DNA from: Bilabrum cf. latius | Taxonomy: Eukaryota | Length of the DNA: 64,000 nt | Reading direction: 5' to 3' | Assembly: GCA_965178125.1 (NCBI GenBank) | Contig: OZ237756.1 | Coordinates: 868,001-932,000 of the forward strand | Shown here: positions 1 through 64,000 of the stretch, one piece after another | Layout: each line of letters starts with the position of its first letter | Position numbering within the stretch: position 1 is the first letter of the stretch | The notes under the pieces: generated by a model | Database searches by the model: none | What the model saw: only the letters and a program-made list of their open reading frames with translations | What the model was told of the DNA's origin: nothing | Program-made: the position numbers and the translations under genes

Positions 1-1845
1 GCTGCAGCTGTGGTCGGATCCGTGCCACTAGCACCGGCTGCTCCTGCTGCAGCTGTGGTCGGATCCGTGCCGCTAGCACCGGCTGCTCCTGCTGCAGCTG
101 TGGTCGGATCCGTGCCGCTAGCACCGGCTGCTCCTGCTGCGGCTGCTGCCGGATCCGTGCCGCTAGCACCGGCTGCTACTGCTGCGGCTGCGGCCGGATC
201 AGTATCGATAGCCCCGGCTGCTACTGCTGCAGCTGCGGCCGGATCCGTGCCGCTAGCACCTGCTGCTCCTGCTGCAGCTGTGGTCGGATCCGTGCCACTA
301 GCACCGGCTGCTCCTGCTGCAGCTGTGGTCGAATTCGTATCGATAGCCCCGGCTGCTCCTGCTGCGGCTGCGGCCGGATCCGTGCCGCTAGCACCAGCTG
401 CTCCTGCTGCAGCTGTGGTCGAATCCGTGCCGCTAGCACCGGCTGCCCCTGCTGCGGCTGCGGCCGGATCAGTATCGATAGCCCCGGCTGCTACTGCTGC
501 GGCTGCGGCCGGATCAGTATCGATAGCCCCGGCTGCTCCTGCTGCGGCTGCGGCCGGATCCGTGCCGCTAGCACCGGCTGCTCCTGCTGCAGCTGTGGTC
601 GAATCCGTGCCGCTAGCACCAGCTGCTACTGCTGCAGCTGTGGTCGGATCCGTATCGATAGCCCCGGCTGCTCCTACTGCAGCTGTGGTCGAATCCGTGC
701 CGCTAGCACCGGCTGCTCCTGCTGCAGCTGTGGTCGAATTCGTATCGATAGCACCGGCTGCTCCTGCTGCAGCTGTGGTCGGATCCGTGCCGCTAGCACC
801 GGCTGCTCCTGCTGCGGCTGCTGCCGGATCCGTGCCGCTAGCACCGGCTGCTACTGCTGCGGCTGCGGCCGGATCAGTATCGATAGCCCCGGCTGCTTCT
901 GCTGCAGCTGCGGTCGGATCCGTGCCGCTAGCACCAGCTGCTCCTGCTGCAGCTGGGGCCGGATCTGTGCCGCTAGCCCCGGCTGCTCCTGCTGCGGCTG
1001 CTGCCGGATCCGTGCCGCTAGCACCGGCTGCTACTGCTGCGGCTGCGGCCGGATCAGTATCGATAGCCCCGGCTGCTACTGCTGCAGCTGTGGTCGGATC
1101 CGTATCGATAGCCCCGGCTGCTCCTGCTGCAGCTGTGGTCGGATCCGTGCCGCTAGCACCAGCTGCTCCTGCTGCGGCTGGGGCCGGATCAGTATCGATA
1201 GCCCCGGCTGCTACTGCTGCGGCTGCGGCCGGATCCGTGCCGCTAGCACCGGCTGCTCCTGCTGCAGCTGTGGTCGAATCCGTGCCGCTAGCACCGGCTG
1301 CTCCTGCTGCGGCTGCGGCCGGATCAGTATCGATAGCCCCGGCTGCTACTGCTGCGGCTGCGGCCGGATCCGTGCCACTAGCCCCGGCTGCTCTTTCGGC
1401 AGCTGTGGTCGAATCCGTATCGATAGCACCGGCTGCTACTGCTGCAGCTGTGGTCGGATCTGTGCCGCTAGCCCCGGCTGCTCCTGCTGCGCCTGCGGCC
1501 GGATCCGTGCCGCTAGCACCAGCTGCTCCTGCTGCAGCTGTGGTCGGATCCGTGCCGCTAGCACCAGCTGCTCCTGCTGCGGCTGCGGCCGGATCCGTGC
1601 CGCTAGCACCGGCTGCTACTGCTGCGCCTGCGGCCGGATCAGTATCGATAGCCCCGGCTGCTCCTGCTGCGGCTGCGGCCGGATCCGTGCCGCAAGCACC
1701 AGCTGCTCCTGCTGCGCCTACGGCCGGATCCGTGCCGATAGCCCCGGCTGCTCCTGCTGCGGCTGCGGCCGGATCCGTGCCGCTAGCACCGGCTGCTCCT
1801 GCTGCAGCTTTGGTCGGATCGGTGCCGCTGGCCCCAAGTGCGCCT
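1..1845. repeat. 45-bp coding minisatellite, about 41 copies visible, continuing beyond the window
   Basis: Unit gctgcagctgtggtcggatccgtgccgctagcaccggctgctcct with a few alternating sub-variants. In the cullin frame it encodes AGAAGA[SG/ID]TD[P/S][TT/AA]AA. Confidence 0.97.
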
Positions 1846-3422
1846 GCAGCGTTACTATCATAATAGTTCTGTTGATGCTGTTGCACGGCTCGCAGCATAG
1901 AAGCAGGCAGGGGCACGTCCTGCACGGGTGATTTCGTCAGAGGCCACCGAGCATTGCACAACACTCGGCAGCTGAACTCAATGCCGCCATAAGGTCCAGC
2001 GCCATAAGGTCCAGCCACATCTCTAGCACCCACCGAAGATTCACCTGCACCGGCGGAATCCGGTGCGTAGAAGTCGTTGAAAGTGCTCTCGAGCCGCATA
2101 GTGAACGCCACACCGTGGGCTTCCTTCATGGATGCAAGGACGAACCGTTCTGCGTCCTTTGACACGCTCTTACCCTAGAGCAGCCGTGTGGCTAGTTTTT
2201 GATGGTACCGGTCCCTCAAGAGGTCCTTGTCTGCGATGAGCTCAAACAGGGTCAAAAACTACCGAAGCAGCTCCAACACCTCGTCATCGGATCTCCTGAG
2301 ACCATATAATGTCCCTGTGAGCAAAGCATCGACCGCATCTACCAGCAGCATCCACATGGAAGACTGGCCTTTGGGAGGGGTTGCGTTTACAAAGCACTTG
2401 AAGGCCTCATTGACGCATCGTGTCAGCACACCGTCAGAATCAAAGCAGCGATCCACGAAGTGTAATTGTCTTGCGTAGGCTTCCACCGCGGCTAAGCACA
2501 GTGCCTGGTCCCGCACTGTTTGAGCGCGGCCATGAGAGCGTCGCAGGGCTTTTCCTGCCGCTTGGGATGCTCCGGAAGCGGGTGCTTCCTCTGGTGAGGC
2601 GTAAGGTGATCCACCATCTTGTTCGATGGCTTCCAGCTGCTCAGTGGAGTTGTCCGCAAGGTGGTGGCCAATTGCCTTGATGCCTGCCTGCGACTTAATG
2701 GCTTTGAGCTGGTTGTACAATCTGGCCAAGCCAGCCTCATCCTTGGATTGCAGCATGCGAGGCACGTTCCAACCTTCCATCACCCAGTCCAGGTGTGGCT
2801 CGATGAATGCCTCTGGGACTGTCGCCTCAAGTCTTATCCGGGTCATGGGTAGCACGCTTGCGAAAATACCCGTTTCGTACGGCTGCACTACCTCCTTGAC
2901 TCGCTCCAGGTACTCGATCGGCATGCAGGAGCGTCGCAGGCACTCTACATCTTCTTGGAACTTCGCCTTGCACCCCTCGATGCAGGGCTGCTCGACCCAG
3001 TCGTTGTACATGGGGCTGGCTGCGACGGCCTCGTCTGATTGCGTGCTTCGGATGAATTGCTTGAATGTCTTCCATTCCCCCTCCATGGACCTGGCTGCAT
3101 CTAGGGCCACTAGCATGAGGGACATGTCGCGCAGGTCATCAGTCGAGAAGGTCTGCACACCCCGTGCGATTGTCTCCTGGATCGCCTAGGCTATGCCCCG
3201 CCCAAGCCGGGATCCATGAGGATGAATGGCGATCTGCGAGGTTTCCAAAACATGCCGTAGTACAATACGCACAGTATGATGGAGATGGCGCGGTACGCGG
3301 ACCAATCCAGGAGAGGACGGCGATATCAGCTTCAGCACCGGGCCCGACTTAGAAGTCAGACGCTGGATGTACAACCTCTTTAGTCTGATACCGACCTGTG
3401 TTCCACCACCCCCTTCCCCCAT
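1..3422 (-). CDS. Divergent cullin-family protein with a large 15-aa tandem-repeat insertion; runs off the left edge, 5' exons uncertain (possibly up to ~4064)
   Basis: One frame joins ORFs 3186..3422 and 2259..3158 and continues through TAGs at 3186, 2259 and 2175. It reads LELLR*FLTLFELIADKDLLRDRYHQKLATRLL*GKSVSKDAERFVLASMKEAHGVAFTMRLESTFNDF...IEFSCRVLCNARWP...LPASM, matching the cullin homology motif (LFxYIxDKDxFxxxYxxxLAxRLLxxKSxSxDxE..KLEGMFxD; VLTxxxWP). The frame stays open into the repeat array. Confidence 0.8.
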
Positions 3423-4093
3423 CCATGCCCTGTATGCGTCTTCAGCTATTCAAAAATAGGCTACGTATCAGATCCAGATTAAACCGTAAAGGAAATAGTC
3501 CTGCCGCTGTTCCCGGGACTATCGGTCTTCACCCCAAACAACTTATTGCGCTGTGATCCTTTTGGAATAGTCTGGCTCTCACCTCATCAAACGCTCGAAT
3601 GCTGTCCAGAATTGGGCTGTGATCGTTAGGCAGTTTCCATCCTTTTGATGCGGCAAAGCTTCCGATCTTGTGCATGAATCGTAACGTCGAAAGAACGAAT
3701 AGACTATGTCGCCTGTACCTGACCAAACAAGTTCTGAACAAAAGATACGACAGCCGCAAAAAATAAAAAGATTTAATTGTGATACGAAGCATATGGAGTT
3801 GGCGCATGCTCTCACTCCTCGACGATCGTCCGCAGCTCTGCCACGATGTCTTTTCGTGCCATAGCCGGGGCCAGGGCCACATTCCCGCGATGTTTGAGTC
3901 GGGCGGTTATGGGTGGCTAAAAACTGCGGGCAGCGTTCGAACATCATGCAGAATTCACAGATTTCGCGAGACGACAGTTGCCGCGAGGCTCCCGGAGCCT
4001 CCTTAAAAACAAGATCCGATAGAAAACACAACTCTGGTTCCTGTTGAAGGATCGTATTCACCACGTGGATTCAGACCTACGACTTAAACCAAA

Positions 4094-4768
4094 TTAATGG
4101 ATACACCTTGCGTCCTTGCAAGGGTGTACAACTAACCATTTCTTGAATATAGTTGAGAACGTCTCAATCGAACCCGCCGACCTTGATTCAACAGCAACCA
4201 AGTTACGGAGAGTGCCTGTGACAGCTTTTAGCAGATCTGGTTCTTCAAGCCACTGACCCATCTGGCGGTCAATACGGTACCACGTTGGATACACTCCAAA
4301 TACTTTGCAGTACCATGTGACAAAGTCGATGGTACTAGGGGTGTACCTCTTCGATTCTTGAGCGAAAACGTGTCTTTCTGTCTCTTGTATAAATAGACGA
4401 ACATGCTCTTCGGTCGGTGGCATGTACTCCTCGAGTGCAGGACTTGATCCACGGGTCCAATCCCGACCTTCGAAAGCTTTGCAGTAATGATCTTGTCCCC
4501 AAAATCCAAGTCCAGGGTTCAAGCTCCTGTACCGTTCGCACCATGATGCACTCATTGTGCGAAACTGCAATAACCCAGCCAGTTTAAAGGGTGAATGGTT
4601 GGCAATGTCGTATCTGTTGCGTACTCCAACTTTCCCCATCTGTGGCGCCGCGCAATACAGTTCCGGAACCGGTTCGTGGTCGGTCCAAATCTGGAATGCG
4701 ACACTGATCATTATGTGATATACACTCTTGCACCCATGTACAGTCCTCCCATACTCCCAAATGTCCAA
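4094..4768 (-). CDS. Hypothetical protein (about 220 aa, start uncertain), ends in TAA
   Basis: 224 open codons in AT-richer sequence with globular-looking composition; no family recognised. Confidence 0.45.
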   Translation of the reverse strand: MDIWEYGRTVHGCKSVYHIMISVAFQIWTDHEPVPELYCAAPQMGKVGVRNRYDIANHSPFKLAGLLQFRTMSASWCERYRSLNPGLGFWGQDHYCKAFEGRDWTRGSSPALEEYMPPTEEHVRLFIQETERHVFAQESKRYTPSTIDFVTWYCKVFGVYPTWYRIDRQMGQWLEEPDLLKAVTGTLRNLVAVESRSAGSIETFSTIFKKWLVVHPCKDARCIH

Positions 4769-7700
4769 TCACTAATGTGGGACATGATGCTCACCGACCG
4801 GCCTAGGCACGACACCCCCCTCTATTGGCCAGACCGCCATCCCATCGCTAGTTGTATCACTACATACAAGATAGCGCAATCGCACGGCGCTACCAGCATC
4901 TCCTCCCACCGCACCCCCTCGAGATCCCCCACCCACCACAGCCCTCTCTACAGCCCCAGCCACCGCCCCGGGCACCTGCAGCCCAGCGAGGAACAGACCC
5001 CGGGCCTCCCCATAGGCAGAGCTCCCTGCCCACCCAGCAGCCGCATGCCCTCCGCCCCACGTAGCATCGTACGCGGCAATCTCACCCAAAAGTGCACGCT
5101 ACTTAGCAACATCCCCAGCCCGCTCCGCCGCCCACAGCTCCTCCTCCAAGGCCCCCCTGGTCCGGCCGTAGTCCACACCCAGTGCTGTTGCGGCCGCCCG
5201 GCGGGCCCGGGACACAGCCCCGAGGTACAGGCCTTGCGCACTGCACTGCAGCGCATTCAGGACAGAGGCATCACCATTGTTCCCTAAATTGTTGTTCGCG
5301 TTGCTCCACACGATGGCACCGACCCGCGGCTCCACCGCCCCCTCGTCCCCGCAGAACGTGACCTAAACTCTCCGCTGTTCCCCAGCCGCGCCACCAAGCT
5401 CCGACCCCACCCCCACCCCCACCCCCACCCCCACCGCCCTCCCGAGATCGTCCATCCGCCCAGCCACAGCGTCATCCAGCACGCCTCCACCCCTGGGCCC
5501 CAGCCCGGCCATCCGCGCCAGCCGCTGCACCCAGGGGTCCATGCCAGGGCCAGATCCAGCTTCGTTGTTCCCCGAAAACGAACCTTCGCTCGGCATGAGA
5601 AGGCTCGTCGCCTGCACAGCGTCGTCCAACACGCGCCCCGTCGCATTGCTGAGGCTAGCGGGTGTGGCCCCCTGGCACAGCGAGGCGGGGGCGGGCAGGA
5701 TCAGCTAAACGGGGCACGACATGCGCGGCGCCATCGCACGCAGTGCGGAACCACCCGGCCCGTCCAGGACGCTTTGTTGCGTGTACTGAGCCCTCAGCAT
5801 TAAATCGGACAGCTGGCCCTTCCTGTCCTCTATCCCAGAGGTGGAGGACAGCCGGTCGATTGTGGCGCTCACGTGCATCTGCCCCACCGCCCTCGCCCCC
5901 TTGTGCGCGAGACCCTGAGGATCCAGCACCGGCACTCGCTTGAGGTCCTCCAGCAGCGTCTTATAGTGGGGAAACAGACTCGCCGCCCTGGGCAGGTCGA
6001 GCCAAAGGGACTGCACAGGCAGGGGCCGGGTCCTTGGCCAGCAGAGCACGACCCCAGCGGGCCACATGCCGCTCTTGCTGCTCTTGCTGCTCTTGCCGCT
6101 CTTGATGCTCTTGCTGCTCTTGCCGCTCTTGCTGCTGTTGTTAGGTTCCCTCTTTGCGGCCCATGCCGACTCCGACTCATACTCCTGCTCCTACTGATTG
6201 CTCGGCTCCATCCTCCCCGCATCCTCCTTTGACTTGTCTTTGTGTTCCCCCAGCAGACCCGCCAGCAGCAGCGCCCCCCAGGCGTCATACCTCTCTCCCA
6301 CCACCACCACGGGCCCTCCCACCCCCAGCGCCCTGCATGCATCCAGCCCGTCCTGGGCCTTGGCGTAGAGCCCCCCCGTGCGCAGGTGGAGGGAGCGGTA
6401 GGCCGCGGACTGCCGCACCGCAGTGCGCTGCACTTCGTCGGCTTCCTCGGCTTCGGCTCCGGTGAGGAGAGCTCGCGGAACCTTCCTGGGAATATTCCGG
6501 GCAAGTTCCGCGAGTCGCACGGCAGCCTGGTACCCCTCCAGCGATGGACCCCTTAATGAGGCGGTGAATGAGGTTGAGGTACCTGCGGATGATGCCTCAT
6601 CGACCGGAGCTGCTGCGGCTGCCCTGTCGTGGTCACCCGCTGAGTCTGATTGCGCGTCGAATTGTTTCACCGGTAGATCTGGCCCACCATCTGTGCCACC
6701 CGTCAGGTCAACTATGCCAATGCTCTTCCTCCTCCTCTTCTGCCTCGTCTCTTCTGTTCGCATGGGCTGCTGTGGGGCAGGGTAGGACGGCCGAAATCCG
6801 GAATTCGAGTCCGGCTCCGAGTCCCCAGGGAGCGGAGAGGTAGCACGAGCGAATTCCGAGCGGTCCATCGGTGGATTCACGCCTGCTTTGGCCACCCCCG
6901 CACCGTCACCCCCATCACCACCACGCCCCGAGGAAGACCAGATGCCCCTACCCATGGCCCGGCTGGCCCCCGCTCTGCTCCCCCCTCTCATCTCCCTCTC
7001 TCCCTCCACCTCACCCGTTCTGTGGAGCCCTTCCGCCGATTGGCCGTGCAGTGCGATGCACCTAAAACCGCGCGCCACCAGATCCGCCTGCACCAGCCCC
7101 CACACCGCCGCCGACTCCCCATCCCCCGCCAGCAGAACCGCCGTGGCAACGGGTATCGATCCCGGGTCCGAAGCGCTACCTGGCCCGGCATCCATCGCTA
7201 CCACGTGCCGCCTGGGCCGAAGCACAGGCCTCCTGGGCCGACTCGGAGCCAGAAACAAATCGTCCAGCCCGTCCTCATTGGACGCTACAGCATCTCCCTG
7301 CTCTCCTGCATGGGCAGAAGCAGCAACGGAGCCGGTTGTTGTGCCCCATCCGAACACGCTCTATCGGACACCCGCATTGGCACCACCACCGGCATTGCAT
7401 CTCATTGAGTGCTCCCATGCCGCTCGCTTGCTGGACCCAGGCAAACCAGGGGGCACCACTGCCGCTGGCCTGCCCAGCCTGCTGCAATACTCGTCATCCT
7501 GAGCCGGCGTGCGCCACCCGGCGCCGCGCAACTTGCGGAACCTGGTGCTCTGCCGCTCCGTGTGCACCTCGATGGCCCCGTCGCTGCGGGCGAGCAGGTC
7601 GTACCTGGTTGCAACCGCTCTCTAGGCTCCCGTCGCGCGGCGCCTCAGGATTCGGAGCTGCCTGGTGGCCAGCGGAACCGCGTCTTCCTCTTCCTTGTCG

Positions 7701-7840
7701 TCCAGGAAGGCGAGGCCCAGCAAGGAGGCCAAGAGTGAAAGGCCCACTGCAGCGAGAAACAGTATGAGGTTGTAGCGCTGGCTGTCTTGCCGCTCCTGCG
7801 ATGCACAGAGTGGGAAAAGGGGTGTCAGAACAGCCTTCAT
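4769..7840 (-). CDS. Hypothetical ~1020-aa protein with an N-terminal hydrophobic anchor
   Basis: Seven ORF-track fragments share one frame, broken only by TAG (7622, 7361, 6191, 5705, 5363, 5099, 4772); the first TGA is at 4769. TM-like LILFLAAVGLSLLASLLGLAFL. The true start may be on an upstream exon. Confidence 0.65.
6069..6136. repeat. 9-bp coding tandem repeat encoding (SKS/GKS)n
   Basis: gctcttgct-type units, about 7 copies, in frame with the 4769..7840 gene. Confidence 0.8.
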
Positions 7841-8470
7841 TTCGCAAATACATACTCCATTCGGTTAAAACCATGCGCATTAACATTCGGCTAATGCTGC
7901 AAGCAGATGTAGCATCCAGTGTCTTACCCAGTCCTGCAGTGGCTTTTGCATCTCCATCTCCCGTATAGCTAGCTAACGCTCGCTTGCAGTCGTTGCTAAT
8001 ACCCCATCGGTCTACTGAGCAGATGCAAGTGTGACCTCTGTTGCGCCGGATCGATCTGCAGACTGTAGCGCGCTTGCTCCCTGCCGCTACCGTCGCGCAA
8101 TCTCAGCCCGCATAGACGCAAGTTTACGCTGGTTCTCAGTCGTTGGTACAACTTTGGTAGATGATTTGTCCAATACCTATTTATCTGATGTTGAATCGTC
8201 TCGTTTGCTGGCAAAATATCGCTTGGAGATTTGCTGTCTCCATTTCTTCCATTGGGTCAACTAGTAGCGGCAGCAAATGCGCTGTACCACATGCTTAGTG
8301 ACTGAATAAGTATTTCTCTGCATCCAACTTAGGTTCACAGCGAGTGAGTTAGCTGTTAAGCCGACAACTGTGTGTCTGGTTCCGCTGCACTCGTCACTTC
8401 AACACTTCCTGGAAATTGTCGTGACAGAATTGCAGTTTCGCCAAATGAGAGAAACTACAGATAATTTGTA

Positions 8471-11155
8471 ATGAGTGTCTTCGTATTGGCCGGACCAGCG
8501 TGTCCAGAGGACGCTGGATATTTGCACAAACTTGGGAAACAAAAGGCAAGTAATTCGCGAAATTACATAGTTGCTCATATTGCTGTTGATTCCTGGGATC
8601 CAGTCGAGTCAAAGATTGTCGGATCCAAGTCTACATTGTTTTCTAGTTTTGAAGCGTTCGACGGCAGAGCTGCCTCGGATGATGGGCAGCCGCTGGTACT
8701 TGCACTTGGCCTAGGGAGGGCATTTCCAGCGGATGCAGATCGAACGGATGCCGAACGCCGGTCCAGCACAGTTGCAATCCCAGCCATTATCGAACAAATG
8801 GTTGCAAGAACTGCCCCCGGATCCGAATCTGTGGCATGCGTCGATCCCTTGCTGAGCATGGCTCCCTCCAACTCGAAGCGAGCAGAGCAGGTGCCCGCCG
8901 CGGCCGTCATCACCGACCCCAGAGAGCGCTGGTGCATCGGTGGATTAGAGCCGTGGGAGGCACGTAATGCCCTTCGGAAAGAACGTGAGAAGTGTCGCCA
9001 GCATAACGACCAATCGGCGCTGACCGGCCCCTCCGCGGCATCGTCGTCTGCTCCGATCGGACATGGTGCCTCACTAGGGGAGGTGCGAGAGGACGAGGCC
9101 ATCGAGCTGTCTACACCACCGCACTGGGTGTACGACGTGGAAGGTGGCGGTGTGACTAGTGACGAGGCGGGGCGATTGGCAGGCCGTACCGACAGCGAGA
9201 GCGAGGACGGAGACGAAGGCGAAGTAGGCGCGGTGAAGCTCGCCATCGAAACAAGCTGCTACCCTGTCGACGCCGATTACACTCGTCACACGGGATCAGG
9301 ATCGGAGCAGCCTGCGTCGCCATCGCCGCCGCCCCCCTGCCGGTCCATGCGGCTGCCAGGCAGGATGCACGAAGACCTGCTGCTGCGGCGGTCCGGCGCC
9401 GCGCAGCGGAACCTCTTGTGGAGGGTGCGGGTGAAGGTGCTGGAGCGGAGGGGTGCAGTTCCGCTGCTGCCGCCGGTTGCAACGCCTGGTGACATCGTGA
9501 CGAGTGCAGGTGCCGCCAGGCTGGGAGGGCTGTGGAACGGGTCTGGCGAGGAGGAGAACACAACATCGCAAGCAGCCTCGATGGACGCATCGCACTGCAG
9601 CGCCGCCGACGCAGTTCCTCTGGCCATTGAAGCCAAGGACCAAGGGGATAGTCTGCTCCGATCGGATCGGATCAGTGAGGCATGGAGGGCGTACGGGAGG
9701 GCCTTGGCACGGACCCAGGTGGGGGAGCCAGACGATTCGGACGGGCACGGCGATGGTCAAGAAGGGGGGCCAGATCGCTGCAGGACCGTGAGCATGGTCT
9801 TACAATAGAGGGACAAGGATGATGCTAGAGCGGAAGGTGAAGCTGGAGCGGCCAATGACCAATCGTCACGGGGCAATCGCACGCCTCATGGGCCGTCGGA
9901 GCCGCCACGGGCTCAGGCCCACCTGGCCCTGCAGGAGATACGGCTCCGAATACTGCTGAACCGCTCCCTCGCCGGCCGGCGCGTTGCCGAAGAGGTTCCA
10001 TCGGGATCTGGTGCGGGGGATTTGCAATGGAAACGTCCCGGGAAGTTCCTGGAACAGTCCCTGCACGACGCCCAGGAGGCGGGCCGGATCGGCTTGATGC
10101 TCGTGCAGCACCACTGGCATGCACAGCGCGACGATGAAGACGATGGCGATGCAGGGGCCAGTACAACCGCCTCTGGGCCACCTGCAATCGGGACGGAAGC
10201 CTCATCCCACTCGTCACACCTGAAATCAGCGCTGGGCCTGTACCGCAAGGCCCGGCTCCGGAGGGCCCGGGCGAGGATGGCCGCGATTCGGGCGTGCCGG
10301 AAGGGGACCGCTGGTGGCGGTAGCTGCTACAGTAGCGGTACAAGAAGTGGCGGGATAGAAGGGAGGCAGGATCGGTCGGGTGCTGCCGCCGCCACCACTC
10401 GTCACACAACAGATCCCCGAGGCAGCCTCGGTCTTCCCACCGCGGAGAGCACCGGCTGCTGCCTGCTGGGAGCCCTGGCGGATCTTATCGCGGCCACGGG
10501 CGGGGGTGTGGCGAGTGACAGTGTGACGAGTGAAAGTGTGACGAGTGCTGAGGGGAACAGGGAAGACGTGTCGCTGGGACCGGGCGATAGGCTGCTTGCT
10601 GCAGGTCGCGCCGCTTGTAGGCCGGTCCAGAGCATGGCGCGCGGCGGTGTGACGAGTGAAGGGAGGGTGCGGTCGCTGGCCATGATGCAAATCCCCAGAG
10701 CGATGCCGTCGGCCGAGCCCTTCGCATGCGTAGGGGACCCGGAATCAATACCGCTCGCGGAGTTGGTCGCAGATGTGCAGGGGGCCCTCTCTGGGCCCGA
10801 TGGCCTCCGCTAGAGGTGTGATGAGCGTCCGTGGTGTGACGAGTGGGAGTCGCAGGCACGGTGGTGGCTCGAGGAGGAAGCCGGGCCGGCGGTGGCAAGC
10901 AGAAAACGAACGTTCGGTGGGATTCTCTGCAGAGAGCCGGGCAAGGAGGAGACCAAGAAGGGGGAGGTATCGGCAGGGACAAGAGCAGTAGAAGCATCTG
11001 CAGCAATAGGTGCCGGTGCAGTGGCAGACCGCGAACTGGGCGAGCATGTCGGTGGGAGCGGCAGCCACATGCGTGGGCAACATGGCGGTGACGAGAGTGA
11101 CGCCGAAGGTGAGGACGAGGACGGCCTGGGCCTGCCTCCACTCGAGTACGCATGA
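8471..11155 (+). CDS. Hypothetical ~890-aa protein
   Basis: ORFs 8471..9808, 10022..10813 and 10892..11155 are one frame joined across TAGs at 9806 and 10811, ending at TGA 11153. No family recognised. Confidence 0.65.
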
Positions 11156-11536
11156 TCGAGATTTGCATCCGGGGTCAAGGTAGCGCATGATTCGCATCCC
11201 ATCCAATACTTCATGCTAGGTTATTAATTAAATATACCAAACGTAGTCTCGCAAAGCAAGTGGCCACAAAGCAGGGAGAGATCCCCTGCCTTCAATAATC
11301 ACGCAAACATCCAATCAGCTGACGAATCTCACAATGCAGTGCACCCCACGAAAGCGCTGCAGCACTGCAAAGACCGTCAAATGTTGCGGAAACAGCTAGA
11401 CACATGCGGACGCCCAATGTAACTACGCACAGCCGAAGCCGCCATACCCGTCGGAACGCCCACACCACCGGACGAGAGCGTGTATGACGAAGTGGTCGCA
11501 AACACAGTCGTCACACTTGTCTCCCTCAAGTCCTCA

Positions 11537-12702
11537 TCACACCCGCCGCGCCGCCATCACGAGCGCAGCACCCCCAAGCCCAAGGCCGAGAGCAGCGGCA
11601 GCAGCAGCGGCGGAGGCCCCGTGAGCAGCCCCCGAGGAGCAGACCATGGGATCGTACTCGTCATCATGGTCATGGTCATGCTCACCATCATCGTGGTCAT
11701 GCTCATGCTCATGGTCGTCGTGCTCGTGCTCCGACTCGGCGTTGCACTCGGCCGCCTCGCAGGCGTCCTCGAACTCGTGGAGGGCCTCTTCCACCGCCTC
11801 CGTAGGACCCACCTCAGGGCACAGGTCGTGCCAGGCGCGGAGCTTGCGGTAGGACGCGGTGCACTCGTCACTCCCGCAGGCGGTGCTGCAGGAGGACTGC
11901 TCCATCATCGTGATGGTGGATTCCACGCCGGCTTGGTCCGAGCACGACACCTCTGGGCAGGTGGGCAGGCTCTCGTTCCGGGCGCGGCGGACGAAGCACT
12001 CGTCACACGACTCTTCGAACGCGTGCACTCCGTTGGCCACGTCGGTTGGGATGGTGCTGGGCAGGCAGTAGTCGTGGTGCGCCTGCACGTAGTGGTAGGC
12101 GGCGCGGCATCCGGTGACACCGGCACAGGAAGTGGAGCAGCGGCGTTCGGGATCCGCAAGCACGGTGAATTCGTGGCGAAGACGTGCGGTGTCGGAGCAG
12201 TTGAAGACCCATCCCTCCTGCTGCGCCTCGCAGCCGCAGTCGCGCAGATGGTCGTTGTCCTCGTGCCCGTGGCCATGATCGTGCTCCTCGTCGTCGTCAT
12301 GATCGTGCTCGTCGCCTTCATGGTCGTGAAGGAAGCGTTGCATGAAAGAAAGAACTCCGTACTGTTCCATCGGGGGCTCGGCGCCCGCGGATTGGGCGGC
12401 CGCTCCCGAGATGGCCTAGTGGCAAGACGCATCTTCGAGGTGGTCCCCGTGGCATTGCGCGTGATTGTGAGTATCGATCTGCTCCGATACGCACATTCCT
12501 GGCACAGCAATCAAGCACACCTGCAAAGATGTAGTGTTGGGCACAAAATACGTGTTCGCAAATCGGTATCAGAGCAAAATCATTCGCAGCTGACACAATG
12601 GAAAGCAGACCACGATCGCAAGATTCAGCACCGTCTCACCCCGCAAACGGCAGCCGATGCGACCAGACGGCTGGCACAGTAATTGCATTGCTAATTCTTC
12701 AT
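11537..12702 (-). CDS. Secreted or surface-anchored His/Cys-rich putative metal-binding protein (predicted intron 12521..12639)
   Basis: Reads MKN*QCNYCASRLVASAAVCG|VCLIAVPGMC (signal-like), then two His/Asp/Glu tracts flanking two Cys-rich repeats (QAHHDYC..HAFEESC and RAWHDLC..HEFEDAC), then a hydrophobic C-terminal tail. TAGs at 12691 and 12416; ends TGA TGA. Phase-0 GTGAGA..TTGCAG intron. Confidence 0.75.
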
Positions 12703-13014
12703 GGCGATCTGGCTATTTTCCTTTGGATCCAGGCGAAAAATCGGTAGTTGCAGCTAGAGAAATGATCGTGCGGCTCCGCGCAGGAGGCACGTGGCCGATG
12801 CTGGCGAGGTTCCGCAAATTATGTTGGTTGCAACCGCTCGCAAGGTCGAAAGATCAAACAGACGATAGAAAAACAATCTCGACATAATTGGTCATTATAA
12901 TTGCATCATCCGTAGTGCTATCCAATGTTAGGGGCATGCATGCGAGGGAGGCTCTAATTTTGTGTGTCGTTCGATTCAAATCAGTAGTACTGATTCAGTA
13001 CAGCAGGAGTTCGG

Positions 13015-13127
13015 GCCGAAGATGGGCTTCAGCTGCCTCATCTCCCAGGCCTGCTTGTCAACGAAATCTTGCCTCGACATCTCAAATACCTCGGCCGGGT
13101 GTACATTCGGAGGTATTCCTCCTTCCG
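13015..13127 (-). pseudogene. Frameshifted, degenerate villin-headpiece remnant
   Basis: RKEEYL/(-1 nt)/NVHPAEVFEMSRQDFVDKQAWEMRQLKPIFG aligns codon by codon to the intact headpiece at 14812..14940. Confidence 0.55.
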
Positions 13128-14581
13128 GCGAGCAAGGCATTGATCCGTGCAGCCACCGCATCGGTACCCCCCTCATCCGGGTGCGGTGTGACGAGTATCC
13201 TATCGATGGGTCCCGACCCGCAACCCAGGCAACCCGCCTCAACCTACCCACCCCCTTCCGCCCGCCACTTTGACCACTCCCTCGCGTACTGCGATCGTGG
13301 AAACTCGTCGCTCAGGTCTTCCAGCGACACGTTGACGCGGTACTCGTCATACAGCTCGGGCCTCACCATTGGACGCAGCTCCAGCACCAGGTGCTGCCCC
13401 GCCGGCCCAAAGTCGGCACAGAAGCACTCGTCGGTGCAAGAGAACAGGCCAAGGAAGGAGCCCACAGCCTGGATGATTACCCTACCACCTGTCGTATGCG
13501 GTGACCAAGTCCCATTTTGACCACCCCCTCTCCGTGTTTGGCCACCCTCCAGCCGCTCCCACCGCCCAGAGTCCCCCGTTCCATCGCTAGCCCCACCACC
13601 ACCGCCGTTGCTGCCCCTCCACAGGCATGCCAGGGAACAACAGCCCCCGCACGCTCCCCGACCAAGCCCGGCCCGCGCCATGTCTCGGCCCGTTGCAGTC
13701 CTGGCAGAGACCAGCAGCCTCTCGCTGAGCATGGGGGACCAGGCAGAGTCGCAGGCCATGAGATGAGACACGCATGGCACACGCCCGCACATCACGCCGG
13801 TTGCGGAACCGGGCGCCGCGCCGAGGTCCCCGCGGTGCACTGGGAGGATCTTGTTCGGCTTGAATCGGGGGGGCAGGCGAACCCACTCGTCACTCGCGTC
13901 TGGACGCGTGCGAGGACTGCAGCATACGCATTCTCGTCGCCTGGCCTCCCGCCACTCTTCCAGCGTCAACGCCGCGCGAGCAGCTGCCCGGGCATCCAAC
14001 TCCGCCTCCCCATTGGGATGGGCCGCAGAGGTGATACCGCGTCCTATGCCGAATGCGCCACCGGCAAATCGTAACCTGCGGCCATACTGCAGCATCAGAA
14101 ACAGCGCCAGTAATCCAAACGTAAGTCCAGTGAAGCCTGATATGGTCGTGATAGACCAATAGGCTACATATTCGCAGTCCTGGCGAAGCTGGGCATCGGC
14201 GTCGTCGTCCCTCGAATAAAAGTCGTCGTTGCCTTCTCCATCGCCGCGCTTTGGGCATGCCCTTCCATCGCTACCATGGCTTGGCTTCGGGTATTTCTTG
14301 GCGAGCAATGGGCTGGTAATGATGGATGCGGTGCCTCCCAGCATCAACACAGTTGCAAGTACTATTAAACAGAGTTGCCGGCCCCTTGGCTCTGCCAGTT
14401 TTAGATCGATAGAAGCTTTTGTTTCAAAGAATCGTGCCTTTGAGACATGATAGTCTTTAATGGCCAAACTTCGATGCAGTAAGAGGGTGCCACCCACAGA
14501 TCTGATGTTGCTGACCGCGTCCAGCCTTTGATCGCTCTAGAGTGACACGCAGGGCGCAGCTGCCGGGCCAGGACGCTGCAT
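13082..14581 (-). CDS. Hypothetical membrane protein with two predicted TM helices
   Basis: ORF 13244..14497 extends through TAGs at 14537 and 13244 to TGA 13082. Hydrophobic segments LCLIVLATVLMLGGTASIITSPLL and ISGFTGLTFGLLALFLML. Start uncertain. Confidence 0.6.
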
Positions 14582-14811
14582 AAAGTAGTCACTACGTTTG
14601 GTGCTCAAGCTTGATAGCTTCAGGTGCGGGGTGATTGTTGTGGTGTGTTGGCGAAGGCAAACGAGCAACGACGGAACCTTCGGCGCAGCGTCCAGGAAAC
14701 GCCGCGGAAATCTGAGCTTGGATCCTCATTGCAGTAGCCTGTCAAACGGGTGTGCAGGCATGAAAGTCAGGAATGATTGCTCCAAATCTACCTACAGTAC
14801 ATCGATTCAAA

Positions 14812-14975
14812 TCAGAAGAGGCCGACGGCTTTCTTCAGCTATGCTCTCTTCCATGGCTTCTCCTCGGCGAACTCCTTCCGCGACATCCCGAACACCTCGG
14901 CGAAATCCGCATCCGTGAGGTACTCCTCCTTCCGCGAGAAATCAATTTCCAGGTCACCACCTCCTTTGGCGTCCC
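14812..14975 (-). CDS. Villin headpiece (VHP) domain exon; probably the terminal exon of kinase-ARM gene A, or an orphan fragment
   Basis: IDFSRKEEYLTDADFAEVFGMSRKEFAEEKPWKRA*LKKAVGLF-TGA matches the headpiece consensus YLSDEDFxxVFGMxRxxFxxLPxWKQxxLKKxxGLF-stop. TAG at 14839. Confidence 0.8.
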
Positions 14976-15042
14976 TAAGGATGGCTACATCCAATCGTGG
15001 GTAGTATGCTCAGCCTGTCCAATCTAGTACCTTACATGACTC

Positions 15043-18000
15043 TCAGATGACGTTATACTGCTTTAGGCCAACAGATCTCACTGCAACAGTCTACAGCACC
15101 CATGCTGCACGCTCAGCCTCCTTGGCATTGCTCGTCCTCAGGAGTGCCATCAGCCCAGGCAGTGCGCCTGCATCCACCACGGCCTGCCTTCGGTCCTCCG
15201 ATCCGAGAGCGATGTTCCCAAGTGCCAACGCAGCATACTCGGCCTCCTTGCCCTTGCCCGACTCAAGAAGGCCCACCAGCCCAGGCAGTGCGCCTGCATC
15301 CACCACGGCCTGCCTTCGGTCCTCCGATCCGAGAGCGATGTTTTTAAGCGCCCCTGCAGCATACTCGGCCTCCTTGCCCTTGCTCGACCTCAGGAGTCCT
15401 ACCAGCCCAGGCAGTGCGCCTGCATCCACCACGGCCTGCCTTCGGTCCTCCGATCCAAGAGCGATGCATTTAAGCGCCCCTGCAGCATACTTGGCCTCCT
15501 TGCCCTTGCCCGACCCAAGAAGGCCCACAAGCCCAGGTAGTGCACCTGCATCCACCACGGCCTGCTATTGGCCATCAGATCCCGCTGCGACAGTCTACAG
15601 CACCCATGCTGCACGCTCAGCCTCCTTGGCCTTACCCGAGCCAAGAAGGCCCACCAGCCCAGGCAGTGCGCCCACATCCAACACAGCCTGCATTTGGCCT
15701 TCAGATCCGAGAGCGATGTTCCCAAGTGCCAAAGCAGCATACTCAGCCTCCTTGCCCTTGCCCGACTCAAGAAGGCCCACTAGCCCAGGCAGCGCACCTG
15801 TATTCACCACGGCCTGCCTTCGGTCCTCCGATCCAAGAGCGATGTTTTTAAGCGCCCCTGCAGCATACTCGGCCTCCTTGCCCTTGCTCGACCTCAGGAG
15901 TCCAACCAGCCCAAGCAGCGCTCCTGCATCTATTACGGCCTGTTTTCGGTCCTCCGATCCACTAACGATAGTCCACAGTGCACCTGCAGCATACTCGGCC
16001 TCCTTGCCCTTGCTCGACCTCAAGAGACCCACAAGCCGAGGTAGTGCACCTTCATCCATCACGGCCTGTTTTCGGCCTTCCGATCCAAGAGCGACAGTCT
16101 ACAGCGCCCCCGCAGCTCGCTCGGCCTGCTTACCCTTGTCGGATACCAGCAGGTCCACAAGCCGAGGCAGCGCACCAGCATCCACGAATCGGGTTCGTGC
16201 TTGGTCGCTCCCGTAGCACGTTTGCCAGACTACAAATGCCGCCGTTTCTGCAGTCATGCCGTCTTCAGAACTCAGTCTCTTCACGATTCTCTCCAGCTCG
16301 CCGTTGTTCGATAGAATGTAATCTACAATGCCAGTCCGAATATCATCCTCCCAATGCTGAGCATTGGCATCGCATTTACCGCGGCTAGGGATTCCCTCGA
16401 TTCGCAGATGCTACAGCACACGGTTCACCCCATCCCAGTCCCCATTCGATTTCAGCTCCTCGGCCAATTCCCTGCTTCTACTTACCGCTGGCTCGCACTC
16501 AGCACCACCAGCAGGTAAATCAGGCAGCAGAGTACTGGTGTCAGCGTTTTCAGCAATAGCTGCACTAGTGTTGGCCATTGCAAGCGTGCTCTCAATGGAT
16601 GACCCGAGTTCGGCCAATGTGACAGGAGAACTGCCACGCGTGTTCGAGCCGAGCTGTTTCGGAAGGAGCGGACCAAGAAACAACAGGCCACACGCGAACA
16701 GCAAGGTTGAGATGGCAGCGCACCAGCGCACTCTCGTCTGTGTGCCTGCTGGCGGTGCTGGCGGTGCTGGCGGTGCTGGCGGTGCTGGCGGTGCTGGCGG
16801 TGCTGGCGGTGCTGGCGGTGCTGGCGGTGCTGGCGGTGCTGACGGTACGGATCGCACCGAAGTCGTGGGAGGCACCGGCGAGAGAGGTCTATCAGATCGC
16901 AGCACACGCACCGCCTCCTCAACATCCATCCTGTCATCAGGGTCGATACACAGTAGGCCACGCACCATGTCGGCATACCACCCAGGACGATTGGACATCA
17001 TGCCGCGACCATCCATGGTAGCACCGCATGACTGCAGTGTAACTGCCAGCTACCCAGGCCTGGGCGTGCTCCCATCCTGCAGCTCACCAGGATACGAGTC
17101 GCCGAACGGGTGCTGCCCTCCCGTGGCCAGCTCGTGCAACAGCACACCCAGCTCCCATGATGCCTACTTCCCAAATGGTACCTCGGCTGTGTCGTCTCCT
17201 GCCGCCCCCCTGTTCCACCCGTCCAGCACCTCAGGGGCCAGGTGGGCCTGGTTGCCGCCCAGCCCGTCACCGGTTGCCCGGAGATATCTGAAGGTGACCT
17301 GATTCAGTGCCTCCTGGACACGGGCGGATGCAGGCAGAGTGGTTGCCCCACCAGCGGCCGAAGCTGCAGCAGAGATAGCTGAGGATGCTACATCTCCATC
17401 TGCATGCACGCGCAGCGAGCACCCGAAGTCGATCAGCACCGCCCGACCCACGCCCTCCGGACCCCCCTTCGAGTCCCACATCACGTTGTCCAGCTTCAGG
17501 TCACGGTGCACCACCCCGTGCTGCAGCAGGTGATGCACGCCATCCGCGATGTCGCTGGACAACTGCACAAGCACATCGTCAGGCATGGACCCCGGCTCAT
17601 CTCCTTCCACGATTTCCAAATGGTCGCACATGCGCCTCTGCAGCAGCTCCATGCCCACCATCTGGGCCTTGCGGGGCCGCAGAGGGGTGGCACCAGCGGA
17701 TGGTATGCCTTCTCTTGCATCATCATCATCATCGTCGCCACCGTCAATACACACCAGCCTTGCCTCAGACAGCCTGAGGGTCTTCACCATCCACAGGGGC
17801 GGCTCGCGGACGCACTCGAATAGGACGCGAGCCACGTTGCGGTGCTCGGGTAGGCGAGTGAGCACATCGAACTCTTTCTGGGAATCGATGGTTTCGACCT
17901 TTGACGTGGTCAGACCGTAATTGAATACAGTCTTGACTGCGATGTAGTCAAACGCTGGTGCACCATCGCTGGCCCCGGCATCTGTGGCACTTGCGGGAAT

Positions 18001-18225
18001 CGCCACTCTGTAGACAGCACCGAATCCGCCGCGCCCCAGCAAGACTCTCCCCCTTGCAGGTTTTACGCATTGAGCACACAGAATCATTGAAAATTGACGA
18101 CGCTGTACCGTGGTACCAGATTGTGTCATACGATATACCTCAATCACGCTCGCGGGAAGCTGGGGAGCGGGCATTAGCCAGGGATCGCTCTCACCGGCGC
18201 TACTGACAGGACCAATTGATGACAT
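15043..18225 (-). CDS. Kinase-ARM paralog A: PINK1-like Ser/Thr kinase + (APP)n + putative TM + ~9 armadillo repeats
   Basis: Motifs LGRGGFGAVY, IAVK, HRDLKLDNVM, LIDFG, GGNQAHLAPEVL, then 42-aa ARM repeats (AVVDAGALPGLVGLL..AAGALxNIA). Single frame with TAG at 17164, 17050, 16411, 16099, 15595, 15565 and 15091; first TGA at 15043. Confidence 0.85.
15060..16200. repeat. 126-bp ARM-coding tandem repeats with a 504-bp higher-order unit
   Basis: Near-identical 126-bp units; equivalent TAGs recur at 15091, 15595 and 16099 (spacing 504 = 4x126). Confidence 0.9.
16747..16840. repeat. 9-bp tandem repeat (tgctggcgg)x~10 encoding (APP)n
   Basis: Perfect array visible in the sequence; absent from paralog B. 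Confidence 0.95.
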
Positions 18226-18389
18226 TAGAAACAATACTGTGAACTACGATTTCCTTTGGAGCACTCCGGAGTTCAGCAAGAAACCAGGACCGAAATATGC
18301 AACTCTACTCCAGACCAGACCTGCTCCAGACTGGACAATCACGATTTTATCACAATTGCACGTCACAATGCTTTAGTAGTTTTTGCGGC

Positions 18390-18876
18390 AACTTACCGGT
18401 GGGACCGCTCGTCGTGGAGGATTGGCAGCGACTGGCAAGAGGGGTCTGCTTTGCGGGCCGCGCATGCCACGAAGCTGGCCACTGGCAGCTACGGCAGGCC
18501 CGTCGACCTCGGAGCGCTCGGCGTCCGGATCGGAGGAGAAGACAAGTGGTGTCCTGGGACCGTGAGGACGCAGAAAGGGGCGGTACTCAGTGGCGTGCGG
18601 GTCGTACCCTTTGTGGTGGACGTGTTGGGGGGGATCGGGGAGAAGTCGGTCGAGTTCCTGTAGGTGCTCGATAAGCTGCGGAAGAAGAGGTAGGAGGACA
18701 AAGGGCGGCGGGTTTCGACTCGTCCGGCCAACGCGCGCCTCTCGTGGTCTTCTGTGGCAAAGGCTCGCCTCTCCGTTGCCGCCTAGCACTAGCAAAAGTG
18801 GACATGGTGGACGGGGTGGATGAAGCGGGAGGCGCAGACAGGGCAGGAATGTGGGAAGGGGGCGGTGGGGACCTGA
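18390..18876 (+). mobile_element. Probable 3' fragment of a non-LTR retrotransposon (restriction-like endonuclease C-terminus)
   Basis: GSALRAAHATKLATGSY...VVPFVVDVLGGIGEKSVEFL*VLDKL...ARLSVAA*H resembles the RLE tail (AxxAxxxKxxxY...FxPxVVExxGGxGxxAxxFL...RLSVAxQxxN). No RT is present; it lies antisense between the two kinase paralogs. Confidence 0.5.
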
Positions 18877-19100
18877 GGGGTTCATGGGTTACGATTGGTG
18901 CTATAAGGAGACAGAGTCTGACTCATCGGATTCGTTGTTGACGTCAAATGAGATGATAAGCGTCTGTGCGATGAGGCACCAGCAGAGGGCACTCGTGCGA
19001 CAGAATCACCATGTATCCGAGTCCTCGCGGTAACCCAATCAATTAAATCCATGATATCACTAGCACGGCACACTGCTGGCCACCACCCAGGCCGTGCACA

Positions 19101-22100
19101 TCACTCTATACCTAATGCTTCCAGAGCCGTTCTTGCCTTCTCCGATTCAGGGCCCTAGGCAGAGCTCCTTAGAATGCCGCGTGGACGGATGCCGCCTGCA
19201 TAGACCAGCGGGCCACTCGTCACACGCGATCTTGATTTTCGCGGTTTCCCAAAGTCCCGCAGTCGCCTCAGAGGGGCCACTGCACCTGCATCCACAATGG
19301 CCTGCTTCAGCAGGCCATGAGATCCTTTCGCAATACTACGGAGTGTCCACGCCGCGTGCATGGCTTCATCATCTTTACTCGAGCTTAGCAGGTTCACCAG
19401 CCTGGGCAGCGCACCTGCATCCACAACGGCCTGCTTCGTACGATCCGACCAACTGGCAGCGTTGCGCAGCGCCGCCGCCGCCGCCTCAGTGCCACGGCCC
19501 TTGTCCGATCTCAGCAGCCCAACCAGTCCAGGCAGTGCACCTGCGTCCATCACAGCTTGGACCAGCTCCTCCGATCCAGTAGCGATGTTCGCAAATGCAA
19601 ACGCCGCATTCCCAGCCTCGTTGCCCTTGTCCGATCCCAGCAAGACTACCAGCCCATGCAGAGCACCGGTGCCTACCACGGTCTACTTTAGCTCGCGCGG
19701 CCCCTTAGAAATCCTAGACATCGCCGCGGCCGCGTACTCAGCCTCGATTTCTCTCTCCGACCTCAGAAGGCCCACCAGCCCAGGCAGCGCACCTGCATTC
19801 ACAACGGCCGTTTTGAGGCCATCCGACCCAAGAAGAATATGCGCTAGTACTCCCAAGGCAGGCCCAGGCCTAGCTGCATGGTCAGCATCCGACCCCAGCA
19901 AGCCCACAAGACCAGGCAGCGCACCTGCATCTACGATAGCCTGCTTCAGGACGTCTCGCCCGGCAGCAATGTTCTGTAGCGCCCATGCCGCATTTTCGGC
20001 TTTGTCGCTGGTGGCCGACCCCAGCAAGCCCACAAGACCAGGCAGCGCACCTGCATCTACGATAGCCTGCTTCAGGACGTCTCGCCCGGCAGCGATATTC
20101 CGCAACACCTAGGCCGCATTTTCGGCTTTGTCGCTGGTGGTCGACCCCAGCAAGCCCACAAGACCAGGCAGCGCACCTGCACTCACGATGGCCAGCTTCA
20201 GGACGTCTGGCCCGGCAGCGATATTCCGCAACACCTAGGCCGCATTTTCGGCTTTGTCGCTGGTGGTCGACCCCAGCAAGCCCACAAGACCAGGCAGCGC
20301 ACCTGCACTCACGATGGCCTGCTTCAGGACGTCTGGCCCCGCAGCGATATTCCGCAACACCTAGGCCGCATTTTCGGCTTTGTCGCTGGTGGTCGACCCC
20401 AGCAAGCCCACAAGACCAGGCAGCGCACCTGCACTCACGATGGCCTGCTTCAGGACGTCTGGCCCCGCAGCGATATTCCGCACTGCCTTTGCCGCATTCT
20501 CGGCCTCCTTGCCCTTGTCCCATGATAGAAGGCTTACCAGCCCAGGCAGCGCACCTGCATCCACAAACATGCTCTGGGAAGCAGAATCTAAGGACGTCTG
20601 CCACACGATAAATGCCCCTATCAGTGCATCCGTTTCACGCTCTGTCCCGAGGCTCTCTGCTATCCTCTATATCTCGCCAGGATCGCACAGCACGTGCTTT
20701 TCGACATTGCTGCGGATTTCATTCAACAGCTGCTTTGAGACACCAGGCAACTGATCGGTCGAACGGATGCCCGACTCCACCCGCAGCTGCCAAAGCACTC
20801 GGTACACCCCATCCCAGTCCCCCTTTGATTGCAGTCCATCCACCAGCGCCCTGATCCTGACCACCGCTGATTCGCACTCCTCGCCCCCAGCAAGCAACGC
20901 AGGCAGCATGGCGCGGACGTCAGTATCTGGTCGAGTCCCCCTCTTGGATGTCCCACCAGATCGCAGCACACGCACCGCCTCCTCAACATCCATCCTGTCA
21001 TCAGGGTCGATACAAAGCAGCTCATGGACCATTATGATGTACCACCCCGGGCGCTTCAGCAATACATCATGATTTACAAATGGAGCCACACATGCATGCA
21101 ATGCAGCTGCCAGCTCTCCTGGTTTAGTCTTGGTGCCCTCCTGCAGTTCAGCAGGGTACGAGTCCCCAAACGGGTGCTTCCCTCCAGTGGCCAGCTCGTA
21201 CAGCAGCACACCAAGCGCCCATGAGGCTTGCTTCCCAAATGGTACCTCGGCTGTGTCGTCTCCTGCCGCCCCCCTGTTCCACCCGTCCAGCACCTCAGGG
21301 GCCAGATGGGCCTGGTTGCCGCCCAGCCCGGCACCGCCATACTTCAGCTCCCGGTACGTGACCAGGTCCAGCGCATCCTACACAGCGGATGCTTGCGGCG
21401 TATCAGCACCACTGGCTGTAGCAGCAGCGGGGTCGGCTGATACAGCAGCTCCATCTGCATGCACGCGCAGCGAGCACCCCAAGTCGATCAGCACCGCACG
21501 ACCCACGCCCTCCGGACCCCCCTTCGAGTCCCACATCACGTTGTCCAGCTTCAGGTCACGGTGCACCACCCCGTGCTGCAGCAGGTGATGCACGCCATCC
21601 GCGATGTCGCTGGACAACTGCACAAGCACATCGTCAGGCATGGACCCCGGCTCATCTCCTTCCATTGCCTGCAAATGGTCGCACATGCGCCTCTGCAGCA
21701 GCTCCATGCCCACCATCTGGGCCTTGCGGGGCCGCAAGGGGGCGGCGCCATCGGACGGTACACCTTCTCCGCCATCGGCATCATCGCCGTCAGTGTCAAT
21801 GCACACCAAACTCGGATCAGGCATCATCTCCACCATCCACAGGGGAGGCTCACACACGCACTCGAATAGGACACGAACCAAGTTGCGGTGCTCGGGTAGG
21901 CGAGCGAGCACATCGAACTCTTTCTGGGAATCGATGGTTTCGAGCTTAGAAGTGGACATAGCCCAGTTGAAAACGGTCTTGACTGCAATTTGATCGGTAT
22001 CTGGTTGCGCCTCCCCCGTTGAATCGCCTCTTTCTTGTGAAATTGCAGCGCGAAAGACGGTACGCTACCCTGCTCGCCAAAGTGTCACAGGTTCACCAGC

Positions 22101-22292
22101 TGGCTTCTCGCACATATCAACTATATGTTTGCCTTGCTATCGTCTCTGTTCGGTAGTCCCTGATTTTGTTATGCTGTAGACCTCGATCACGCTGGGAGGC
22201 AGCTTGGGTGGAACTTCCTGTAGCCTTGGCTCGCTTGTTGAATCTCCACCTTCGCCTGCCCCACTAGCCGGTGGCGATCCAGAAGAGTACAT
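19101..22292 (-). CDS. Kinase-ARM paralog B: PINK1-like kinase with degenerate Gly-loop + ~10 armadillo repeats
   Basis: Single frame from ATG 22292 to TGA 19101 with TAG at 22137, 22065, 21378, 20667, 20361, 20235, 20109, 19683 and 19155. The kinase core is nearly identical in DNA to paralog A; the Gly-loop reads LWRAG*RTVF and DFG is DLG. Confidence 0.85.
19270..20570. repeat. 126-bp ARM-coding tandem repeats
   Basis: Units at ~19890..20490 are almost identical (TAGs at 20109, 20235 and 20361 are spaced exactly 126 bp). Confidence 0.9.
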
Positions 22293-22644
22293 TCTCTTTA
22301 ATTTACTCAGCAAGTCCTGCAGGCTTGGTCAAAACTGAGAGCGTCTATGCGCGCGAGTCGTGTTTTGCAACAATTATATTTGTGTTTCAATCTACACGCT
22401 ACCAAATTCTACCCCGAAGGCCGCCTTTCGAGATCAGCGAGGAGCAGCAGGAAGGATCTCTGTAACCGGTGAGTCTCTCAACCGATCGTAAAACTAAAGC
22501 TACACGCACCGTACTATGCAAAATGCAGTGTAATATGTGCTCTCTGTCCCATGCGCACGGATTGCTCGTTCACTGGCCATGGAGCGCGAAGCAGCGCAAA
22601 GGTAAGCTGGTGCAACAGAAAACTAACGCAGACCCCGATCATAT

Positions 22645-23323
22645 TCAGCTCCCAGCACTGCTTCCGTCGCCCCCGCCAGCAGCTCCCCACTCGTCATCAT
22701 CACCCTCTCCGTCCTCACTCCCGTCGGAGAGCCCGCTCAATTCGGAGTCCGAGAGAACGGGGGCAGACGCACCGCCACTGGCACCTTCAAGCCCCCCATC
22801 GGCCTCCCCATCGCTAAGCCGGTCATCCTCTGCATCTGCCGCCGTGTCTGCCGCGGCCCTGACTCCATCCTTTGCTGACGCTCCTCCTGCAGTAGCCCCT
22901 TCCGATCCCGGTCCAGGTGCATTTCCCAGCTTTGCCGCCCGTTTTCGTTTCTGAAGGCCCTTATACGCGCCGAGGCAATCGTTCAAATCAGGCATAATCT
23001 GTATCAAGCCGGTACTCCTGGCCGCTGAAATCACATCCGCACCAGATATCGTGGACCGCTTCGATTGCTTTGCGCGATCATTTGCTCTGCGTTTTGGTGA
23101 TGCTATAAAATCAAAGCATACAAATACCACAAGATACATTCAACACACACACGACCAAAGTACTGCACGCTCGCTCTTACGCATCCAGGAGAAATAGTAG
23201 TGACACAACAGCGGCAGTATTCAGGTCTTTTTTAGCATTGGAAGCAAAACTGTTGCGCAAACCCTATCGCTATATCAGTCTATTTATACTAGCCGCGGGT
23301 AGCTCTACGTCTTCTGCCTACAT
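22645..23323 (-). CDS. POLE3: Histone-fold protein, DNA polymerase epsilon subunit 3 / DPB4 / CHRAC17-like (intron 23087..23180)
   Basis: M*AEDVELPAASINRLI*R*GLRNSFASNAKKDLNTAAVVSLLFLLDA|ANDRAKQSKRSTISGADVISAA matches the NF-YB/POLE3 fold (EDLxLPxAxIxRII..ANxxAxxxKRKTLxxxDV); acidic tail. TAGs at 23318, 23270 and 23264; phase-2 GTAAGA..CGCAG intron. Confidence 0.75.
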
Positions 23324-23824
23324 CTCGCTTGTGTGAAAATATCTAATTTGAACAGCAACGAATCGTAACGAAGGTTCTATTGGTCGCAAATGTAGTGTAC
23401 GGAATCTGGTAATGCATCCACTCAACGAGGGACTTGAGTCCCACATCCGGTAGATCAAAGCCTGCTCTGGAAACGAAAGCATATAGTTTGTGCGCTTTTA
23501 GTACTTGCCAACGACCCGACCTTTCAGAGCGTAGCGGATCCGTGAATTAACCAGTCTGGGCTGCAGCGTAGATCCTCTCAACGACAACCTACTGGCTGTC
23601 ACTGCTGCGTGCCTATTGCGTCAGGGCTCTTGCAACTCGAAGGATCATAATATTCTCTAGATTTGCTTCACGTGCTGGTCAGAGCTACTTAGCACAGTTT
23701 ATACAAGTCGTTGTCCAGTCTCTTGTGTTTATTCGGATTGCACACAGAATCTCTTTCGGGGATACAGAGGAAGCCAGTGCCGCATCGTCGGAGCTACCAC
23801 AGAAATTAATAAATTGGTATTCAT

Positions 23825-26800
23825 ATGGCCTCGCCAGCAGGCGGGGGAGCTGCGGCCCGCGGTCAGGAGCTCTCGAATGCGGCATTTCAGGGGGATACCA
23901 CCCTCGTCGCCAAGCTGCTTTCCGAGGGCGTCCCGATCAAGGCGTACGACGGAGACGGTTTCTGTGCCATCCATAGGGCATGCGTGACGGGAAACGTTGA
24001 GATGATCAGCTTTTTGATCGCGAACGGCGCCGGGCCGAACGACGGCGACCAGTACGGAGATTCGCCCATGCACTACGCGTCATTCTGTGGGCACCAGAAT
24101 GCAGTGCAGGTGCTCATGGACGCTGGGGCAGATCCCTACCTCAAGTCAAAGGACGGGAAGACGCCGGCCGAATCCGCCGCGGAGGAAGGCCATGCGGAGC
24201 TGGTCCGGTACATCACCCAAAGGGTCAGTCCCCCCGACGGGATGAGCTTGACCCCGAAGGCACCCTCGGCCCCCGCCCCCATGGTGGGGCCACCCCCGGG
24301 GAGTGACAGCCGAGGCCTGGACTTTACCACGGGCGTGCTGATCGAGGGCATCCTCTTCAAGAAGAGGGCCAACAGGGTGGTGCGCTGGCGGCAGAAGTAC
24401 TACGTGGCCAGCTCCAAGTACAACGCGCTGTACTTTTGGACGGGGCAGGACCGGGGGGACATCGAAGGGGTCATCAAAAAGGTTCGGTTCGAGACCATCA
24501 TGGCCATCAAGTTGTTTCCTGACAAGCACGAGGGCAGGCGCTGGGACCTCAAGGTGGTCACTGGCAGGGTCATGCAGCTCCTCTCCCAGACCCAGGACGA
24601 GGCACGGAAATGGGTCGAGGTGCTCTCGAGGCACCTGGCGGAGCCCATGGGTGCCATCAGGCTGCAGACCGTGTGGAGGATGTACAAGGCCAAGAAGAGG
24701 CTGCAGAGGATCAGGGTGCAGAGGGAAAGGGCCATTTTCGGGAGTGCGGCCGGTGAGGCCTCCGGTGGTGCGCCAGGAAGCCCGATAGCCGCGGCTGGCG
24801 GTGCCTCCGCTGGCCCCGCGATCATCATGCAGGGCGAGCTTCAAAAGAAGAACAGCAGCGTGGCAGCGAGTCTGCTGACCGCCTTCAGGTCCCGGTTCTT
24901 CGTCCTCGATCGGTCCAAGAGAGCGCTCCTCTATTGGAACTCCAAGCCGCTCTACACGATGGGCCACGAACCCTCTAAGATCCCCATCCTCAACTTTGCC
25001 CAGTGCCAGGGAGTCAAGGACGCATCGGGGGGGCCCTCCAAGCGTTTCTATCTGACGGTTACAACCGGCCGCACGTTCGAGCTGCATGCCGCCACGGGGG
25101 CAGAGGCACAGCAGTGGGTGACTGCCATCAACAGCGTGATGCCCAAGAGGCACATCGCCGCCACACAAGCGCAGAGGGCAGTAAGGGGGATGCTTGCCCG
25201 GAAGAAGGCAGCGAGACTCAGAGAGGCGCGAGAGAAATCCAAGGGCGAGGTGGCGGCCAAGTACGGCATGTCTCTGGCAGACGCCAGCGTGCACGCAACA
25301 AGAATCCAGGCGTGGATCCGGATGCGGCTCGCCAGTCGCAAGTACCTGGCCCGCATCGAACAGAAAAAGGCCACGGCCCGCAGGCGGGAAGAGGCGAAGA
25401 AGCACCGGCTGTACCTCAAGTCTGCCTCCAAGGGGGAGGGCAAGGGCAAGGGAGGCACAGCGTCCGCTGGCCTCACCAAGCGGATGGAGAAGCTGCTCCG
25501 GCTCAAGGCACTCAAGGAGGGCAGGGACCCTGACGAGGCCATCGCAGCGGCAAGGGCAGAGCACGGGGTGGGCGACGAATCTCCTGTCTCTCCCACCGCG
25601 GCAGGGCTTGAGGACTGGGTCAGTCACGAGGACGCTGCCTCTGGCAGGCCTTTCTGGCACAACAAGGTCACCGGCAAGACCACCTGGTGCGACCCCGCCG
25701 CGCCCCGGTGGAGGGACTGGGTCGAGATGCCGGAGCCCACCTCGGGCAAGCTCTTCTACATGAACGAGGCCAACGGCAAGACCCAGTGGAAGCCGCCCAA
25801 GGGCTGGCCCCACGGCAAGGGCGGCAAGAAGAAGGGCAAGGGCAAGAAGGGGAGCAAGGGCTCCGCCGTGGTGCGCAAGGAGACGAGGGAGAGGCTGAAG
25901 CCCAGGCACATCGCGCAGAAGGACGGCGATGGGGACGTTTTCTATGCCGACACCGAGACTGGGACGACAGCGTGGGACAAGCCGGAGGGGTTCGACGAGC
26001 AGTTCCCACCGGTGGGCAAGTGCGCCCGCTGGCAGGAGATGGAGGACAGCAGCGGCAGCGGCAAGAAGTTTTTCTTCAACGCGCAGACGGCCGAAACAGT
26101 GTGGAAGAAGCCGGAGGACTTTGACGCCTATGAGACCGTGGAGGTGCGGGAGCCTGCAAGTGGAGCTGGGGCGGGCGACGGTGATGACGAAGAGGACGAG
26201 GATGACCTCGCGCTGCCCGAGGGCTGGGAGGCGGTGGCTGACGAGAGCACGGGCAAGACGTACTACTTCAACAAATCCACCGGCAAGACCCAGTGGAAGC
26301 ACCCGGCCAAGAAGAAGAAGAAAAAGAAGAAGAGGAGGAAGACCAAGACCGGGGCAGGGACCGGCGCGGCTGCTGTCGCGAGCGCCCTGGATCCCGCTGA
26401 GGACCCCTCCAAGTGGCAGGCTCTCATGGACGAGGACTCTGGAAACGCCTACTGGTTCAACGAGACGATCGACGAGAGCACGTGGGAGGAGCCCGAGTGC
26501 CTCAAGAAGGCGCGGCTCGAGGCCGCGGAGGGCGAGGGCGAGGAGGACGAGGACGAGTTCGATCCCTCCGAGGTGCTTGCATTCAGCCTGTGGGTCAACG
26601 AGAAACTGGGCCTGTCAGCCGGCAAGAAGCTTGAGGAGGACGAGGACGAGGACGAGGAGGCCACCGAGATTGACGGGGTCAAGTGGGTGCAGCCGCCCGT
26701 CCTCCCTGACCCAGCCAGCGGGCTGCTGGGCCTGGCTCCGATCGATCCCCAGGAGGAGGCATCTAGGCCTCCACTGCTGCGCCGCTTGAGGAACGGCGTG

Positions 26801-28648
26801 GTGCTGTGCAAGCTGGTGAACGCGATCAGGGACGGCTCCATCGACGAGCGGGTGATCAACACCACGGCGGTGGCTGGGCGCAAGGTCATGGTGGAGAAAA
26901 CCGCCGCCGCTGCGGCTGACGGGCCGGCTTCAGGTGCCGGCGCGGCGGCTGCCGGCGGGAAGCGGCTGAGTCTCAAGGCCAAGGCCAAGAAGGGCTGGGC
27001 CAAGCTCCGGCGCAGCATGACGGCCATCCTGGAGAGCCCCGCCAGGGACAACATCAACCTGGCCATCGGGGCGGCGCAATCCATCGGGGCGGAGATCCCG
27101 CCGCATGTGACGGTGCAGGCGGTGGAGAGAGGCAGCGCAGAGGCGATCATGGCCTTCCTGTGGGCCTTGATCCGTGTGGACATGCTGCAGCAGGTGAGCG
27201 TGAGGGAGAAACCAGAGGCCGTGGTGCTGCTGGACGGGAGCAAGGGCGAGGAGCTGTCGACCCTGCTGGAGCTCAAGCCCGAGAAGCTGCTTCTCCGCTG
27301 GGCCAATTTCCAGCTGGCGAGCTACAAGGAGCAGCAGGGCGGCGATTTCCCCGAGCTCAAGCTCAAGAAGCTGGATGATGCAGACCTGGCCGATGGCCAC
27401 GTGTTCGCGTACCTCCTGAGGGAGCTAGCCGACGAGGAGGGCAAGGGCTACCTGCCCGAGGACGAGGAGCAGGCGGCTGCCATGGAACCCGCGGATATTG
27501 CAGGGAACCTTCTCTGGGTGGCGTTCCGGCTGGGCGTGTCCGAATGGTTCTCGGTGGAATCCGTGCTGGAGGGGGGCCACCAGGGCCACTTGAGGCTGAT
27601 GCTGCTGTCCCAGCTGTGGCAGTGGGCTCCCAACCTGCACGCAAGCAGCGGAAGCGCTGCGGGCAGCTCCAGCCGCAGGCGGGGCACCGTCAGCGAGTCT
27701 CAGATGAAGGAGGCCTCGGAGAGCCTTGCAACGATGATCAGGGAAGATGCCGCCGACGTGGGTCTGGGCCGAGAGGGTCGAACCATGAACTCGTGGATCA
27801 ACAGCCAGCAGATCCCCGGGGTGTTCGTGCGTGACCTGCGACAGGACTTGAAGAGCGGTGTGGTTCTTCTTAAGGTGCTGGACAACATCGAGCCGGGGAT
27901 CGTGCGATGGAGGAGGGTGAGTCTTAAGCCCAAGAACAGGTACAAGATGGTGGAGAACTGCAACGAGGTCGTTAAGATCATCAAAGCCATCAAGCTGAGG
28001 ACCACCAACCTGTCGGGACTGGACATCGTTGACGGCAACATCAAGATGATCGCCTCCGTCTGCTTCCAGCTCATGAGGTACCAGACTCTGAAGATCCTGT
28101 CGAGCGTGGCGTTCGACGGTTTTTCCGTGGACGAGGGCAGGGTGGTGGACTGGGCGAATGAGAGGGTGGAGAGGTCGACGGGCGACCCCAGCGTCAAGGT
28201 GCCCAACTTCAGCGACAGCTCGCTGAGCAACGGGATCTTCTTGCTTCACGCCATCAGCCAGGTGAGGGCGGTGGTTGACTGGGGCCTCGTGGGCGAGGGC
28301 GACGACAGGGCGACCAAGCGGAACAACGCCAAGTACCTCCTGAGCGTGGCGCGGAAGGTGGGCGCTGCCGTGTTCTGCTCCTGGGAGGACATCGTGGAGG
28401 TAAAGAGCAGGATGATTTCCACCCTCGTGGCTTCCTTCATGGTCATCGAGAAGCAGATCGAGTCCGGCTCGTATGACGCAATTGAGGAGGAGGACGATGA
28501 AGATGATGAGGAGGATGAGGAGCTGGCAGAGGCGGGTGAGGAGGCGGGTGAGTGGGACGGGGAGGAAGAAGCCAGCGGCGAGTACGTGGAAGGCGGTCTT
28601 GCCGTAGAAGAGGGCGACGATTTCCATTCGGACGATGATGACGATTGA
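23825..28648 (+). CDS. 1607-aa ANK-PH-IQ-PH-IQ-6xWW-4xCH (fimbrin/plastin-like) cytoskeletal protein
   Basis: Ankyrin motifs (GFCAIHRAC, GDSPMHYAS, GKTPAESA), two PH domains, IQ motifs, six WW motifs and plastin-type CH domains (LRNGVVLCKLVNAI, PEKLLLRWANFQL, NNAKYLLSVARKVGA, EDIVEVK). Uninterrupted ORF ending in TGA. Confidence 0.92.
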   Translation: MASPAGGGAAARGQELSNAAFQGDTTLVAKLLSEGVPIKAYDGDGFCAIHRACVTGNVEMISFLIANGAGPNDGDQYGDSPMHYASFCGHQNAVQVLMDAGADPYLKSKDGKTPAESAAEEGHAELVRYITQRVSPPDGMSLTPKAPSAPAPMVGPPPGSDSRGLDFTTGVLIEGILFKKRANRVVRWRQKYYVASSKYNALYFWTGQDRGDIEGVIKKVRFETIMAIKLFPDKHEGRRWDLKVVTGRVMQLLSQTQDEARKWVEVLSRHLAEPMGAIRLQTVWRMYKAKKRLQRIRVQRERAIFGSAAGEASGGAPGSPIAAAGGASAGPAIIMQGELQKKNSSVAASLLTAFRSRFFVLDRSKRALLYWNSKPLYTMGHEPSKIPILNFAQCQGVKDASGGPSKRFYLTVTTGRTFELHAATGAEAQQWVTAINSVMPKRHIAATQAQRAVRGMLARKKAARLREAREKSKGEVAAKYGMSLADASVHATRIQAWIRMRLASRKYLARIEQKKATARRREEAKKHRLYLKSASKGEGKGKGGTASAGLTKRMEKLLRLKALKEGRDPDEAIAAARAEHGVGDESPVSPTAAGLEDWVSHEDAASGRPFWHNKVTGKTTWCDPAAPRWRDWVEMPEPTSGKLFYMNEANGKTQWKPPKGWPHGKGGKKKGKGKKGSKGSAVVRKETRERLKPRHIAQKDGDGDVFYADTETGTTAWDKPEGFDEQFPPVGKCARWQEMEDSSGSGKKFFFNAQTAETVWKKPEDFDAYETVEVREPASGAGAGDGDDEEDEDDLALPEGWEAVADESTGKTYYFNKSTGKTQWKHPAKKKKKKKKRRKTKTGAGTGAAAVASALDPAEDPSKWQALMDEDSGNAYWFNETIDESTWEEPECLKKARLEAAEGEGEEDEDEFDPSEVLAFSLWVNEKLGLSAGKKLEEDEDEDEEATEIDGVKWVQPPVLPDPASGLLGLAPIDPQEEASRPPLLRRLRNGVVLCKLVNAIRDGSIDERVINTTAVAGRKVMVEKTAAAAADGPASGAGAAAAGGKRLSLKAKAKKGWAKLRRSMTAILESPARDNINLAIGAAQSIGAEIPPHVTVQAVERGSAEAIMAFLWALIRVDMLQQVSVREKPEAVVLLDGSKGEELSTLLELKPEKLLLRWANFQLASYKEQQGGDFPELKLKKLDDADLADGHVFAYLLRELADEEGKGYLPEDEEQAAAMEPADIAGNLLWVAFRLGVSEWFSVESVLEGGHQGHLRLMLLSQLWQWAPNLHASSGSAAGSSSRRRGTVSESQMKEASESLATMIREDAADVGLGREGRTMNSWINSQQIPGVFVRDLRQDLKSGVVLLKVLDNIEPGIVRWRRVSLKPKNRYKMVENCNEVVKIIKAIKLRTTNLSGLDIVDGNIKMIASVCFQLMRYQTLKILSSVAFDGFSVDEGRVVDWANERVERSTGDPSVKVPNFSDSSLSNGIFLLHAISQVRAVVDWGLVGEGDDRATKRNNAKYLLSVARKVGAAVFCSWEDIVEVKSRMISTLVASFMVIEKQIESGSYDAIEEEDDEDDEEDEELAEAGEEAGEWDGEEEASGEYVEGGLAVEEGDDFHSDDDDD

Positions 28649-29088
28649 AATGATTGATGACTAGCAATAGGCACGCGCGCAGTTCCCAGAATCTGGATCT
28701 AGATCGAGCCCCTCCAAGCTCTAAAAGTGTGTGACGTATAACCGTATCCCGGATGACGGGCTTAGTGTGCCTGCAGACACAGAACAGGTCTTGAATTAGT
28801 ATATATAGGCTATAGTGGCCCAATTGAAATAGCAAAAATAGTCACAATCGCAATCAAACCGGAACTGAACCGGAGAACAATCGAGACAGCAGCAGCAGCG
28901 CTGCGGCCTCGCATACAGACGGAATCGCACCGGGATTAAACCGGGGAAAGTACTCAGTAGGCGATAGAAGCCTCTGCTAGGATTCCGCACAGGCCCATCG
29001 CACCGGACCACATCCGGATCAGATCCGGATCCGGATCCAGTGCGATCCTGTTGCGACCAGGTCTACCCGGGTCAACTGGCCACCTTGG

Positions 29089-32000
29089 TCATTTTCCTGC
29101 TGCCGAGTCCACTCTCGGCCTTTCGAACTGCAGCCTGCCATCGGTGTGCTGGTAGATGATCTTCCCGAAGGACCCGGGGCAGGCAGACCAACCGTCGGGC
29201 AGCTTCTCCCCTCCGAAAAGGAACGCGGGCACCCAGCGAGCCTCCCTCGGACGATCACCCCAGCCCGCGTGCACGGGCGTGTGGTCGTGTCCAGAAGCTA
29301 AACCAGGACGGTGCCCAGAGTCAGCCTTGCCGAAACAGTCCAGCACTGCCACAAGAGAGGCACAGCATCTTCGCATCTCCTCGGGGGCGTCACCTTTTGC
29401 CAGCAGCTCCTCATGCAGGTGCCTGTCCCACAGCGAGGCCTCCCCTTCCACCAGTGGACGCACGCGATACTTCGGATAGCTGCAGGCGTAGCCGAACATG
29501 GCCCGCGTTCCCGCGCTCGGGGGCCGCAGCACAGCCATGGGCCCCGCCTCTACAGCGGCACGCTCCCACCTCTCCCTCTTGTCACCTACCCCGGCACCCA
29601 CTGCGTCCAGCAGGGAATCCTTGAAGTCGTGCTTACCCAGAATCCCGAAACTAAGCTCTTTGGGCGCGGGGGCCAGCTCGCTGCGCAGGCGCCGCTCGGC
29701 TTCGCCGATCCCTTCTGCACCACCATACCCGCCCGAGCAATCCAAACCAGCCACAAGGCATTGGCTCCGCCCCTCAGTGCCCAGACTGTTCTCATCGAGC
29801 CCGAGGGCGGCTCGCAGGACTGCCTCCTCCGCCTTGTTCTCCGGGATTCCGTACCCCCCAGGAGACAGGCGGCCTCTTGCGGGACTGGCACGGACCCCCG
29901 CTGAATGACCACGCTCGTCTATGTAGCAGCTGGCGCCTTCTTCGTCCTCGTCTGACTTGTGCTCCAGTTCGTGGTCATGGTAGATGCCGCCACCGGCACC
30001 GCTAGAGGGACCGCTCCTGCCTCTGTGTCCACCGCTGGATTGAGGATAGCGACCCCGGCCGCCAGACGCGCCAAATGCAGCAGCCGCGGTGCCCCCGATT
30101 AACCGGCAAGCTTGCCCAGCATCGCCACACATCGTAGGGGTGCAGGATTCCGCGAGCGCAGTCATGGGCAGTGGCGGGAGAGTCTGCTCGGCCTCAGCGA
30201 GCTGTAGCTGCTGGGAAGTTACGAATTGCCGCAGCAGCTGGTCGCACTCCTTCGCCTCACTTGCGTAAGTTTTCGCCTCGCTGATATCCGAAGGTCCATA
30301 GAGCATGGCGGTCAGAGCCTTGTCAGCCTCCTCCTGCGGCAGCCTGTCTCTAGGAGATGCCTGGAGCAGGCCGCGTAGCACCAACTCGAGCTCCTCGCTG
30401 CAGCTGGCTACATTTGGAAGCCAAGGGATGTCACGGTTGGTATAAGTTGGGCCCTGCGGCAGCTTGACCTCGCGTGTGCCGGACCTCTAAGCGCCTTGCT
30501 TGGAAAACAGCTCCCAAATCACCTTTGCGAAGGCCCACTCGTCACTGGACTCGTACACCTGCGCGACCTTGTCGATCAGCATTCCATGCGCGTCCTTAAG
30601 GCCCTACTGGCGGCGCATTGCGAGGTGCTCCGGCGCCACCACCATGCCCGCACCCTTGGGCAACGACTCGGAATTCGAACTGGAGAACTCGGCCTGGAGC
30701 CCGCACCCTTGGAAAGGTGTCCGCCCGCTCGGTTTCGTGCCGCCAGCACCTCCACCGGCAGCCGTGTCACTGCCAACGCCGGACCCGTATGCTGCCGTGC
30801 TCGTGCCCATGCCCGAGCCCGGGCAGTTCTACCCGTCGTCGACGAACCCCATACGCAACGTTTTGGAGGGGTCCGCCAGCAGCTCTCGCGTCTCTTCGCG
30901 ATTCGCAGCCCTGCTCGCTAGCTCGTCTTCCGCGAAATGCTGCGAACTCTGCTAGCGGCCGGTCTGCGACATGGGCTCTGGGTCGCCTTCTGGCCTACTC
31001 TTCGTATAGGCGGAGGCGGAGGCAGAGGCACTCGATGGCTCATGCCGAAGCCCACCATCCCTGAGACCCATCGGATCGCCGCCACTTTGACCTCCAGTGA
31101 TGCTGCCACCGGTAGCCCCTCCATCTTCTGGGTCGTTGCCATCGCGCAGGTCGCGATCGAGATCTTCGGCCGATACCTTCTGCATCTTCTCAATCTCTGC
31201 CATCATGTGGTTGCACCAGTGCTCCACACCGCCGCTGAAGAGAACAATGCCTTGGCTCCACTCGGCGAGCACGATCCGTCCGTCTGCCGCAAGAAAAATG
31301 TTGGCAGCGTGCACGTTTCTGTGGGCGACACCTCGTGACTTTGCGTGGTTGAGTGCCTGCAGCCCCTGCTTGAGCCACAGAGCCGCTTGACGAGACGAAA
31401 TGAGCCCGCCTGCTGCCCAACATGCCTCTGCTGCGTCCTTGAGCGTCGTTGGCAGGCGTTCCTGTACCGTCCACAGGATTTTCCGCGACTTTGCCCATGC
31501 CAGTTGCCTCGGTGACCAAGGCATGCGATCGTCCTGAATGAGATCCGAAGATCCAAAGAACACGTGTTGCATTGACTGCACGTTGGGATGGCCATGCAGA
31601 GTGACCTACTTGCTTGTCGAGTCCTTTTCCACGTCCTTCCGCTCGCCCATGAGCACGCACAGCATCCACTCGGTGTTCTGGCGCTTGGCCAGATCAGCGT
31701 CAAGCGAGCTCTTGGCATCGAGAGCGATGAAACCACGCAGGACTAGGGACTACGGGGGTGGGGCCCCGTTGTCGTGCACGCGTCCTGGGATGCTCATCAT
31801 GCGAGCCATGACCTCTGTGTGCACCTCCACTGCAAATGAAATGCCGCTCGAGACGTCAGAGGACCCGGGGCCGGCCACGATTCGGCGAGGAGATCGTTTG
31901 GCACTGCACTGGCCGCTGCCGGCTGCACCTGAAATATCCTCCTCGCGCTGTTGTTCTTCTTGTTCTTGTTCTTCTCGTTCTTCTTGTTCTTCTTGTTCTT

Positions 32001-34687
32001 CTGCGTTTGATCCGGTTGCATCGGACTCCGAGTCAGACTCCGAACCTGAATCTGCGTCAGAGTCATCCTCAGAGTCATCCTCAGAGTCATCCTCAGACTC
32101 AGACTGGGGATCATGGCCACCAGCATCCTAATTGTCGCGTGATTCAGCTCCAGCGGTCCGTCTGTCACTGCCGGCATGGGTCGCGGCAGGTACCTCTTGC
32201 CCTTGTTGATCATCCGCAACAGTGGGCTAGCTCCCCGGCCCAGTGTTGCGGTCAGGGTCCACCACAACGAATACTCCATGCGGGCCCATCAGTCGCTTGT
32301 TCTTCGGCGCACGCGGACCGGCGGCTGCGGTCCAGTCGGAGGCGAAGCTCGGATGCCACTCGCTCGGGTGCTATAGGCGCAGGTGCACCGCACGATCGTG
32401 CTATCCATGGACATCAAGCAGCAGCTTTGTGCCCTCTAGAGCGATCTCGGTCTCGTCGAATTCGAGAGCCTCAAGCAGCTCCCGGCCATCTCTTGATGCC
32501 GCCAGACAGCCGGCATGCGGCCCCTGAGCTCGCTTGTCCAACTGCATATCAGAAGCGAGGGCTTCTCTTGCCCCGGCCACCACCGCGCCTTTTCCGCCAT
32601 CAGCTGCCGTGCCATGGCCTGGGCTGTGCCGTGCCTGTGCCGGCGCCATGTGGCCTGCGCTGGTGTCGCCCGCTGCACCAGAGGCTCTCTCATCCCGCCT
32701 CTGCAGAGCTCGCCTTGCTGCAGCCTTGCGCGCAACATCTTCGTCCTGTCGGACACCTTGTATCATTTCAGCCCGTAGCATTGACTGACGTGCCAGCTGC
32801 ACCTTCAGGTGCTTTTTTTCCTGCAGCCGGGTGGCATCGACGAGCTCTAGAGCTTTCCCGATGGTATGCCGCGATGCCTCGTGGGTCTGCAACGGTGACA
32901 TGCATCAAAATACGACTCTTATGCAGGGTTGTAGGCACGCACGACAAACAGTCTACCATGGCAGTCACAACCTTGGTGTGCTCCGTGCAACAAATGATTC
33001 AGATCAATAGCTTACGGCGTCGTGGCCCCTGCTGTCGGCTCCCAGCAGGATGAGCTGCTCGCAGGTGCCGACATGCCCGTTGAATGCCGCCCAAAACAGG
33101 GCCGTGCGCTATTTCTGCGAGGCGGTGCATTGACTGTGCAGGTATTGCAATGAGTGAGCAGCATGGAGAACATGCGCGCACCTGCCAACTATCATTCAAT
33201 GCAGCTGTCTTCCATGTCCGTCGCGCCCACCGGTACTGGGCCATGGGCGAGCCTCGGATAAATCAACGCAAACTAGTAAGTATCCATACTGATACACTCA
33301 CTGGGTCTTTGTCATCGACAGGAAACCCACCCTCTTCGATCAGCATGCGGCACACTCTTGCATGACCTTGCTGTGCTGCAGCGACCAACGGGCTTTTGCG
33401 CTGCGATGTGACGCCGAGGAAGGGAAACTGAAGAGTACTCGCGAGGAACTTAAACAGCAGGACCCGAACGGTCATGATTGTACCGCCGATGCTCACCGCT
33501 TGTGAACCCCCAGTGGCGATCGCCTTCAGGAGCTCAGAGCACACTGAGGCATGGCCGAAATACGCCGCGTGCCACAGTGCCGTGCACCCTTCCTGCGTGC
33601 ATTAGTCGAACAAAAGATGACACCACCTATTCGTACCCATGGAGCGTCACGGGCACCGGTGCTCGAACTGTTCTTCTCTTACGTTGTCCTCTCGGTACAC
33701 GTCGGCACCCCTTGCGACCAGCAACTTGCAGACAGTGGTGCGGCCTCGGCGCGCCGCTGCAGAAAGAGGCGTGCTTCCACTCTGCTAGTGATCAGCAGAT
33801 TTAATTAACAGCATGTAGCGCAGATGTGTGCGCGCGTGAGTGTGGGCAACAGCCTAGTCTACCCTTGTGACATCGGAGCTTGTCAGAGGTCCTCAGAAGC
33901 AGTTCATTATACAACGCAAGCGATCAAAAGAACGCATGGCCATGGAGTACTATTGCAGTTCGAATGCATATAGCATCAAATAGCTGGCACTGGCCAGGTG
34001 ACACAGCCGTCAGCAAGTACCTACTAGTAGGGCGACAGGCACGCACCCAGCACCTCTCTCGCTCACCTTGTCCGCCTTGTTCACGGGTGCGCCCAGTTCG
34101 CAGAGCCTGCGCACGCAGTCATTATGCCCTTTGTATGCACTCCAAAATATGGCAGTCCTACCGTCCTGTAATATGGAGGAGTATCGAGTGAAACTCATGT
34201 CTTGCGTAGGTATACTGGCAGTACCGACTGCACCAGACACGTTGCAGCCGTGCCGGTCCCAAGGTTTCGCTGGACCGATGAAGGCGGCGCAACAACAAGA
34301 TGACAAGCCCAATATGTACACATAATGAGCTCTCATATCAGGTTGCTGCAATTCTACTCACTGTCTTGTCTGCAATCTCCAGGATCCCGGGATACCGACT
34401 TCCAAGTCCCATTAGTTCGTCCAGACGGCCTTCTTTCGCTGCAACGAATATACCAGTATCCTCCCTGCAACATTTCAACATGCCTTAATGCAATGTATCA
34501 AACAAATTCCTTCAGGAGGCAGTAATGACCTTAAGTGCTGCGGCCACGTTACATCTCGCATTGGCCAGTTGCAGCAAAACACAAACCCATGCATGCTTGC
34601 TCAATGGGAAGTATCGAGCATACTTTCTCACAAATCTCCAGGAGCATACCTAAGAGATGCAGCATCTCGCGCTCTTCTTTCGGCCAT
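29089..34687 (-). CDS. Ankyrin-repeat / pseudokinase / WW protein, 8 predicted exons
   Basis: Exons 34687-34650, 34464-34362, 34165-34067, 33781-33683, 33592-33497, 33400-33302, 33114-33016 and 32886-29089, all GT-AG and phase-compatible. Six ankyrin-like repeats; kinase-like HPNV..HRNVHAANIFL..LAEWS..APE..DEWAF; C-terminal LPDGWSAC..GKIIYQH..QFERP (WW-like). About 10 in-frame TAGs; stop is TGA. Confidence 0.75.
31948..32104. repeat. 9-bp and 12-bp acidic coding repeats (EEQ)n and (SEDD)n
   Basis: ttgttcttc-type and tcctcagagtca-type arrays within the pseudokinase gene. Confidence 0.8.
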
Positions 34688-34965
34688 TGCGTTATTATTC
34701 TATATCCTAAGGAGTGAATGAATCCTCCGGCAGCATTGTGAAACTGCACTGCACTGTACTGCATCCTAATCCATCCGGAGCCAATTTATTGCCCTTTGAC
34801 CAGCCGGCCATAGGCCAAGTCTAGATAGAGTGTTGCCGCGCTCTTTCTAAACGATGCTCAATTGAATGTCGACCTGATGTTAGGAATTATGGAAGCCAAA
34901 ATCAAGCAAACGTCCGTCGCTGGCTCCACTGAAGTCATCCACCGTGGGAATCCCCAACCGACAGA

Positions 34966-37336
34966 TCAGCCTCGCACCGCAGCCCGCACCCCAATCGTCA
35001 TCTTCGCAACCGACCGCATCGCAGCGGCCCCATCCACCGTCGATCGAGGCCTCTGCCCCACGGCCGGCTGCCTCTCCACCACGGAGGAGCGCCCGTTCAC
35101 CACGAACAGAGGGTTGGGCCCCTCCACAGCCCCAGGGCCCACCGACACGCCCTCGAGGTGCTGCCTGGCAAGCTCCTTCAGCCTCCGGTTTTCCTGCTTG
35201 AGACCCTACAGATGCTTCTCCAGCGCCAGTTTGTCCACTAGTGCACGGTTGTATCGCCCGTAGAACCCGTCGAGAAGGTTCTCCTGCCCCACCGCACCCT
35301 GGTCCGCCTTGCGGAGGGCAGTCGTGCGGGCGAGCACCGGCGGCAGCCCATCTCGCAGGACCTTTTGTGTGATGAGTGCAGCCCCATCAAGCCCATCATC
35401 GTGTGACAGAGCCATGCTTCCAAGGCGGCGGGAACGCCTCGCCGCGCCTGCGATCCCAAAGGAGGTCGAGGAGGAGGAGGAGTGTGAGGGAGCGATACCA
35501 GCAGGCTTGTGCTTAATTGCTGTTGCACCATCCCTGACGCCTGAGGATGGGCTGCCCTTGCCCCCCTCGCCGTGTAGATTGCTCTCGGAATGCCTCGCAG
35601 CGCCTTCACCCTCGCCCTCGCCCTAGCCCTCCATCCTCTCGTCTGCCTCCTTGCCGCCGGCAGACATCGCCTCGAATGACACGATCCCAATGGGCGCAGG
35701 CGATCCTCTGCCGCTCGAGGGCCCCTCCAGCCGGCCCGCGGGGGAGCCCATCCCAGACGCCAAACCGGAACCAGAGCGCGAGTTGCCACCCGCGCTACCC
35801 GCCACGAGACCCACCCCAAGCCGGACGACCCCATCCCCCGCCGGCCCACCCGCGCCCCCAGTGCTGCTGCCGGCCCTGCCTACCCGCATTAAGACCGTTG
35901 GCTCCTGCACCGGGCTGGGGGGACCCTCCGGCGCGTTGTCCCAAAGCTCGGATCCAACGGAAGCCACCGATGGCTGCGAGCCGATGCCGGGCCCTGTGAC
36001 GAGTGGGGCTGCAGGTGCCCCACTGCGCGGGACTGGCTGCGCATCCTTTTGCTCTCCTTCCCCCTCCTGCCCCCCACCACCTCGGCCACCGCTGCGCCAG
36101 GTCGCCCCCGAACCGATGCTCATCTACTCCAGACCTGCACTCATGGTGTCAGCCAGTGCCGCCAGTCGGTTGGAGGGTCTGATTCCCTTAGGGTCGTGGA
36201 AGGGCGCGATTTTCTCCGCCGTGCTTTCCAACCGGCGGGCCCTTTCCTGGAGCCTAAGGATGCGCTCTGCCGTGGCGGTCTGCTCGGCCAATGCGGCCTT
36301 GCATTGCCCTGCACCCAGTGCCATCCGCTTGAGCCGTCGCCCTGCCACTGTGTGCAGCTGCCTCATCCGGGATTTCAGGGCCCGGTACTGATGTAGCACT
36401 CCTGCTTTGCCCTCTTCCATCTCTTGATTTCTCCGCTCCTCGTCCCTGTTCCCGTTCATGAGCTTCGTCTTCCACACGGAGACCGAGTGGGTGAGAATCT
36501 TGACGCGCTCCTTGCGTTTTTCCAAGTCTTTGACGAGCTTCTTCTCGTTTTGCATCCGACGCTTGTACTCCTGCGTGCGCTCATCAGTGTTTGTGATGTA
36601 TGCAGTGTGCTCGTCTTCGAAGTGGTCAGACAGCGCCTAAAGCTTTGCATCCATCTGGGACTTGAGCTAATGGAAGTTTTCCAGATGCTCCGAGCTCAGA
36701 ATCTCTCTCTGACGCTCGTACTCTGCTTGCGCATCTTCCATGGTGAGTTCCTGTTTCTCTTTTAGGACCGCGATGTGGTGTACTAAAGCAAACTTCTCGT
36801 CAGCATGAGCTTGCTCCAACTCCTTCTTCTCCTCAGCGTATGTCCGTTTGATCACTTCCTTAGCATGGTGAAACTCTGCATCGAGTAGTGCTACCCTTTC
36901 TTCTTGTAAACGAACAATTTTTCGGATGCGAGCTAAGTGAGCAGTGGTTGCAAATCGCGTCTGCTCCTCAGCCTCCTCCGTATCCACGTCAAGCTGCTGC
37001 AGATGGGCATCTTTCATGTCAACATCACGCTTATGGGATTGCATCACGATCTCCATGTCTGATTTCACCCGCTCAATCTGCAGGACGACAGGATGGGCGA
37101 GGAGTTTAAGTGGGCATCGGCAGGGTAGGCCACTGCGAATCTATCGAGCGAGGACAACAGCGACTCACTTTGCTGTCTCTAAGGAGCTTAATCCATTTGG
37201 AATGCAACTTTTTCTAGCTGATTGATGAGTCTCGTAGCTCGGTTTTTAAGGCCCTACGAAGCCTGTACGCCGTTTTTCGTAGCACCAACCTTCGCCTGTC
37301 AGCCTCTTGCTCTGCTTCGATCTTCGCTGCCGCCAT
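34966..37336 (-). CDS. CCDC65: Dynein regulatory complex subunit 2 (CCDC65/DRC2)-like (intron 37078..37168)
   Basis: KWIKLLRDSK|IERVKSDMEIVMQSHKRDVDMKD..DTEEAEEQ..AHL and the C-terminal FYGRYNRALVDKLAL..LKQENRRLKELARQHLEGVSV..NPLFVVN match DRC2 motifs. TAGs at 37214, 36667, 36637, 36124, 35623 and 35206; stop is TGA. Confidence 0.8.
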
Positions 37337-37539
37337 GGTAGTTCGGGCGTCTACCACTGAGTTCAACGTCGCTGACTGGTCCTGATCTCGAAGAAAGTCC
37401 TCCACAGGTGCGAGCCCGGCGGCGTGCTCGTACCGGACACATCCACATATACCTAAATCTGCACTCAACAAATAGATAGCGTTCGAAGTTCGAACGCATT
37501 CAAATCTATCCTATCGTTAGCATGAGATAACTTTCACTT

Positions 37540-38208
37540 ATGAGCAGTCAACCAACGAGATTAAGGGATTCGATCCTTGAGATTTTGCAGTCCAGGGATG
37601 CAGGCAAGACCATGTGCCCATCGGAAGCAGTCCGCAGACTTTTCAAGGATTGGCGGTCTCATATGGATTAGGTGCGTCATGTAGCTATCAAGATGTCCGC
37701 AGACGGCGAAATTGAGGTGACCCAGAAGGGGGAAGTTGTGTCGCCACCATTCCGAGGTCCAATCAGGCTGAGGCTCTGCAGCGAAACACTACGAGGTGAG
37801 ACTGCCGCGAGCAAGAGCACAAACGAGACAAAGCTGTTACGATTATTAGATACAACGCATGGGACTCATGTGACCGGACGACCTCGAAAGCGAAAGAAGC
37901 CCGAGTCGGGCGGCTCTTGTAGACGTGGCAAGCATCAAGGCGAAAAAGTCTAGTAGATCTAGTCGAAATCAACGCGAATCAGATTTAGAACAGCCACGTA
38001 GAGCTCCATGGCACCCCAACAATCCGGATTCATTAAAGTGCACACTGAAAGCATGAAGGCCCGTGGAACGCGCCATCAGAGCGCAGCCAGCAGCCCTCTC
38101 GCAGAAGCGCAGACTGCCAGCGGCGAAATCGATCTCGTGCAGCCTGCCCCGCTCCAGCATCCACCAAAGAGACGAAGGACGCAGCCAAATCGATACATCC
38201 CGTGTTAA
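37540..38208 (+). CDS. DUF3253-domain protein with low-complexity C-terminal tail
   Basis: ILEILQSRDAGKTMCPSEAVRRL..WRSHMD*VRHVA..GEIEVTQKGEVV..FRGPIRLRL is the DUF3253 pattern. TAGs at 37669, 37951, 37954, 37960 and 37999; ends at TAA 38206. Confidence 0.8.
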
Positions 38209-38373
38209 ATCTTAAATAGGGGAAATATTTGAGTTGTTAGGAGGTGGCCATCAGTGCAACAGGCCTCTGCACCGTGTGTGATTTCGTGCCCCAAAACACA
38301 CGATAAATTGCATGCTACTATATCTATCCTAGAATCTATGTCCAAATTCAAACCCACTCGCTACACGTGCTCA

Positions 38374-41300
38374 TCATGTGCCCACATCCTGCAACAGGCA
38401 CACGCCAGCCATGACCCACCTGGCCGCTGGCGACTTGGTCTTGAGCTGCGCCTGGAACACGTACGTTGGGCCGCGCATCTCTGTCTTGTACACGGGGCAC
38501 ATGAACACGCCCTTCATATCGGCCTTCTCCTGAGACACCGCCCGGCAGTTGATCACAGGCATCTGGAAGAACATCTCCCTTGGCTTGGACTTCTCCACGA
38601 AGCCACCCGCCACATCCCACCGGGCCCCCTGCATGAAGAGACCAGTGATGTAGGCGCCTCCGTCCGGGGCGGCTGCGTCAATCTCGTCGTCGTACTTCTT
38701 GGTCACCTCGGTGAGGATCACCAGCTTGTCCAGCTCAAGGTTGTCCCTCTGGGCGGCCTGCTGCCGGATGGCGGTCAGGTAGGACTGTGGGTTGATGAAG
38801 CCGCTGATCCAGGCCACCCTCGGTGTCTCCGTGGGGTTGGCGGTCCACTCGTTCAGCTGCTCGATCCTGCGTGTCAGGTCCACCTTCCAGCCGAGGAGGT
38901 TTCTCTCAGAGGGCCACGCGAGCTTGGACCACGTCGAGGGGACGCGGGCCAGCTGCAGGCTCAGCTCCAGCTGTTCCATGGCGTCCGACATGGTCAGCTT
39001 GCCGCCGAAGCCCAGCTCCAGCTCCACGAGGCTCTCCTTCATTGCGATCAGCAGCTTGTTCATCTGCTCCAGCTCCAGGATGAGCACGTTCTGGAAGGGG
39101 CCCCTCCCGCCCGCGTCATCGATCGCCGTCCCGATGTCCTCAAGATCGTACGTGGTCTCACCGAACTGGTCCAGGAGGTCAGTCAGCGCCTGGTGGGCCT
39201 CCTCGCGGGGGGTCTTGCCGTCGCCCGCGCCCGCTGCGTCCCGTGGCTGCAGCTCCTGCATGAGCTTGAACATGTTGCTGGACTGGTCCGTCCGGAACCC
39301 GATCTCGGCGTTGGGATGCAGCCCGAACGCGATGGGCGTGTCGCCCTTGAGCGTCTCGTCGATGTGGGCGAGGTACCTGTCGGCGGTGGTGGGCGCCGGA
39401 GACATGAAGGTAGCGTCCTCGTCCTTGTTGAAGGGGAAGAGCTCCATCTCGTCCAGCAGCTCCTCCCTCATGAAGTGGTCCAGGTACGTCACGCAGAGCA
39501 GACGGTCGAAGTCGTTCACGATGTGCCCGCCGTACATGATCTGCCCGAAGATGTACCTCAGGTCCTCCCACGGGATCTTGCTCCCCGCCGACTCCATGTA
39601 GTTCTGAAGAGCCACGGACGAGTCTCTCAGGTCGCCCAGGGAGAAGGGGTACATCATGTTGAAGCCCTTGGGACCGAACTTCTTGCGCTCGATCATGACC
39701 GCATGGAAGTGGCACAGCCCGAAGAGGATGGCCCGCATCTTCTGGTCGGCCTCGTTGATGAACTCGGGCTAAAAGGAGCAGAAGGCGCGCTTGAGGTTGG
39801 CACGGAGACCGGTGGGCGGCTCGTTCGTCAGCTTGATGCTGCGGTTCAGGATGCCGATCGGGATGGTCTTGGCGGCGTCAGAGGTCAAGAAGAGCCTGAA
39901 CTTCTCATGGGAGCCCTCGGCGTTGTTGTCCAGCTGGAACGCGTCCAGGATTTTCTCCAGGCGGACGAGCCACCTGGGCATGAGGTGCACGTTGTTGAGG
40001 ATCACCCAGTGCCCCTGCTTGTGGGCAAGGTCCAGCTTCTCCTCGGCCGTCTTGTCCTGGCCCTGCCCCATGGACACGTTGTGGTACGACACGCCCTTGA
40101 CGAAGCCGAGCTTGGCGGCGTGCTGGTCAAGGTCGCTCACCACGTCCGCTCCCGGCGAGAGTATGAAGTAGATGGGCGTGTTGGGCTTGGAGTCCTTGTG
40201 CGTCTGATCCAGCACGTTGTACGAGGACAAGGTCTGGTCGCAGTCCGCGAAGGCGCCACCGTTCGGCAGGGTGGCCCTCACGAAATTGGACATGGCCACG
40301 TTGAGACGGTCGGGCCGCATGCACTGCAGCACCAGGAGCTTCTTGAAGGGCTCCTTCTCCAGCTTGGACCAGTCCAGGGGCAGCTTCTCGGTCTCTGGGG
40401 TGACGTGGTTGAACCACTCCCTGAACCTCCCGGCGCCTTCCTCGAGGTGCTGGGGCAGAGCCGCGAACTCCCCGCCGTCCAGCTCCGCCAGAGCCTTGAC
40501 TGCATTCCACTGCGGCGAAGGAAGCCACTCGCCAACGGCAGGAGGCGGGGAGTCGTTCTTGTCCGTCGAGGGGTTGAGCAGGAACTTGAAGTAGTGCGGC
40601 TCGAACTCGGACTCGATCTTGCCCCGCTGGATGAGCTAAAAGGTCAGCTGGGACAGCAGCACGAGCTTGTGCTCCTCGAAGAGACCCCGACTCACCCACG
40701 TGAAGATGACCAGCCGCAGGGTATTCTTGAGGTTCTCCACCCTCTCCTCGATCTTCTCCCCTGCCTCCGACTCGCGGATGGACTTGTAGAAGAAGAGCAT
40801 GAACTGGTCCAGCGAATACTGGTACATGTGGTCGATGGCCGAGAGCGCCGTGATCATGAAGTACAGCATGGCACCCTCCTCAGCCACGGGGATGTACACC
40901 TGCCTGGCGATGTTGATCTCTTCCTCCGTCTTGCGGCCGAGTGTCACGGCCTCCCCGATCTCCGTGGCCGTCTGCTTGGTCTTCTCGAGCCCCTCGATCA
41001 GCTCAACGTCGCTGAGGATGTCCTCGGGCGCGTTGGCCAGCTTGTTGAGCAGGTCGTCCTCCAGCCGGAGGAGCTTGACCTGGTACTCATTGAAGGCCTC
41101 CTGCAGCTCCTGCTTCTTCTGCTCCAGGTCGGGCTTCTCCTTGTTGACAACCTGCGCCAGCAGCTGGTCCTTGAGGCCCTCCTCCGTGGCGATGAAGTTG
41201 ATGAGGGTGCACTGGGCCTGGGTCTCCGGCTTGTAGTGCGGGTTGTTGAGCTTCGTCTGCAGGTACAGCTAGAAACTGGGGCTGTACTCAACGTCCTCGC

Positions 41301-44300
41301 CGCCGATGTTCAGGTACTGAGACCGGCCCTTGAGGGTCACGGCGCGGGCCAGCACCGGGTCAAGCGTGGCATCGAGGTCCTGCCCGCAGTTCTCGAGGAT
41401 GAGCGTGAACCCGTTGGTGATGCACTGGCTCAGGGTGTTGGTCCACTTGGGCTGCGTCAACTGGGTCACGGTAAGGTTGTTCTCCTCCTCCCTCTTCCTG
41501 AGCCACTTGATGCCTTGCAGCTGGGGGTCGATCAGCAAGGGCCAGCGCTTCGAAGCGGTCGTGATGGCGCCGTTCTCCAGCGAGATCCTGTCCGAGGGCA
41601 GGCCCTCTGCCATCATGTCGGCCTTGGCGGCCTCGCTGACCAGCACGTCGAGAGGGTCCATGCCCTCGCTGATGGGCACCTTGAGCTCGGCCACCTTGGG
41701 CAGCCACACCTCCTGCCACAGCTCGTTCCTGTACGTGTAGTCGAAGGCGCCCAGATAGGACACGAAGGCGGCACCAACGAGGGCATCGCCGATGAGCATC
41801 CTCTTGCTGTCCTTGAGCGCCTGCACGGTCTTGCCCCAGCGATCGTTCTCGCTCTGCAGACCGTTCACGAGACGGTTGGCCAGACCCAACTTTGCGTTGC
41901 ACGCCGCCGCGTCGGCCTCCACCTGCTCCTTGGCGGCGGTCTTCTCGGCCAGCATGGCCTCCAGGCCTGCTACCTTCTCGCGGACCGCCTGCAACTCCTC
42001 CGTGGCCTTGTCCTTCTCGGCGATGGCCCCGTTCATCTTCTCCTCCGCGGCATCGGCTGCCTTAATCAGAGGGTCCACCTTCACGAAAATGCGGTTGAAG
42101 TTGTAGCAGTTCACCACGAACTCACACAAGGAGGCAGCGGCCCCCGACTTCTTCGCGATGGCCTCCTTGTTGAAGTAGTCGAGCGACAGGAACTCCTTCT
42201 CCAGCTTGGCCAGCTGCCAATCCTCCAGCGTCTTGATGTCATCACCCTCCGCGAACACCATCAGCTCGTCCATGAAACCCATCACGTTCTTCATCATCTT
42301 CTGAGCGCGCTTCCAGGACAGGTCCTTCTTCTCCTTGAAGACCATCACCAGTGTCGCGGCGGTCACCGACACCACGGCCGGGGGAGGCTTGCCCAGCGAC
42401 TTGAGCGTGTCCAGCTCGCTCTTTGCCTTCTTGAGCTCGTCAAGAGCTGCAAAGGCCGCCTCCATGGCCGGCTTAGCCTTGGCCAGCTCCTTGTCGGCGT
42501 CGGCCTTGATGGCCATGGCCTTCTCGCTCTCCTCGGCTGCCCTGGCGGCGATGGCGGAGGAGGCCTGCTCCTGCACCTCGGCGTCGGCCTTCTCCTTGTT
42601 GACCACCTTGAGGATCTCCTCCGTCTCGGCCACCTGCTCAGCCACCTTCTCCATCGTGTGCTGCAAGTCGACCTTGAGCTCCTCCACGGTCTGACCGGTG
42701 GACATGAGCTTGGCGAGCCCGTCGTCCAACCTCTTGATGTTCTTGCCCGACTCCTCCCTCTTGTCGCTGAGCAGCTTGCGGTACAGCGAGATGAGCTCCA
42801 GGAAGCTCTTGGGGGTCGTGTAGTTGTACCGGCGCTGCCTCTCGAGGTACACCGCGCTCTTCTCGGTCACGCTCAGGTGGGCGTCGGCCATGAACTCGGC
42901 CACGCCCGAGGCGATCTCGTCATCCTCCAGCTCGACGTCGCCGAGGAACCGCTCCGCCACGCTGATGAGTGCGTCCCTCGGCCAGGCCATGAATCGGTCG
43001 ATGGAGGTGCAGTTGACGATGCCGGGGAAGCGCCTGGCCCGGATGCGGAAGAGATCTCCGACGGGGCTGAAGCACAGCACCACGTGGAGGTTGCTCCTGA
43101 TCTTCTGCAGCATAAAATCGAAGAGAGCGCCCTGGTCGTCTACCATGACGCCCATGGCCTTGGCCTCGTTCCGCACGCTGCCCACCATGTTGAGCACGTC
43201 CTCGGGCTCGAACAGGTCGGGGATCCATCCGCTCGTCAGCATCTCGTTGATGTACACGAGGAACTCGTCGTCCACGATCTGGCCGTCCGTCATGAGGAAG
43301 ATCTGCCCGCCGTCGTCCTTGGTCGCGTTCTTGTATACGACCTGGAGTGCCTCTCGGAGGTCCGTCGTGGTGAACTTACTCGTCACACTGAGCTGCACCG
43401 TGTGGTACCCGCAGATGTGCGCAGCCAGTCGCGACAGGGACTGCTTGCCGCTGCCACCGACACCCACAAGCATGGCATGCCCCCCAGGCTACGTGATGAT
43501 CCTGGCGATCCTGCAGACGTGCTGCATGGCTGCCTCGAAGAGCACCAGTTCCATCACGGAGTTTTCATCGTTGTACACACTCAGCTCGTCCACCAGCTTG
43601 TTTGTCAGTATCTCCATGCCCTTGTCGCCTGCCGTCAGGGGAAGGTAGACGGGCTCGCCGCCGGGCTGACCCGCAAAGGACGTGAAGATCATGGGGTACA
43701 CGTCGTACTCCTCCTTCTTGTACTCCTTGAAGCATTCGCTGCAGACCTCGGTGATCTGCTTATCGAACTCTGCCTGGTCCTGCTCGTCCACCAGCCGGTC
43801 CCTGTACACGCGGCACGACTCGTGCATCCACAGACGGATGACCTTCTCGGGCTTGGGATAGAAGTCCGACCGGGCGGATGTGAGCCCACGGTAAACGTTA
43901 CCGAGCTCCCGCATGTTCCAATTGTACATGAACGTGTTGGCGGAGGGCAGGAACTTCGTGGAGACGCGCTCAAGAAGCTTGATGGAGGCCTGCGCCAGCA
44001 CCTCGGATAGCTCGGCAACGGGCGGCGCGAACTGGTTCACGCGGAAGTGGCCCTCCATGATGGACTGGTAGATGGTCTGCAAGTCGCCTTCGCCAGGCAT
44101 GAGCGTGGCGAAGAGCGTGAAGGCCCTCTGCAGCCGCATGGCGATCTTGAAGGAACCCGCCGTGGGGTTCATGGCAGACACGAACTGCACGTCTGCGAGC
44201 TCCTTCTTGAGCCCGAGATCCTCCCTGTCGAAGTAGGAGCCGTGATCGATGGCCTGGCGCAGCAGGGACAGCGAGTTCTGCGTGCCGTACGTCTCGATGT

Positions 44301-47300
44301 ACGGGAGATTCAGGTCGTCCACGAAGATGAGCATCTTCCTGCCTGTGGGAGGGCCGAAGGTCCTGCCCGAGCGCTTGTCGATGGAGGAATCCAGCTGGAC
44401 CTGGAGCGCCTTCGAGTCCATGAAGTAGTTCGCGTTGATGACCTTGGTGTCGAAGTGGTCAGGCACCCCGTTCGTCAGGTAGTTCTTCACGAGAGTGGAC
44501 TTGCCTGTCCCCGCCGTGCCCACCAGCATCACGGGGTGGCCCTGCTGCACCACACGGTCCATGAGAGTAGACACCCGCACCGAGTCCACCGTCTGCACGG
44601 TGATACGGTCGAAGGGCCGCTCGTCCGCAGACACGCCGATGGGCACGTGCACGTACTTCTCCACCTTTTCCGCCCAGGGCCGGAACTCGTGCTCCTCCTT
44701 GTTGTAGTAGAAATCGAAGCACAGCGCGTCCTCCACGCCCTCATACCCCTTGGGGAACTTGACGTTGGGCGCGGCCATCTCGCACAACAGGTCGTGGAAT
44801 GCCTTGCGGTAGTCCCCGGCCACCCCCTTGGTCTTGTCGACCGTCAGGGCGCCGCCGAAGGACCAGGCCATCGCCAGCACGAAGCAGTGCTCGATATCCT
44901 CGGGGGTCGGCTCGGACTCGGCATCCCAGTCCGACAGGAACGAGTCCATGTAGCGGGTCACGCTCGCCACGCCGGAGATCATCACAACGGGAGTGATGGT
45001 CTTGTACCTCCTGCGCACCTCGTCGGCTGTCCTCTCGATGTACTTGTCGAAGAGGCCAGGCAGGTGGGCACGCTCCACCTCGCGCTCCCTCTTCTGCACC
45101 CACGAGTCCACCATGGGCCTCCACCCCACGTCCGACTCGTTGATGTACAGGATGCCCGCTCGCGATACAGTGGCGGGCGTCGCGTTGGCCAGCGAGTCGA
45201 TCTCGAAGAGCATCCTCATGGCGTCTGACAGCGGCACGCGCTCGTTTGACACGAGCGTCAGCACCTTGTTGTCGTCCATCACAGTGTTCATCGACTCGAT
45301 CCACTCGGCGTCGATGTCGCCGTCCAGCACGCACCACTTGTGCTCCTGGTACGAGTGGAAGCCCAGGTCGCGCGTGTTGCGGCTCATGCCTCGCATTACG
45401 ATGGTCAGGCAGCCCTCCTTCCAGTCCTTGGCCAAGGTCATGTACCCGTACAGCTCGTTGGAGGTCACGGCCTTGGGATTGAACCGCTCGTAGATGCAGG
45501 GCTTCTGCCTCGTCTTGCCCACGTTCTTGGAGTTGGCGAGGGTCCGCCACACCTCGGTCTTGCCCGAGCCCGCGATCCCCAGCACCATCACCGAATGCCT
45601 CACGTCCAGCAGCTCCTGGAACTGCACGACCTTCTTGATGAAGTCGCTGTCGGCCTGCAGGCCCCACTCCACGGCGGCGGCCTCGGCCTCGCTCTGCACC
45701 TTGGTGTCGAACTTGGGCTCGATCTGGTAGTACTTGGGGAACAGATCCTGCACCAGCCGCTTGAAGATGGGCAGGTCGGCCAGCGGCATCTTGGGGGTAT
45801 TGAAGTCGCGGAGTGCCCTCATCAGCACGCCGTCCTCGGGGACGTCAGGCTCGCCTCGCTTGAGACCGCCCGCCACCCGCAGCACAGACTTCATGGACCG
45901 CAGTCCCCAATCGTAGTGGGCCTGCTTGGACAGCAGCTCGGACGACAGGTCGTACAGCGTGACCATCTTGATCGACAGGGGCCGAGCGTTGGCGAAGCCC
46001 TCCGCCATGAGCATGTTCTCGGCGATCAGCGCAAAGTCGGGCCGGATCATGGCACATGACCGGAACAGGGCCTTGAGGTTCTCGGGGAGCTCCGTGCGGC
46101 CGGCGTACCCGGGGTTCATGGTGATGAACATGCCCACCGTGGGGATGAGCGTCACTGTGTCGCCCTGCAGCTCGAAGCTGCCGATGGTCACGGGCGGGGA
46201 GCCAGCGGGCAGGTGCTGGTACTCCTCCGGGCGGTTGGCGGGGTTCGCGAGCAGCTTGACTGCGTCCAGCACCTGCTTGACCTGAGTCGACACCACGGAC
46301 AGCACCTCGATGGAGATGCGGTTGAACTCGTCGAAGCAGCCCCAGGCGCCCACCTGCGCGAGGCCCTTGAAGATGTCGGCCAGGCCCTGGTAATTCATCT
46401 GGTCCGAGCAGTTGAACACGTAGCAGGGCAGAGACAGGGCACGCGCGAGATCCTTCGTGGTCTCCGTCTTGCCGGTACCGGCGGGCCCCGCGGGGGCGCC
46501 GCCCAGCATCAGGCGAAGTGCCATGGTCAGCGTGATGTAGCACCTGTCGGTCAGCGGGGTGATCACCAGCCTGCCCGTGTTGCCCACCCACTCGTAAAAG
46601 TACTTGGACCTGAAATCGGTAATCCGGATGTTGACATCCATGGTCTCGGCCTGCCAGTAGTTGCGCAGCTGCTGCACCCACAGAAAGTTCTCCGGGCTGT
46701 CTGCCTTCTACGCAATGAGGTTGCGCACCACGTCGCGGTTGTGCACGTCCATCGTGATCATAGTGATGATCTTGACTCGCAGCGCCTTGGGCAGCTTGGT
46801 CAGCACGCGGGCGATCAGCGCGTCGAGTCTCTTGATGCAGACCCCGAGGTAAGTCTTCACGGCCATCTCCTGCCCCTGCTCCAGCTCGTCAAGCGCCCGC
46901 TCCGTCTCCTCCGTCCAGTAGATCTGCGCGGCGGTAAGCGCCAACTGGGCCGGGTAACCTTCCAGCCACACGTGCCTGGGCTTGGAGGCATCCGTGTCCC
47001 AGTTCACTGCCGTCTCCTGGGCGTCGTGCAAGATGTGCTTGAGGGTGTTGCGCTGCATCTCGGTGAGGTCGTTCAGCCAGTTCTCCACGGCACCCTGGAT
47101 GACGAAGGGCTTGTAGAACTTTACCTTCTCTCCGTCCTTGGCCGTCATCTCCAGGGCCACGTTTGGGATGGCGCCCTCCTCGGCGGGGGGCTCGAAGGTG
47201 ATCTCCTTGATGGCGTCGTAGCAGTCGCCCAGGAAGGGTACCACCTTGGGCGGGTTGCTGCCGTTGGACAGCGTCGTGAGGAGAGCCTCCGAGGACATAA

Positions 47301-50300
47301 AGTAGAACCGCGGGAACTTCTTCTTCTTCATGTCCAGGTAGTCCTTGAGGCTCTTCTGGCACAGCTCCAGCGAGCCCTGCATGTTCTTGAGGCTCTCGAA
47401 CCGGCCCTCCTTGTTGGCGCTCTCCACTGCGTTGGGAGTCTCCACTGCCTGCTTCATCAGCTCCTTGAACTCTGAGTCCACGCCGGAGAAGCGCTTCGTG
47501 TCCTCTGGCAGGGACATCTGGATGTCCTCGGACTCCATGAAGATGACCTCGAGATCCGCCCAGGACTTGGTCACGCTGCTCCACACCTTGAGCGTCTCGT
47601 CCAGCTTGGTCATGTTGCCGTCCCACTCGTCGATCCGCCCCGAGAAGTGCTCCGCGAACTTGCCCATGCCCTTGATGGTCTGCAGCTCCATCTGGTCGTT
47701 CTCGAGCTGCTCGAGCAGCTCCTCCGAGGGCCGGATGAGCCGCACCTCCGTGTCCTTGTGCTGCGCGAAATCGATCGTGAGCGTGTCCCAGTTCTCCTTG
47801 ATCTTGTCCAGCTTGCGCTCGATCTTGGCCTGCTTCTCGGCCGTCTCCACCACGTCTGCCACGTCCACGGCGTGCCTGTGCAGCTGCAGGTCGAAGATCG
47901 TCTCCAGCGAGAAGTTGGGGTCGTGCCTGTCCAGCTTGTCCACACCGCAGATCTCCGCGAGCTTGCCCCAGTGCCTGTCCCTCATGTAGTTCGAGTGCAG
48001 GTCGTTGATCAGCGGCAGCGTCTCGGTCATGTTCTTGATCCTGTTCTCGATTGTCTTGAACACCTTGTAGGCCCGGATCATGGGGTCGGCATCGCCCATC
48101 TTCTTGAGGTAGTCCTTGAGCTTCTTGTTCCTGTCCTCCAGCTCCTCGGTGTTGACCTCCATCCACAGCGTCTGCTCCCAGTCCTCGTACGTCTTGAGAA
48201 TAGCCCCTTGCAGGTCCCACAGCCGCTTGAGCTGGCCCAGCTCCGCCCTCGTGTCGGCGAACTCCTTGAACGGGTGCACCGGCAGCTCGAACAGCTCCAC
48301 CAGCCGGTTCAGCTGCTCGGCGCCCTCCTCCAGCGTCCTGAGGCGCCCGAAGTACTTGTCCAGCAGGGCGTACGCATCGTCGACCGCCCCCTCGAAGCTG
48401 AAGGGGGCCTCCTTCCTGAACTCGTGCCTGAAAGCCCTCACCTGCTGGAAGTACTCCTCCGCCTGGATCTTGACGTTCTTGGTCTCCTCCGTCTGCATCT
48501 GAAAGATGGACTCCTTCTTGGTGAAGGCCCTCGCCGTGGTGTCGCTGAACTTGATGGGGGCCTCTTCCAGGTAGTCGATGACCCTCTTCTCATCCCCCTT
48601 GGCGTGCTCATCCACCACTAGCTCATCCACGGGCCGGCCGTGGGACTTGAGGAGGGCAAGCGTCCGCTTGATGGGCTCGAAGAGGGCCTTGCGCTTCTCC
48701 ATCGACACGTTCACGCTCCTGATGTGCTGCATCACCGTACGCAGAGGGGTCTTGTCGTCCTGCTCGGGGCTCACCTCGATGGCGAGGCCCTCGTTCACGG
48801 AGGCCATAAAGTCGCGCAGCTCCCGCAGCTGGTCCACCACGAGCTGCTCCAAGTGCGACGCGAACACGTTGGACCACCTGCTCAGCGCCTGGGCGATGGC
48901 CAGCTTGGCCGGCTCGGTGTTGATGCGGACCCACCCAAGGTCCAGCGGGGAGGGCATGCGGGCCACCTTGCCCTGCATGGCATGCAGCTCAGTGAGGGCA
49001 GCGTCGTACTGGTCTAGGTCGGGCAGCTCCAGACGGGTCTGCACCCCCTGCGCCACCTCCTCCTGCTCGCCCTCGCCGTCGTCACCGTCCTCCTTGCCCT
49101 CGCCCGCGCCATCGGCACCCTTGCCCCCCTCCTCGGACACGTCGATCACCACCACGGCCTCCTTGCGGAACCGCTCGAATGCCTCGCTGGGGTCCTGCTC
49201 CCACACCCAGCGCAGCTTCTCGTAATCGGCGCGGAGAGAGCCAGTCTCCTCCTCCGTCTTCCTCAGCTGCTCGTTGATGCGGGCCAGCAGCATCTGCACC
49301 TCCACGTCACCCATCATCTCGCGCACGTACTTGCCGTCCGAGTCGTCGAGCCGCTTCACCTGGGCGGCGGCCTGGTAGAATGACTCCACCCAGCCGTTGA
49401 CGATGGACCAGATAGTGGCGCGCTTGCGCTCCTCCTCGCCCTCGCCGTCAGCGGCCCCCGCCTCACCGTCCCTCGGCATCATGCCCGCCGCCTTGAGGAG
49501 TGCCCTCTGCAGCTGCTTCTCCTCGTCCATCTCCTCCTCCTCAAGCACGTCGGGGTCGAAGCGCACCAGGGGCACGCGCCTCACGTCGGGCCTGTCCTCC
49601 TCGTCGCCCCCGCCGGCTCCATACCCCGCCGTGCCGGCCTCCCCGCTCGCCTCCTTCTTCGCCAGCTCCTCCACCTCACCGGGAGTCGCCACCCGCAGCA
49701 TGGCGGCCAGCGGGTCCGCCCTCGCGGCAGAGGCCCTCCGATCCGCAGTGGCCTCGATGAGCGCAGCGTCGTCGTCCACCTTGAGCTTGAGGACCAGCAT
49801 GGGCTGGATGCCGTTCTTCTTGATGTAGGCCGCGTCCAGCTGCTGGGCGAGGTGCTGCAGCGAGAAGAGGACCAGCTTGGAGAGGCCCCGCACCACGATG
49901 CCGTTCACGAAGTCCACGTACGCCACCCAGTTGGGGTGCGTCTTGGAGACGGACATGAGGCCGTGGGAGGCCTTGAGCGTCTTGTCGATCTCCACGCCGT
50001 CCTGCTTGAGCTTCTAAAAGCGGGCGGTGCGGGAGGTCTTGTACACGGTCTCAAACTCCTTGGGTCCAACCGGCTTGGTCTTGCGCTCCAGGAGAGGCGT
50101 CTCCAGCCAGCGGCTCAGCACGGCAGCCACGGCATCCAGGTTCCTCTTGAGGTCAAAGAGCTGCGTGTGCGTGTCCCTGACGACGGCCTGCACGTCCTCC
50201 ACGAACGCGTCGATGCCCTGGGACTTCCAGGTGAGGTCGTGCAGGCCCTTCTGCATGGCCTGGTCGATCTTCTGGATCTGTTGCCGGAGCAGGGGGGCCT

Positions 50301-52833
50301 CCACGGGGAGCATCTCCTGCATCATCTGGTTGTACCGGTGCACCATGAGCTCCAGGGCGCCCGTCTGCTTGCGGAAGGTCTTGGCGTTCTGGTAGATGTC
50401 CAGGGCCTGCTGGGGCACGTCCAGGTCCAGCAGCAAGAAGTACTTGACCTCACGCAGCAGCCGGGTCAGCGCCGGGTCGAAGTTCACGCTCAGCAGCCGC
50501 TGCTCGATGGGATCACCACCGGCGCCGCCGCTCGCCGCCCCACCCTCCTCGTCGGCGGGGTCGTGCCCTCCCCTCCTCAGCCCCCTGACCAGCAGCGGCA
50601 GCAAAAGCTTCTTCTCCGATGTGTCCTCCAGGTCCGCGCTCCACTCCTCGATGCGGGCCCGCTCGAAGTCGTCGAGCGACGCCATGATCGTCGCGAAGAC
50701 CTTGGCCACCTCCTTGGCCTCCTCCCGCTCCATCACGGCGGGGCCCAGCTCCCTCACCTTGGCCATGGGCACCATGATCCTCTCCTTGAGGCCGCGGCAC
50801 CACGTGAGCGCGCCCGCGATGGGCGGCATGTTGCGAGGGACCGGGGGCGCGTCCCTCTCGGTGAGGAAGATCTCCTGCACGCGCTTGAGGTCCGCTCCTT
50901 GCTGATGCACCAGCGCGATGTGCTTGCGCTCCAGCTCGTCCTGAATCACGGGCCTCTCGAGGAGCGCATCGAACGAGTCGAGCACCTTGAAGCGGCCCAT
51001 CACTGTGGCCTGGCTCTCGAACCCCTGGGTCAAGATGGCGGCCAGCCTCCTCTCGAGCTCCCTAAAGGCGGTCCGGAGGGCGTAGTAATCGTCGTCGAAG
51101 GCGGACTCCTCCACCTGCAGGATGTCGTACTTGACCTCCTTGAAGGCGTTCACGGCCGCGTCGAAATCGGCCCGGATGGCCAGCACCGCGGCCTCCAGGG
51201 CGGCGCCCTTGCTGCCACCGATCTCCACCTTCTCCAGCTTGCGGAACTTCTGGATGGCCTCGGTCATCTCGAGAACGTCGTGGCAGCGCTCCACGAACGC
51301 GTCCAGCCGCAGGAAGAGCGCGTTGCTCTGGATGCGCCATGGGTTGTCGGGGCACTCGGCGTTGGCAGTGGCCTTGTAGTCATCGTACGTCCTCTTGAGC
51401 GCGTCGCACACGCCCAGGACCTCCTTGAGCTGAGCAATGGCCTGGCCCTCCGATGCGCTGTCGATGGCCTCGAAGACCGCCTGCCCGTTCACGTGCTCCA
51501 GAGCCGCGTTGATGACCGCGTTGCAGATCATGCGCACGAGGACCACCAGCCTCGCCGGGGAGTTGTAGTACCTCGAGTTCTTCCAGATGAGCAGCACCAC
51601 GTGCAGGATGGGCCTGAAGAGGCGATCGAGCTCCTTGAATTCCTGCGGCGAGGACAGCTTCTGGAACCAAGACTCGAGGGTCCGGAGGTACTTGAGGTTG
51701 TCGTTGGCCTCGGCGCGGGCGGCGAACACCTCCCTGCAGAGCTTGGCGAAGGGGGTACAGTAGGTAGACCGCGACACGTCCAGGAACTGCAGCACTCGCC
51801 TGACCCTCTCGGACTGCAGCTGGTCAAACACGGCGTTGAGGTGGGAGGCCTTGGTCCTCCAGAAGGCGATCTCCGCGTCGGGCGTGGGGTGCGCGCCGCC
51901 CTTGAGCATCTGCTCCGGTTCCTGCCGGAGCACCCCCTTGATCTGCTTGGTCCATGTGACGATTGCGCCCTCCAGCAGGTGCACCTTGTCCTTGGTCGAC
52001 AGGCCGCCCGAGCCCGAGCCCGCGCCCCCTGCGGAACCGGCCCCGCTCGCGGCGCCGCCCTGGTCCAGCACGGGCAAGGGCAGAGCCACCTCTCCCTTGG
52101 TGTGTCCCACCGTCACCGCCACGTGGGCCAGGAAGCTCTGCAGCTTGTCCACGAGCTCCCTCGATGCCACGTCCCCCCAGCCCTTCTGGTTGGAGGGATT
52201 GGTGAGCAGGGGCAGGTAGACGTCCCTGACCACCCTATCGAGGTGCTGGAGGGCATCCGCGGTGAGGTCGTGGCATGTGATGAGTGCGGATGGGTCCTCC
52301 TTATCCACTGGGCCGGCCTGCCCCTTGAGGAAGTAGACCAGCTTGCCGCCCTTGGGAAGCCGCTTCGGGACATCAAGAGCGGTGGTCATGCTGTCAGAAT
52401 ACACGAGGAGCAGGCGCTTTTCAGAGTCCTCCATGAACTGGTCCACGCGCTCCTGCGTCTCGGGGTCCCTCCATCCCTTCTCAAACTTGTCGGGCTGCGG
52501 GATATCAACACACGCAGGCAATCGGGGGGCTCAGTTTCGCGCAGCGATGAATAATTCAGGGAAGCAAGCGACAAGCCAAGGCACTACATCTGAGTAATAT
52601 ACATAATATGGTCACCAGGTCCTTGTAGCTACCGCTGGTTCTGCAACGCCGGAGTGCTTCACACCTAGCCGTTGTAGCACCTTGCACCAGCAAGACGCAC
52701 ACCAAGCAACTCGCGAAGAGAGCAGAGAGCACCTACTAAAGTAGTAACTTACTTTCAAATGCTTATATGCGGTCTTTAGCCTCTGCTCAAGCCATGACTT
52801 GCGGGGATCTGTCTTGGATTCCTCCTCGGCCAT
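38374..52833 (-). CDS. ODA4: Axonemal outer-arm dynein beta-type heavy chain (DNAH9/11/17, ODA4 class), ~4730 aa; intron 52495..52752
   Basis: Complete tail, linker, AAA1-6, stalk and C-terminal domain, with P-loops GPAGTGKT, GIAGSGKT, GTAGTGKS and GVGGSGKQ. All ORF-track pieces share one frame, split only by TAG at 50014, 46708, 43489, 41269, 40636 and 39769; ends TGA TGA. The subtype is an inference from motif memory. Confidence 0.95.
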
Positions 52834-53071
52834 TGTCTCGTCTCCGTCTCAATCACCAGGTGGTTTATAGAGCTGAGAAGCCCAGCTGATGAATCTCAGT
52901 AATCACAAGTAAAGATTGCGAAGAGACTGTAAGTTAGCTACCGGCAGATGCGGCAGCAAACTCGATTAAGGAATCGTCCAGCCGTTTGTCGAATTGTCTG
53001 ATATTTGGAGCTGGTAACGTGCCATAGTATCAACCGGGCGGATCCATGACGATCCGGTGCCTATTTACGAT

Positions 53072-54400
53072 ATGCGGATCATTCTCCCTCGCATATTGCA
53101 TAATCCATTATGGAATAGTGTAATATGTTTCTGTGCAGGCACAGTATGCGCGGCGGGGGCAGCCTTGGTCGGATACTACGCACTATCGCGGTCGAGAAAT
53201 AGAGAGCTCACCCTTTATGATGATGTTCGTGATTTACTTTACTTGAAATCACAAAAAAATGCGCTGGATTCCTCACTGAAATCACTTCCCATCAACATAT
53301 TGGACATCATGATGGCGGGCGCGCGCATCTTTAAATACACCAACCGGACGAGGATCGCGACTTCGAGGACGATGGATAAGCTGGCCTGCATGGCTACGAG
53401 TGCACCTCCAGAGCCCGAGCAATCAGTGCCCCGTCGCGTGCTTTTCAAGTGCGAGTGCTTCTAGCGGAGCGGGTCCTTCAAGTTCCGCGGGGCAACCAAC
53501 GCGGTCCTCTCGCTGAGTGACGAGCAGGCCAAAAAGGGGGTCGTCACGCATTCCTCCGGGAATCACGCCCAGGCCCTGGCCCTCGCAGCCAAGCAGCGAG
53601 GCATACCGGCATACATCGTCATGCCGCGCACGGCCCCAGCCATCAAGCAGAGGGCCGTGAGAGGCTACGGAGCCGAGGTGACGCTGTGCGACCCGAGCAA
53701 CGAGGCCAGGGAACAAGCGGCGCAGGAGGTCGCAAAGCGCACGGGTGCGTTTCTCGTGCACCCCTCCAACGAGCCCATGGTCATGGCGGGCCAGGGAACA
53801 ATGGCCATCGAGCTGCTCGCCTAGGCACGGGAGGAGCTGGGCTCTCCCAGCGACGGGGGGCCAATCCTGGATGCGGTGATCGTGCCAGTGGGCGGGGGCG
53901 GGATGCTATCGGGGGTGGCCGTGGCGCTGCGAACCGTAGACCCCAGAATACGAGTCATCGCAGCGGAGCCCGAGGGCGCTGACGATGCCTATCGATCGCT
54001 TGCTGCAGGTGCCCTGCAGGCCCACAGGGAGGGGCACCCGGACACTGTGGCAGACGGGCTCAAGACGACCCTGGGCAGCAACACGTGGCCCGTGGTGAGG
54101 GATCTGGTGGACCGCGTGGTGCTGGTATCGGAGGAGCAAATCAAGGAGGCGGTGAGGCTCGTGTGGGAGCGGATGAAGCTGGCGGTGGAGCCCAGCGCGG
54201 GGGTGGGTGTGGCGGCTCTGATGAGCGAGGAGGTGAGGGGGATTGCGCGACTGCGACGCATCGGGGTGATCTTGTGCGGGGGCAACGCGGATGTGGGCAA
54301 GGTGGGTGCCTGGCTGTCGGAAGGCAATGAGGCGGGGAGCGATGGCGCAGCAGAAGAGGCGGGGGCGGCTCCTGGTGGGGCGGGGGCGGAGGAGACTTGA
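53072..54400 (+). CDS. SRR: Serine racemase / serine-threonine dehydratase (PLP fold type II); start uncertain
   Basis: FKCECF*RSGSFKFRGA (PLP lysine motif), THSSGNHAQA, GQGTMAIELLA*, VPVGGGGMLSG, DTVADGL, VEPSAGV, ILCGGN. TAGs at 53462 and 53822; stop is TGA. Confidence 0.92.
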
Positions 54401-54775
54401 ATGGCACGAATAATTGGATGTTGGTTTTCTTCGGTGTATTGGTTCGCGCTTCTCGCGAAGATCCAAGTGCCACTTTTTGTGGTCAATCTTGATGCCCTGG
54501 GGCGCACTCGTCACTAGCGCGGCCTGGACTCTTTGGCCCGTTCAGTTTGTCACAGGCTGCTGGGAAGCGAATAGACTAGGAGACACCCAGGCGCGGTATT
54601 TTTGTGCCTGTGTGTTCCCTTGGCGTTGCATTTACCGTAGCATCGCATTTATTGGACTGGCAGAGCAGACCCGCAACCAACCTTTGCAAGACGCTGCTGG
54701 GAGGTACTGGGCTTGATACTCCCATCATAAGGGATTCAATACACGGCCAGCGGCTCTGTACTGAATAGTTTTAGG

Positions 54776-57343
54776 ATGGCTGCGGTTGGCGATCCCAATG
54801 CGCGAATTAAATCCCTCGAGGAGCAGCTCCAGGCTGAAAAGGATAGGTGCAAGCAGATGGATAGGACGGTCACCCGGCTGCGGACGCTGAACTCCAACGG
54901 GGATAAAGAGCTACGACGGGTTAGCGAGATTCTCACAAAGAGTTAGAACGCAAGGGCCTTGCAGGATGCCATCCGAGAGAAGGATGATATGATAAAGAGC
55001 AACAAGATGCTTCAGGACTTGATCCGAACAACGAGTGAGGAAGCAGAGGCACATCGCTCTGCGAAAGAAAAGCTAGAAGCCCAAGTAGAATCATTACATG
55101 CTCGGCTGAGCCATCTTGGAAAGAAGACGGACGGCGAAGGCGAAGCCGCCAAGCCCGAAGCGACCAGCGGGGCGGGCCAGGCAGGCGGGTCCGGGGCGAG
55201 CGCTCCCGCCGAGGCAGAGCCCAGCGCAACGGAGCGCCTGCAGCTGGCCCAGTAGGAGCTGGAGCGCCTGGAAAAAGCCGCCCTGGACGCCAAGCGGCTC
55301 GCATCCGCGGACGAGAGCGACTCGGACGCGAAGGCCAGGAGCGACGCCGCCGAGGAGGCCGTCACATCCGCCAAAGATTGGGTCACAAAACTGGAGGACG
55401 AGGTGCAGGCGGAATCGGAGCGGAAAATCAAGGAGCAGCGGGAGAGGGACCGTGAGCTTAGGAAGGAGAGGACCAAGCAGAGGGAGCTGGAGGCAAGGGC
55501 GAGCAAGGCGGAGGAGGCGCTGGAGGCCGTGCGCAAGGAGCTGGAGGAGGCCAGGGAACAACTGTCCAAGGCCACGGCGCAGCAGGAGCAGGCGGGAAGC
55601 GCCGCGGGTAAGGCGCAGGAGGCTTTGGTGAGGAAGCACGTCGAGGCGGAGGAGCGGGCAAGCGAGCTCTCGTCCAAGCTGGAGGCGGTGGAGGCGGCGC
55701 GGGCGCAGCTGGAGGCATCGCTGGAGGACGAGAGGAAGAAATGGAACGAGGAGAGGGCGGCGCAGGCGGAGCAGATGGTAGATGCGATCGAGCAGGCCAA
55801 GAAATCAGCGGCCGAAGTGGCCGTCAAGGCCGCCATGCAGGACGCCGAGGCCAAGCACGGCAAGGAGCTGGAGGCCGCCCGCAAGGAGGCAAAGGACGCT
55901 GCAGAGGCGGCGGCCAGGGCCAAAGAGGAGGCGGGGCAGGCGGCAAAGCACGAAGACATTGTGGCGAAGCTGACCGAGGCGGCCGCGAAAGCAGAGGAGC
56001 AGGCCAAGGAGTCGGAGGAGAAGGCTGCCGCGGCGGAGAAATCGGCCGAATCGGCGCGGCAAAAGGTGATCTCGAGGGAGAGGAAGATCCAGCAGCTGGG
56101 GGAGGAGGCTGCGCAAGCGGAGAGCAGGGCAAAAGACGAGTCTAGCAGGAGGGAAGAGGCAGAGGCGGCCGCGGCCCAGGCCCACAGGGAACAAGCCAAG
56201 GCAGAGACGCTCGCGCAGGAGCTCAAGGACCGCCTAGAGGCAGCGGAGTAGGCGGCGGAATCGGCGCGCGAGGCGGCCCAGCGGGCGCGAGACGAGCTAG
56301 CGGCGGCCATCGAGGCCCGGACCGCAGCCGAAGAGGCACAGGAGGAGGCCCAGGAAGGCCGCAAGGAGGCCGAGGGCAAGCTCAAGGGGCTGCAGGAGGA
56401 AGCCGACAGGCTGCGGGAGGAAGCCACCAACTTTGAGGACCGCTTGGAGGAGCAGAATGCGAGGCACAGGCTCCACATGAAGAAGACGGAGCAGCTGGTC
56501 AAGGACCTCAAGCCGCAGCTGAGACAGGAGCTGGAGAAGGGCAAGAAGCTCGAGGCAGAGACGGAGAGGCTCAGGCGGGATTTGGACAGGGCACGGGCGG
56601 CCGTGGCCAAGGCGCAGCAGGCCCAGGGAACAAGGGCACCGCAGAGCGCGCCTGGGGTCAGCGGCGGAGGGCCGGGAGGCATGCGAGGCACGCCGACGGG
56701 GAGGGCAGGGGCGGGCGGGGGGCCCGGATCGGCGGGCGCGGGCGCGCGGGCCGGGGCGTCTGTTGCCGGCCGGGGTGGCGGTTCAAGGCGATCTCTACTG
56801 GGTGGAGGTCGAGGCAGGGGCGCGGGCGGGTCGCCGGCCCTGCGTGGCGGCTCTGCTGGGAGCAACGGCAGGGGCAGGGGCAGGGGGCGAGGAGGAGGAA
56901 GAGGAGGAGGTTCCCCCATGCCTGCGGGAGGCGTGGATGCCGAGACCTTGCAGCTGCTGTCGCAGCGGATGCAGGCCGCGGTGCAGCGGGCGGGCGAGCA
57001 CGAGGCCAAGGTCAAGTACTTGGAGGGGACGGTGCGGGAGCTGCAGGGCGAGCTGAAGGCCACCAAGGCGCTGCTGAGGCAGCACACGCGCACGGCCGCT
57101 GCATCCATAGAAGGGGCGGCGGATGCTGCAGTGGAGGCGGCTGCCAAGGGGCCTGGAGCAGTCGTGCAGCTGCGTGCCCTTGCGAGCAAGCGGGGCGAGG
57201 AGATTCAGAGGCTCAAGGGAGACGTGAGGACGATCGCTGGGGAGCTCGCCAAGGTGCAAGGGGGAGGGGACGCGGGTGCGAGTGGGGATGGGGCGGCGGG
57301 AAGCTCGGACGGTGATGCTGCCTCTGGCGGTGATGGAAAATGA
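54776..57343 (+). CDS. Long coiled-coil protein, C-terminus reminiscent of GRIPAP1/CCDC186
   Basis: Single frame through TAGs at 54944, 55253 and 56249; E/K/A-rich heptads; KKTEQLVKDLKPQL and EAKVKYLEGTVRELQGEL motifs. The family call is weak. Confidence 0.75.
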
Positions 57344-57572
57344 GCAGTCCCATCCTGGGATCGCGAGGGTTATTATCTTTAATCAAACTGTGCTGCCGAC
57401 CGCCTCAGTGTCACATCCCGTGCGAGAGGGAACCCCCCGTTCCGATGGATGGGCTCGCATTTATACGTAGTGCGCGGGGCCAAGGGGAGTTGTCTCTGTG
57501 AATTTGACATTTTGACGGCGTAAAGTGGAAGGAATCCATTCAAAAGTGTGCCAAAACGAGCTCGAATTCGAA

Positions 57573-59938
57573 TCAACTCCTCCGTCGGTTGCCCCTTCGC
57601 CTTGGCCTTGCTTGGCTTGCATTGCCCTCTTCCTCGTCCACGCCGCTCCCCGCCCCATCCTCTCCTTCCGCCGCCTCCTCCGGGATGTCCTCGTCCTCCG
57701 CCTCCATGATCGCCTCCACGTATTGCGCCTTCCTCGTGAGCCCTTTCCGACTCACCCCCCTCTCGTCGCATAAAGCCTTGAGCTCGACCGCTTTGAGGCC
57801 CATGAGCTCCTCCTGGCGAGCCTCGGGATCGTATGCCTCTAACCCATCTGGCATCGGCTGCTCGGACGCCTCGCCGCCAGCGCCATCTTCGCCGCCGCTG
57901 GCAGCAGCGGGGCTTGCGTCGCTCTCATCATCTGCGGCAGATGAGTCCCTTCCATTAGCGCTTCCTTTGGAGCTAGGAGATGCACTGGCCTCGGTTGCCA
58001 CCCCGGGCACCACTTCCGCATCGGCGAGGTCTTGCGCAATCTGTGCGGGTCTGGTCCTGGATTTGGTCCGGGCATCCCCCTCCCTCACCGGCATGATCGG
58101 CTTGGTCCTGGGGAGCTGGCTGTATGCGAAGATGCCAACAAACGTCACCACAGCTGCCGCGATCTGCAGCGGGGGCATCTCGTGTCCGAACAGAGCCACG
58201 GACAGCACCATCGTGAGTACTTTGCGCGCGGTTAGCACGAGCGAGATGACCATGGCATCCGCGTTCGCCACCAGAGTCTGCACCCCCAGGATGCACATCA
58301 CCTGCGACAGGCCGTTCAGAAGCACAAACAGGCCAAGGAGAGGCAGGCTGCCCGCCCACTGCCCCACTCTCTATAGCCCACCCGTATCGCTGTTCTTGGC
58401 GGTATCGATCCCGCGCGCGTACCACTGCAACCACCCGGGCAGCGCCGCCCCGCAGCCCACGCCCGCTGCAGTCCCCCCGACCTGGCAGGCAGTGGGAGCA
58501 TCGGCGCCCGCCCACAGCTCCACCTTGCTCTCCAGCCCGAGCCGCGCAGGGCTCGTGTTGTTCCACGCGGCGAGGTTGAACCCGACCTCCATGTCTTCCT
58601 GCCCCGATGCCGGCGGGGCATCGTCACCGGAGACATCGCCGAACACAGCCCACAAGTCGCCCGCCCAGACGGCCGGCGAGACTGCACCGCCCAGCGTGTA
58701 GCTGTCGGGGTGGTTCTGCAGCAGGCGCCTCGCGGTCTTCTGGATGGCTTGTTCCCTGAGGCTCGAGTGCACAGGCAGAGAGGCGTCCAAAGCGGTAGCG
58801 TCCAAAGCGGCGCTATCCCCCAAGTGGTCCTCGTCGTGGCCCTACAGCCCCAGGGTAGCGATATTCCGCATGTGCGCGGCGACCTTCTCCCCCTGCGGCT
58901 TGAGATCCTCGAGCGTCCAGACCAGCAGCGGCAGCAGGCAAAGAGCGTGCGTCCAGAAGGTGGCCTGCTCCGGCCTGCCCCTAAACCGCTTGTTGGTCTC
59001 CCCTTGCATGTGGGTCAGGAAGGAGCCCAGCATCGAGGCAGCAACCAGGCACAGAGCACCGCGCTGACCCCACGCACTGCTCAGGACGTCCTATGGGGTC
59101 AGATCCGAGGCCCAAGCAAATACGGCTCCGAGTCCGTCGGCGCCATCGTCGCCAGCCGCGACGTCGCCTCGGTCACCCCCAGCGGTCCTGCTGATGGCAA
59201 AAGTGGCAGCCCCGGCGAATACCACGAAGGAGGCGACGGCCTGCTGTAGGGTGTAGCGCTTCCTGAACACGAGTGCCCCGATGGCCAGCGTGGTGACGAT
59301 GTGTGACGATCGGATGACAACGTTGAGAGTCTGGTCCACCTTGGGGAACTAAAAGGCGAGGTTGTTGAGCGCGCTCATGGGCAAGAAGATCATCACGTGG
59401 ATGACGTATTCCGATAGAGGCACTTGCGGCAGCTGCAGGTAGGGGAGGGGGACGGGGAGCCCGGGAATCCACGCGCCGAACTGCGAGAGACACGTGGATG
59501 GATCAGATCGCGTGTCAGGTTGGCGAGGAGCTCGTATGGAGGCATCGATGCTGTCCAGACAAATGAAGCAATTAGTAGTATATGTTGAATTCTAAATGTT
59601 TCGCTGCACGAGTGGCGGCAGCCTCTCACTCCGATTGCGTACGGCAGCAAGCACAGCACGACACACGAGTACTGGATAGTCGTGAGGAGCAGTCCCGCCC
59701 CAGGGTCCGCAAATAGCAACGAAATATCATCAGTTCCACCGGAGGCAGTTTTCACGTTTCCTCTGCGGATCTACTAGAGCGTTCTCAGGTATACAGGCAA
59801 AATGTGATCCAGTGTTCTGATACCAATCATTACCTTGATACCTAGGACTCACTCCGTGACGAGCTCCAGGAACACATTGTTAATAATGCATCCACCCAAT
59901 GTGAGCAACAAACCCACGTACAGCCCCGCGGCTGGCAT
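57573..59938 (-). CDS. SLC35B4: Nucleotide-sugar transporter (SLC35B4/YEA4-like) with C-terminal SAP/HeH-like motif; at least 2 introns near the 5' end
   Basis: GGCIINNVFLEL, PGAGLLLTTIQY, LNNLAF*FPKVDQTLNVVIRSS..RKRY, FWTHALCLP, NGLSQVMCILGV, LVLTARKVLTMVLSVALF. TAGs at 59349, 59091, 58842 and 58371; stop is TGA. Confidence 0.82.
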
Positions 59939-60192
59939 CGTGCAAAATACTTGCCGATGGCCGACCAACGGCTCGTTGCTTTTCCGGTTTGCCGAATCGA
60001 AAATGCGAGGAGGTTAGCACCGTTCTTACACAGCGATAAGACAGGTTTGGTTGCAACATATTGTAGTCAATTGAATAAACGGTATTAAAGTGAACCAATC
60101 GGCTACCTATGCCATCGTGGGACTTGATTATTATTACTGGGCACGGTAAGCTGCGATTGGTTCCGTCATTTCGTCGCTGCTCTCGGGAAGTT

Positions 60193-62503
60193 ATGCAGCA
60201 TTTTGATACCGCCTTCCATGCGATTGTATATAGCCTGGGTAACCTGATTTGTACTGCATCGCGCAGTGGCAGGGGGTAAGACGACAATAGGTCGAATCCT
60301 GACGAGAGATGGGTACGTCGTGATTGACGCCGAAAAGGTCAAGAGTCAGGTAATACGAGACGAAAAAGACCCCAAAATAACTCGTAAAGTAGCGCAACTG
60401 GCTGGATATGAATCGATTGGGGTAAGTGGCAGGGTTTCAATCGATGTAATCAAGTCGAAAATACAGAGGGACCCAGAGCTCAGACGGCGCCTAGAAAAGC
60501 TCTTTTGGAAAGCAGTTGAAGCGCGGATCAGGGGGACATTGGACGCACTTGAGCGTGGGGATACAGAGGCCGCGGGAACCTACGTAGAGGGGGGTAGGGT
60601 GGTTGTGCAGGCAGCAGCGAAGAGCGGCAGGCGCCTGCTGTTCGTCCAGGCCAAGCATCTCCTCCGACTGGGCTGGCAGCGGCGGCTGGCCGTCAGGGAA
60701 GTGTGGGCCGCTTGGTGTCCCCGGCGTGAAGCCATTCGCCGCATCATGATCAAGGGGTAGGGTGGTGTGACGAGCGAGCGCGCTGCTCGCCTGCTCGATG
60801 ACGGCCCCTCTCCGTCCGAGTCTGCGGCCGCCGCGCACGTGGTCATCGGCACGCACGCCTTCGAGGGGACAGAGGCGCTGAGGGGAGTGGTGCTGCAGGA
60901 GGCGGGAAAGAGAGCCAAGGGGGGGTGGCACCAGGGGGGTGCGGGAGAGGGCGAGGGCGGGGCTGGGGCTGGGGTTACGGGAGAGATAGAATCAGGCGAG
61001 GGCATGAAGGGAGAGGGCAGGGCGGGAGCCGGGACGGGAGGCAGCAGCGGGAGCACTGCAGGGGCCAGCACGGCCAGCACAGAGGCAGTGGTATCGGGAA
61101 CAGCCTAGGGAACAAGCCAGGGAACTGCAAGGGCAGGTGCCGTAGAGTCTGGGGGCGCGTTGGTGCTGGGCGCCGCGCCGTGGTACGACCCCACGGGGTA
61201 TGATTCCCATGGAGGCGACGCCGCGGAGACGAGCGAGGCAGTCTCCTCGGACGAGTCCGTGCTGCTGGTAGACCGGAACAACAGGCCCGTGGGTCCCATC
61301 CCGCGGTCCCGCATGCGCCAGGAGAACCTGTGGCACCGTGCCAGCTTCGTGTTCATCCGCACGGGGATCGGTCTCCTGCTGGTGCAGCTCCGATCGAGGG
61401 GCAAAGACTACTGCCCCTCGCACTTCGACACCTCCACCGGTGGAGTGGTGGGCGCAAACGAGGCCGATGACATGGATGGGTCAGCGGCCAGGGAGGTGGC
61501 CGAGGAGGTGGGCATCCTGGTGGAGGCGCCGGCATGGCGGGGGGACGCGCTGCCCAGTGCATCAGAGAGGGCGGGCGATGACGCTGCAAGTGCGAGTAGC
61601 GGGCACGACGAAGCCCGCGATGCACCTAGCGCTAGCACTGGCGAGTCCAAACAATCCACTGCTGTGGCACCACGGGCAGAGGAAGGCGCGGGTGGGCTGG
61701 AGACATCCGTGCTAGGACTGTCAGAGGGAGGGCGCGCGGGGGATGGTAGCAGGGGCCCTCATGGGGAGGGTCTCATGTCTGTCTCCGCGGTGGGGGGTGC
61801 TGGGGGGCAGGATGGGGCAGCGGGGGGGGATTTCCCCCGACCCGTGCGCGGCGCCCGTCTGTCGTTCATGGGTTGGACCAGGTACGAGGACGAGAGAGCG
61901 AGGTGCTGGTGCGCCGTGTATGACCTGAGAGTACCCTCTTAGCCGCGGCTGCAGCTGCAGGCCAGTGAGGTGGAGGACGCACGGTGGGTGTCTCTGGAGG
62001 AGATCCGTCGAGGTCGCAAGGCGGGGCAGAGGTGGACCCCTGACGGGACAGAGGTGCTAGGGAGGTATGTGAGGGCAATGGGGGGAGACCTCAGCAGGGA
62101 TCACGCGCCCGCGCCGGTGGGATCGTGTGAGATGCTCAGGCTGGGACCGGGAGCGGACGGCGGCGAGGGTGCGAGCTGGGCTGCGAGCACTCTGCCGGGA
62201 GATTGCAGCAAGGGCGGTGGATCGGATGGGGGTCATCGTGCGGGAGAAAGCGCCGGAGACTCGCAGGAGAGTGGGAAGGATTCGGCGATTCGGTGGGGGC
62301 GGCTGGCGGGACTAGCGGTGGGGCTGGCTGGATCATCTGTGCTGCTGCACTACATGCGCGACCATTGGAAACCGAAGGGGGGTGGTTTGGCGGGGCGAGT
62401 GTACGACGCCTGTGCCATGCCTGGACAAGCCACTGTGAAGGGTGCTATGGCTGCGAAGCAAGCAGCATTGCAGTTGACAGCCCGTGGAAGCAGGACAATG
62501 TGA
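60193..62503 (+). CDS. Dephospho-CoA-kinase-like domain fused to an IDI/YfcD-like Nudix hydrolase, with C-terminal hydrophobic segment
   Basis: AGGKTTIGRIL..GYVVIDAEK..DPELRRRLEKL..EVWAAWCPRREAIRRIM (CoaE-like), then LVDRNNRPVG..LWHRASFVF..VQLRSRGKDYCPSHFD..GGVVGANE..AAREVAEEVGI (Nudix box)..LQASEVEDARW..WTPDG. One frame across TAGs at 60758, 61106 and 61940. The start assumes a 28-nt intron. Confidence 0.8.
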
Positions 62504-62796
62504 TCCGTTGCTTTAAAAACTCCGTTTTGAGATTTGTATGTCCTACGGATCCAGATACATCCGATATTGCACTCGATCCGGATTCCGGAGTCCAGAATGG
62601 ATCAGGTTTAGACCCCAGCCTGAGGGCCTGCTAAATCAATAGTTTCCTCTCGTCTACTGTGATTAATCAGCCTAAGATTCCCTTGTGCGCGTCTTTGCCC
62701 GCCCGTCTATGCCTTTCTGCCAGAATCATCAGGTTGGGTCACAAAACCCCTGGGCTACCGTCTGTGTTGCCTAGCATCGCGAGGTTTCCTCTGGCA

Positions 62797-63452
62797 TGAC
62801 CCCCTACAGTTGCTCTATCTGAAGCATCGGCTGCGACTGAGCCGCCACGACTGTACTGGCCGGTGTGCATGTGCCGGGCAGGGTCAGCTGTTCGTTCGCG
62901 AACGTTCAGCTGATACTGGCGTGATCTTGTGATCGTCCGGCGAGGTGTCATTCCGGTTCGAGTCTACACTGGGGAAAGAGAGAGATCAGCCCCTGCGCTT
63001 GACAGGACTAGCAAAGAAATACAGAAGCCGCCTTAGCCAGTAGCTTTTGTCTCTCCCACCCACCCAAGACTCGGCCAAGGGGGAGGCAGCCAAGAGGGCT
63101 GCCTGGGGATGTAGTGATTTGTGTGAATTGATTGACCCATTGGCAGGGAGTCGTTTCTCTGAGACGACGGGGCGCACCGGCCGTGCCGGCAGGGTTGCGG
63201 GCCAGTGGACCAGGTGACTCCGAGGCGGGAGCCCACCCCAGGTCCTGTGCCCCGTCGCTCTCTTTCTCAGCACCATTAACTGGTGGGTCTACACATTTGT
63301 TAATGAACTCCGAGCAAGCATTACAAGATCTGTCGCAGACTAAGCAGGACCTTACCTCTACTAACTTTGACGTGACCCCCCACAGTTGCTCTATCCGAAG
63401 AATCGGCTGCGACTGAGCCGCCACGACTGTACTGGCCGGTGTACATGCGCCG
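62797..63452. repeat. ~80-bp dispersed direct repeat (62797..62876 and 63373..63452)
   Basis: Both copies read tgacccc..acagttgctctatc.gaag.atcggctgcgactgagccgccacgactgtactggccggtgt.catg.gccg with few mismatches. Confidence 0.9.
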
Positions 63453-64000
63453 TCGCCGCCTACCCATGACCAGACCTGTACTATCACGAAGAATACGACG
63501 ACGACGGCCAAGCCGTGGAACCGCCAAGCCAACTGCTTCATCAGCCGCACCCCCAGCCTAACCCGAGTCCTGACGGGGCATCCTGCATATAGGGCACGTA
63601 CTTTCCCTACCCCTGTGCCTCTGCGCCTCAAACCACCCCTCAATGCAGTCCTTGTGGAACACATGCCCGCACTGCAGCGCCATAGGCTCGTGCTCACCCT
63701 CAGCATCCTTCACGTCATCTCCCAGACACACCAAGCACACACGATCATTATCGTCAGGGTCTCGCCCCTCATCCACCTCGCACGTGTCGGTGGTAGGCCC
63801 CACAAGCGCCCCGAGACAGGCCGCCCCGCCAGCAGCTGCTACTGCTTGCTTCAGCTCTTCTGACCCTGCAGCAATATTCCACAGGGCCCCAGCGGCCCAA
63901 GCTGACTCGATTCCCGCTCTCGATCTTTGCATAGCAACAAGTGCAGCCGGAACACCTGCATCGACAAGAGCTTGCTTGATGTCAACATACCCACGAGATA
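63321..64000 (-). CDS. ARM-repeat + RING-H2 protein (putative E3 ligase), 5' end outside the window
   Basis: AAGALWNIAAGSEELKQAVAAAG (ARM), then CLVC..CGHVFHKDC..W..CPIC (C3H2C3). The frame continues through TAG 63558 to TAA 63321; the 3' end may be spliced further. Confidence 0.85.

What the first reader, a model, noticed from the sequence alone, without database searches (positions are those of the whole stretch)
1..64000. Nuclear genetic code variant: TAG is a sense codon, most likely glutamine
Seen: about 80 in-frame TAGs split nearly every gene into same-frame pieces, with no frameshifts or decay, and the sequence after each TAG continues the same domain. Established motifs put TAG on Gln positions: serine racemase FKCECF*RSGSFK (53462; family motif FQ[K/R]xGSFK) and IELLA* (53822; E-x-L-x-Q); dynein RIIT*PGGHAMLVG (43489; RIxxQPxGxxLLVG), NLIA*KADS (46708) and QLTF*LI (40636); ARM ELK*TVV (19683) versus LKQAIV in sister repeats. 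No fixed flanking context is seen, which argues for full reassignment over programmed readthrough. Established: TAG=Gln with TAA kept as stop corresponds to NCBI table 15 and is rare among nuclear codes, since most variants move TAA and TAG together. Inference: this GC-rich flagellate does not look like a ciliate, so it may be an independent, undescribed reassignment.
Basis: partly seen in the sequence, partly recalled or inferred. Interest (0 to 1): 0.96.

Follow-up and report, generated by a model that had tools for sequence, protein, structure and literature searches.

The report
Stop codon TAG reads as glutamine
This stretch of nuclear DNA comes from a GC-rich flagellate related to Cafeteria that reads the stop codon TAG as glutamine, which appears to be the first nuclear genetic-code change seen in the stramenopiles.

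Summary
In 14 gene models (16,740 codons) there are 64 in-frame TAG, 0 in-frame TAA and 0 internal TGA. The off-frames of the same genes carry 84-96 TAG, 37-49 TAA and 287-344 TGA. All 13 genes whose 3' end is in the window end in TGA.

TAG is kept in contigs of three other runs that join across GT..AG introns. 13 of the 15 TAGs in the laid 20 kb sit in listed pieces with no differing letter.

A Codetta-like test on homologue columns recovers the standard meaning of 61 of 61 sense codons and calls TAG glutamine. The per-column score is 0.52, against 0.47 for CAG. One TAG sits on a column that is Gln in 120 of 120 serine racemase homologues.

The base after TAG follows the same pattern as the base after CAG. 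The dynein gene groups with Cafeteria, a bicosoecid stramenopile, at 65% identity.

UAG=Gln without UAA is already known in Iotanema and two ciliates. This is therefore a new, apparently unpublished member of a known kind, unusual in being GC-rich and ending its genes in TGA.

Not shown here: TAA ending a gene, the tRNA, eRF1, or whether TAG never terminates.

The parts
3..3422 (-). Cullin-like gene; its 3' end runs off the window. TAG codons at 3186, 2259, 2175. The C-terminal part (about 3-1740) is an Ala/Gly-rich tandem repeat.
   Evidence: Pfam Cullin 8.6e-43. TAG positions. Homologue columns Q 16/147 and 18/150.
4769..7840 (-). ORF with no family match; 7 TAG (7622, 7361, 6191, 5705, 5363, 5099, 4772). 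The last TAG stands directly before the TGA stop.
8471..11155 (+). ORF with no family match; 2 TAG (9806, 10811); ends in TGA.
11537..12496 (-). His/Asp/Cys-rich ORF; 1 TAG; ends in TGA. The TAA-ended ORF on the opposite strand (11666-12682) looks like its antisense shadow.
13082..14668 (-). ORF with no family match; 2 TAG (14537, 13244); ends in TGA.
15043..18366 (-). Kinase + armadillo-repeat gene; 8 TAG (18244, 17164, 17050, 16411, 16099, 15595, 15565, 15091); ends in TGA.
   Evidence: Pfam Arm 4.9e-51 and Pkinase 6.4e-13. Compared with its paralogue.
19101..22313 (-). Paralogous kinase + armadillo-repeat gene; 9 TAG (22137, 22065, 21378, 20667, 20361, 20235, 20109, 19683, 19155); ends in TGA.
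   Evidence: Pfam Arm 2.3e-58. 353 of 548 aligned residues identical to the paralogue; TAG stands opposite Q three times, E twice, W once and F once.
23825..28648 (+). Ank/PH/WW/CH-domain gene with no TAG; GC3 0.84; ends in TGA.
29089..32901 (-). Weakly kinase-like gene; 10 TAG (32401, 32371, 32227, 32128, 31750, 31606, 30952, 30829, 30604, 30487); ends in TGA.
34966..37068 (-). Coiled-coil ORF; 5 TAG (36667, 36637, 36124, 35623, 35206); ends in TGA.
37540..37795 (+). DUF3253-domain exon with a TAG at 37669 inside the domain. A GTGAG 5' splice-site-like sequence follows at 37796. The TAG cluster at 37951-37962 downstream may be intronic.
   Evidence: Pfam DUF3253 5.7e-24 over aa 7-79. Sequence. 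The intron is inferred, not shown.
38374..52494 (-). Axonemal outer-arm-type dynein heavy chain, exon 2; 6 TAG (50014, 46708, 43489, 41269, 40636, 39769); ends in TGA at 38374.
   Evidence: 1,100 homologues with E <= 0.001, 120 listed; columns. A contig of run X5 covers 46537-52494 without a differing letter.
52495..52752 (-). GT..AG intron of the dynein gene (258 nt). Exon 1 with the ATG lies at 52753-52833.
   Evidence: Joint 52494/52753 in contigs of X5 and X6, while the X1 contig runs straight through. Splice sites and reading frame.
53057..54400 (+). Serine racemase / threonine dehydratase-type PLP enzyme; 2 TAG (53462, 53822); ends in TGA.
   Evidence: Pfam PALP 6.7e-78. Human serine racemase 6.4e-92 with Q at both places. 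Columns Q 120/120 and 33/49.
54776..57343 (+). Coiled-coil gene; 3 TAG (54944, 55253, 56249); ends in TGA.
   Evidence: X5 contig 54576-56691 has no differing letter.
57573..59480 (-). UAA/SLC35B-type transporter, last exon; 4 TAG (59349, 59091, 58842, 58371); ends in TGA. Upstream introns at 59481-59629 and 59763-59852. The TAG at 59592-59594 is intronic.
   Evidence: Pfam UAA 4e-37. Joints seen in X5, X6 and X7. TAG 58371 stands opposite Q in a relative that is 64% identical.
60267..62503 (+). CoaE/NUDIX gene, from its second exon on; 3 TAG (60758, 61106, 61940); ends in TGA. The intron is at 60146-60266.
63321..63998 (-). ARM + RING-H2 gene fragment; its 5' end is off the window. TAG at 63561, 9 codons after the RING. 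The 79 codons from there to the TAA at 63321 score as non-coding.
   Evidence: Pfam zf-RING_2 5e-10. Coding score -0.19 and GC3 0.47. The 88-nt repeat lies inside this tail.

Best explanation
The window is nuclear DNA of a GC-rich, intron-poor heterotrophic stramenopile whose closest named relative is Cafeteria (Bicosoecida). Its cytoplasmic ribosomes read UAG as glutamine. UGA ends the genes, and UAA is kept out of reading frames, so it is most likely still a stop. This is the NCBI table 15 pattern (table number recalled).

Shown here: UAG is frequent inside conserved, transcribed and spliced genes, and the columns it occupies are glutamine columns.

Inferred from known cases (PMC5304391, section 9): a tRNA-Gln with anticodon CUA decodes UAG but cannot pair with UAA. 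It would be one base change away from tRNA-Gln(CUG). The release factor eRF1 has lost its grip on UAG while keeping UGA and UAA. UAG then spread as a minor synonymous Gln codon. It makes up 9.5% of Gln codons and is rare in the most codon-biased genes.
For: (1) Codon counts in 14 gene models (16,740 codons): 64 in-frame TAG, 0 TAA, 0 internal TGA. The two off-frames of the same genes carry TAG 96/84, TAA 37/49 and TGA 344/287. The result does not depend on the ORF definition: with TGA as the only stop, TAAs appear only upstream of the start codons.

(2) 13 of 13 complete genes end in TGA.

(3) Calibrated column test on dynein, serine racemase and cullin homologues (390 sequences). The best amino acid equals the standard meaning for 61 of 61 sense codons. 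TAG (10 columns) is called Q at 0.52 per column, with N next at -0.03; CAG scores 0.47 and CAA 0.38. The mean Q fraction is 0.29 at TAG columns, 0.32 at CAG, 0.21 at CAA and 0.026 at non-Gln codons. In 5,400 subsamples of 10 columns the true residue won 5,359 times, and no non-Gln codon was ever called Q. Summed log-odds are Q +5.2, N -0.3, S -1.6, K -2.7, E -5.4, W -13.8. Without the invariant column they are Q +3.8 against N +1.1.

(4) TAG 53462 is Q in 120 of 120 homologues, and TAG 53822 is Q in 33 of 49 ungapped ones. Human serine racemase has Q at both places.

(5) In the two in-window paralogues, TAG stands opposite Q at 3 of 7 aligned sites. TAG 58371 stands opposite Q in a relative that is 64% identical.

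(6) The DNA-run contig (X1, 46101-62876) and contigs of three further runs from two other studies agree. The only differing letter listed is 48855 G>A in X6, which is not at a TAG. 13 of the 15 TAGs in 43000-62900 lie in listed X5/X6/X7 pieces with 0 other letters. Five of these TAGs lie on contigs that also join across GT..AG introns which the DNA contig still contains. TAG is therefore neither an assembly error, nor edited, nor spliced out.

(7) The base after TAG is distributed like the base after CAG.

(8) The four introns hold all three stop triplets, unlike the exons.

(9) Taxon: the best-hit cluster holds Cafeteria roenbergensis/burkhardae proteins. In a 25-sequence dynein tree the query is sister to Cafeteria plus one unnamed sequence, with support 100 and 65% identity over 4,449 columns.
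Against: Two dynein TAG columns have almost no Q: 1 of 120 at 43489 (mostly N) and 1 of 119 at 39769 (mostly S, P, N).

Three tandem ARM repeats carry TAG at the position where the repeat consensus and two sister repeats have Trp. In the paralogue comparison TAG also stands opposite E (twice), W (once) and F (once).

No tRNA gene is in the window, and no genome is held. The decoding tRNA and eRF1 are therefore unseen.

None of the 13 complete main gene models ends in TAA. Its role as a stop is inferred only from its absence in frames.

In two small ORFs (RING 63321-63998, DUF3253 37540-38208) the coding signal fades after a TAG. This could mean that TAG still terminates there.

Only about 71 TAG sites from one 64-kb window were available. 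The taxon rests on a single gene and a FastTree with only stramenopile names in it.
Confidence: 0.9

Rival explanations
1. Ambiguous code: UAG is glutamine inside genes but still ends translation at some gene ends, depending on context. This is how UAA behaves in Blastocrithidia and how the stop codons behave in Condylostoma and the karyorelict ciliates.
For: In the ARM+RING gene the 79 codons after TAG 63561 score as non-coding (-0.19, not the best frame, GC3 0.47) and contain an 88-nt dispersed repeat. In the DUF3253 ORF three TAGs fall within four codons (37951-37962) and the tail behind them scores as non-coding. One gene ends TAG-TGA.
Against: For all 12 main genes that have a TAG, where a segment follows the last TAG, that segment scores best in the coding frame. 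TAGs lie 15 and 17 codons before the TGA of the two ARM genes, which does not fit stopping by position. The DUF3253 TAG cluster follows a strong GTGAG 5' splice site and carries the same CTAGTAGATC motif that precedes the 3' end of the confirmed intron 59763-59852, so it is probably intronic. The RING tail ends at a GTAAGG site and may be an exon. Neutral C-terminal extensions are also expected after a full reassignment. The segments are short, so their scores are noisy.
Confidence: 0.1
2. Both UAA and UAG mean glutamine (the common ciliate/hexamitin code, NCBI table 6, number recalled). UAA is simply too rare to be seen in this GC-rich genome.
For: No gene in the window is shown to end in TAA. 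All 13 complete genes end in TGA, which is what a TGA-only stop set predicts.
Against: With CAA/CAG = 0.21, 64 TAGs predict about 13.5 in-frame TAAs; 0 are seen (Poisson P about 1e-6). TAA occurs 37-49 times in each off-frame of the same genes, and directly upstream of start codons in the TGA-only ORFs.
Confidence: 0.04
3. UAG is a sense codon, but for another amino acid (Trp, Glu, Lys, Leu, Tyr) or for a mixture of residues.
For: TAG stands at the consensus Trp position of three ARM repeats and opposite W, E and F in the paralogue. E is the most common residue in dynein column 46708 (43 of 120).
Against: Summed log-odds are W -13.8, E -5.4, K -2.7, L -8.1 and Y -11.0, against Q +5.2. One column is Q in 120 of 120 homologues. 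The method never called a non-Gln codon Q in 5,400 subsamples. The three ARM TAGs are near-identical tandem copies, so they count as one event, and sister repeats have K, A or F at that site.
Confidence: 0.03
4. There is no code change: the TAGs are sequencing or assembly errors, lie in introns, are edited in the mRNA, or mark decaying pseudogenes.
For: One counted TAG (59592) does lie in an intron. Gene models outside 43000-62900 were not checked against transcripts.
Against: Contigs from four runs in three studies agree letter for letter at the TAGs, and contigs that carry splice joints keep them. TGA and TAA are completely purged from the same frames, which decay would not do. There are up to 10 TAGs per gene, so leaky read-through could not yield protein.
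Confidence: 0.01

Closest known systems
Iotanema spirale (Metamonada: Fornicata): UAG = Gln, UAA and UGA stops (PMC5304391; abstract and section 9 read)
   Same: Only UAG is reassigned, and to glutamine. UAA is not a sense codon. It is a non-ciliate flagellate. The mechanism predicted there is tRNA-Gln(CUA) plus an altered eRF1 (T32G in the GTS motif).
   Different: It belongs to a different supergroup. There UAA is the primary stop, whereas here 13 of 13 genes end in TGA and the DNA is 61% GC. Iotanema is known from a transcriptome only. The eRF1 and tRNA of the present organism were not available.
Hartmannula sinica and Trochilia petrani (phyllopharyngean ciliates): UAG = Gln (PMC11687900; abstract and section 10 read)
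   Same: UAG alone is reassigned to Gln. The codon is widespread: 78-84% of genes there hold an internal UAG, and 13 of 14 gene models do here.
   Different: They are ciliates. UAA dominates their stops (91.9% of genes in H. sinica, as stated; UGA is used by 8.1% in H. sinica and 13.1% in T. petrani). UAG is 18.5-31.8% of Gln codons there, against 9.5% here.
Rhizarian exLh (Sainouroidea): UAG = Leu (PMC5304391)
   Same: UAG is uncoupled from UAA in a non-ciliate nuclear code.
   Different: The amino acid is Leu. Here Leu scores -8.1 against Q +5.2.
UAR = Gln codes (many ciliates, hexamitin diplomonads, oxymonads, some ulvophytes; listed in PMC5304391)
   Same: A stop codon is reassigned to glutamine, and a tRNA-Gln(CUA) is known in Tetrahymena and Spironucleus.
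   Different: In those codes UAA is also Gln. Here there are 0 in-frame TAA where about 13.5 would be expected.
Cafeteria roenbergensis/burkhardae (Bicosoecida), the closest named relative
   Same: The dynein orthologue is 65% identical and sister in the tree. Both are stramenopile flagellates.
   Different: The Cafeteria orthologue is annotated as an uninterrupted 4,629-aa protein, so it holds no in-frame stop codon. At the six TAG sites the representative of its 90% cluster has A, Q, N, R, Q, K. The code change would have arisen after the split from the Cafeteria lineage. This rests on one gene only.

Membership tests
Nuclear code with UAG = Gln and UAA/UGA as stops (NCBI table 15 pattern) | UAG occurs in frame inside conserved protein-coding genes | tested here: met
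   64 TAGs in 14 gene models, with Pfam domains and homology running across them.
Nuclear code with UAG = Gln and UAA/UGA as stops (NCBI table 15 pattern) | Columns aligned to UAG are glutamine | tested here: met
   Q scores 0.52 per column against CAG 0.47. 61 of 61 control codons are called correctly. One column is Q in 120 of 120 homologues.
Nuclear code with UAG = Gln and UAA/UGA as stops (NCBI table 15 pattern) | UAA is not a sense codon | tested here: met
   0 in-frame TAA in 16,740 codons; about 13.5 expected from the CAA/CAG ratio; 37-49 in each off-frame.
Nuclear code with UAG = Gln and UAA/UGA as stops (NCBI table 15 pattern) | UAA ends genes | tested here: inconclusive
   0 of the 13 complete main genes end in TAA. 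Two small ORFs run to a TAA, but their tails look non-coding or contain likely introns.
Nuclear code with UAG = Gln and UAA/UGA as stops (NCBI table 15 pattern) | UGA ends genes and is absent inside them | tested here: met
   13 of 13 genes end in TGA; 0 internal TGA against 287-344 in the off-frames.
Nuclear code with UAG = Gln and UAA/UGA as stops (NCBI table 15 pattern) | UAG is present in the mature mRNA (not edited, not spliced out) | tested here: met
   13 of 15 TAGs lie in listed contigs of X5-X7 with 0 other letters. Five of them are on contigs that also carry a GT..AG splice joint. These are contigs, not raw reads.
Nuclear code with UAG = Gln and UAA/UGA as stops (NCBI table 15 pattern) | A tRNA-Gln with anticodon CUA exists | not testable with these tools
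   No tRNA in the window and no genome held.
Nuclear code with UAG = Gln and UAA/UGA as stops (NCBI table 15 pattern) | eRF1 is altered in the stop-codon-reading motifs (GTS, NIKS, YxCxxxF) | not testable with these tools
   eRF1 is not in the window and no genome is held.
Ambiguous stop/sense codes (Condylostoma, karyorelicts, Blastocrithidia UAA) | The same codon also terminates genes, depending on its position | tested here: inconclusive
   Two small ORFs lose their coding signal after a TAG. Introns or neutral extensions explain them as well.
Stramenopiles: Bicosoecida-like lineage | Orthologues group with bicosoecids in a tree | tested here: met
   The dynein heavy chain is sister to Cafeteria plus one unnamed sequence, support 100. 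This is one gene, FastTree, and all named rows are stramenopiles.
Stramenopiles: Bicosoecida-like lineage | Placement by 18S rRNA or by many genes | not testable with these tools
   No rRNA in the window and no genome held.

The most novel reading that the evidence does not exclude
This is the first nuclear genetic-code change in the stramenopiles. It is an independent UAG-to-Gln reassignment in a Cafeteria-related flagellate. It arose in a GC-rich genome where UGA, not UAA, is the working stop. That is the opposite setting from the known UAG-only cases that I read (the two ciliates and Iotanema), where UAA is the main stop. It may also keep some stop function for UAG at a few gene ends.
Probability: 0.55. 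Interest if true: 0.88.

Novelty: new member of a known kind. Interest (0 to 1): 0.8.

Why it matters
Nuclear code changes are rare. Changes that separate UAG from UAA are known from only a handful of lineages: Iotanema, a rhizarian and a few phyllopharyngean ciliates.

A case in a stramenopile would add a new supergroup. It would also add a new genomic setting, because this genome is GC-rich and ends its genes in TGA. That tests ideas that tie stop-codon capture to AT pressure and to UAA being the dominant stop.

It matters in practice too. Standard gene callers cut almost every gene of this organism into pieces (13 of 14 models here), so its proteins are missing or fragmented in public protein sets.

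Bicosoecids include the host of a giant virus and its virophage (abstract of 10.1101/751586). A code barrier could therefore shape which viruses can replicate in this lineage.

If the organism is in culture, it would offer a system for studying how eRF1 and glutaminyl-tRNA synthetase adapt.

Tried and rejected
- Whole genome: none is held. A genome-wide code test, a tRNA-Gln(CUA) search and eRF1 inspection could therefore not be run.
- tRNAs and RNA families in the window: 0 tRNAs and 0 Rfam matches.
- Run search: no RNA holder is listed. X5-X7 are only guessed to be RNA, and one is marked 'probably DNA'. I rely on what their contigs bridge, not on the labels or the depth.
- Two TAGs (58371, 61940) are not in the listed pieces. 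That table is truncated, so this says nothing about them.
- Relatives in metagenome contigs: searching with P0241 and with the cullin N-terminal part gave no confirmed locus. Whether close relatives share the code stays open.
- UAA transporter homologues: the length window left only 1 hit. The match to human SLC35B1 around TAG 59349 is too weak to count (stretch score 3.5 bits).
- Earlier findings of this scan: nothing for this genome or this sequence.
- Dynein columns alone did not decide between Q, S and N. The decision needed the serine racemase columns and the calibration.
- Correlation of TAG use with GC3 across the 14 genes is only suggestive (Spearman -0.53, p = 0.052), and there is none with CAA use (0.28, p = 0.34).
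- TAA-ended ORFs in the gaps between genes (4094-4711, 11666-12682, 18373-18885 and others) have no family match or low GC3. I did not accept any of them as a gene ending in TAA.
- The bacterial promoter/terminator scan has no bearing on a eukaryote.
- Supplementary files of the papers (for example the eRF1 alignment of PMC5304391) were not consulted.

Full report
**What is there**

The window is 61% G+C and eukaryotic. It holds a roughly 4,700-residue axonemal dynein heavy chain, a cullin, two kinase+armadillo genes, an Ank/PH/WW/CH gene, a serine racemase-type PLP enzyme, an SLC35B-type transporter and a CoaE/NUDIX gene. Genes lie on both strands with short spacers.

Read with the standard stops, every one of these genes but one falls into same-frame pieces. 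Read with TAG as sense, they become single long frames.

**Is it more than chance, and is it circular?**

With TGA as the only stop, the same frames appear. Their only in-frame TAAs lie upstream of the start codons.

In 14 gene models (16,740 codons) there are 64 TAG, 0 TAA and 0 internal TGA. The two off-frames of the same genes carry 96/84 TAG, 37/49 TAA and 344/287 TGA. TAA and TGA are purged from the reading frames and TAG is not.

All 13 genes whose 3' end lies in the window stop at TGA.

**Is it an artefact, an intron effect or editing?**

One run (X1) gives a contig across 46101-62876. Three runs from two other studies (X5-X7) give contigs identical to the window. The only differing letter listed in 20 kb is 48855 G>A in X6, which is not at a TAG.

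The X5-X7 contigs skip four segments bounded by GT..AG in the sense of the gene: 52495-52752, 59481-59629, 59763-59852 and 60146-60266. The X1 contig contains these segments, so the X5-X7 contigs represent spliced transcripts.

13 of the 15 TAGs in 43000-62900 lie in listed pieces of these runs with no differing letter. Five of them are on contigs that also carry a splice joint. The introns themselves contain TAG, TAA and TGA.

One TAG that the ORF reading would count (59592-59594) is intronic. The same data move the dynein start into an upstream exon (ATG at 52833 on the minus strand).

**Which amino acid?**

I collected 120 dynein, 120 serine racemase and 150 cullin homologues. I read off the residues aligned to each codon of the window's genes.

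- The serine racemase TAG at 53462 is Gln in 120 of 120 homologues.
- The one at 53822 is Gln in 33 of the 49 ungapped homologues. Human serine racemase has Q at both places.
- The six dynein columns are variable: Q in 16/119, 31/120, 1/120, 52/120, 19/119 and 1/119.
- The two cullin columns have Q in 16/147 and 18/150.

Summed log-odds over the 10 columns give Q +5.2, N -0.3, S -1.6, K -2.7, E -5.4 and W -13.8. Without the invariant column they give Q +3.8 against N +1.1.

As a calibration I ran the same procedure on every sense codon. It returns the standard amino acid for 61 of 61. In 5,400 random subsamples of 10 columns the true residue wins 5,359 times, and no non-Gln codon is ever called Q.

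The per-column score of TAG for Q (0.52) equals that of CAG (0.47) and CAA (0.38). The mean Q fraction is 0.29 at TAG columns, 0.32 at CAG, 0.21 at CAA and 0.026 at all other codons.

Independent smaller observations agree:
- In the two paralogous kinase+ARM genes (353 of 548 aligned residues identical), TAG stands opposite Q at 3 of 7 aligned sites.
- TAG 58371 stands opposite Q in a relative that is 64% identical.
- TAG 19683 sits where 7 of 10 sister ARM repeats have Q.

Observations pointing the other way:
- Two dynein columns have almost no Q.
- In the paralogue, TAG also stands opposite E (twice), W (once) and F (once).
- Three near-identical tandem ARM repeats carry TAG at the consensus Trp site. 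Other sister repeats have K, A or F there.

**Reassignment or programmed read-through?**

There are up to 10 TAGs per gene, and 13 of 14 models carry at least one. The base after TAG (G 24, C 18, A 17, T 5) mirrors that after CAG (G 211, C 129, A 111, T 55). This is general decoding, not a signal-dependent event.

TAG makes up 9.5% of Gln codons. It is scarce in the most codon-biased genes: 6 of 209 Gln codons in dynein (GC3 0.92) and 0 of 52 in the Ank gene (GC3 0.84). It behaves like a minor synonymous codon, although the trend across the 14 genes is only borderline (Spearman -0.53, p = 0.052).

**TAA**

If TAA shared the meaning of TAG, the CAA/CAG ratio (0.21) predicts about 13.5 in-frame TAAs. 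None is seen (P about 1e-6). TAA is therefore not a Gln codon here.

That TAA actually ends genes is not shown, because 0 of the 13 complete main genes end in TAA.

**Does TAG ever still stop?**

For all 12 main genes that have a TAG, where a segment follows the last TAG, that segment scores best in the coding frame.

Two small ORFs differ:
- After TAG 63561 of an ARM+RING gene, 79 codons score as non-coding and contain an 88-nt dispersed repeat.
- The DUF3253 ORF has three TAGs within four codons, followed by a non-coding-like tail.

The DUF3253 cluster follows a GTGAG site at 37796. It also carries the CTAGTAGATC motif that precedes the 3' end of the confirmed intron 59763-59852, so an intron is the simpler reading. 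The RING tail ends at a GTAAGG site.

I leave a remaining stop function of TAG at about 10%.

**Whose genome?**

The best dynein hit is labelled 'Symbiodinium sp. KB8'. It belongs to a 90% cluster with Cafeteria roenbergensis/burkhardae proteins and sits intronless on a 16-kb contig. It is probably a contaminant record.

In a 25-sequence tree the window's dynein is sister to Cafeteria plus one unnamed sequence (support 100, 65% identity over 4,449 columns). Further unnamed sequences and then the other stramenopiles lie outside that group. All named sequences among the best 120 hits are stramenopiles apart from that record.

This is one gene and a quick tree. It is enough to say 'bicosoecid-like stramenopile, not a ciliate'.

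The Cafeteria orthologue is annotated as an uninterrupted 4,629-residue protein. On this one gene, the change post-dates the split from the Cafeteria lineage.

**How it most likely works (inferred, not shown)**

As argued for Iotanema (PMC5304391, section 9), reading UAG but not UAA requires a tRNA with anticodon CUA. That is one base change from tRNA-Gln(CUG). It also requires a glutaminyl-tRNA synthetase that accepts this tRNA, and an eRF1 with weakened recognition of the third-position G.

**Comparison with what is known**

UAG = Gln with UAA retained is known in Iotanema spirale (PMC5304391, abstract and section 9 read). It is also known in the ciliates Hartmannula sinica and Trochilia petrani (PMC11687900, abstract and section 10 read). 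UAG = Leu is known in a rhizarian and in three uncultured ciliates.

In the two ciliates UAA is the dominant stop (91.9% of genes in H. sinica), and UAG makes up 18.5-31.8% of Gln codons. Here TGA ends 13 of 13 genes, the DNA is GC-rich and TAG is 9.5% of Gln codons.

Seven full-text searches found no nuclear code change reported for a stramenopile or a bicosoecid. The two follow-up reads showed only mitochondrial or unrelated mentions. Papers outside that library, and supplements, were not seen.

**Verdict**

This is a new member of a known kind of code, in a new major lineage and an unusual compositional setting. Interest 0.8.

Noticed in passing
window 3-1740 (- strand): The cullin-like gene continues into about 600 residues of Ala/Gly-rich tandem repeats (units such as AAAGAAGASGTDP), where a cullin normally has its C-terminal half. 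All frames on both strands are open there. Pfam gives a weak collagen-like match (1.1e-06).
   Followed up: no
window 15043-18366 and 19101-22313 (- strand): Two neighbouring paralogous genes fuse a kinase domain to 9-11 armadillo repeats. One also holds a (PPA)n run. The repeats within a gene are near-identical tandem copies, and three of these copies share a TAG at the same place.
   Followed up: partly
runs X5-X7: Contigs identical to this window, including spliced ones, occur in runs filed under two other coded organism names in two other studies. This organism therefore seems to live alongside, or to contaminate, other sequenced material. I did not try to identify the samples.
   Followed up: no
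P0001: The record named 'ODA4, partial [Symbiodinium sp. KB8]' clusters at 90% identity or more with Cafeteria roenbergensis/burkhardae dynein and is intronless on a 16-kb contig. It is probably a Cafeteria contaminant in that assembly.
   Followed up: partly
window 62789-62876 and 63365-63452: An 88-nt direct repeat (91% identical, 576 nt apart) lies downstream of the ARM+RING gene. One copy lies inside the ORF tail that follows TAG 63561.
   Followed up: partly
window 37540-37795 (+ strand): There is a DUF3253 domain gene here (family as named by Pfam; that it is mostly bacterial is recalled). It has an in-domain TAG and a likely intron, so if it was acquired by transfer it has since adapted to the host's code and splicing.
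   Followed up: partly
window 59763-59852 and 37950-37962: The motif CTAGTAGATC lies just upstream of the 3' splice site of a confirmed intron. It recurs in the TAG cluster of the DUF3253 ORF. It may be a branch-point or 3' intron element of this organism.
   Followed up: no
window 38254-45228 (+ strand), opposite the dynein gene: Very long antisense ORFs (up to 2,324 codons) run opposite the high-GC3 dynein gene. They are a composition effect, not genes, but they would mislead a gene caller.
   Followed up: no
window 4769-4774 (- strand): One gene ends TAG-TGA. It either has a terminal glutamine or keeps a relic of an old TAG stop that is backed up by TGA.
   Followed up: no

Follow-up and report, generated by a model that had tools for sequence, protein, structure and literature searches.

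Evidence for UAG as a glutamine codon, with UAA and UGA retained as stops, in the nuclear genome of a likely Cafeteria relative

Reading frames and stop codons in a 64,000-nt window

The window, which is the whole stretch of nuclear DNA analyzed here (64,000 nt; contig OZ237756.1, 868,001-932,000; positions below count from its first letter), was searched for ORFs with TAG read as sense. A dynein heavy chain gene (38374-52434, minus strand) contains 197 CAG, 6 TAG, and 0 TAA among its 4,686 codons and ends at a TGA (38374-38376) located 5 codons past the end of the Dynein_C model. A serine racemase-like (PALP) gene (53018-54400, plus strand) has TAG at 53462-53464 and 53822-53824, both facing Gln in the best PDB match, and ends in TGA, as do a kinase-ARM gene (15043-18372, minus strand), with 8 in-frame TAGs in its stop-to-stop frame, and its paralogue (19101-22328, minus strand), with 9. 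In-frame TAGs were found within Pfam domains of window genes. An orphan ORF of 1,031 codons (4769-7864, minus strand) has TAG as its last sense codon, followed by TGA (4769-4771), and is the sole site in the window where TAG could pass for a former or second stop.

With TAG read through, TGA ends 14 of the 17 accepted complete ORFs, in agreement with the original prediction that TGA is the main stop in the window, and TAA ends the other 3. These TAAs lie where they had been claimed, and the caution that accompanied them as evidence for TAA as a stop was justified by three weak C-termini. The TAA at 4094-4096 (minus strand) ends ORF 4094-4768 (224 aa; GC3 0.49), which has no significant Pfam match; this ORF may be no gene, and its TAA lends little support to TAA as a stop. 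The TAA at 38206-38208 (plus strand) ends a DUF3253 ORF (37531-38208) with 5 in-frame TAGs, in a region (37510-38287) covered without gaps and with identical letters by contigs of run X1 (probably DNA). Because an in-frame TGA sits 8 codons past this TAA, the DUF3253 end cannot separate a stop from read-through. The TAA at 63321-63323 is the first in a RING-domain (ARM-RING) frame that enters from the right edge of the window (63321-63998, minus strand; 1 TAG). The tail of this frame is unconserved, with a donor-like GTAAGG shortly upstream of the TAA and an 88-base repeat, and the TAA is possibly intronic.

The further claim that no TAA occurs in a conserved domain stood genome-wide, with 0 TAA in 17,542 dynein codons, and stood less well inside the window, where its test was partly circular because ORFs had been cut at TAA. 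We dropped the absence of TAA from window domains as a test for this reason and because the window dynein has just 4 CAA in its 4,686 codons; its GC3 of 0.92 is too high for this gene to test TAA alone. The genome-wide tests remove these weaknesses of the window evidence.

Meanings of TAG, TAA, and TGA across the genome

The genome sample consisted of two 100-kb blocks and search loci from the 48.6-Mb assembly. Codon meanings are established by homology, and the terminal codons and the presence of the genes are likewise established. In dynein columns that are at least 90% conserved, Q was faced by TAG in 10/17 cases, CAG in 141/246, and CAA in 12/16, and no clear reassignment of any sense codon was found in these columns. 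The likelihood of TAG meaning Q, calculated from aligned dynein codons, was -8.7, compared to -70.1 for the runner-up E, and TAG encoded the Q of (A/G)GQE in 8 of 16 GTPase loci. These dynein and GTPase sites rule out Tyr, Leu, and Glu as meanings and bear out the prediction that TAG is a sense codon, as Gln at conserved positions. TAG makes up 12.6% of Gln codons overall, and the eRF1 gene of a close relative (L159) has TAG at one CAG position. After strongly coding sequence, the frame stays open past 251/366 TAG, 348/519 CAA, 2/25 TAA, and 8/159 TGA codons. Annotation under the standard code truncates genes of this lineage, as in P0019, which is cut at both of its TAGs.

Stops were scored at 37 alignable C-termini of dyneins, prenylated GTPases, and eRF1; proteasome ends (14/14 TGA, variable tails) and 7 motif-less GTPases were left out, and dynein locus L106 was excluded as a non-terminal exon. 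These termini comprise 29 TGA, 8 TAA, and 0 TAG: 13 TGA and 3 TAA at dynein ends (n = 16), 16 TGA and 4 TAA (CVVS, CGC, CC, and CMIL) at GTPase ends with prenylation motifs (n = 20), and the eRF1 end, DFI-TAA. Cafeteria eRF1 also terminates at DFI, and eRF1 of L159 has TGA at the codon where eRF1 here has its TAA stop. This swap and the 8 of 37 alignable C-termini confirm that TAA is terminal.

Ordinary table 6, in which TAA and TAG both encode Gln, TGA is the sole stop, and TAA is rare because A-ending codons are avoided, would fit several of the data. TGA ends ≈86-93% of genes, A-ending Gln codons are scarce (59 CAA versus 643 CAG), and one in-frame TAA occurs, in an orphan frame. However, 8 alignable C-termini have TAA exactly at their ends, and read-through would add at least 5 foreign residues to 7 of them; TAA and TGA are exchanged at the eRF1 stop between this genome and L159; coding signal falls after TAA as it does after TGA; and no tRNA(UUA) was found. 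By contrast, metagenome eRF1s L215 and L219 do carry internal TAA and TAG, fitting table 6. This alternative is largely refuted, and we give it next to no credence.

The 17,542 aligned dynein codons include 52 TAG, 59 CAA, 643 CAG, and no TAA, where ≈4.8 TAA were expected (pooled), and 126 Pfam matches contain 77 TAG versus 1 TAA, which is intronic. Two TGAs also lie within Pfam matches (C13:416403 and C29:39955). The lone TAA of the orphan frame (428541; G000:C2, L295:279 onward; 545 codons) has coding-like sequence on both sides, as would be expected if TAA were mostly a stop that is read through, by leakiness or by program, at a few sites. However, this is a single case without a known decoding tRNA, and it is equally explained by an allele with a nonsense mutation, by a mistake in the assembly, or by a GT..AG intron of 15 bases that spans the codon. 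A search for homologues of this frame by which to judge its TAA found none, and we regard read-through of TAA as very unlikely.

TAG-terminated genes were found in 0/37 alignable and 0/58 family ends, a sample in which use below ≈5-8% of genes would escape. A codon reassigned in the manner of Condylostoma and Blastocrithidia keeps a role in termination and becomes scarce ahead of gene ends. The genome studied here does not match this type, with no TAG ends found and with TAG undiminished across the final 20 codons (small samples). A context-dependent code, in which TAG is Gln internally and still ends some genes near the mRNA end through residual UAG activity of eRF1, would be consistent with the intact core motifs of eRF1, with the TAG-TGA finish of ORF 4769, with TAG as the final codon before the stop in 2/47 long ORFs, and with a mild excess of TAG near ends (7/24 Gln codons within 10 codons of the end versus 12.6% overall; 10 in 2,300 versus 18 in 9,200 codons). 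It is opposed by the absence of TAG ends, by the GTPase L137, whose TAG lies 11 codons before the stop and upstream of the CaaX motif, and by 115 further ends, where TAG occupies 0/575 of the last 5 codons and is undepleted across the last 20 (small samples). Such a code is extremely unlikely.

The ratio of TGA to TAA at stops is ≈6:1 in a genome of ≈60% G+C, and the dominance of TGA is probably a G+C effect separate from the recoding mechanism, an interpretation that draws on the abstract of PMC9348620. In-frame TAA at Gln sites, a tRNA(UUA), and TAG ends, the three results set beforehand as contrary to the prediction, were all absent from conserved genes. Thus, we conclude, with a probability of roughly 0.92, that the nuclear code has UAG as Gln and UAA and UGA as stops.

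The tRNA(CUA) gene and eRF1

The predicted CUA-anticodon tRNA is present as a single-copy gene (G000:C23:907607-907679, minus strand; 69.8 bits) with a T-run downstream. A UUA-anticodon tRNA was found neither by an Rfam tRNA search, in which 63 of 780 candidates were scored, nor by two anticodon patterns that would recover 29 of 32 known nuclear tRNAs, as the prediction had anticipated. The D and anticodon arms of tRNA(CUA) are Gln-type, with G73 and U35, and GlnRS would presumably charge it on the basis of these features. Its acceptor stem matches that of the genome's tRNA-Tyr, with C1-G72, a eukaryotic Tyr identity pair; despite this pair, the codon data contain no Tyr signal. The tRNA is identical to the genome's Gln(CTG) at just 48/75 positions, and all viral tRNAs that share these two elements, the D arm and the stem of the anticodon arm, are of the Gln(TTG) type (23/23), which weakens a pure tRNA-Tyr origin. 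Transcribed by Pol III, tRNA(CUA) would pair with UAG and not with UAA, and, with no tRNA(UUA) found, UAA would be left free for eRF1.

The single eRF1 has intact GTS, NIKS, and YxCxxxF cores with changes around them. In human numbering, with positions deduced from the offset of -4 seen at the motifs, it keeps T32, E55, NIKS, Y125, C127, and F131 and carries G29A, N30D, I35V, S60V, L69Q, N129S, and K130H near the codon pocket. These substitutions probably weaken UAG reading, and we infer from them that eRF1 has lost UAG recognition; because the core motifs are intact, competition between tRNA(CUA) and a weakened eRF1 at UAG is possible. L69Q was dropped as a diagnostic cause, since it occurs in 6/95 eRF1 homologues and in many metagenome eRF1s without internal TAG.

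Known codes, lineage, and number of origins

UAA and UAG are nearly always reassigned together, and most of the few exceptions are known from transcriptomes or from incomplete genomes in which the decoding tRNA is missing. Table 6 codes (UAR = Gln in Tetrahymena, hexamitids, and ulvophytes) share TAG = Gln and TGA as main stop with this genome, which differs in its terminal TAA and in that the searches recovered no tRNA(UUA). UAG is split from UAA, as here, in the rhizarian exLh and TARA phyllopharyngean MAGs (UAG = Leu) and in Scotinosphaera (UAG = Ser). The exLh eRF1 is also altered at the L69 position, and exLh prefers UAA (56 versus 15), as do the TARA phyllopharyngean MAGs (96-98%). UAG alone is Gln in the phyllopharyngean ciliates Hartmannula sinica and Trochilia petrani and in Protocruzia tuzeti (McGowan et al., 2024; PMC11687900). 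UAG is a minority of Gln codons in H. sinica (18.5%), T. petrani (31.8%), and this genome (12.6%). However, TGA dominates here, whereas in H. sinica 91.9% of stops are UAA and in T. petrani 13.1% are UGA, and a suppressor tRNA gene was undetected in both ciliates, whereas the tRNA(CUA) gene is identified here.

The code itself is the known type of Iotanema spirale (Panek et al., 2017; PMC5304391), whose nuclear genes read UAG as Gln and terminate at UAA and UGA, an arrangement that corresponds to the legacy layout of NCBI table 15. As here, UAG occurs at conserved Gln positions in Iotanema and is not terminal, and UAA is not in frame. In contrast, Iotanema belongs to the unrelated Fornicata, uses mainly UAA as stop, and has an eRF1 T32G change that is absent from the intact GTS here; its tRNA was merely predicted, as a tRNA-Gln(CUG) mutant. 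The stramenopile lineage, the dominance of TGA, and the identified tRNA gene are apparently new, and our literature search found no earlier report of a UAG = Gln-only code among Cafeteria relatives.

The nearest named eRF1 is that of Cafeteria roenbergensis (69%), and trees of this one gene place the eRF1 with Cafeteria, with support of 91/82 and 81/82, indicating that the organism is likely a bicosoecid related to Cafeteria. Metagenome contig L201 gives a hint that another lineage of these relatives also reads UAG as Gln. A topology uniting the TAG users (G000, L159, P0001, and L201) in one clade was rejected (p-AU 0.0014) in a test whose group was named after the first tree and which assumes the standard code in L195 and P0004/7/8. 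A combined reading, which we hold as tentative and on balance doubtful, is that two separate captures of UAG for Gln took place among Cafeteria relatives, one in the lineage shared by this genome and L159 and one in that of L201, both predisposed by a shared N129S in the YxCxxxF motif of eRF1 that is absent from Cafeteria, and that tRNA(CUA) here joins a tRNA-Tyr acceptor stem to a tRNA-Gln body and is not a point mutant of tRNA-Gln(CUG). If true, this would be the first case of a changed nuclear code in stramenopiles, and nature would have replicated the splitting of UAG from UAA.

A UAG-only code can therefore run mainly on UGA, whereas the compared cases with stop-usage data prefer UAA. One 48.6-Mb assembly yields the code, a single tRNA(CUA), and a single eRF1; therefore, how eRF1 drops UAG and keeps UAA is directly testable.

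Window genes and the meaning of TAG

Broken frames in the window (G000:C22:868001-932000; ≈61% G+C), which belongs to an assembly, G000, of 48.6 Mb in 111 contigs, became full genes once TAG was read as sense. Frames joined across TAG include a dynein heavy chain of 4,686 codons, a cullin, two kinase-ARM proteins, a serine racemase, and a UAA-family transporter, among others. We aligned the window dynein and 17 stretches of its paralogues with 40 of 120 homologues. The 17,542 well-aligned codons comprised 643 CAG, 59 CAA, and 52 TAG, and neither TAA nor TGA, so that the in-frame TAA at conserved Gln sites expected of translation table 6 was absent from this set. The best residue for TAG was Gln (log-likelihood -8.7; runner-up Glu, -70.1), and in columns at least 90% conserved, Gln was faced by 10/17 TAG, 141/246 CAG, and 12/16 CAA codons. 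TAG aside, ATA gave the only departure from table 1 in conserved columns, as a 2:2 tie. Conservation is weak at the six TAG sites of the window dynein itself, just one of which has Gln as its most frequent residue. In other families, 8 of 16 GTPase (A/G)GQE motifs use TAG for their Gln, both TAGs of the window serine racemase lie opposite Gln in the best solved structure, and 89 of 94 homologues have Gln in the column of the first eRF1 TAG. TAG accounts for 12.6% of Gln codons and occurs at least once in 42 of 47 long ORFs; in 126 Pfam matches, in-frame TAG, TGA, and TAA numbered 77, 3, and 1 (intronic), respectively.

A long Ala/Gly/Thr/Asp-rich tandem repeat (window 1-1870) reaches the window edge and is entered by the cullin frame (3-3449, minus strand); its plus strand holds 40 TAG within a single frame. 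The two kinase-ARM paralogues lie in tandem (15043-22328). ARM repeats related to theirs are also present in the RING frame at the right window edge. Around the end of the RING gene, an 88-base direct repeat (62789-62876 and 63365-63452, 91% identical) and an overlapping 253-codon frame (62948-63709, minus strand) leave the gene structure ambiguous.

TAA and TGA as stop codons

The 17 accepted complete window ORFs stop at TGA in 14 cases and at TAA in three (4094, 38206, and 63321), exactly where the original prediction had placed its TAA ends. These three are poor witnesses for TAA as a stop. ORF 4094 gave no significant match in a family search, the DUF3253 gene has an in-frame TGA 8 codons past its TAA (38206), and the RING frame (63321) has a tail without conservation and a donor-like motif preceding its TAA. 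Because G000 genes beyond the window carry GT-AG introns (209, 92, and 256 bases in eRF1), an apparent stop can be intronic. For both reasons, the claim that TGA is dominant and TAA rare yet terminal was tested beyond the window.

The G000 eRF1 (contig C35, locus L051) ends DFI-TAA, exactly at the DFI end of Cafeteria eRF1. The eRF1 of a close metagenomic relative (L159; over 236 codons, 92% identical in protein and 82% in DNA) uses TGA for this stop and has TAG at a G000 CAG; therefore, the code is shared and the two stops have been swapped. Sixteen dynein genes stop 3-6 codons beyond the end of the Dynein_C model, 13 at TGA and three at TAA, and one ends QLDD-TAA where paralogues end ALDD-TGA and QLDD-TGA. 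Of the 27 GTPase ends examined, 20 have a cysteine prenylation motif at the C-terminus; 16 of these stop at TGA and four at TAA, directly after CVVS, CGC, CC, and CMIL. The stop-codon census on these 37 alignable ends thus gave 29 TGA, 8 TAA, and no TAG. Fourteen proteasome-family ends all use TGA; with these and the seven motif-less GTPases, TGA closes 50 of 58 ends and TAA 8. The TAA share of ends was 7-14% across three estimates.

We also applied a Markov coding model trained on 14 window genes to 848 kb of G000 loci (a non-random selection, with overlaps deduplicated). After a codon preceded by 60 strongly coding codons, the same frame remained best for CAG in 2,677/3,207 cases, CAA in 348/519, TAG in 251/366, TAA in 2/25, and TGA in 8/159. 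One of the two TAA cases counts against TAA as always terminal and is unexplained: an orphan frame has a single in-frame TAA (G000:C2:428541-428543; L295:942-944) in 545 otherwise open codons, with coding-like sequence on both sides. This frame is membrane-protein-like, homologue searches with it gave none, and the TAA sits within a 15-base GT..AG stretch. The second frame (L050) looks antisense to another frame.

TAG terminated none of the 58 family ends, and thus no gene clearly ending at TAG was encountered; this sample would be compatible with TAG ending a few percent of genes. Near 115 ends, TAG shows no depletion: the final 2,300 codons hold 10, against 18 in the 9,200 before them, and none lies in the last five positions. 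In a smaller set, 24 Gln codons fall within the last ten positions, 7 of them TAG, and TAG is the final codon in 2 of 47 ORFs. Former TAG stops that became part of the tails, or a relaxed codon bias, could account for this mild excess.

Candidate tRNA and eRF1 changes

An Rfam tRNA search of G000 returned 48 matches from the 63 of 780 candidates scored. One is the CUA-anticodon tRNA on which the original prediction depended (G000:C23:907607-907679, minus strand; 69.8 bits), a single-copy gene with a downstream T-run; Gln(TTG) and Gln(CTG) tRNA genes are present separately. No TTA-anticodon tRNA was found among the Rfam matches or, by ARAGORN, among the 31 and 17 matches of two anticodon patterns, which together would recover 29 of 32 known nuclear tRNAs. 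Judged by its sequence, tRNA(CUA) is an old, divergent gene, with 48-50/75 identity to several isotypes. It shares an identical D stem and G73 with Gln(TTG), and the 23 viral tRNAs that have its D arm together with its anticodon stem are without exception Gln(TTG). Six of the 7 acceptor-stem pairs, C1-G72 among them, match those of G000 tRNA-Tyr, and acceptor plus anticodon stems match in 10 of 12, the top of 362 different-isotype comparisons. Eukaryotic Tyr determinants include C1-G72 and A73, and the bacterial Gln set includes G73, G2-C71, G10, U35, and A37, the eukaryotic Gln set not being listed in the available text (PMC9976931). The acceptor-end differences from Tyr, G2-C71 and G73, are both toward this bacterial set. 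Either recombination or convergence could have produced the Tyr-like stem.

ARAGORN also typed as Met(CAT) a tRNA-like family (G000:C5:282086, C7:1154419, C3:1096994, C3:1133102, C9:698618, and C25:323122) that resembles tRNA-Pro(TGG) in up to 8/12 stem pairs and has T at position 37 in at least one copy. ATG in dyneins still reads as Met, and these genes may be tRNA-derived repeats.

A PF03463 search of G000 gave a single eRF1, plus pelota. Compared with 95 full-length homologues (human numbering by a -4 offset), it has GTS, E55, NIKS, S70, Y125, C127, and F131 unchanged. Substitutions include G29A, N30D (0/87 homologues), I35V, S60V (1/95), L69Q (6/95; encoded by TAG in G000), N129S (4/95), and K130H (0/95), among others; the T32G of Iotanema eRF1 is lacking. 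In PMC4381064, E55, Y125, and N129 are tied to reading of third-position G, L69A is slightly UAG-biased, and N30A is neutral. Given these mutant effects, and since L69Q is present in many eRF1s without internal TAG, N129S/K130H and S60V seem the best candidates for altered UAG reading by an eRF1 that would no longer recognise UAG.

Relatives and comparison with known codes

The nearest named eRF1 is that of Cafeteria roenbergensis (69%), with which single-gene trees place G000 at moderate support; we take the Cafeteria nuclear code to be standard. The eRF1 (2-1300) of L201, a 1,310-base metagenome contig from a Cafeteria-related organism, contains two in-frame TAG, stops at TGA, and shows strong changes in domain 1. 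In its sister L195, which stops at TAA, the second of these sites encodes Gln, and none of the 18 Gln codons is TAG. L201 is possibly a second UAG = Gln lineage. Grouping of L201 with G000 was rejected (p-AU 0.0014), and N129S is common to both clades and absent from Cafeteria; on this one gene, TAG use in the L201 clade could have arisen independently or go back to an older common origin. By contrast, metagenomic eRF1s L215 and L219 carry both TAA and TAG internally and stop at TGA, as in table-6 organisms.

G000 contains two eukaryotic 18S types, at C95:6099-7900 and in the C12 rDNA array, 77-83% alike. The single copy on C95 (17.9 kb) is probably from another organism, and this contig was excluded from the code tests. 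The mitochondrial-type contig C111 bears a tRNA(TCA), which fits the reading of UGA as Trp described for the mitochondria of bicosoecids.

Our literature search found no report of a nuclear code change in a bicosoecid or stramenopile. A Cafeteriaceae flagellate may already have been mentioned as UAG = Gln. For this reason, and because subscription journals lay outside the search, priority for UAG = Gln in this lineage is uncertain. Published reports give the same code for Iotanema spirale (PMC5304391) and for Hartmannula sinica, Trochilia petrani, and Protocruzia tuzeti (PMC11687900). In those cases for which stop usage was available, UAA dominates, whereas TGA dominates in G000, in line with the general increase in TGA use with G+C (PMC9348620). 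These reports record no decoding tRNA gene for Iotanema, Hartmannula, or Trochilia, unlike in G000. We conclude, with a probability of roughly 0.92, that TAG encodes Gln, TAA is a minority stop, and TGA is the main stop in G000. A rare known type of code is thus now seen in a lineage for which we found no such report, with the tRNA(CUA) and eRF1 both identified.

Follow-up and report, generated by a model that had tools for sequence, protein, structure and literature searches.

In a GC-rich, single-celled eukaryote, a 12-base word, G(T/A)GTGACGAGTG, turns up in genes far above chance level. In the window, that is, the whole 64 kb stretch of DNA analysed here, the word is genuine and has sharp limits; it does not depend on coding, clusters at one locus and is not removed by splicing, and it is found elsewhere too. 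It exceeds chance on either strand and in any frame and is mostly packed into one locus of 5.5 kb, which suggests that the DNA as such is being read by something. Our tentative explanation, held with less than even confidence, is that a DNA-binding factor of high specificity docks at the copies, which substitution and short tandem duplication would have produced.

Definition and enrichment of the word

A preliminary description of the stretch listed 18 exact copies of the 9-mer GTGACGAGT and proposed a longer consensus. Every one of the 18 was recovered in place, with strands now added (Table 1), and the extension is borne out by the logo, G-[T/A]-GTGACGAGT-G. In counts that cover only 64 kb of the genome, these 18 copies compare with a mean of 0.26 in dinucleotide-preserving shuffles (sd 0.50, maximum 2; none of 100 reaches 18), and an order-3 Markov model gives 0.45, close to the roughly 0.5 estimated earlier. 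Sixteen of the 18 copies have G directly 3' of the 9-mer; at position -1, 12 have T, 5 have A and 1 has C, and 13 have G at position -2; no information was found outside these 12 bases among the 18 copies. Flank identity between copies is that of the background (5.41 and 5.57 of 20, against 5.24 +/- 0.2 in 300 control sets). The 10-mer has 16 exact copies versus 12 one-letter copies across 30 possible variants (4.1 expected), and each variant is far outnumbered by the exact form, as in DNA uptake sequences. The reverse complement of GTGACGAGTG is CACTCGTCAC, and the word is thus not a palindrome. The 8-mer GTGACGAG occurs 23 times in the window, in the 18 exact copies and in five near matches; the latter, reported earlier at 9159, 11088, 53518, 59856 and 60767, are all present, with a likeness to the word limited to this 8-mer.

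Table 1. Copies and close variants of the word in the window, with the three genes of the dense locus
Feature	Positions	Strand	Context
Word copy aGTGACGAGTG	8388..8397	-	In the 109-base gap between the gene B and gene C RNA-like contigs
Gene C	8471..11155	+	Orphan ORF, 894 residues, open only with TAG as sense
Two overlapping near copies, GTGACTAGT and GTGACGAGG	9151..9167	+	Gene C, translated GGVTSDE
Word copy	9280..9291	-	Gene C antisense, TRH; 47 bases 5' of block conserved with P0002
Word copy	9496..9506	+	Gene C sense, VTS; 12 bases past block conserved with P0002
Word copy	10208..10219	-	Gene C antisense, HSSH; 16-base perfect inverted pair with 10833-10848
Word copy	10396..10407	-	Gene C antisense, TRH
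Tandem array, period 15, 2.8 units	10506..10547	+	Consensus GTGTGACGAGTGAAA, translated VASDSVTSESVTS; contains exact copies 10523 and 10538 and near copy 10507
Word copy	10647..10658	+	Gene C sense, GGVTSE
Word copy	10834..10845	+	Gene C sense, other frame, CDEW; decayed copy GTGATGAGCG 20 bases 5'
One-letter variant GTGACGACTG	11505..11514	-	Beyond gene D stop codon
Gene D	11537..12750	-	His/Cys-rich orphan; GT..AG intron 12521-12639
Word copy	11862..11872	-	Gene D sense, SDEC
Word copy	11997..12007	-	Gene D sense, CDEC; equivalent position in the protein's internal repeat
Gene E	13082..14725	-	Orphan ORF with hydrophobic stretches
Word copy without final G	13186..13196	+	Gene E antisense, LVT
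Word copy	13884..13894	-	Gene E sense, SDEW
Word copy	19214..19225	-	C-terminal tail of armadillo-repeat kinase gene G, VTS
Word copy	30536..30546	-	Kinase gene I, SDEW, residues 787-790, within kinase-domain match
Word copy	35994..36005	+	Gene J antisense, low-complexity middle, LVT
Word copy without final G	43377..43388	-	Dynein heavy chain, SVTS
Word copy	54505..54515	-	Spacer between PLP-enzyme gene and coiled-coil gene

The dense locus and the copies beyond it

The clustering seen earlier stands: 13 of the 18 copies (72%) fall in 8389-13893 (binomial P = 8e-11 for a given 5.5 kb), against about 0.09 per kb elsewhere. Among the products encoded in the window are dynein, cullin and proteins with WW, CH and PH domains. 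In the host, TAG is a sense codon, and introns, which are spliceosomal, are few; neither this code nor the 15-base arrays had been noted in the preliminary description. Gene C, for which no Pfam family was matched, holds eight exact copies (five sense, three antisense) and is transcribed as one piece, a single RNA-like contig spanning 8443-11227 without gaps through all eight; the gene B contig ends at 8333. Matches at word sites also come from further contigs of this organism, and the deepest contigs of the stretch in run X5 cover gene D, with a mean word depth of about 228. Transcripts do not skip the motif, and an identity as a 5' splice site or introner is rejected; the two real introns begin GTAAGA and GTGAGA. 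Transposon terminal inverted repeats (MITEs) were likewise discarded, none of 22 inverted pairs within 3 kb having a flanking direct repeat of 2-10 bases and similarity not extending inward from the copies, as was segmental duplication as their source. The window has no Rfam matches and no tRNAs.

Beyond the dense locus, the copy at 43378, placed earlier inside a dynein, indeed lies in an outer-arm dynein heavy chain, where it aligns without gaps to VSS, ISG and ISA of solved dyneins. Because the alignments are ungapped and conserved, the dynein and kinase-domain copies were not inserted but arose by substitution. Local micro-duplications, of the kind that multiplies binding sites, are present. 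The 15-base array at 10506-10547 contributes two of the 18 exact copies and one near copy. A metagenome contig (L042), all 799 codons of which are open only with TAG as sense, carries six copies in a gene non-homologous to gene C, all six in two 15-base tandem arrays of three and four units. Every array of gene C and L042 is in the VTS frame, and a G-rich lead-in, GGCGGGGGTGTG, is common to both.

Gene C has only two relatives, P0001 and P0002, which share two conserved blocks with it, and all of its word copies lie outside these blocks. The two copies bracketing a conserved block are missing at the corresponding places in P0002, which has VTS elsewhere; this looks like site turnover inside a persisting cluster. 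As these two block-flanking copies are not conserved in the sole comparable relative, purifying selection on individual sites finds no support.

The word is not explained by coding

The preliminary description inferred a signal at the level of DNA, not one due to protein sequence, and synonymous-codon shuffles, codon choice and the occupation of both strands and five frames support this. Sixteen of the 18 exact 9-mers lie in coding DNA and two in spacers. The enrichment outlives synonymous shuffling (16 in-gene copies versus 0.83 expected, with a maximum of 4 in 300 shuffles), both within individual genes of the dense locus (8 versus 0.33 in gene C, 2 versus 0.075 in D and 2 versus 0.10 in E) and in all other genes together, where four copies compare with 0.25 and none of 1000 shuffles reaches four. 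The finding thereby withstands both of the refuting tests set for it in the preliminary description, a codon-preserving null and confinement to one locus. Relative to their genes, 11 copies are sense and 5 antisense, 5 of the 16 being in the second sense frame; each of the translations given earlier (VTS, C/S-D-E, TRH, LVT and S-S-H) was found. Word codons spell 6 of 11 VTS, 5 of 5 [CS]DE[CW] and 2 of 2 TRH peptides, drawing on codons that are otherwise rare: AGT is used for only 8% of Ser residues and TGT for 19% of Cys residues. Coding does not account for the copies, because they take rare codons and occupy five stop-free frames.

This bears directly on the proposal that short protein motifs, GGVTS[DE] and [CS]DE[CW], share codons by chance, which we regard as extremely improbable. 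GGV[TA]S[DE] does occur three times in gene C and also in a CoaE-domain gene and L042, and [CS]DEC recurs at equivalent positions of the gene D internal repeat. Nevertheless, codon usage and the synonymous shuffles, which exclude such sharing, largely refute a peptide motif; there are five distinct translations, two copies lie outside genes, and the sole GGVTSE in a conserved domain, that of the CoaE-domain gene, is spelled with other codons, GTGACGAGC. At the other extreme, a transcription factor site, one of the options raised earlier, is disfavoured in its promoter-type form because only 2 of the 16 exact 10-mers are intergenic while spacers make up 19% of the window; the spacers are not enriched, and a promoter element is rejected.

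What might read or spread the word

We infer that a protein reads the word, and likewise what its reading would achieve. A factor of very high sequence specificity, which we picture as multi-zinc-finger-like, would recognise G(T/A)GTGACGAGTG on double-stranded DNA. New copies could arise by point substitution, even within conserved codons, and further ones when a short stretch of 7, 15 or about 20 bases is duplicated in tandem, and they would be retained where the peptide tolerates them, mainly in disordered parts of the coding DNA that are under little constraint. The 8.4-13.9 kb region with genes C, D and E might then be a homotypic array acting locus-wide as a regulatory or architectural docking platform, the sparse single copies elsewhere being weak sites. 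The motif is discrete and locally dense, with unrelated flanks and both orientations, as is characteristic of homotypic clusters. Against docking sites, the mostly coding location without spacer enrichment is unusual for a regulatory site, the exact-to-variant ratio of 16 to 12 is sharper than in most transcription-factor sites, and the VTS-frame arrays also fit a peptide repeat or a slippage-prone minisatellite. A more far-reaching proposal, which we consider quite unlikely, is that the TAG-sense lineage selects the word across genes, on both strands and in all frames, for a dedicated reader, with dense arrays marking special chromosomal sites such as origins, recombination sites, or sites that serve pairing or resemble centromeres; if so, it would be a eukaryotic counterpart of bacterial genome words such as DUS, Chi and HIP1.

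The main rival, possible though somewhat unlikely in our judgement, dispenses with a reader: the word would be a neutral minisatellite core, part of a repeat of 15 (and 7) bases that is prone to slippage, grows and decays where coding DNA is unconstrained, and is seeded elsewhere by short-patch templated repair or ectopic micro-conversion. Tandem arrays do exist (2.8 units at 10506-10547, three and four in L042), as do the overlapping 7-base copies at 9151 and a decayed copy that precedes 10836 by 20 bases; the copies sit in fast-evolving segments and vary among relatives, and arrays in two non-homologous genes share a lead-in. Slippage is, however, unable to yield the inverted or the second-sense-frame copies (each 5 of 16 in genes), conversion tracts are not visible because the flanks are unrelated, the dynein and kinase copies came without indels and with rare codons, and the logo has fixed ends where templated patches should be ragged. 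The same features that suggest docking sites would also suit a motif whose reader starts meiotic or mitotic recombination, with arrays as by-products, on the pattern of the shared core of human minisatellites and the PRDM9 13-mer: one core is tied to tandem arrays at unlinked loci, and such a motif works within genes in either orientation. We find this improbable, as hotspot motifs should erode rather than pile up 13 times in 5.5 kb, and four runs showed neither joints nor rearranged forms at word sites, though their contigs drop rare variants.

Two other signals can be weighed against the same distribution. A genome-wide word driven by repair, methylation or uptake, like HIP1 or the uptake sequences of Neisseriaceae, would account for exact copies exceeding each variant, for the occupation of both strands and all stop-free frames and for the approximately 16-fold enrichment in genes beyond the cluster, and the word contains one CpG. 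It is nonetheless very improbable, given that the word is not palindromic, that 72% of copies are at one locus with about 0.09 per kb elsewhere, that a CpG observed/expected ratio of 0.86 gives no strong sign of methylation-driven decay, and that the host is a eukaryote; we know of no DNA uptake system in such a host. It is also very doubtful indeed that the signal acts in RNA, by pairing of sense and antisense copies in mRNA or by binding of the sense copy to an RNA-binding protein or small RNA. The single gene C transcript carries five sense and three antisense copies, and the minimum-energy fold of 10180-10870 has 10205-10220/10833-10848 (16 bases) as its outer stem; yet the stability of this fold is ordinary (z = -1.72, with 1 of 20 shuffles equalling it), spacers hold two copies, orientation is mixed at 11 sense versus 5 antisense, and duplexes of 10-16 bases are short.

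Comparison with known DNA words

To our knowledge, over-represented genome words that have a dedicated reader, a textbook subject in bacteria, are hardly described within eukaryotic genes. Here, the word overrides codon preference, reaches a conserved dynein domain and forms arrays in unrelated genes of two TAG-sense sources. If a factor reads it, it would give direct access to a new DNA-protein recognition system in a poorly studied variant-code lineage and would mean that exons can bear, beside the protein code, a second layer of information; if it is instead a neutral minisatellite core, a repeat-prone sequence would be able to seed itself through coding DNA.

The closest parallels to putative docking sites are the twelve Su(Hw) sites of the gypsy insulator and the 12-base ZIM/HIM-8 pairing-centre motifs of C. 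elegans, which have multi-zinc-finger readers. The word shares with these arrays a length of about 12 bases, high information, either orientation, unrelated flanks and density at one locus with sparseness elsewhere, but they are non-coding with known readers, whereas 16 of its 18 copies are coding, conserved domains included, and its reader is putative. Human hypervariable minisatellites have a shared core and the PRDM9 hotspot motif is a 13-mer; these, too, are short cores common to unlinked tandem arrays and also found as single copies, but they are degenerate and non-coding, while the word is nearly invariant and exonic.

The DNA uptake sequences, DUS of Neisseriaceae and USS of Pasteurellaceae, are read by the competence machinery. 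They resemble the word as sharp, non-palindromic words of 10-12 bases, dominated by exact copies, on both strands and in every stop-free frame in genes. Their hosts are bacterial and they are spread evenly at about one per kb, often as inverted pairs behind genes; in contrast, the host here is a eukaryote rather than a competent bacterium, and the word is strongly clustered, with tandem arrays. HIP1 (GCGATCGC), a genome-wide, methyltransferase-linked 8-base palindrome of cyanobacteria, is likewise hyper-abundant across coding and non-coding DNA, whereas the word is mostly local and uneven (13 of 18 copies in 5.5 of 64 kb). The HIP1-like option of the preliminary description fits worst of the kinds of signal because the word is non-palindromic and so concentrated; an array of binding sites and a mark for recombination or replication stay candidates. 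Finally, the CRE/M26 heptamer of fission yeast, ATGACGT, bound by the bZIP pair Atf1-Pcr1, resembles the word in containing TGACG, and it acts within coding DNA and in either orientation. A bZIP site of this type is rejected, since the TGACGT core is absent: the word reads GTGACGA, with A in place of the T that completes the CRE half-site in all 18 copies, and it has 12 informative bases versus 7.

Count and sharpness of the word

The word G(T/A)GTGACGAGTG spans 12 bases. All 18 exact copies of its 9-base core listed in the preliminary description were recovered at the same places and on the same strands, against 0.26 expected (largest 2) in the window, with none of 100 dinucleotide-preserving shuffles reaching 18. 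Aligned to one another, the copies yield a logo of 12 bases, in which the invariant 9-mer is preceded by G at position -2 (13 of 18) and by T (12) or A (5) at position -1, and is followed by G in 16 copies. No further informative position was found beyond -2 to +10 in this alignment, weak peaks at -26 and +28 not being significant once the positions are counted. The 11-mer TGTGACGAGTG occurs in the window 10 times exactly, 15 times as one-letter variants and 14 times as two-letter variants; the corresponding ranges for six letter-shuffled control words are 0-1, 0-1 and 4-23. Likewise, there are 16 exact copies of the 10-mer versus 12 one-letter variants over all 30 possible (4.1 one-letter variants expected), which marks the word as unusually sharp. 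With three internally repetitive stretches masked (1-2000, 15000-16450 and 19250-20900), no other word in the window is as over-represented at any length from 8 to 12. The census covers this 64 kb of the genome. A full-text search for the word and its complement, together with a general search, turned up no report of it in the titles and opening parts of abstracts that were listed.

Gene models and genetic code

The window is eukaryotic, with a G+C content of about 60%. TAG occurs in frame six times in the dynein heavy chain, TGA and TAA not at all, and solved dyneins align ungapped through two of these TAGs. With TAG taken as sense, about 15 long ORFs emerge in the window; over 15 gene models there are 67 TAGs in 17,242 codons, and the frames are free of TGA and TAA. 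Judged by these reading frames, TAG is a sense codon in the host; in homologues the residue aligned with it varies between L, N, S and K. The gene models, which are ORF-based and cover 81% of the window, are our own, as is the reading of TAG. Only two introns, both canonical, are seen in 7-15 kb; long genes, the 14 kb dynein among them, have none.

Features of the window (positions within the window; empty cells where no value applies)
Feature	Position	Strand	Remarks
45-base tandem repeat	1-1900	-	about 40 units; codes for a tail rich in Gly/Ala/Thr/Asp that weakly matches collagen repeats and is joined in frame to a cullin-domain ORF
Cullin			
Intron near 5' end of gene B	7796-7927	-	132 bases; GTAAGA...CAG
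Dense locus	8389-13893		13 of the 18 word copies
Gene C	8471-11155	+	
Overlapping near copies of the word	9151-9167		two, shifted by 7 bases
15-base tandem repeat	10506-10547		2.8 units
Gene D	11537-12750	-	
Intron near 5' end of gene D	12521-12639	-	119 bases; GTGAGA...CAG
Gene E	13082-14725	-	
Armadillo-repeat kinase	15046-18372	-	protein kinase domain, then 126-base armadillo repeats
Armadillo-repeat kinase, adjacent paralogue	19104-22328	-	same architecture; armadillo repeats 95% alike
Outer-arm-type dynein heavy chain	38374-52530	-	4718 codons
Protein with WW, CH, PH and ankyrin domains			
PLP enzyme			
UAA-family transporter			
Protein with CoaE and NUDIX domains			
AATCGTAAC	3677, 14067, 18888, 23361, 37836		
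CAGGGAACAA	13631, 53707, 53792, 55552, 56185, 56624, 58749		

Coding sequence does not account for the word

The preliminary description held that protein sequence does not explain the word, and this stands against a null in which synonymous codons are shuffled within each gene, keeping the proteins and the codon usage per gene: 16 in-gene copies are seen versus 0.83 expected (largest 4 in 300 shuffles). Taken singly over 1000 shuffles, gene C has 8 copies versus 0.33, D 2 versus 0.075 and E 2 versus 0.10. Nor is the excess confined to the dense locus, as the other twelve genes together have 4 copies versus 0.25, a number reached in 0 of 1000 shuffles. The word relies on rare T-ending codons (AGT makes up 8% of Ser codons and TGT 19% of Cys codons), and it encodes 6 of the 11 VTS, all 5 [CS]DE[CW] and both TRH peptides of the window. 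Eleven copies are sense, five antisense and two in spacers; the sense copies occupy both stop-free frames (6 as VTS, 5 as xDEx) and the antisense copies all three. The synonymous shuffles and the codon choice thus reject a protein motif or codon bias as the source of the word. Two copies, one in the AAA module of the dynein and one in the gene I kinase domain, fall within ungapped conserved alignments, which indicates that at least these two arose by substitution rather than insertion.

Placement of the copies

The concentration of copies in the dense locus has a P of about 8e-11 for a given 5.5 kb. Gene C has eight of these copies and genes D and E have two each; the remaining one falls in the 109 bases that separate the B transcript from the C transcript. 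Intergenic DNA, 19% of the window, holds 2 of the 16 exact 10-mers, and a promoter element is unsupported since spacers are not favoured. Small duplications of the word can be seen at three places: the 15-base tandem repeat at 10506-10547, the overlapping near copies at 9151-9167, and a decayed copy 20 bases before 10836.

Gene C belongs to no Pfam family, and just two relatives of it were detectable among 5.8 and 1.8 billion proteins. None is of near length and none covers residues 470-894; a full HMMER scan with gene C returned the same fragments, P0001 and P0002, and nothing more. P0001 shares 87% identity with residues 1-176, and P0002 shares 86% with residues 290-338 only, its flanks being unalignable. 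The blocks conserved with either relative contain no copy of the word. The inverted pair at 9281/9497 flanks the second conserved block, within the unalignable flanks, and P0002 has neither TRH nor VTS at these places, although a VTS is present in it three residues after the shared PPHW. From the lack of copies in the conserved blocks and the differences from P0002, the copies sit in fast-evolving segments and vary between relatives.

Transcripts and structural alternatives

Contigs of four public sequencing runs, three of which (X5-X7) are guessed to be RNA and show spliced joints and gene-wise steps in depth, were placed on 7000-15000; such contigs conceal rare variants. One contig runs unbroken and without a mismatch through 8443-11227, crossing all eight gene C copies, and the only well-supported joints are the two minus-strand GT..AG introns, with GTAAGA and GTGAGA as their first bases. 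Hence, the word is no splice signal and is not removed from RNA, and a splice site or introner is ruled out. In four further joints (8939>11592, 9333>11101, 9338>11591 and 7584>12368) each side measures just 20-22 bases, and we attribute these joints to fortuitous resemblance to other contigs. For the convergent genes C and D, the RNA-like contigs meet exactly at 11227/11228, with a ten-fold step in depth (22 versus 228 in run X5), so that the 3' ends of the two genes adjoin with hardly any spacer.

Transposon ends are rejected, as target duplications flank none of the 22 inverted pairs and the sequence flanks of the copies are at background. Segmental duplication of longer pieces is rejected as well, since the flank identity of copies equals that of control sites; the longest stretches common to copies are 14-16 bases, by our estimate about the chance number for 153 pairs. 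With a z of -1.72, the stability of the RNA of 10180-10870 is unexceptional, which lends no support to a stable RNA structure, and the window has no Rfam family or tRNA.

The word outside the window

Among run contigs of the same organism, others match short pieces exactly at word sites: a 19,872-base contig does so over 10523-10553, with mismatches at 3 letters, and a 2,088-base contig over 10630-10658. Similar short matches fall at non-word places too, and together these contigs offer weak evidence that the word occurs elsewhere in the genome. A metagenome scan for pairs of the word spaced by 0-30 bases returned at least 124 stretches. Among the matches listed, 111 of 123 loci are (GTGACGA)n heptamer repeats in unrelated contigs, which dominate because the 10-mer amounts to 1.4 heptamer units. 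In many unrelated GC-rich metagenome contigs these arrays form inverted pairs 30-90 bases apart (L004, L034, L052, L057, L064, L110 and L111), a distinct structure that is probably prokaryotic.

The only relevant locus among the matches listed is L042, a metagenome contig of 2,399 bases with 58% G+C, which is open across all 799 codons only with TAG as sense (387 under the standard code). It carries six copies of GTGTGACGAGTG, arranged in two 15-base arrays that encode GVTSD repeats. Apart from the repeat (12 of 16 residues, E = 0.02), its protein has no homology to that of gene C, and a G-rich lead-in, GGCGGGGGTGTG, is common to the arrays of both. By these occurrences the word is not private to the dense locus, and it is probably present in a second, related source.

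Origin of the word

What the data require is a process, indifferent to strand and frame, by which one exact 12-mer in duplex DNA is recognized or created; such a process must be strong enough to beat codon preference and must be focused at particular loci. Systems that offer themselves for comparison are DUS, HIP1, Su(Hw) arrays, pairing-centre motifs, the minisatellite core and PRDM9, and M26. The best reading, which we put forward tentatively, is that the word array represents putative docking sites of a DNA-binding factor of high specificity. Substitution and micro-duplication would supply new sites, which would be tolerated chiefly in unconstrained parts of the protein.

Its main competitor is a minisatellite core, neutral and repeat-prone. 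Such a core accounts for the arrays, for their use of the VTS frame alone and for the turnover, but not for copies that are inverted, in the second sense frame or in conserved domains, nor for the logo having fixed ends; we hold it to be unlikely, if still deserving of weight. That the word is a recombination-initiation motif seems improbable, and a genome word in the manner of HIP1 or DUS seems very improbable. To a signal acting at the RNA level we would give slighter credence still, and protein motifs are hardly credible.

Other over-represented words

Two further words recur in the window. CAGGGAACAA has 7 copies versus 0.18 expected, 6 of them sense, read as REQ in one frame and QGT in another; a single low-complexity coiled-coil gene contains three, and composition may account for part of the excess. 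AATCGTAAC has 5 copies versus 0.06 expected under an order-4 Markov model and, because 4 of the 5 are in spacers beside gene ends, is a candidate promoter or terminator word.
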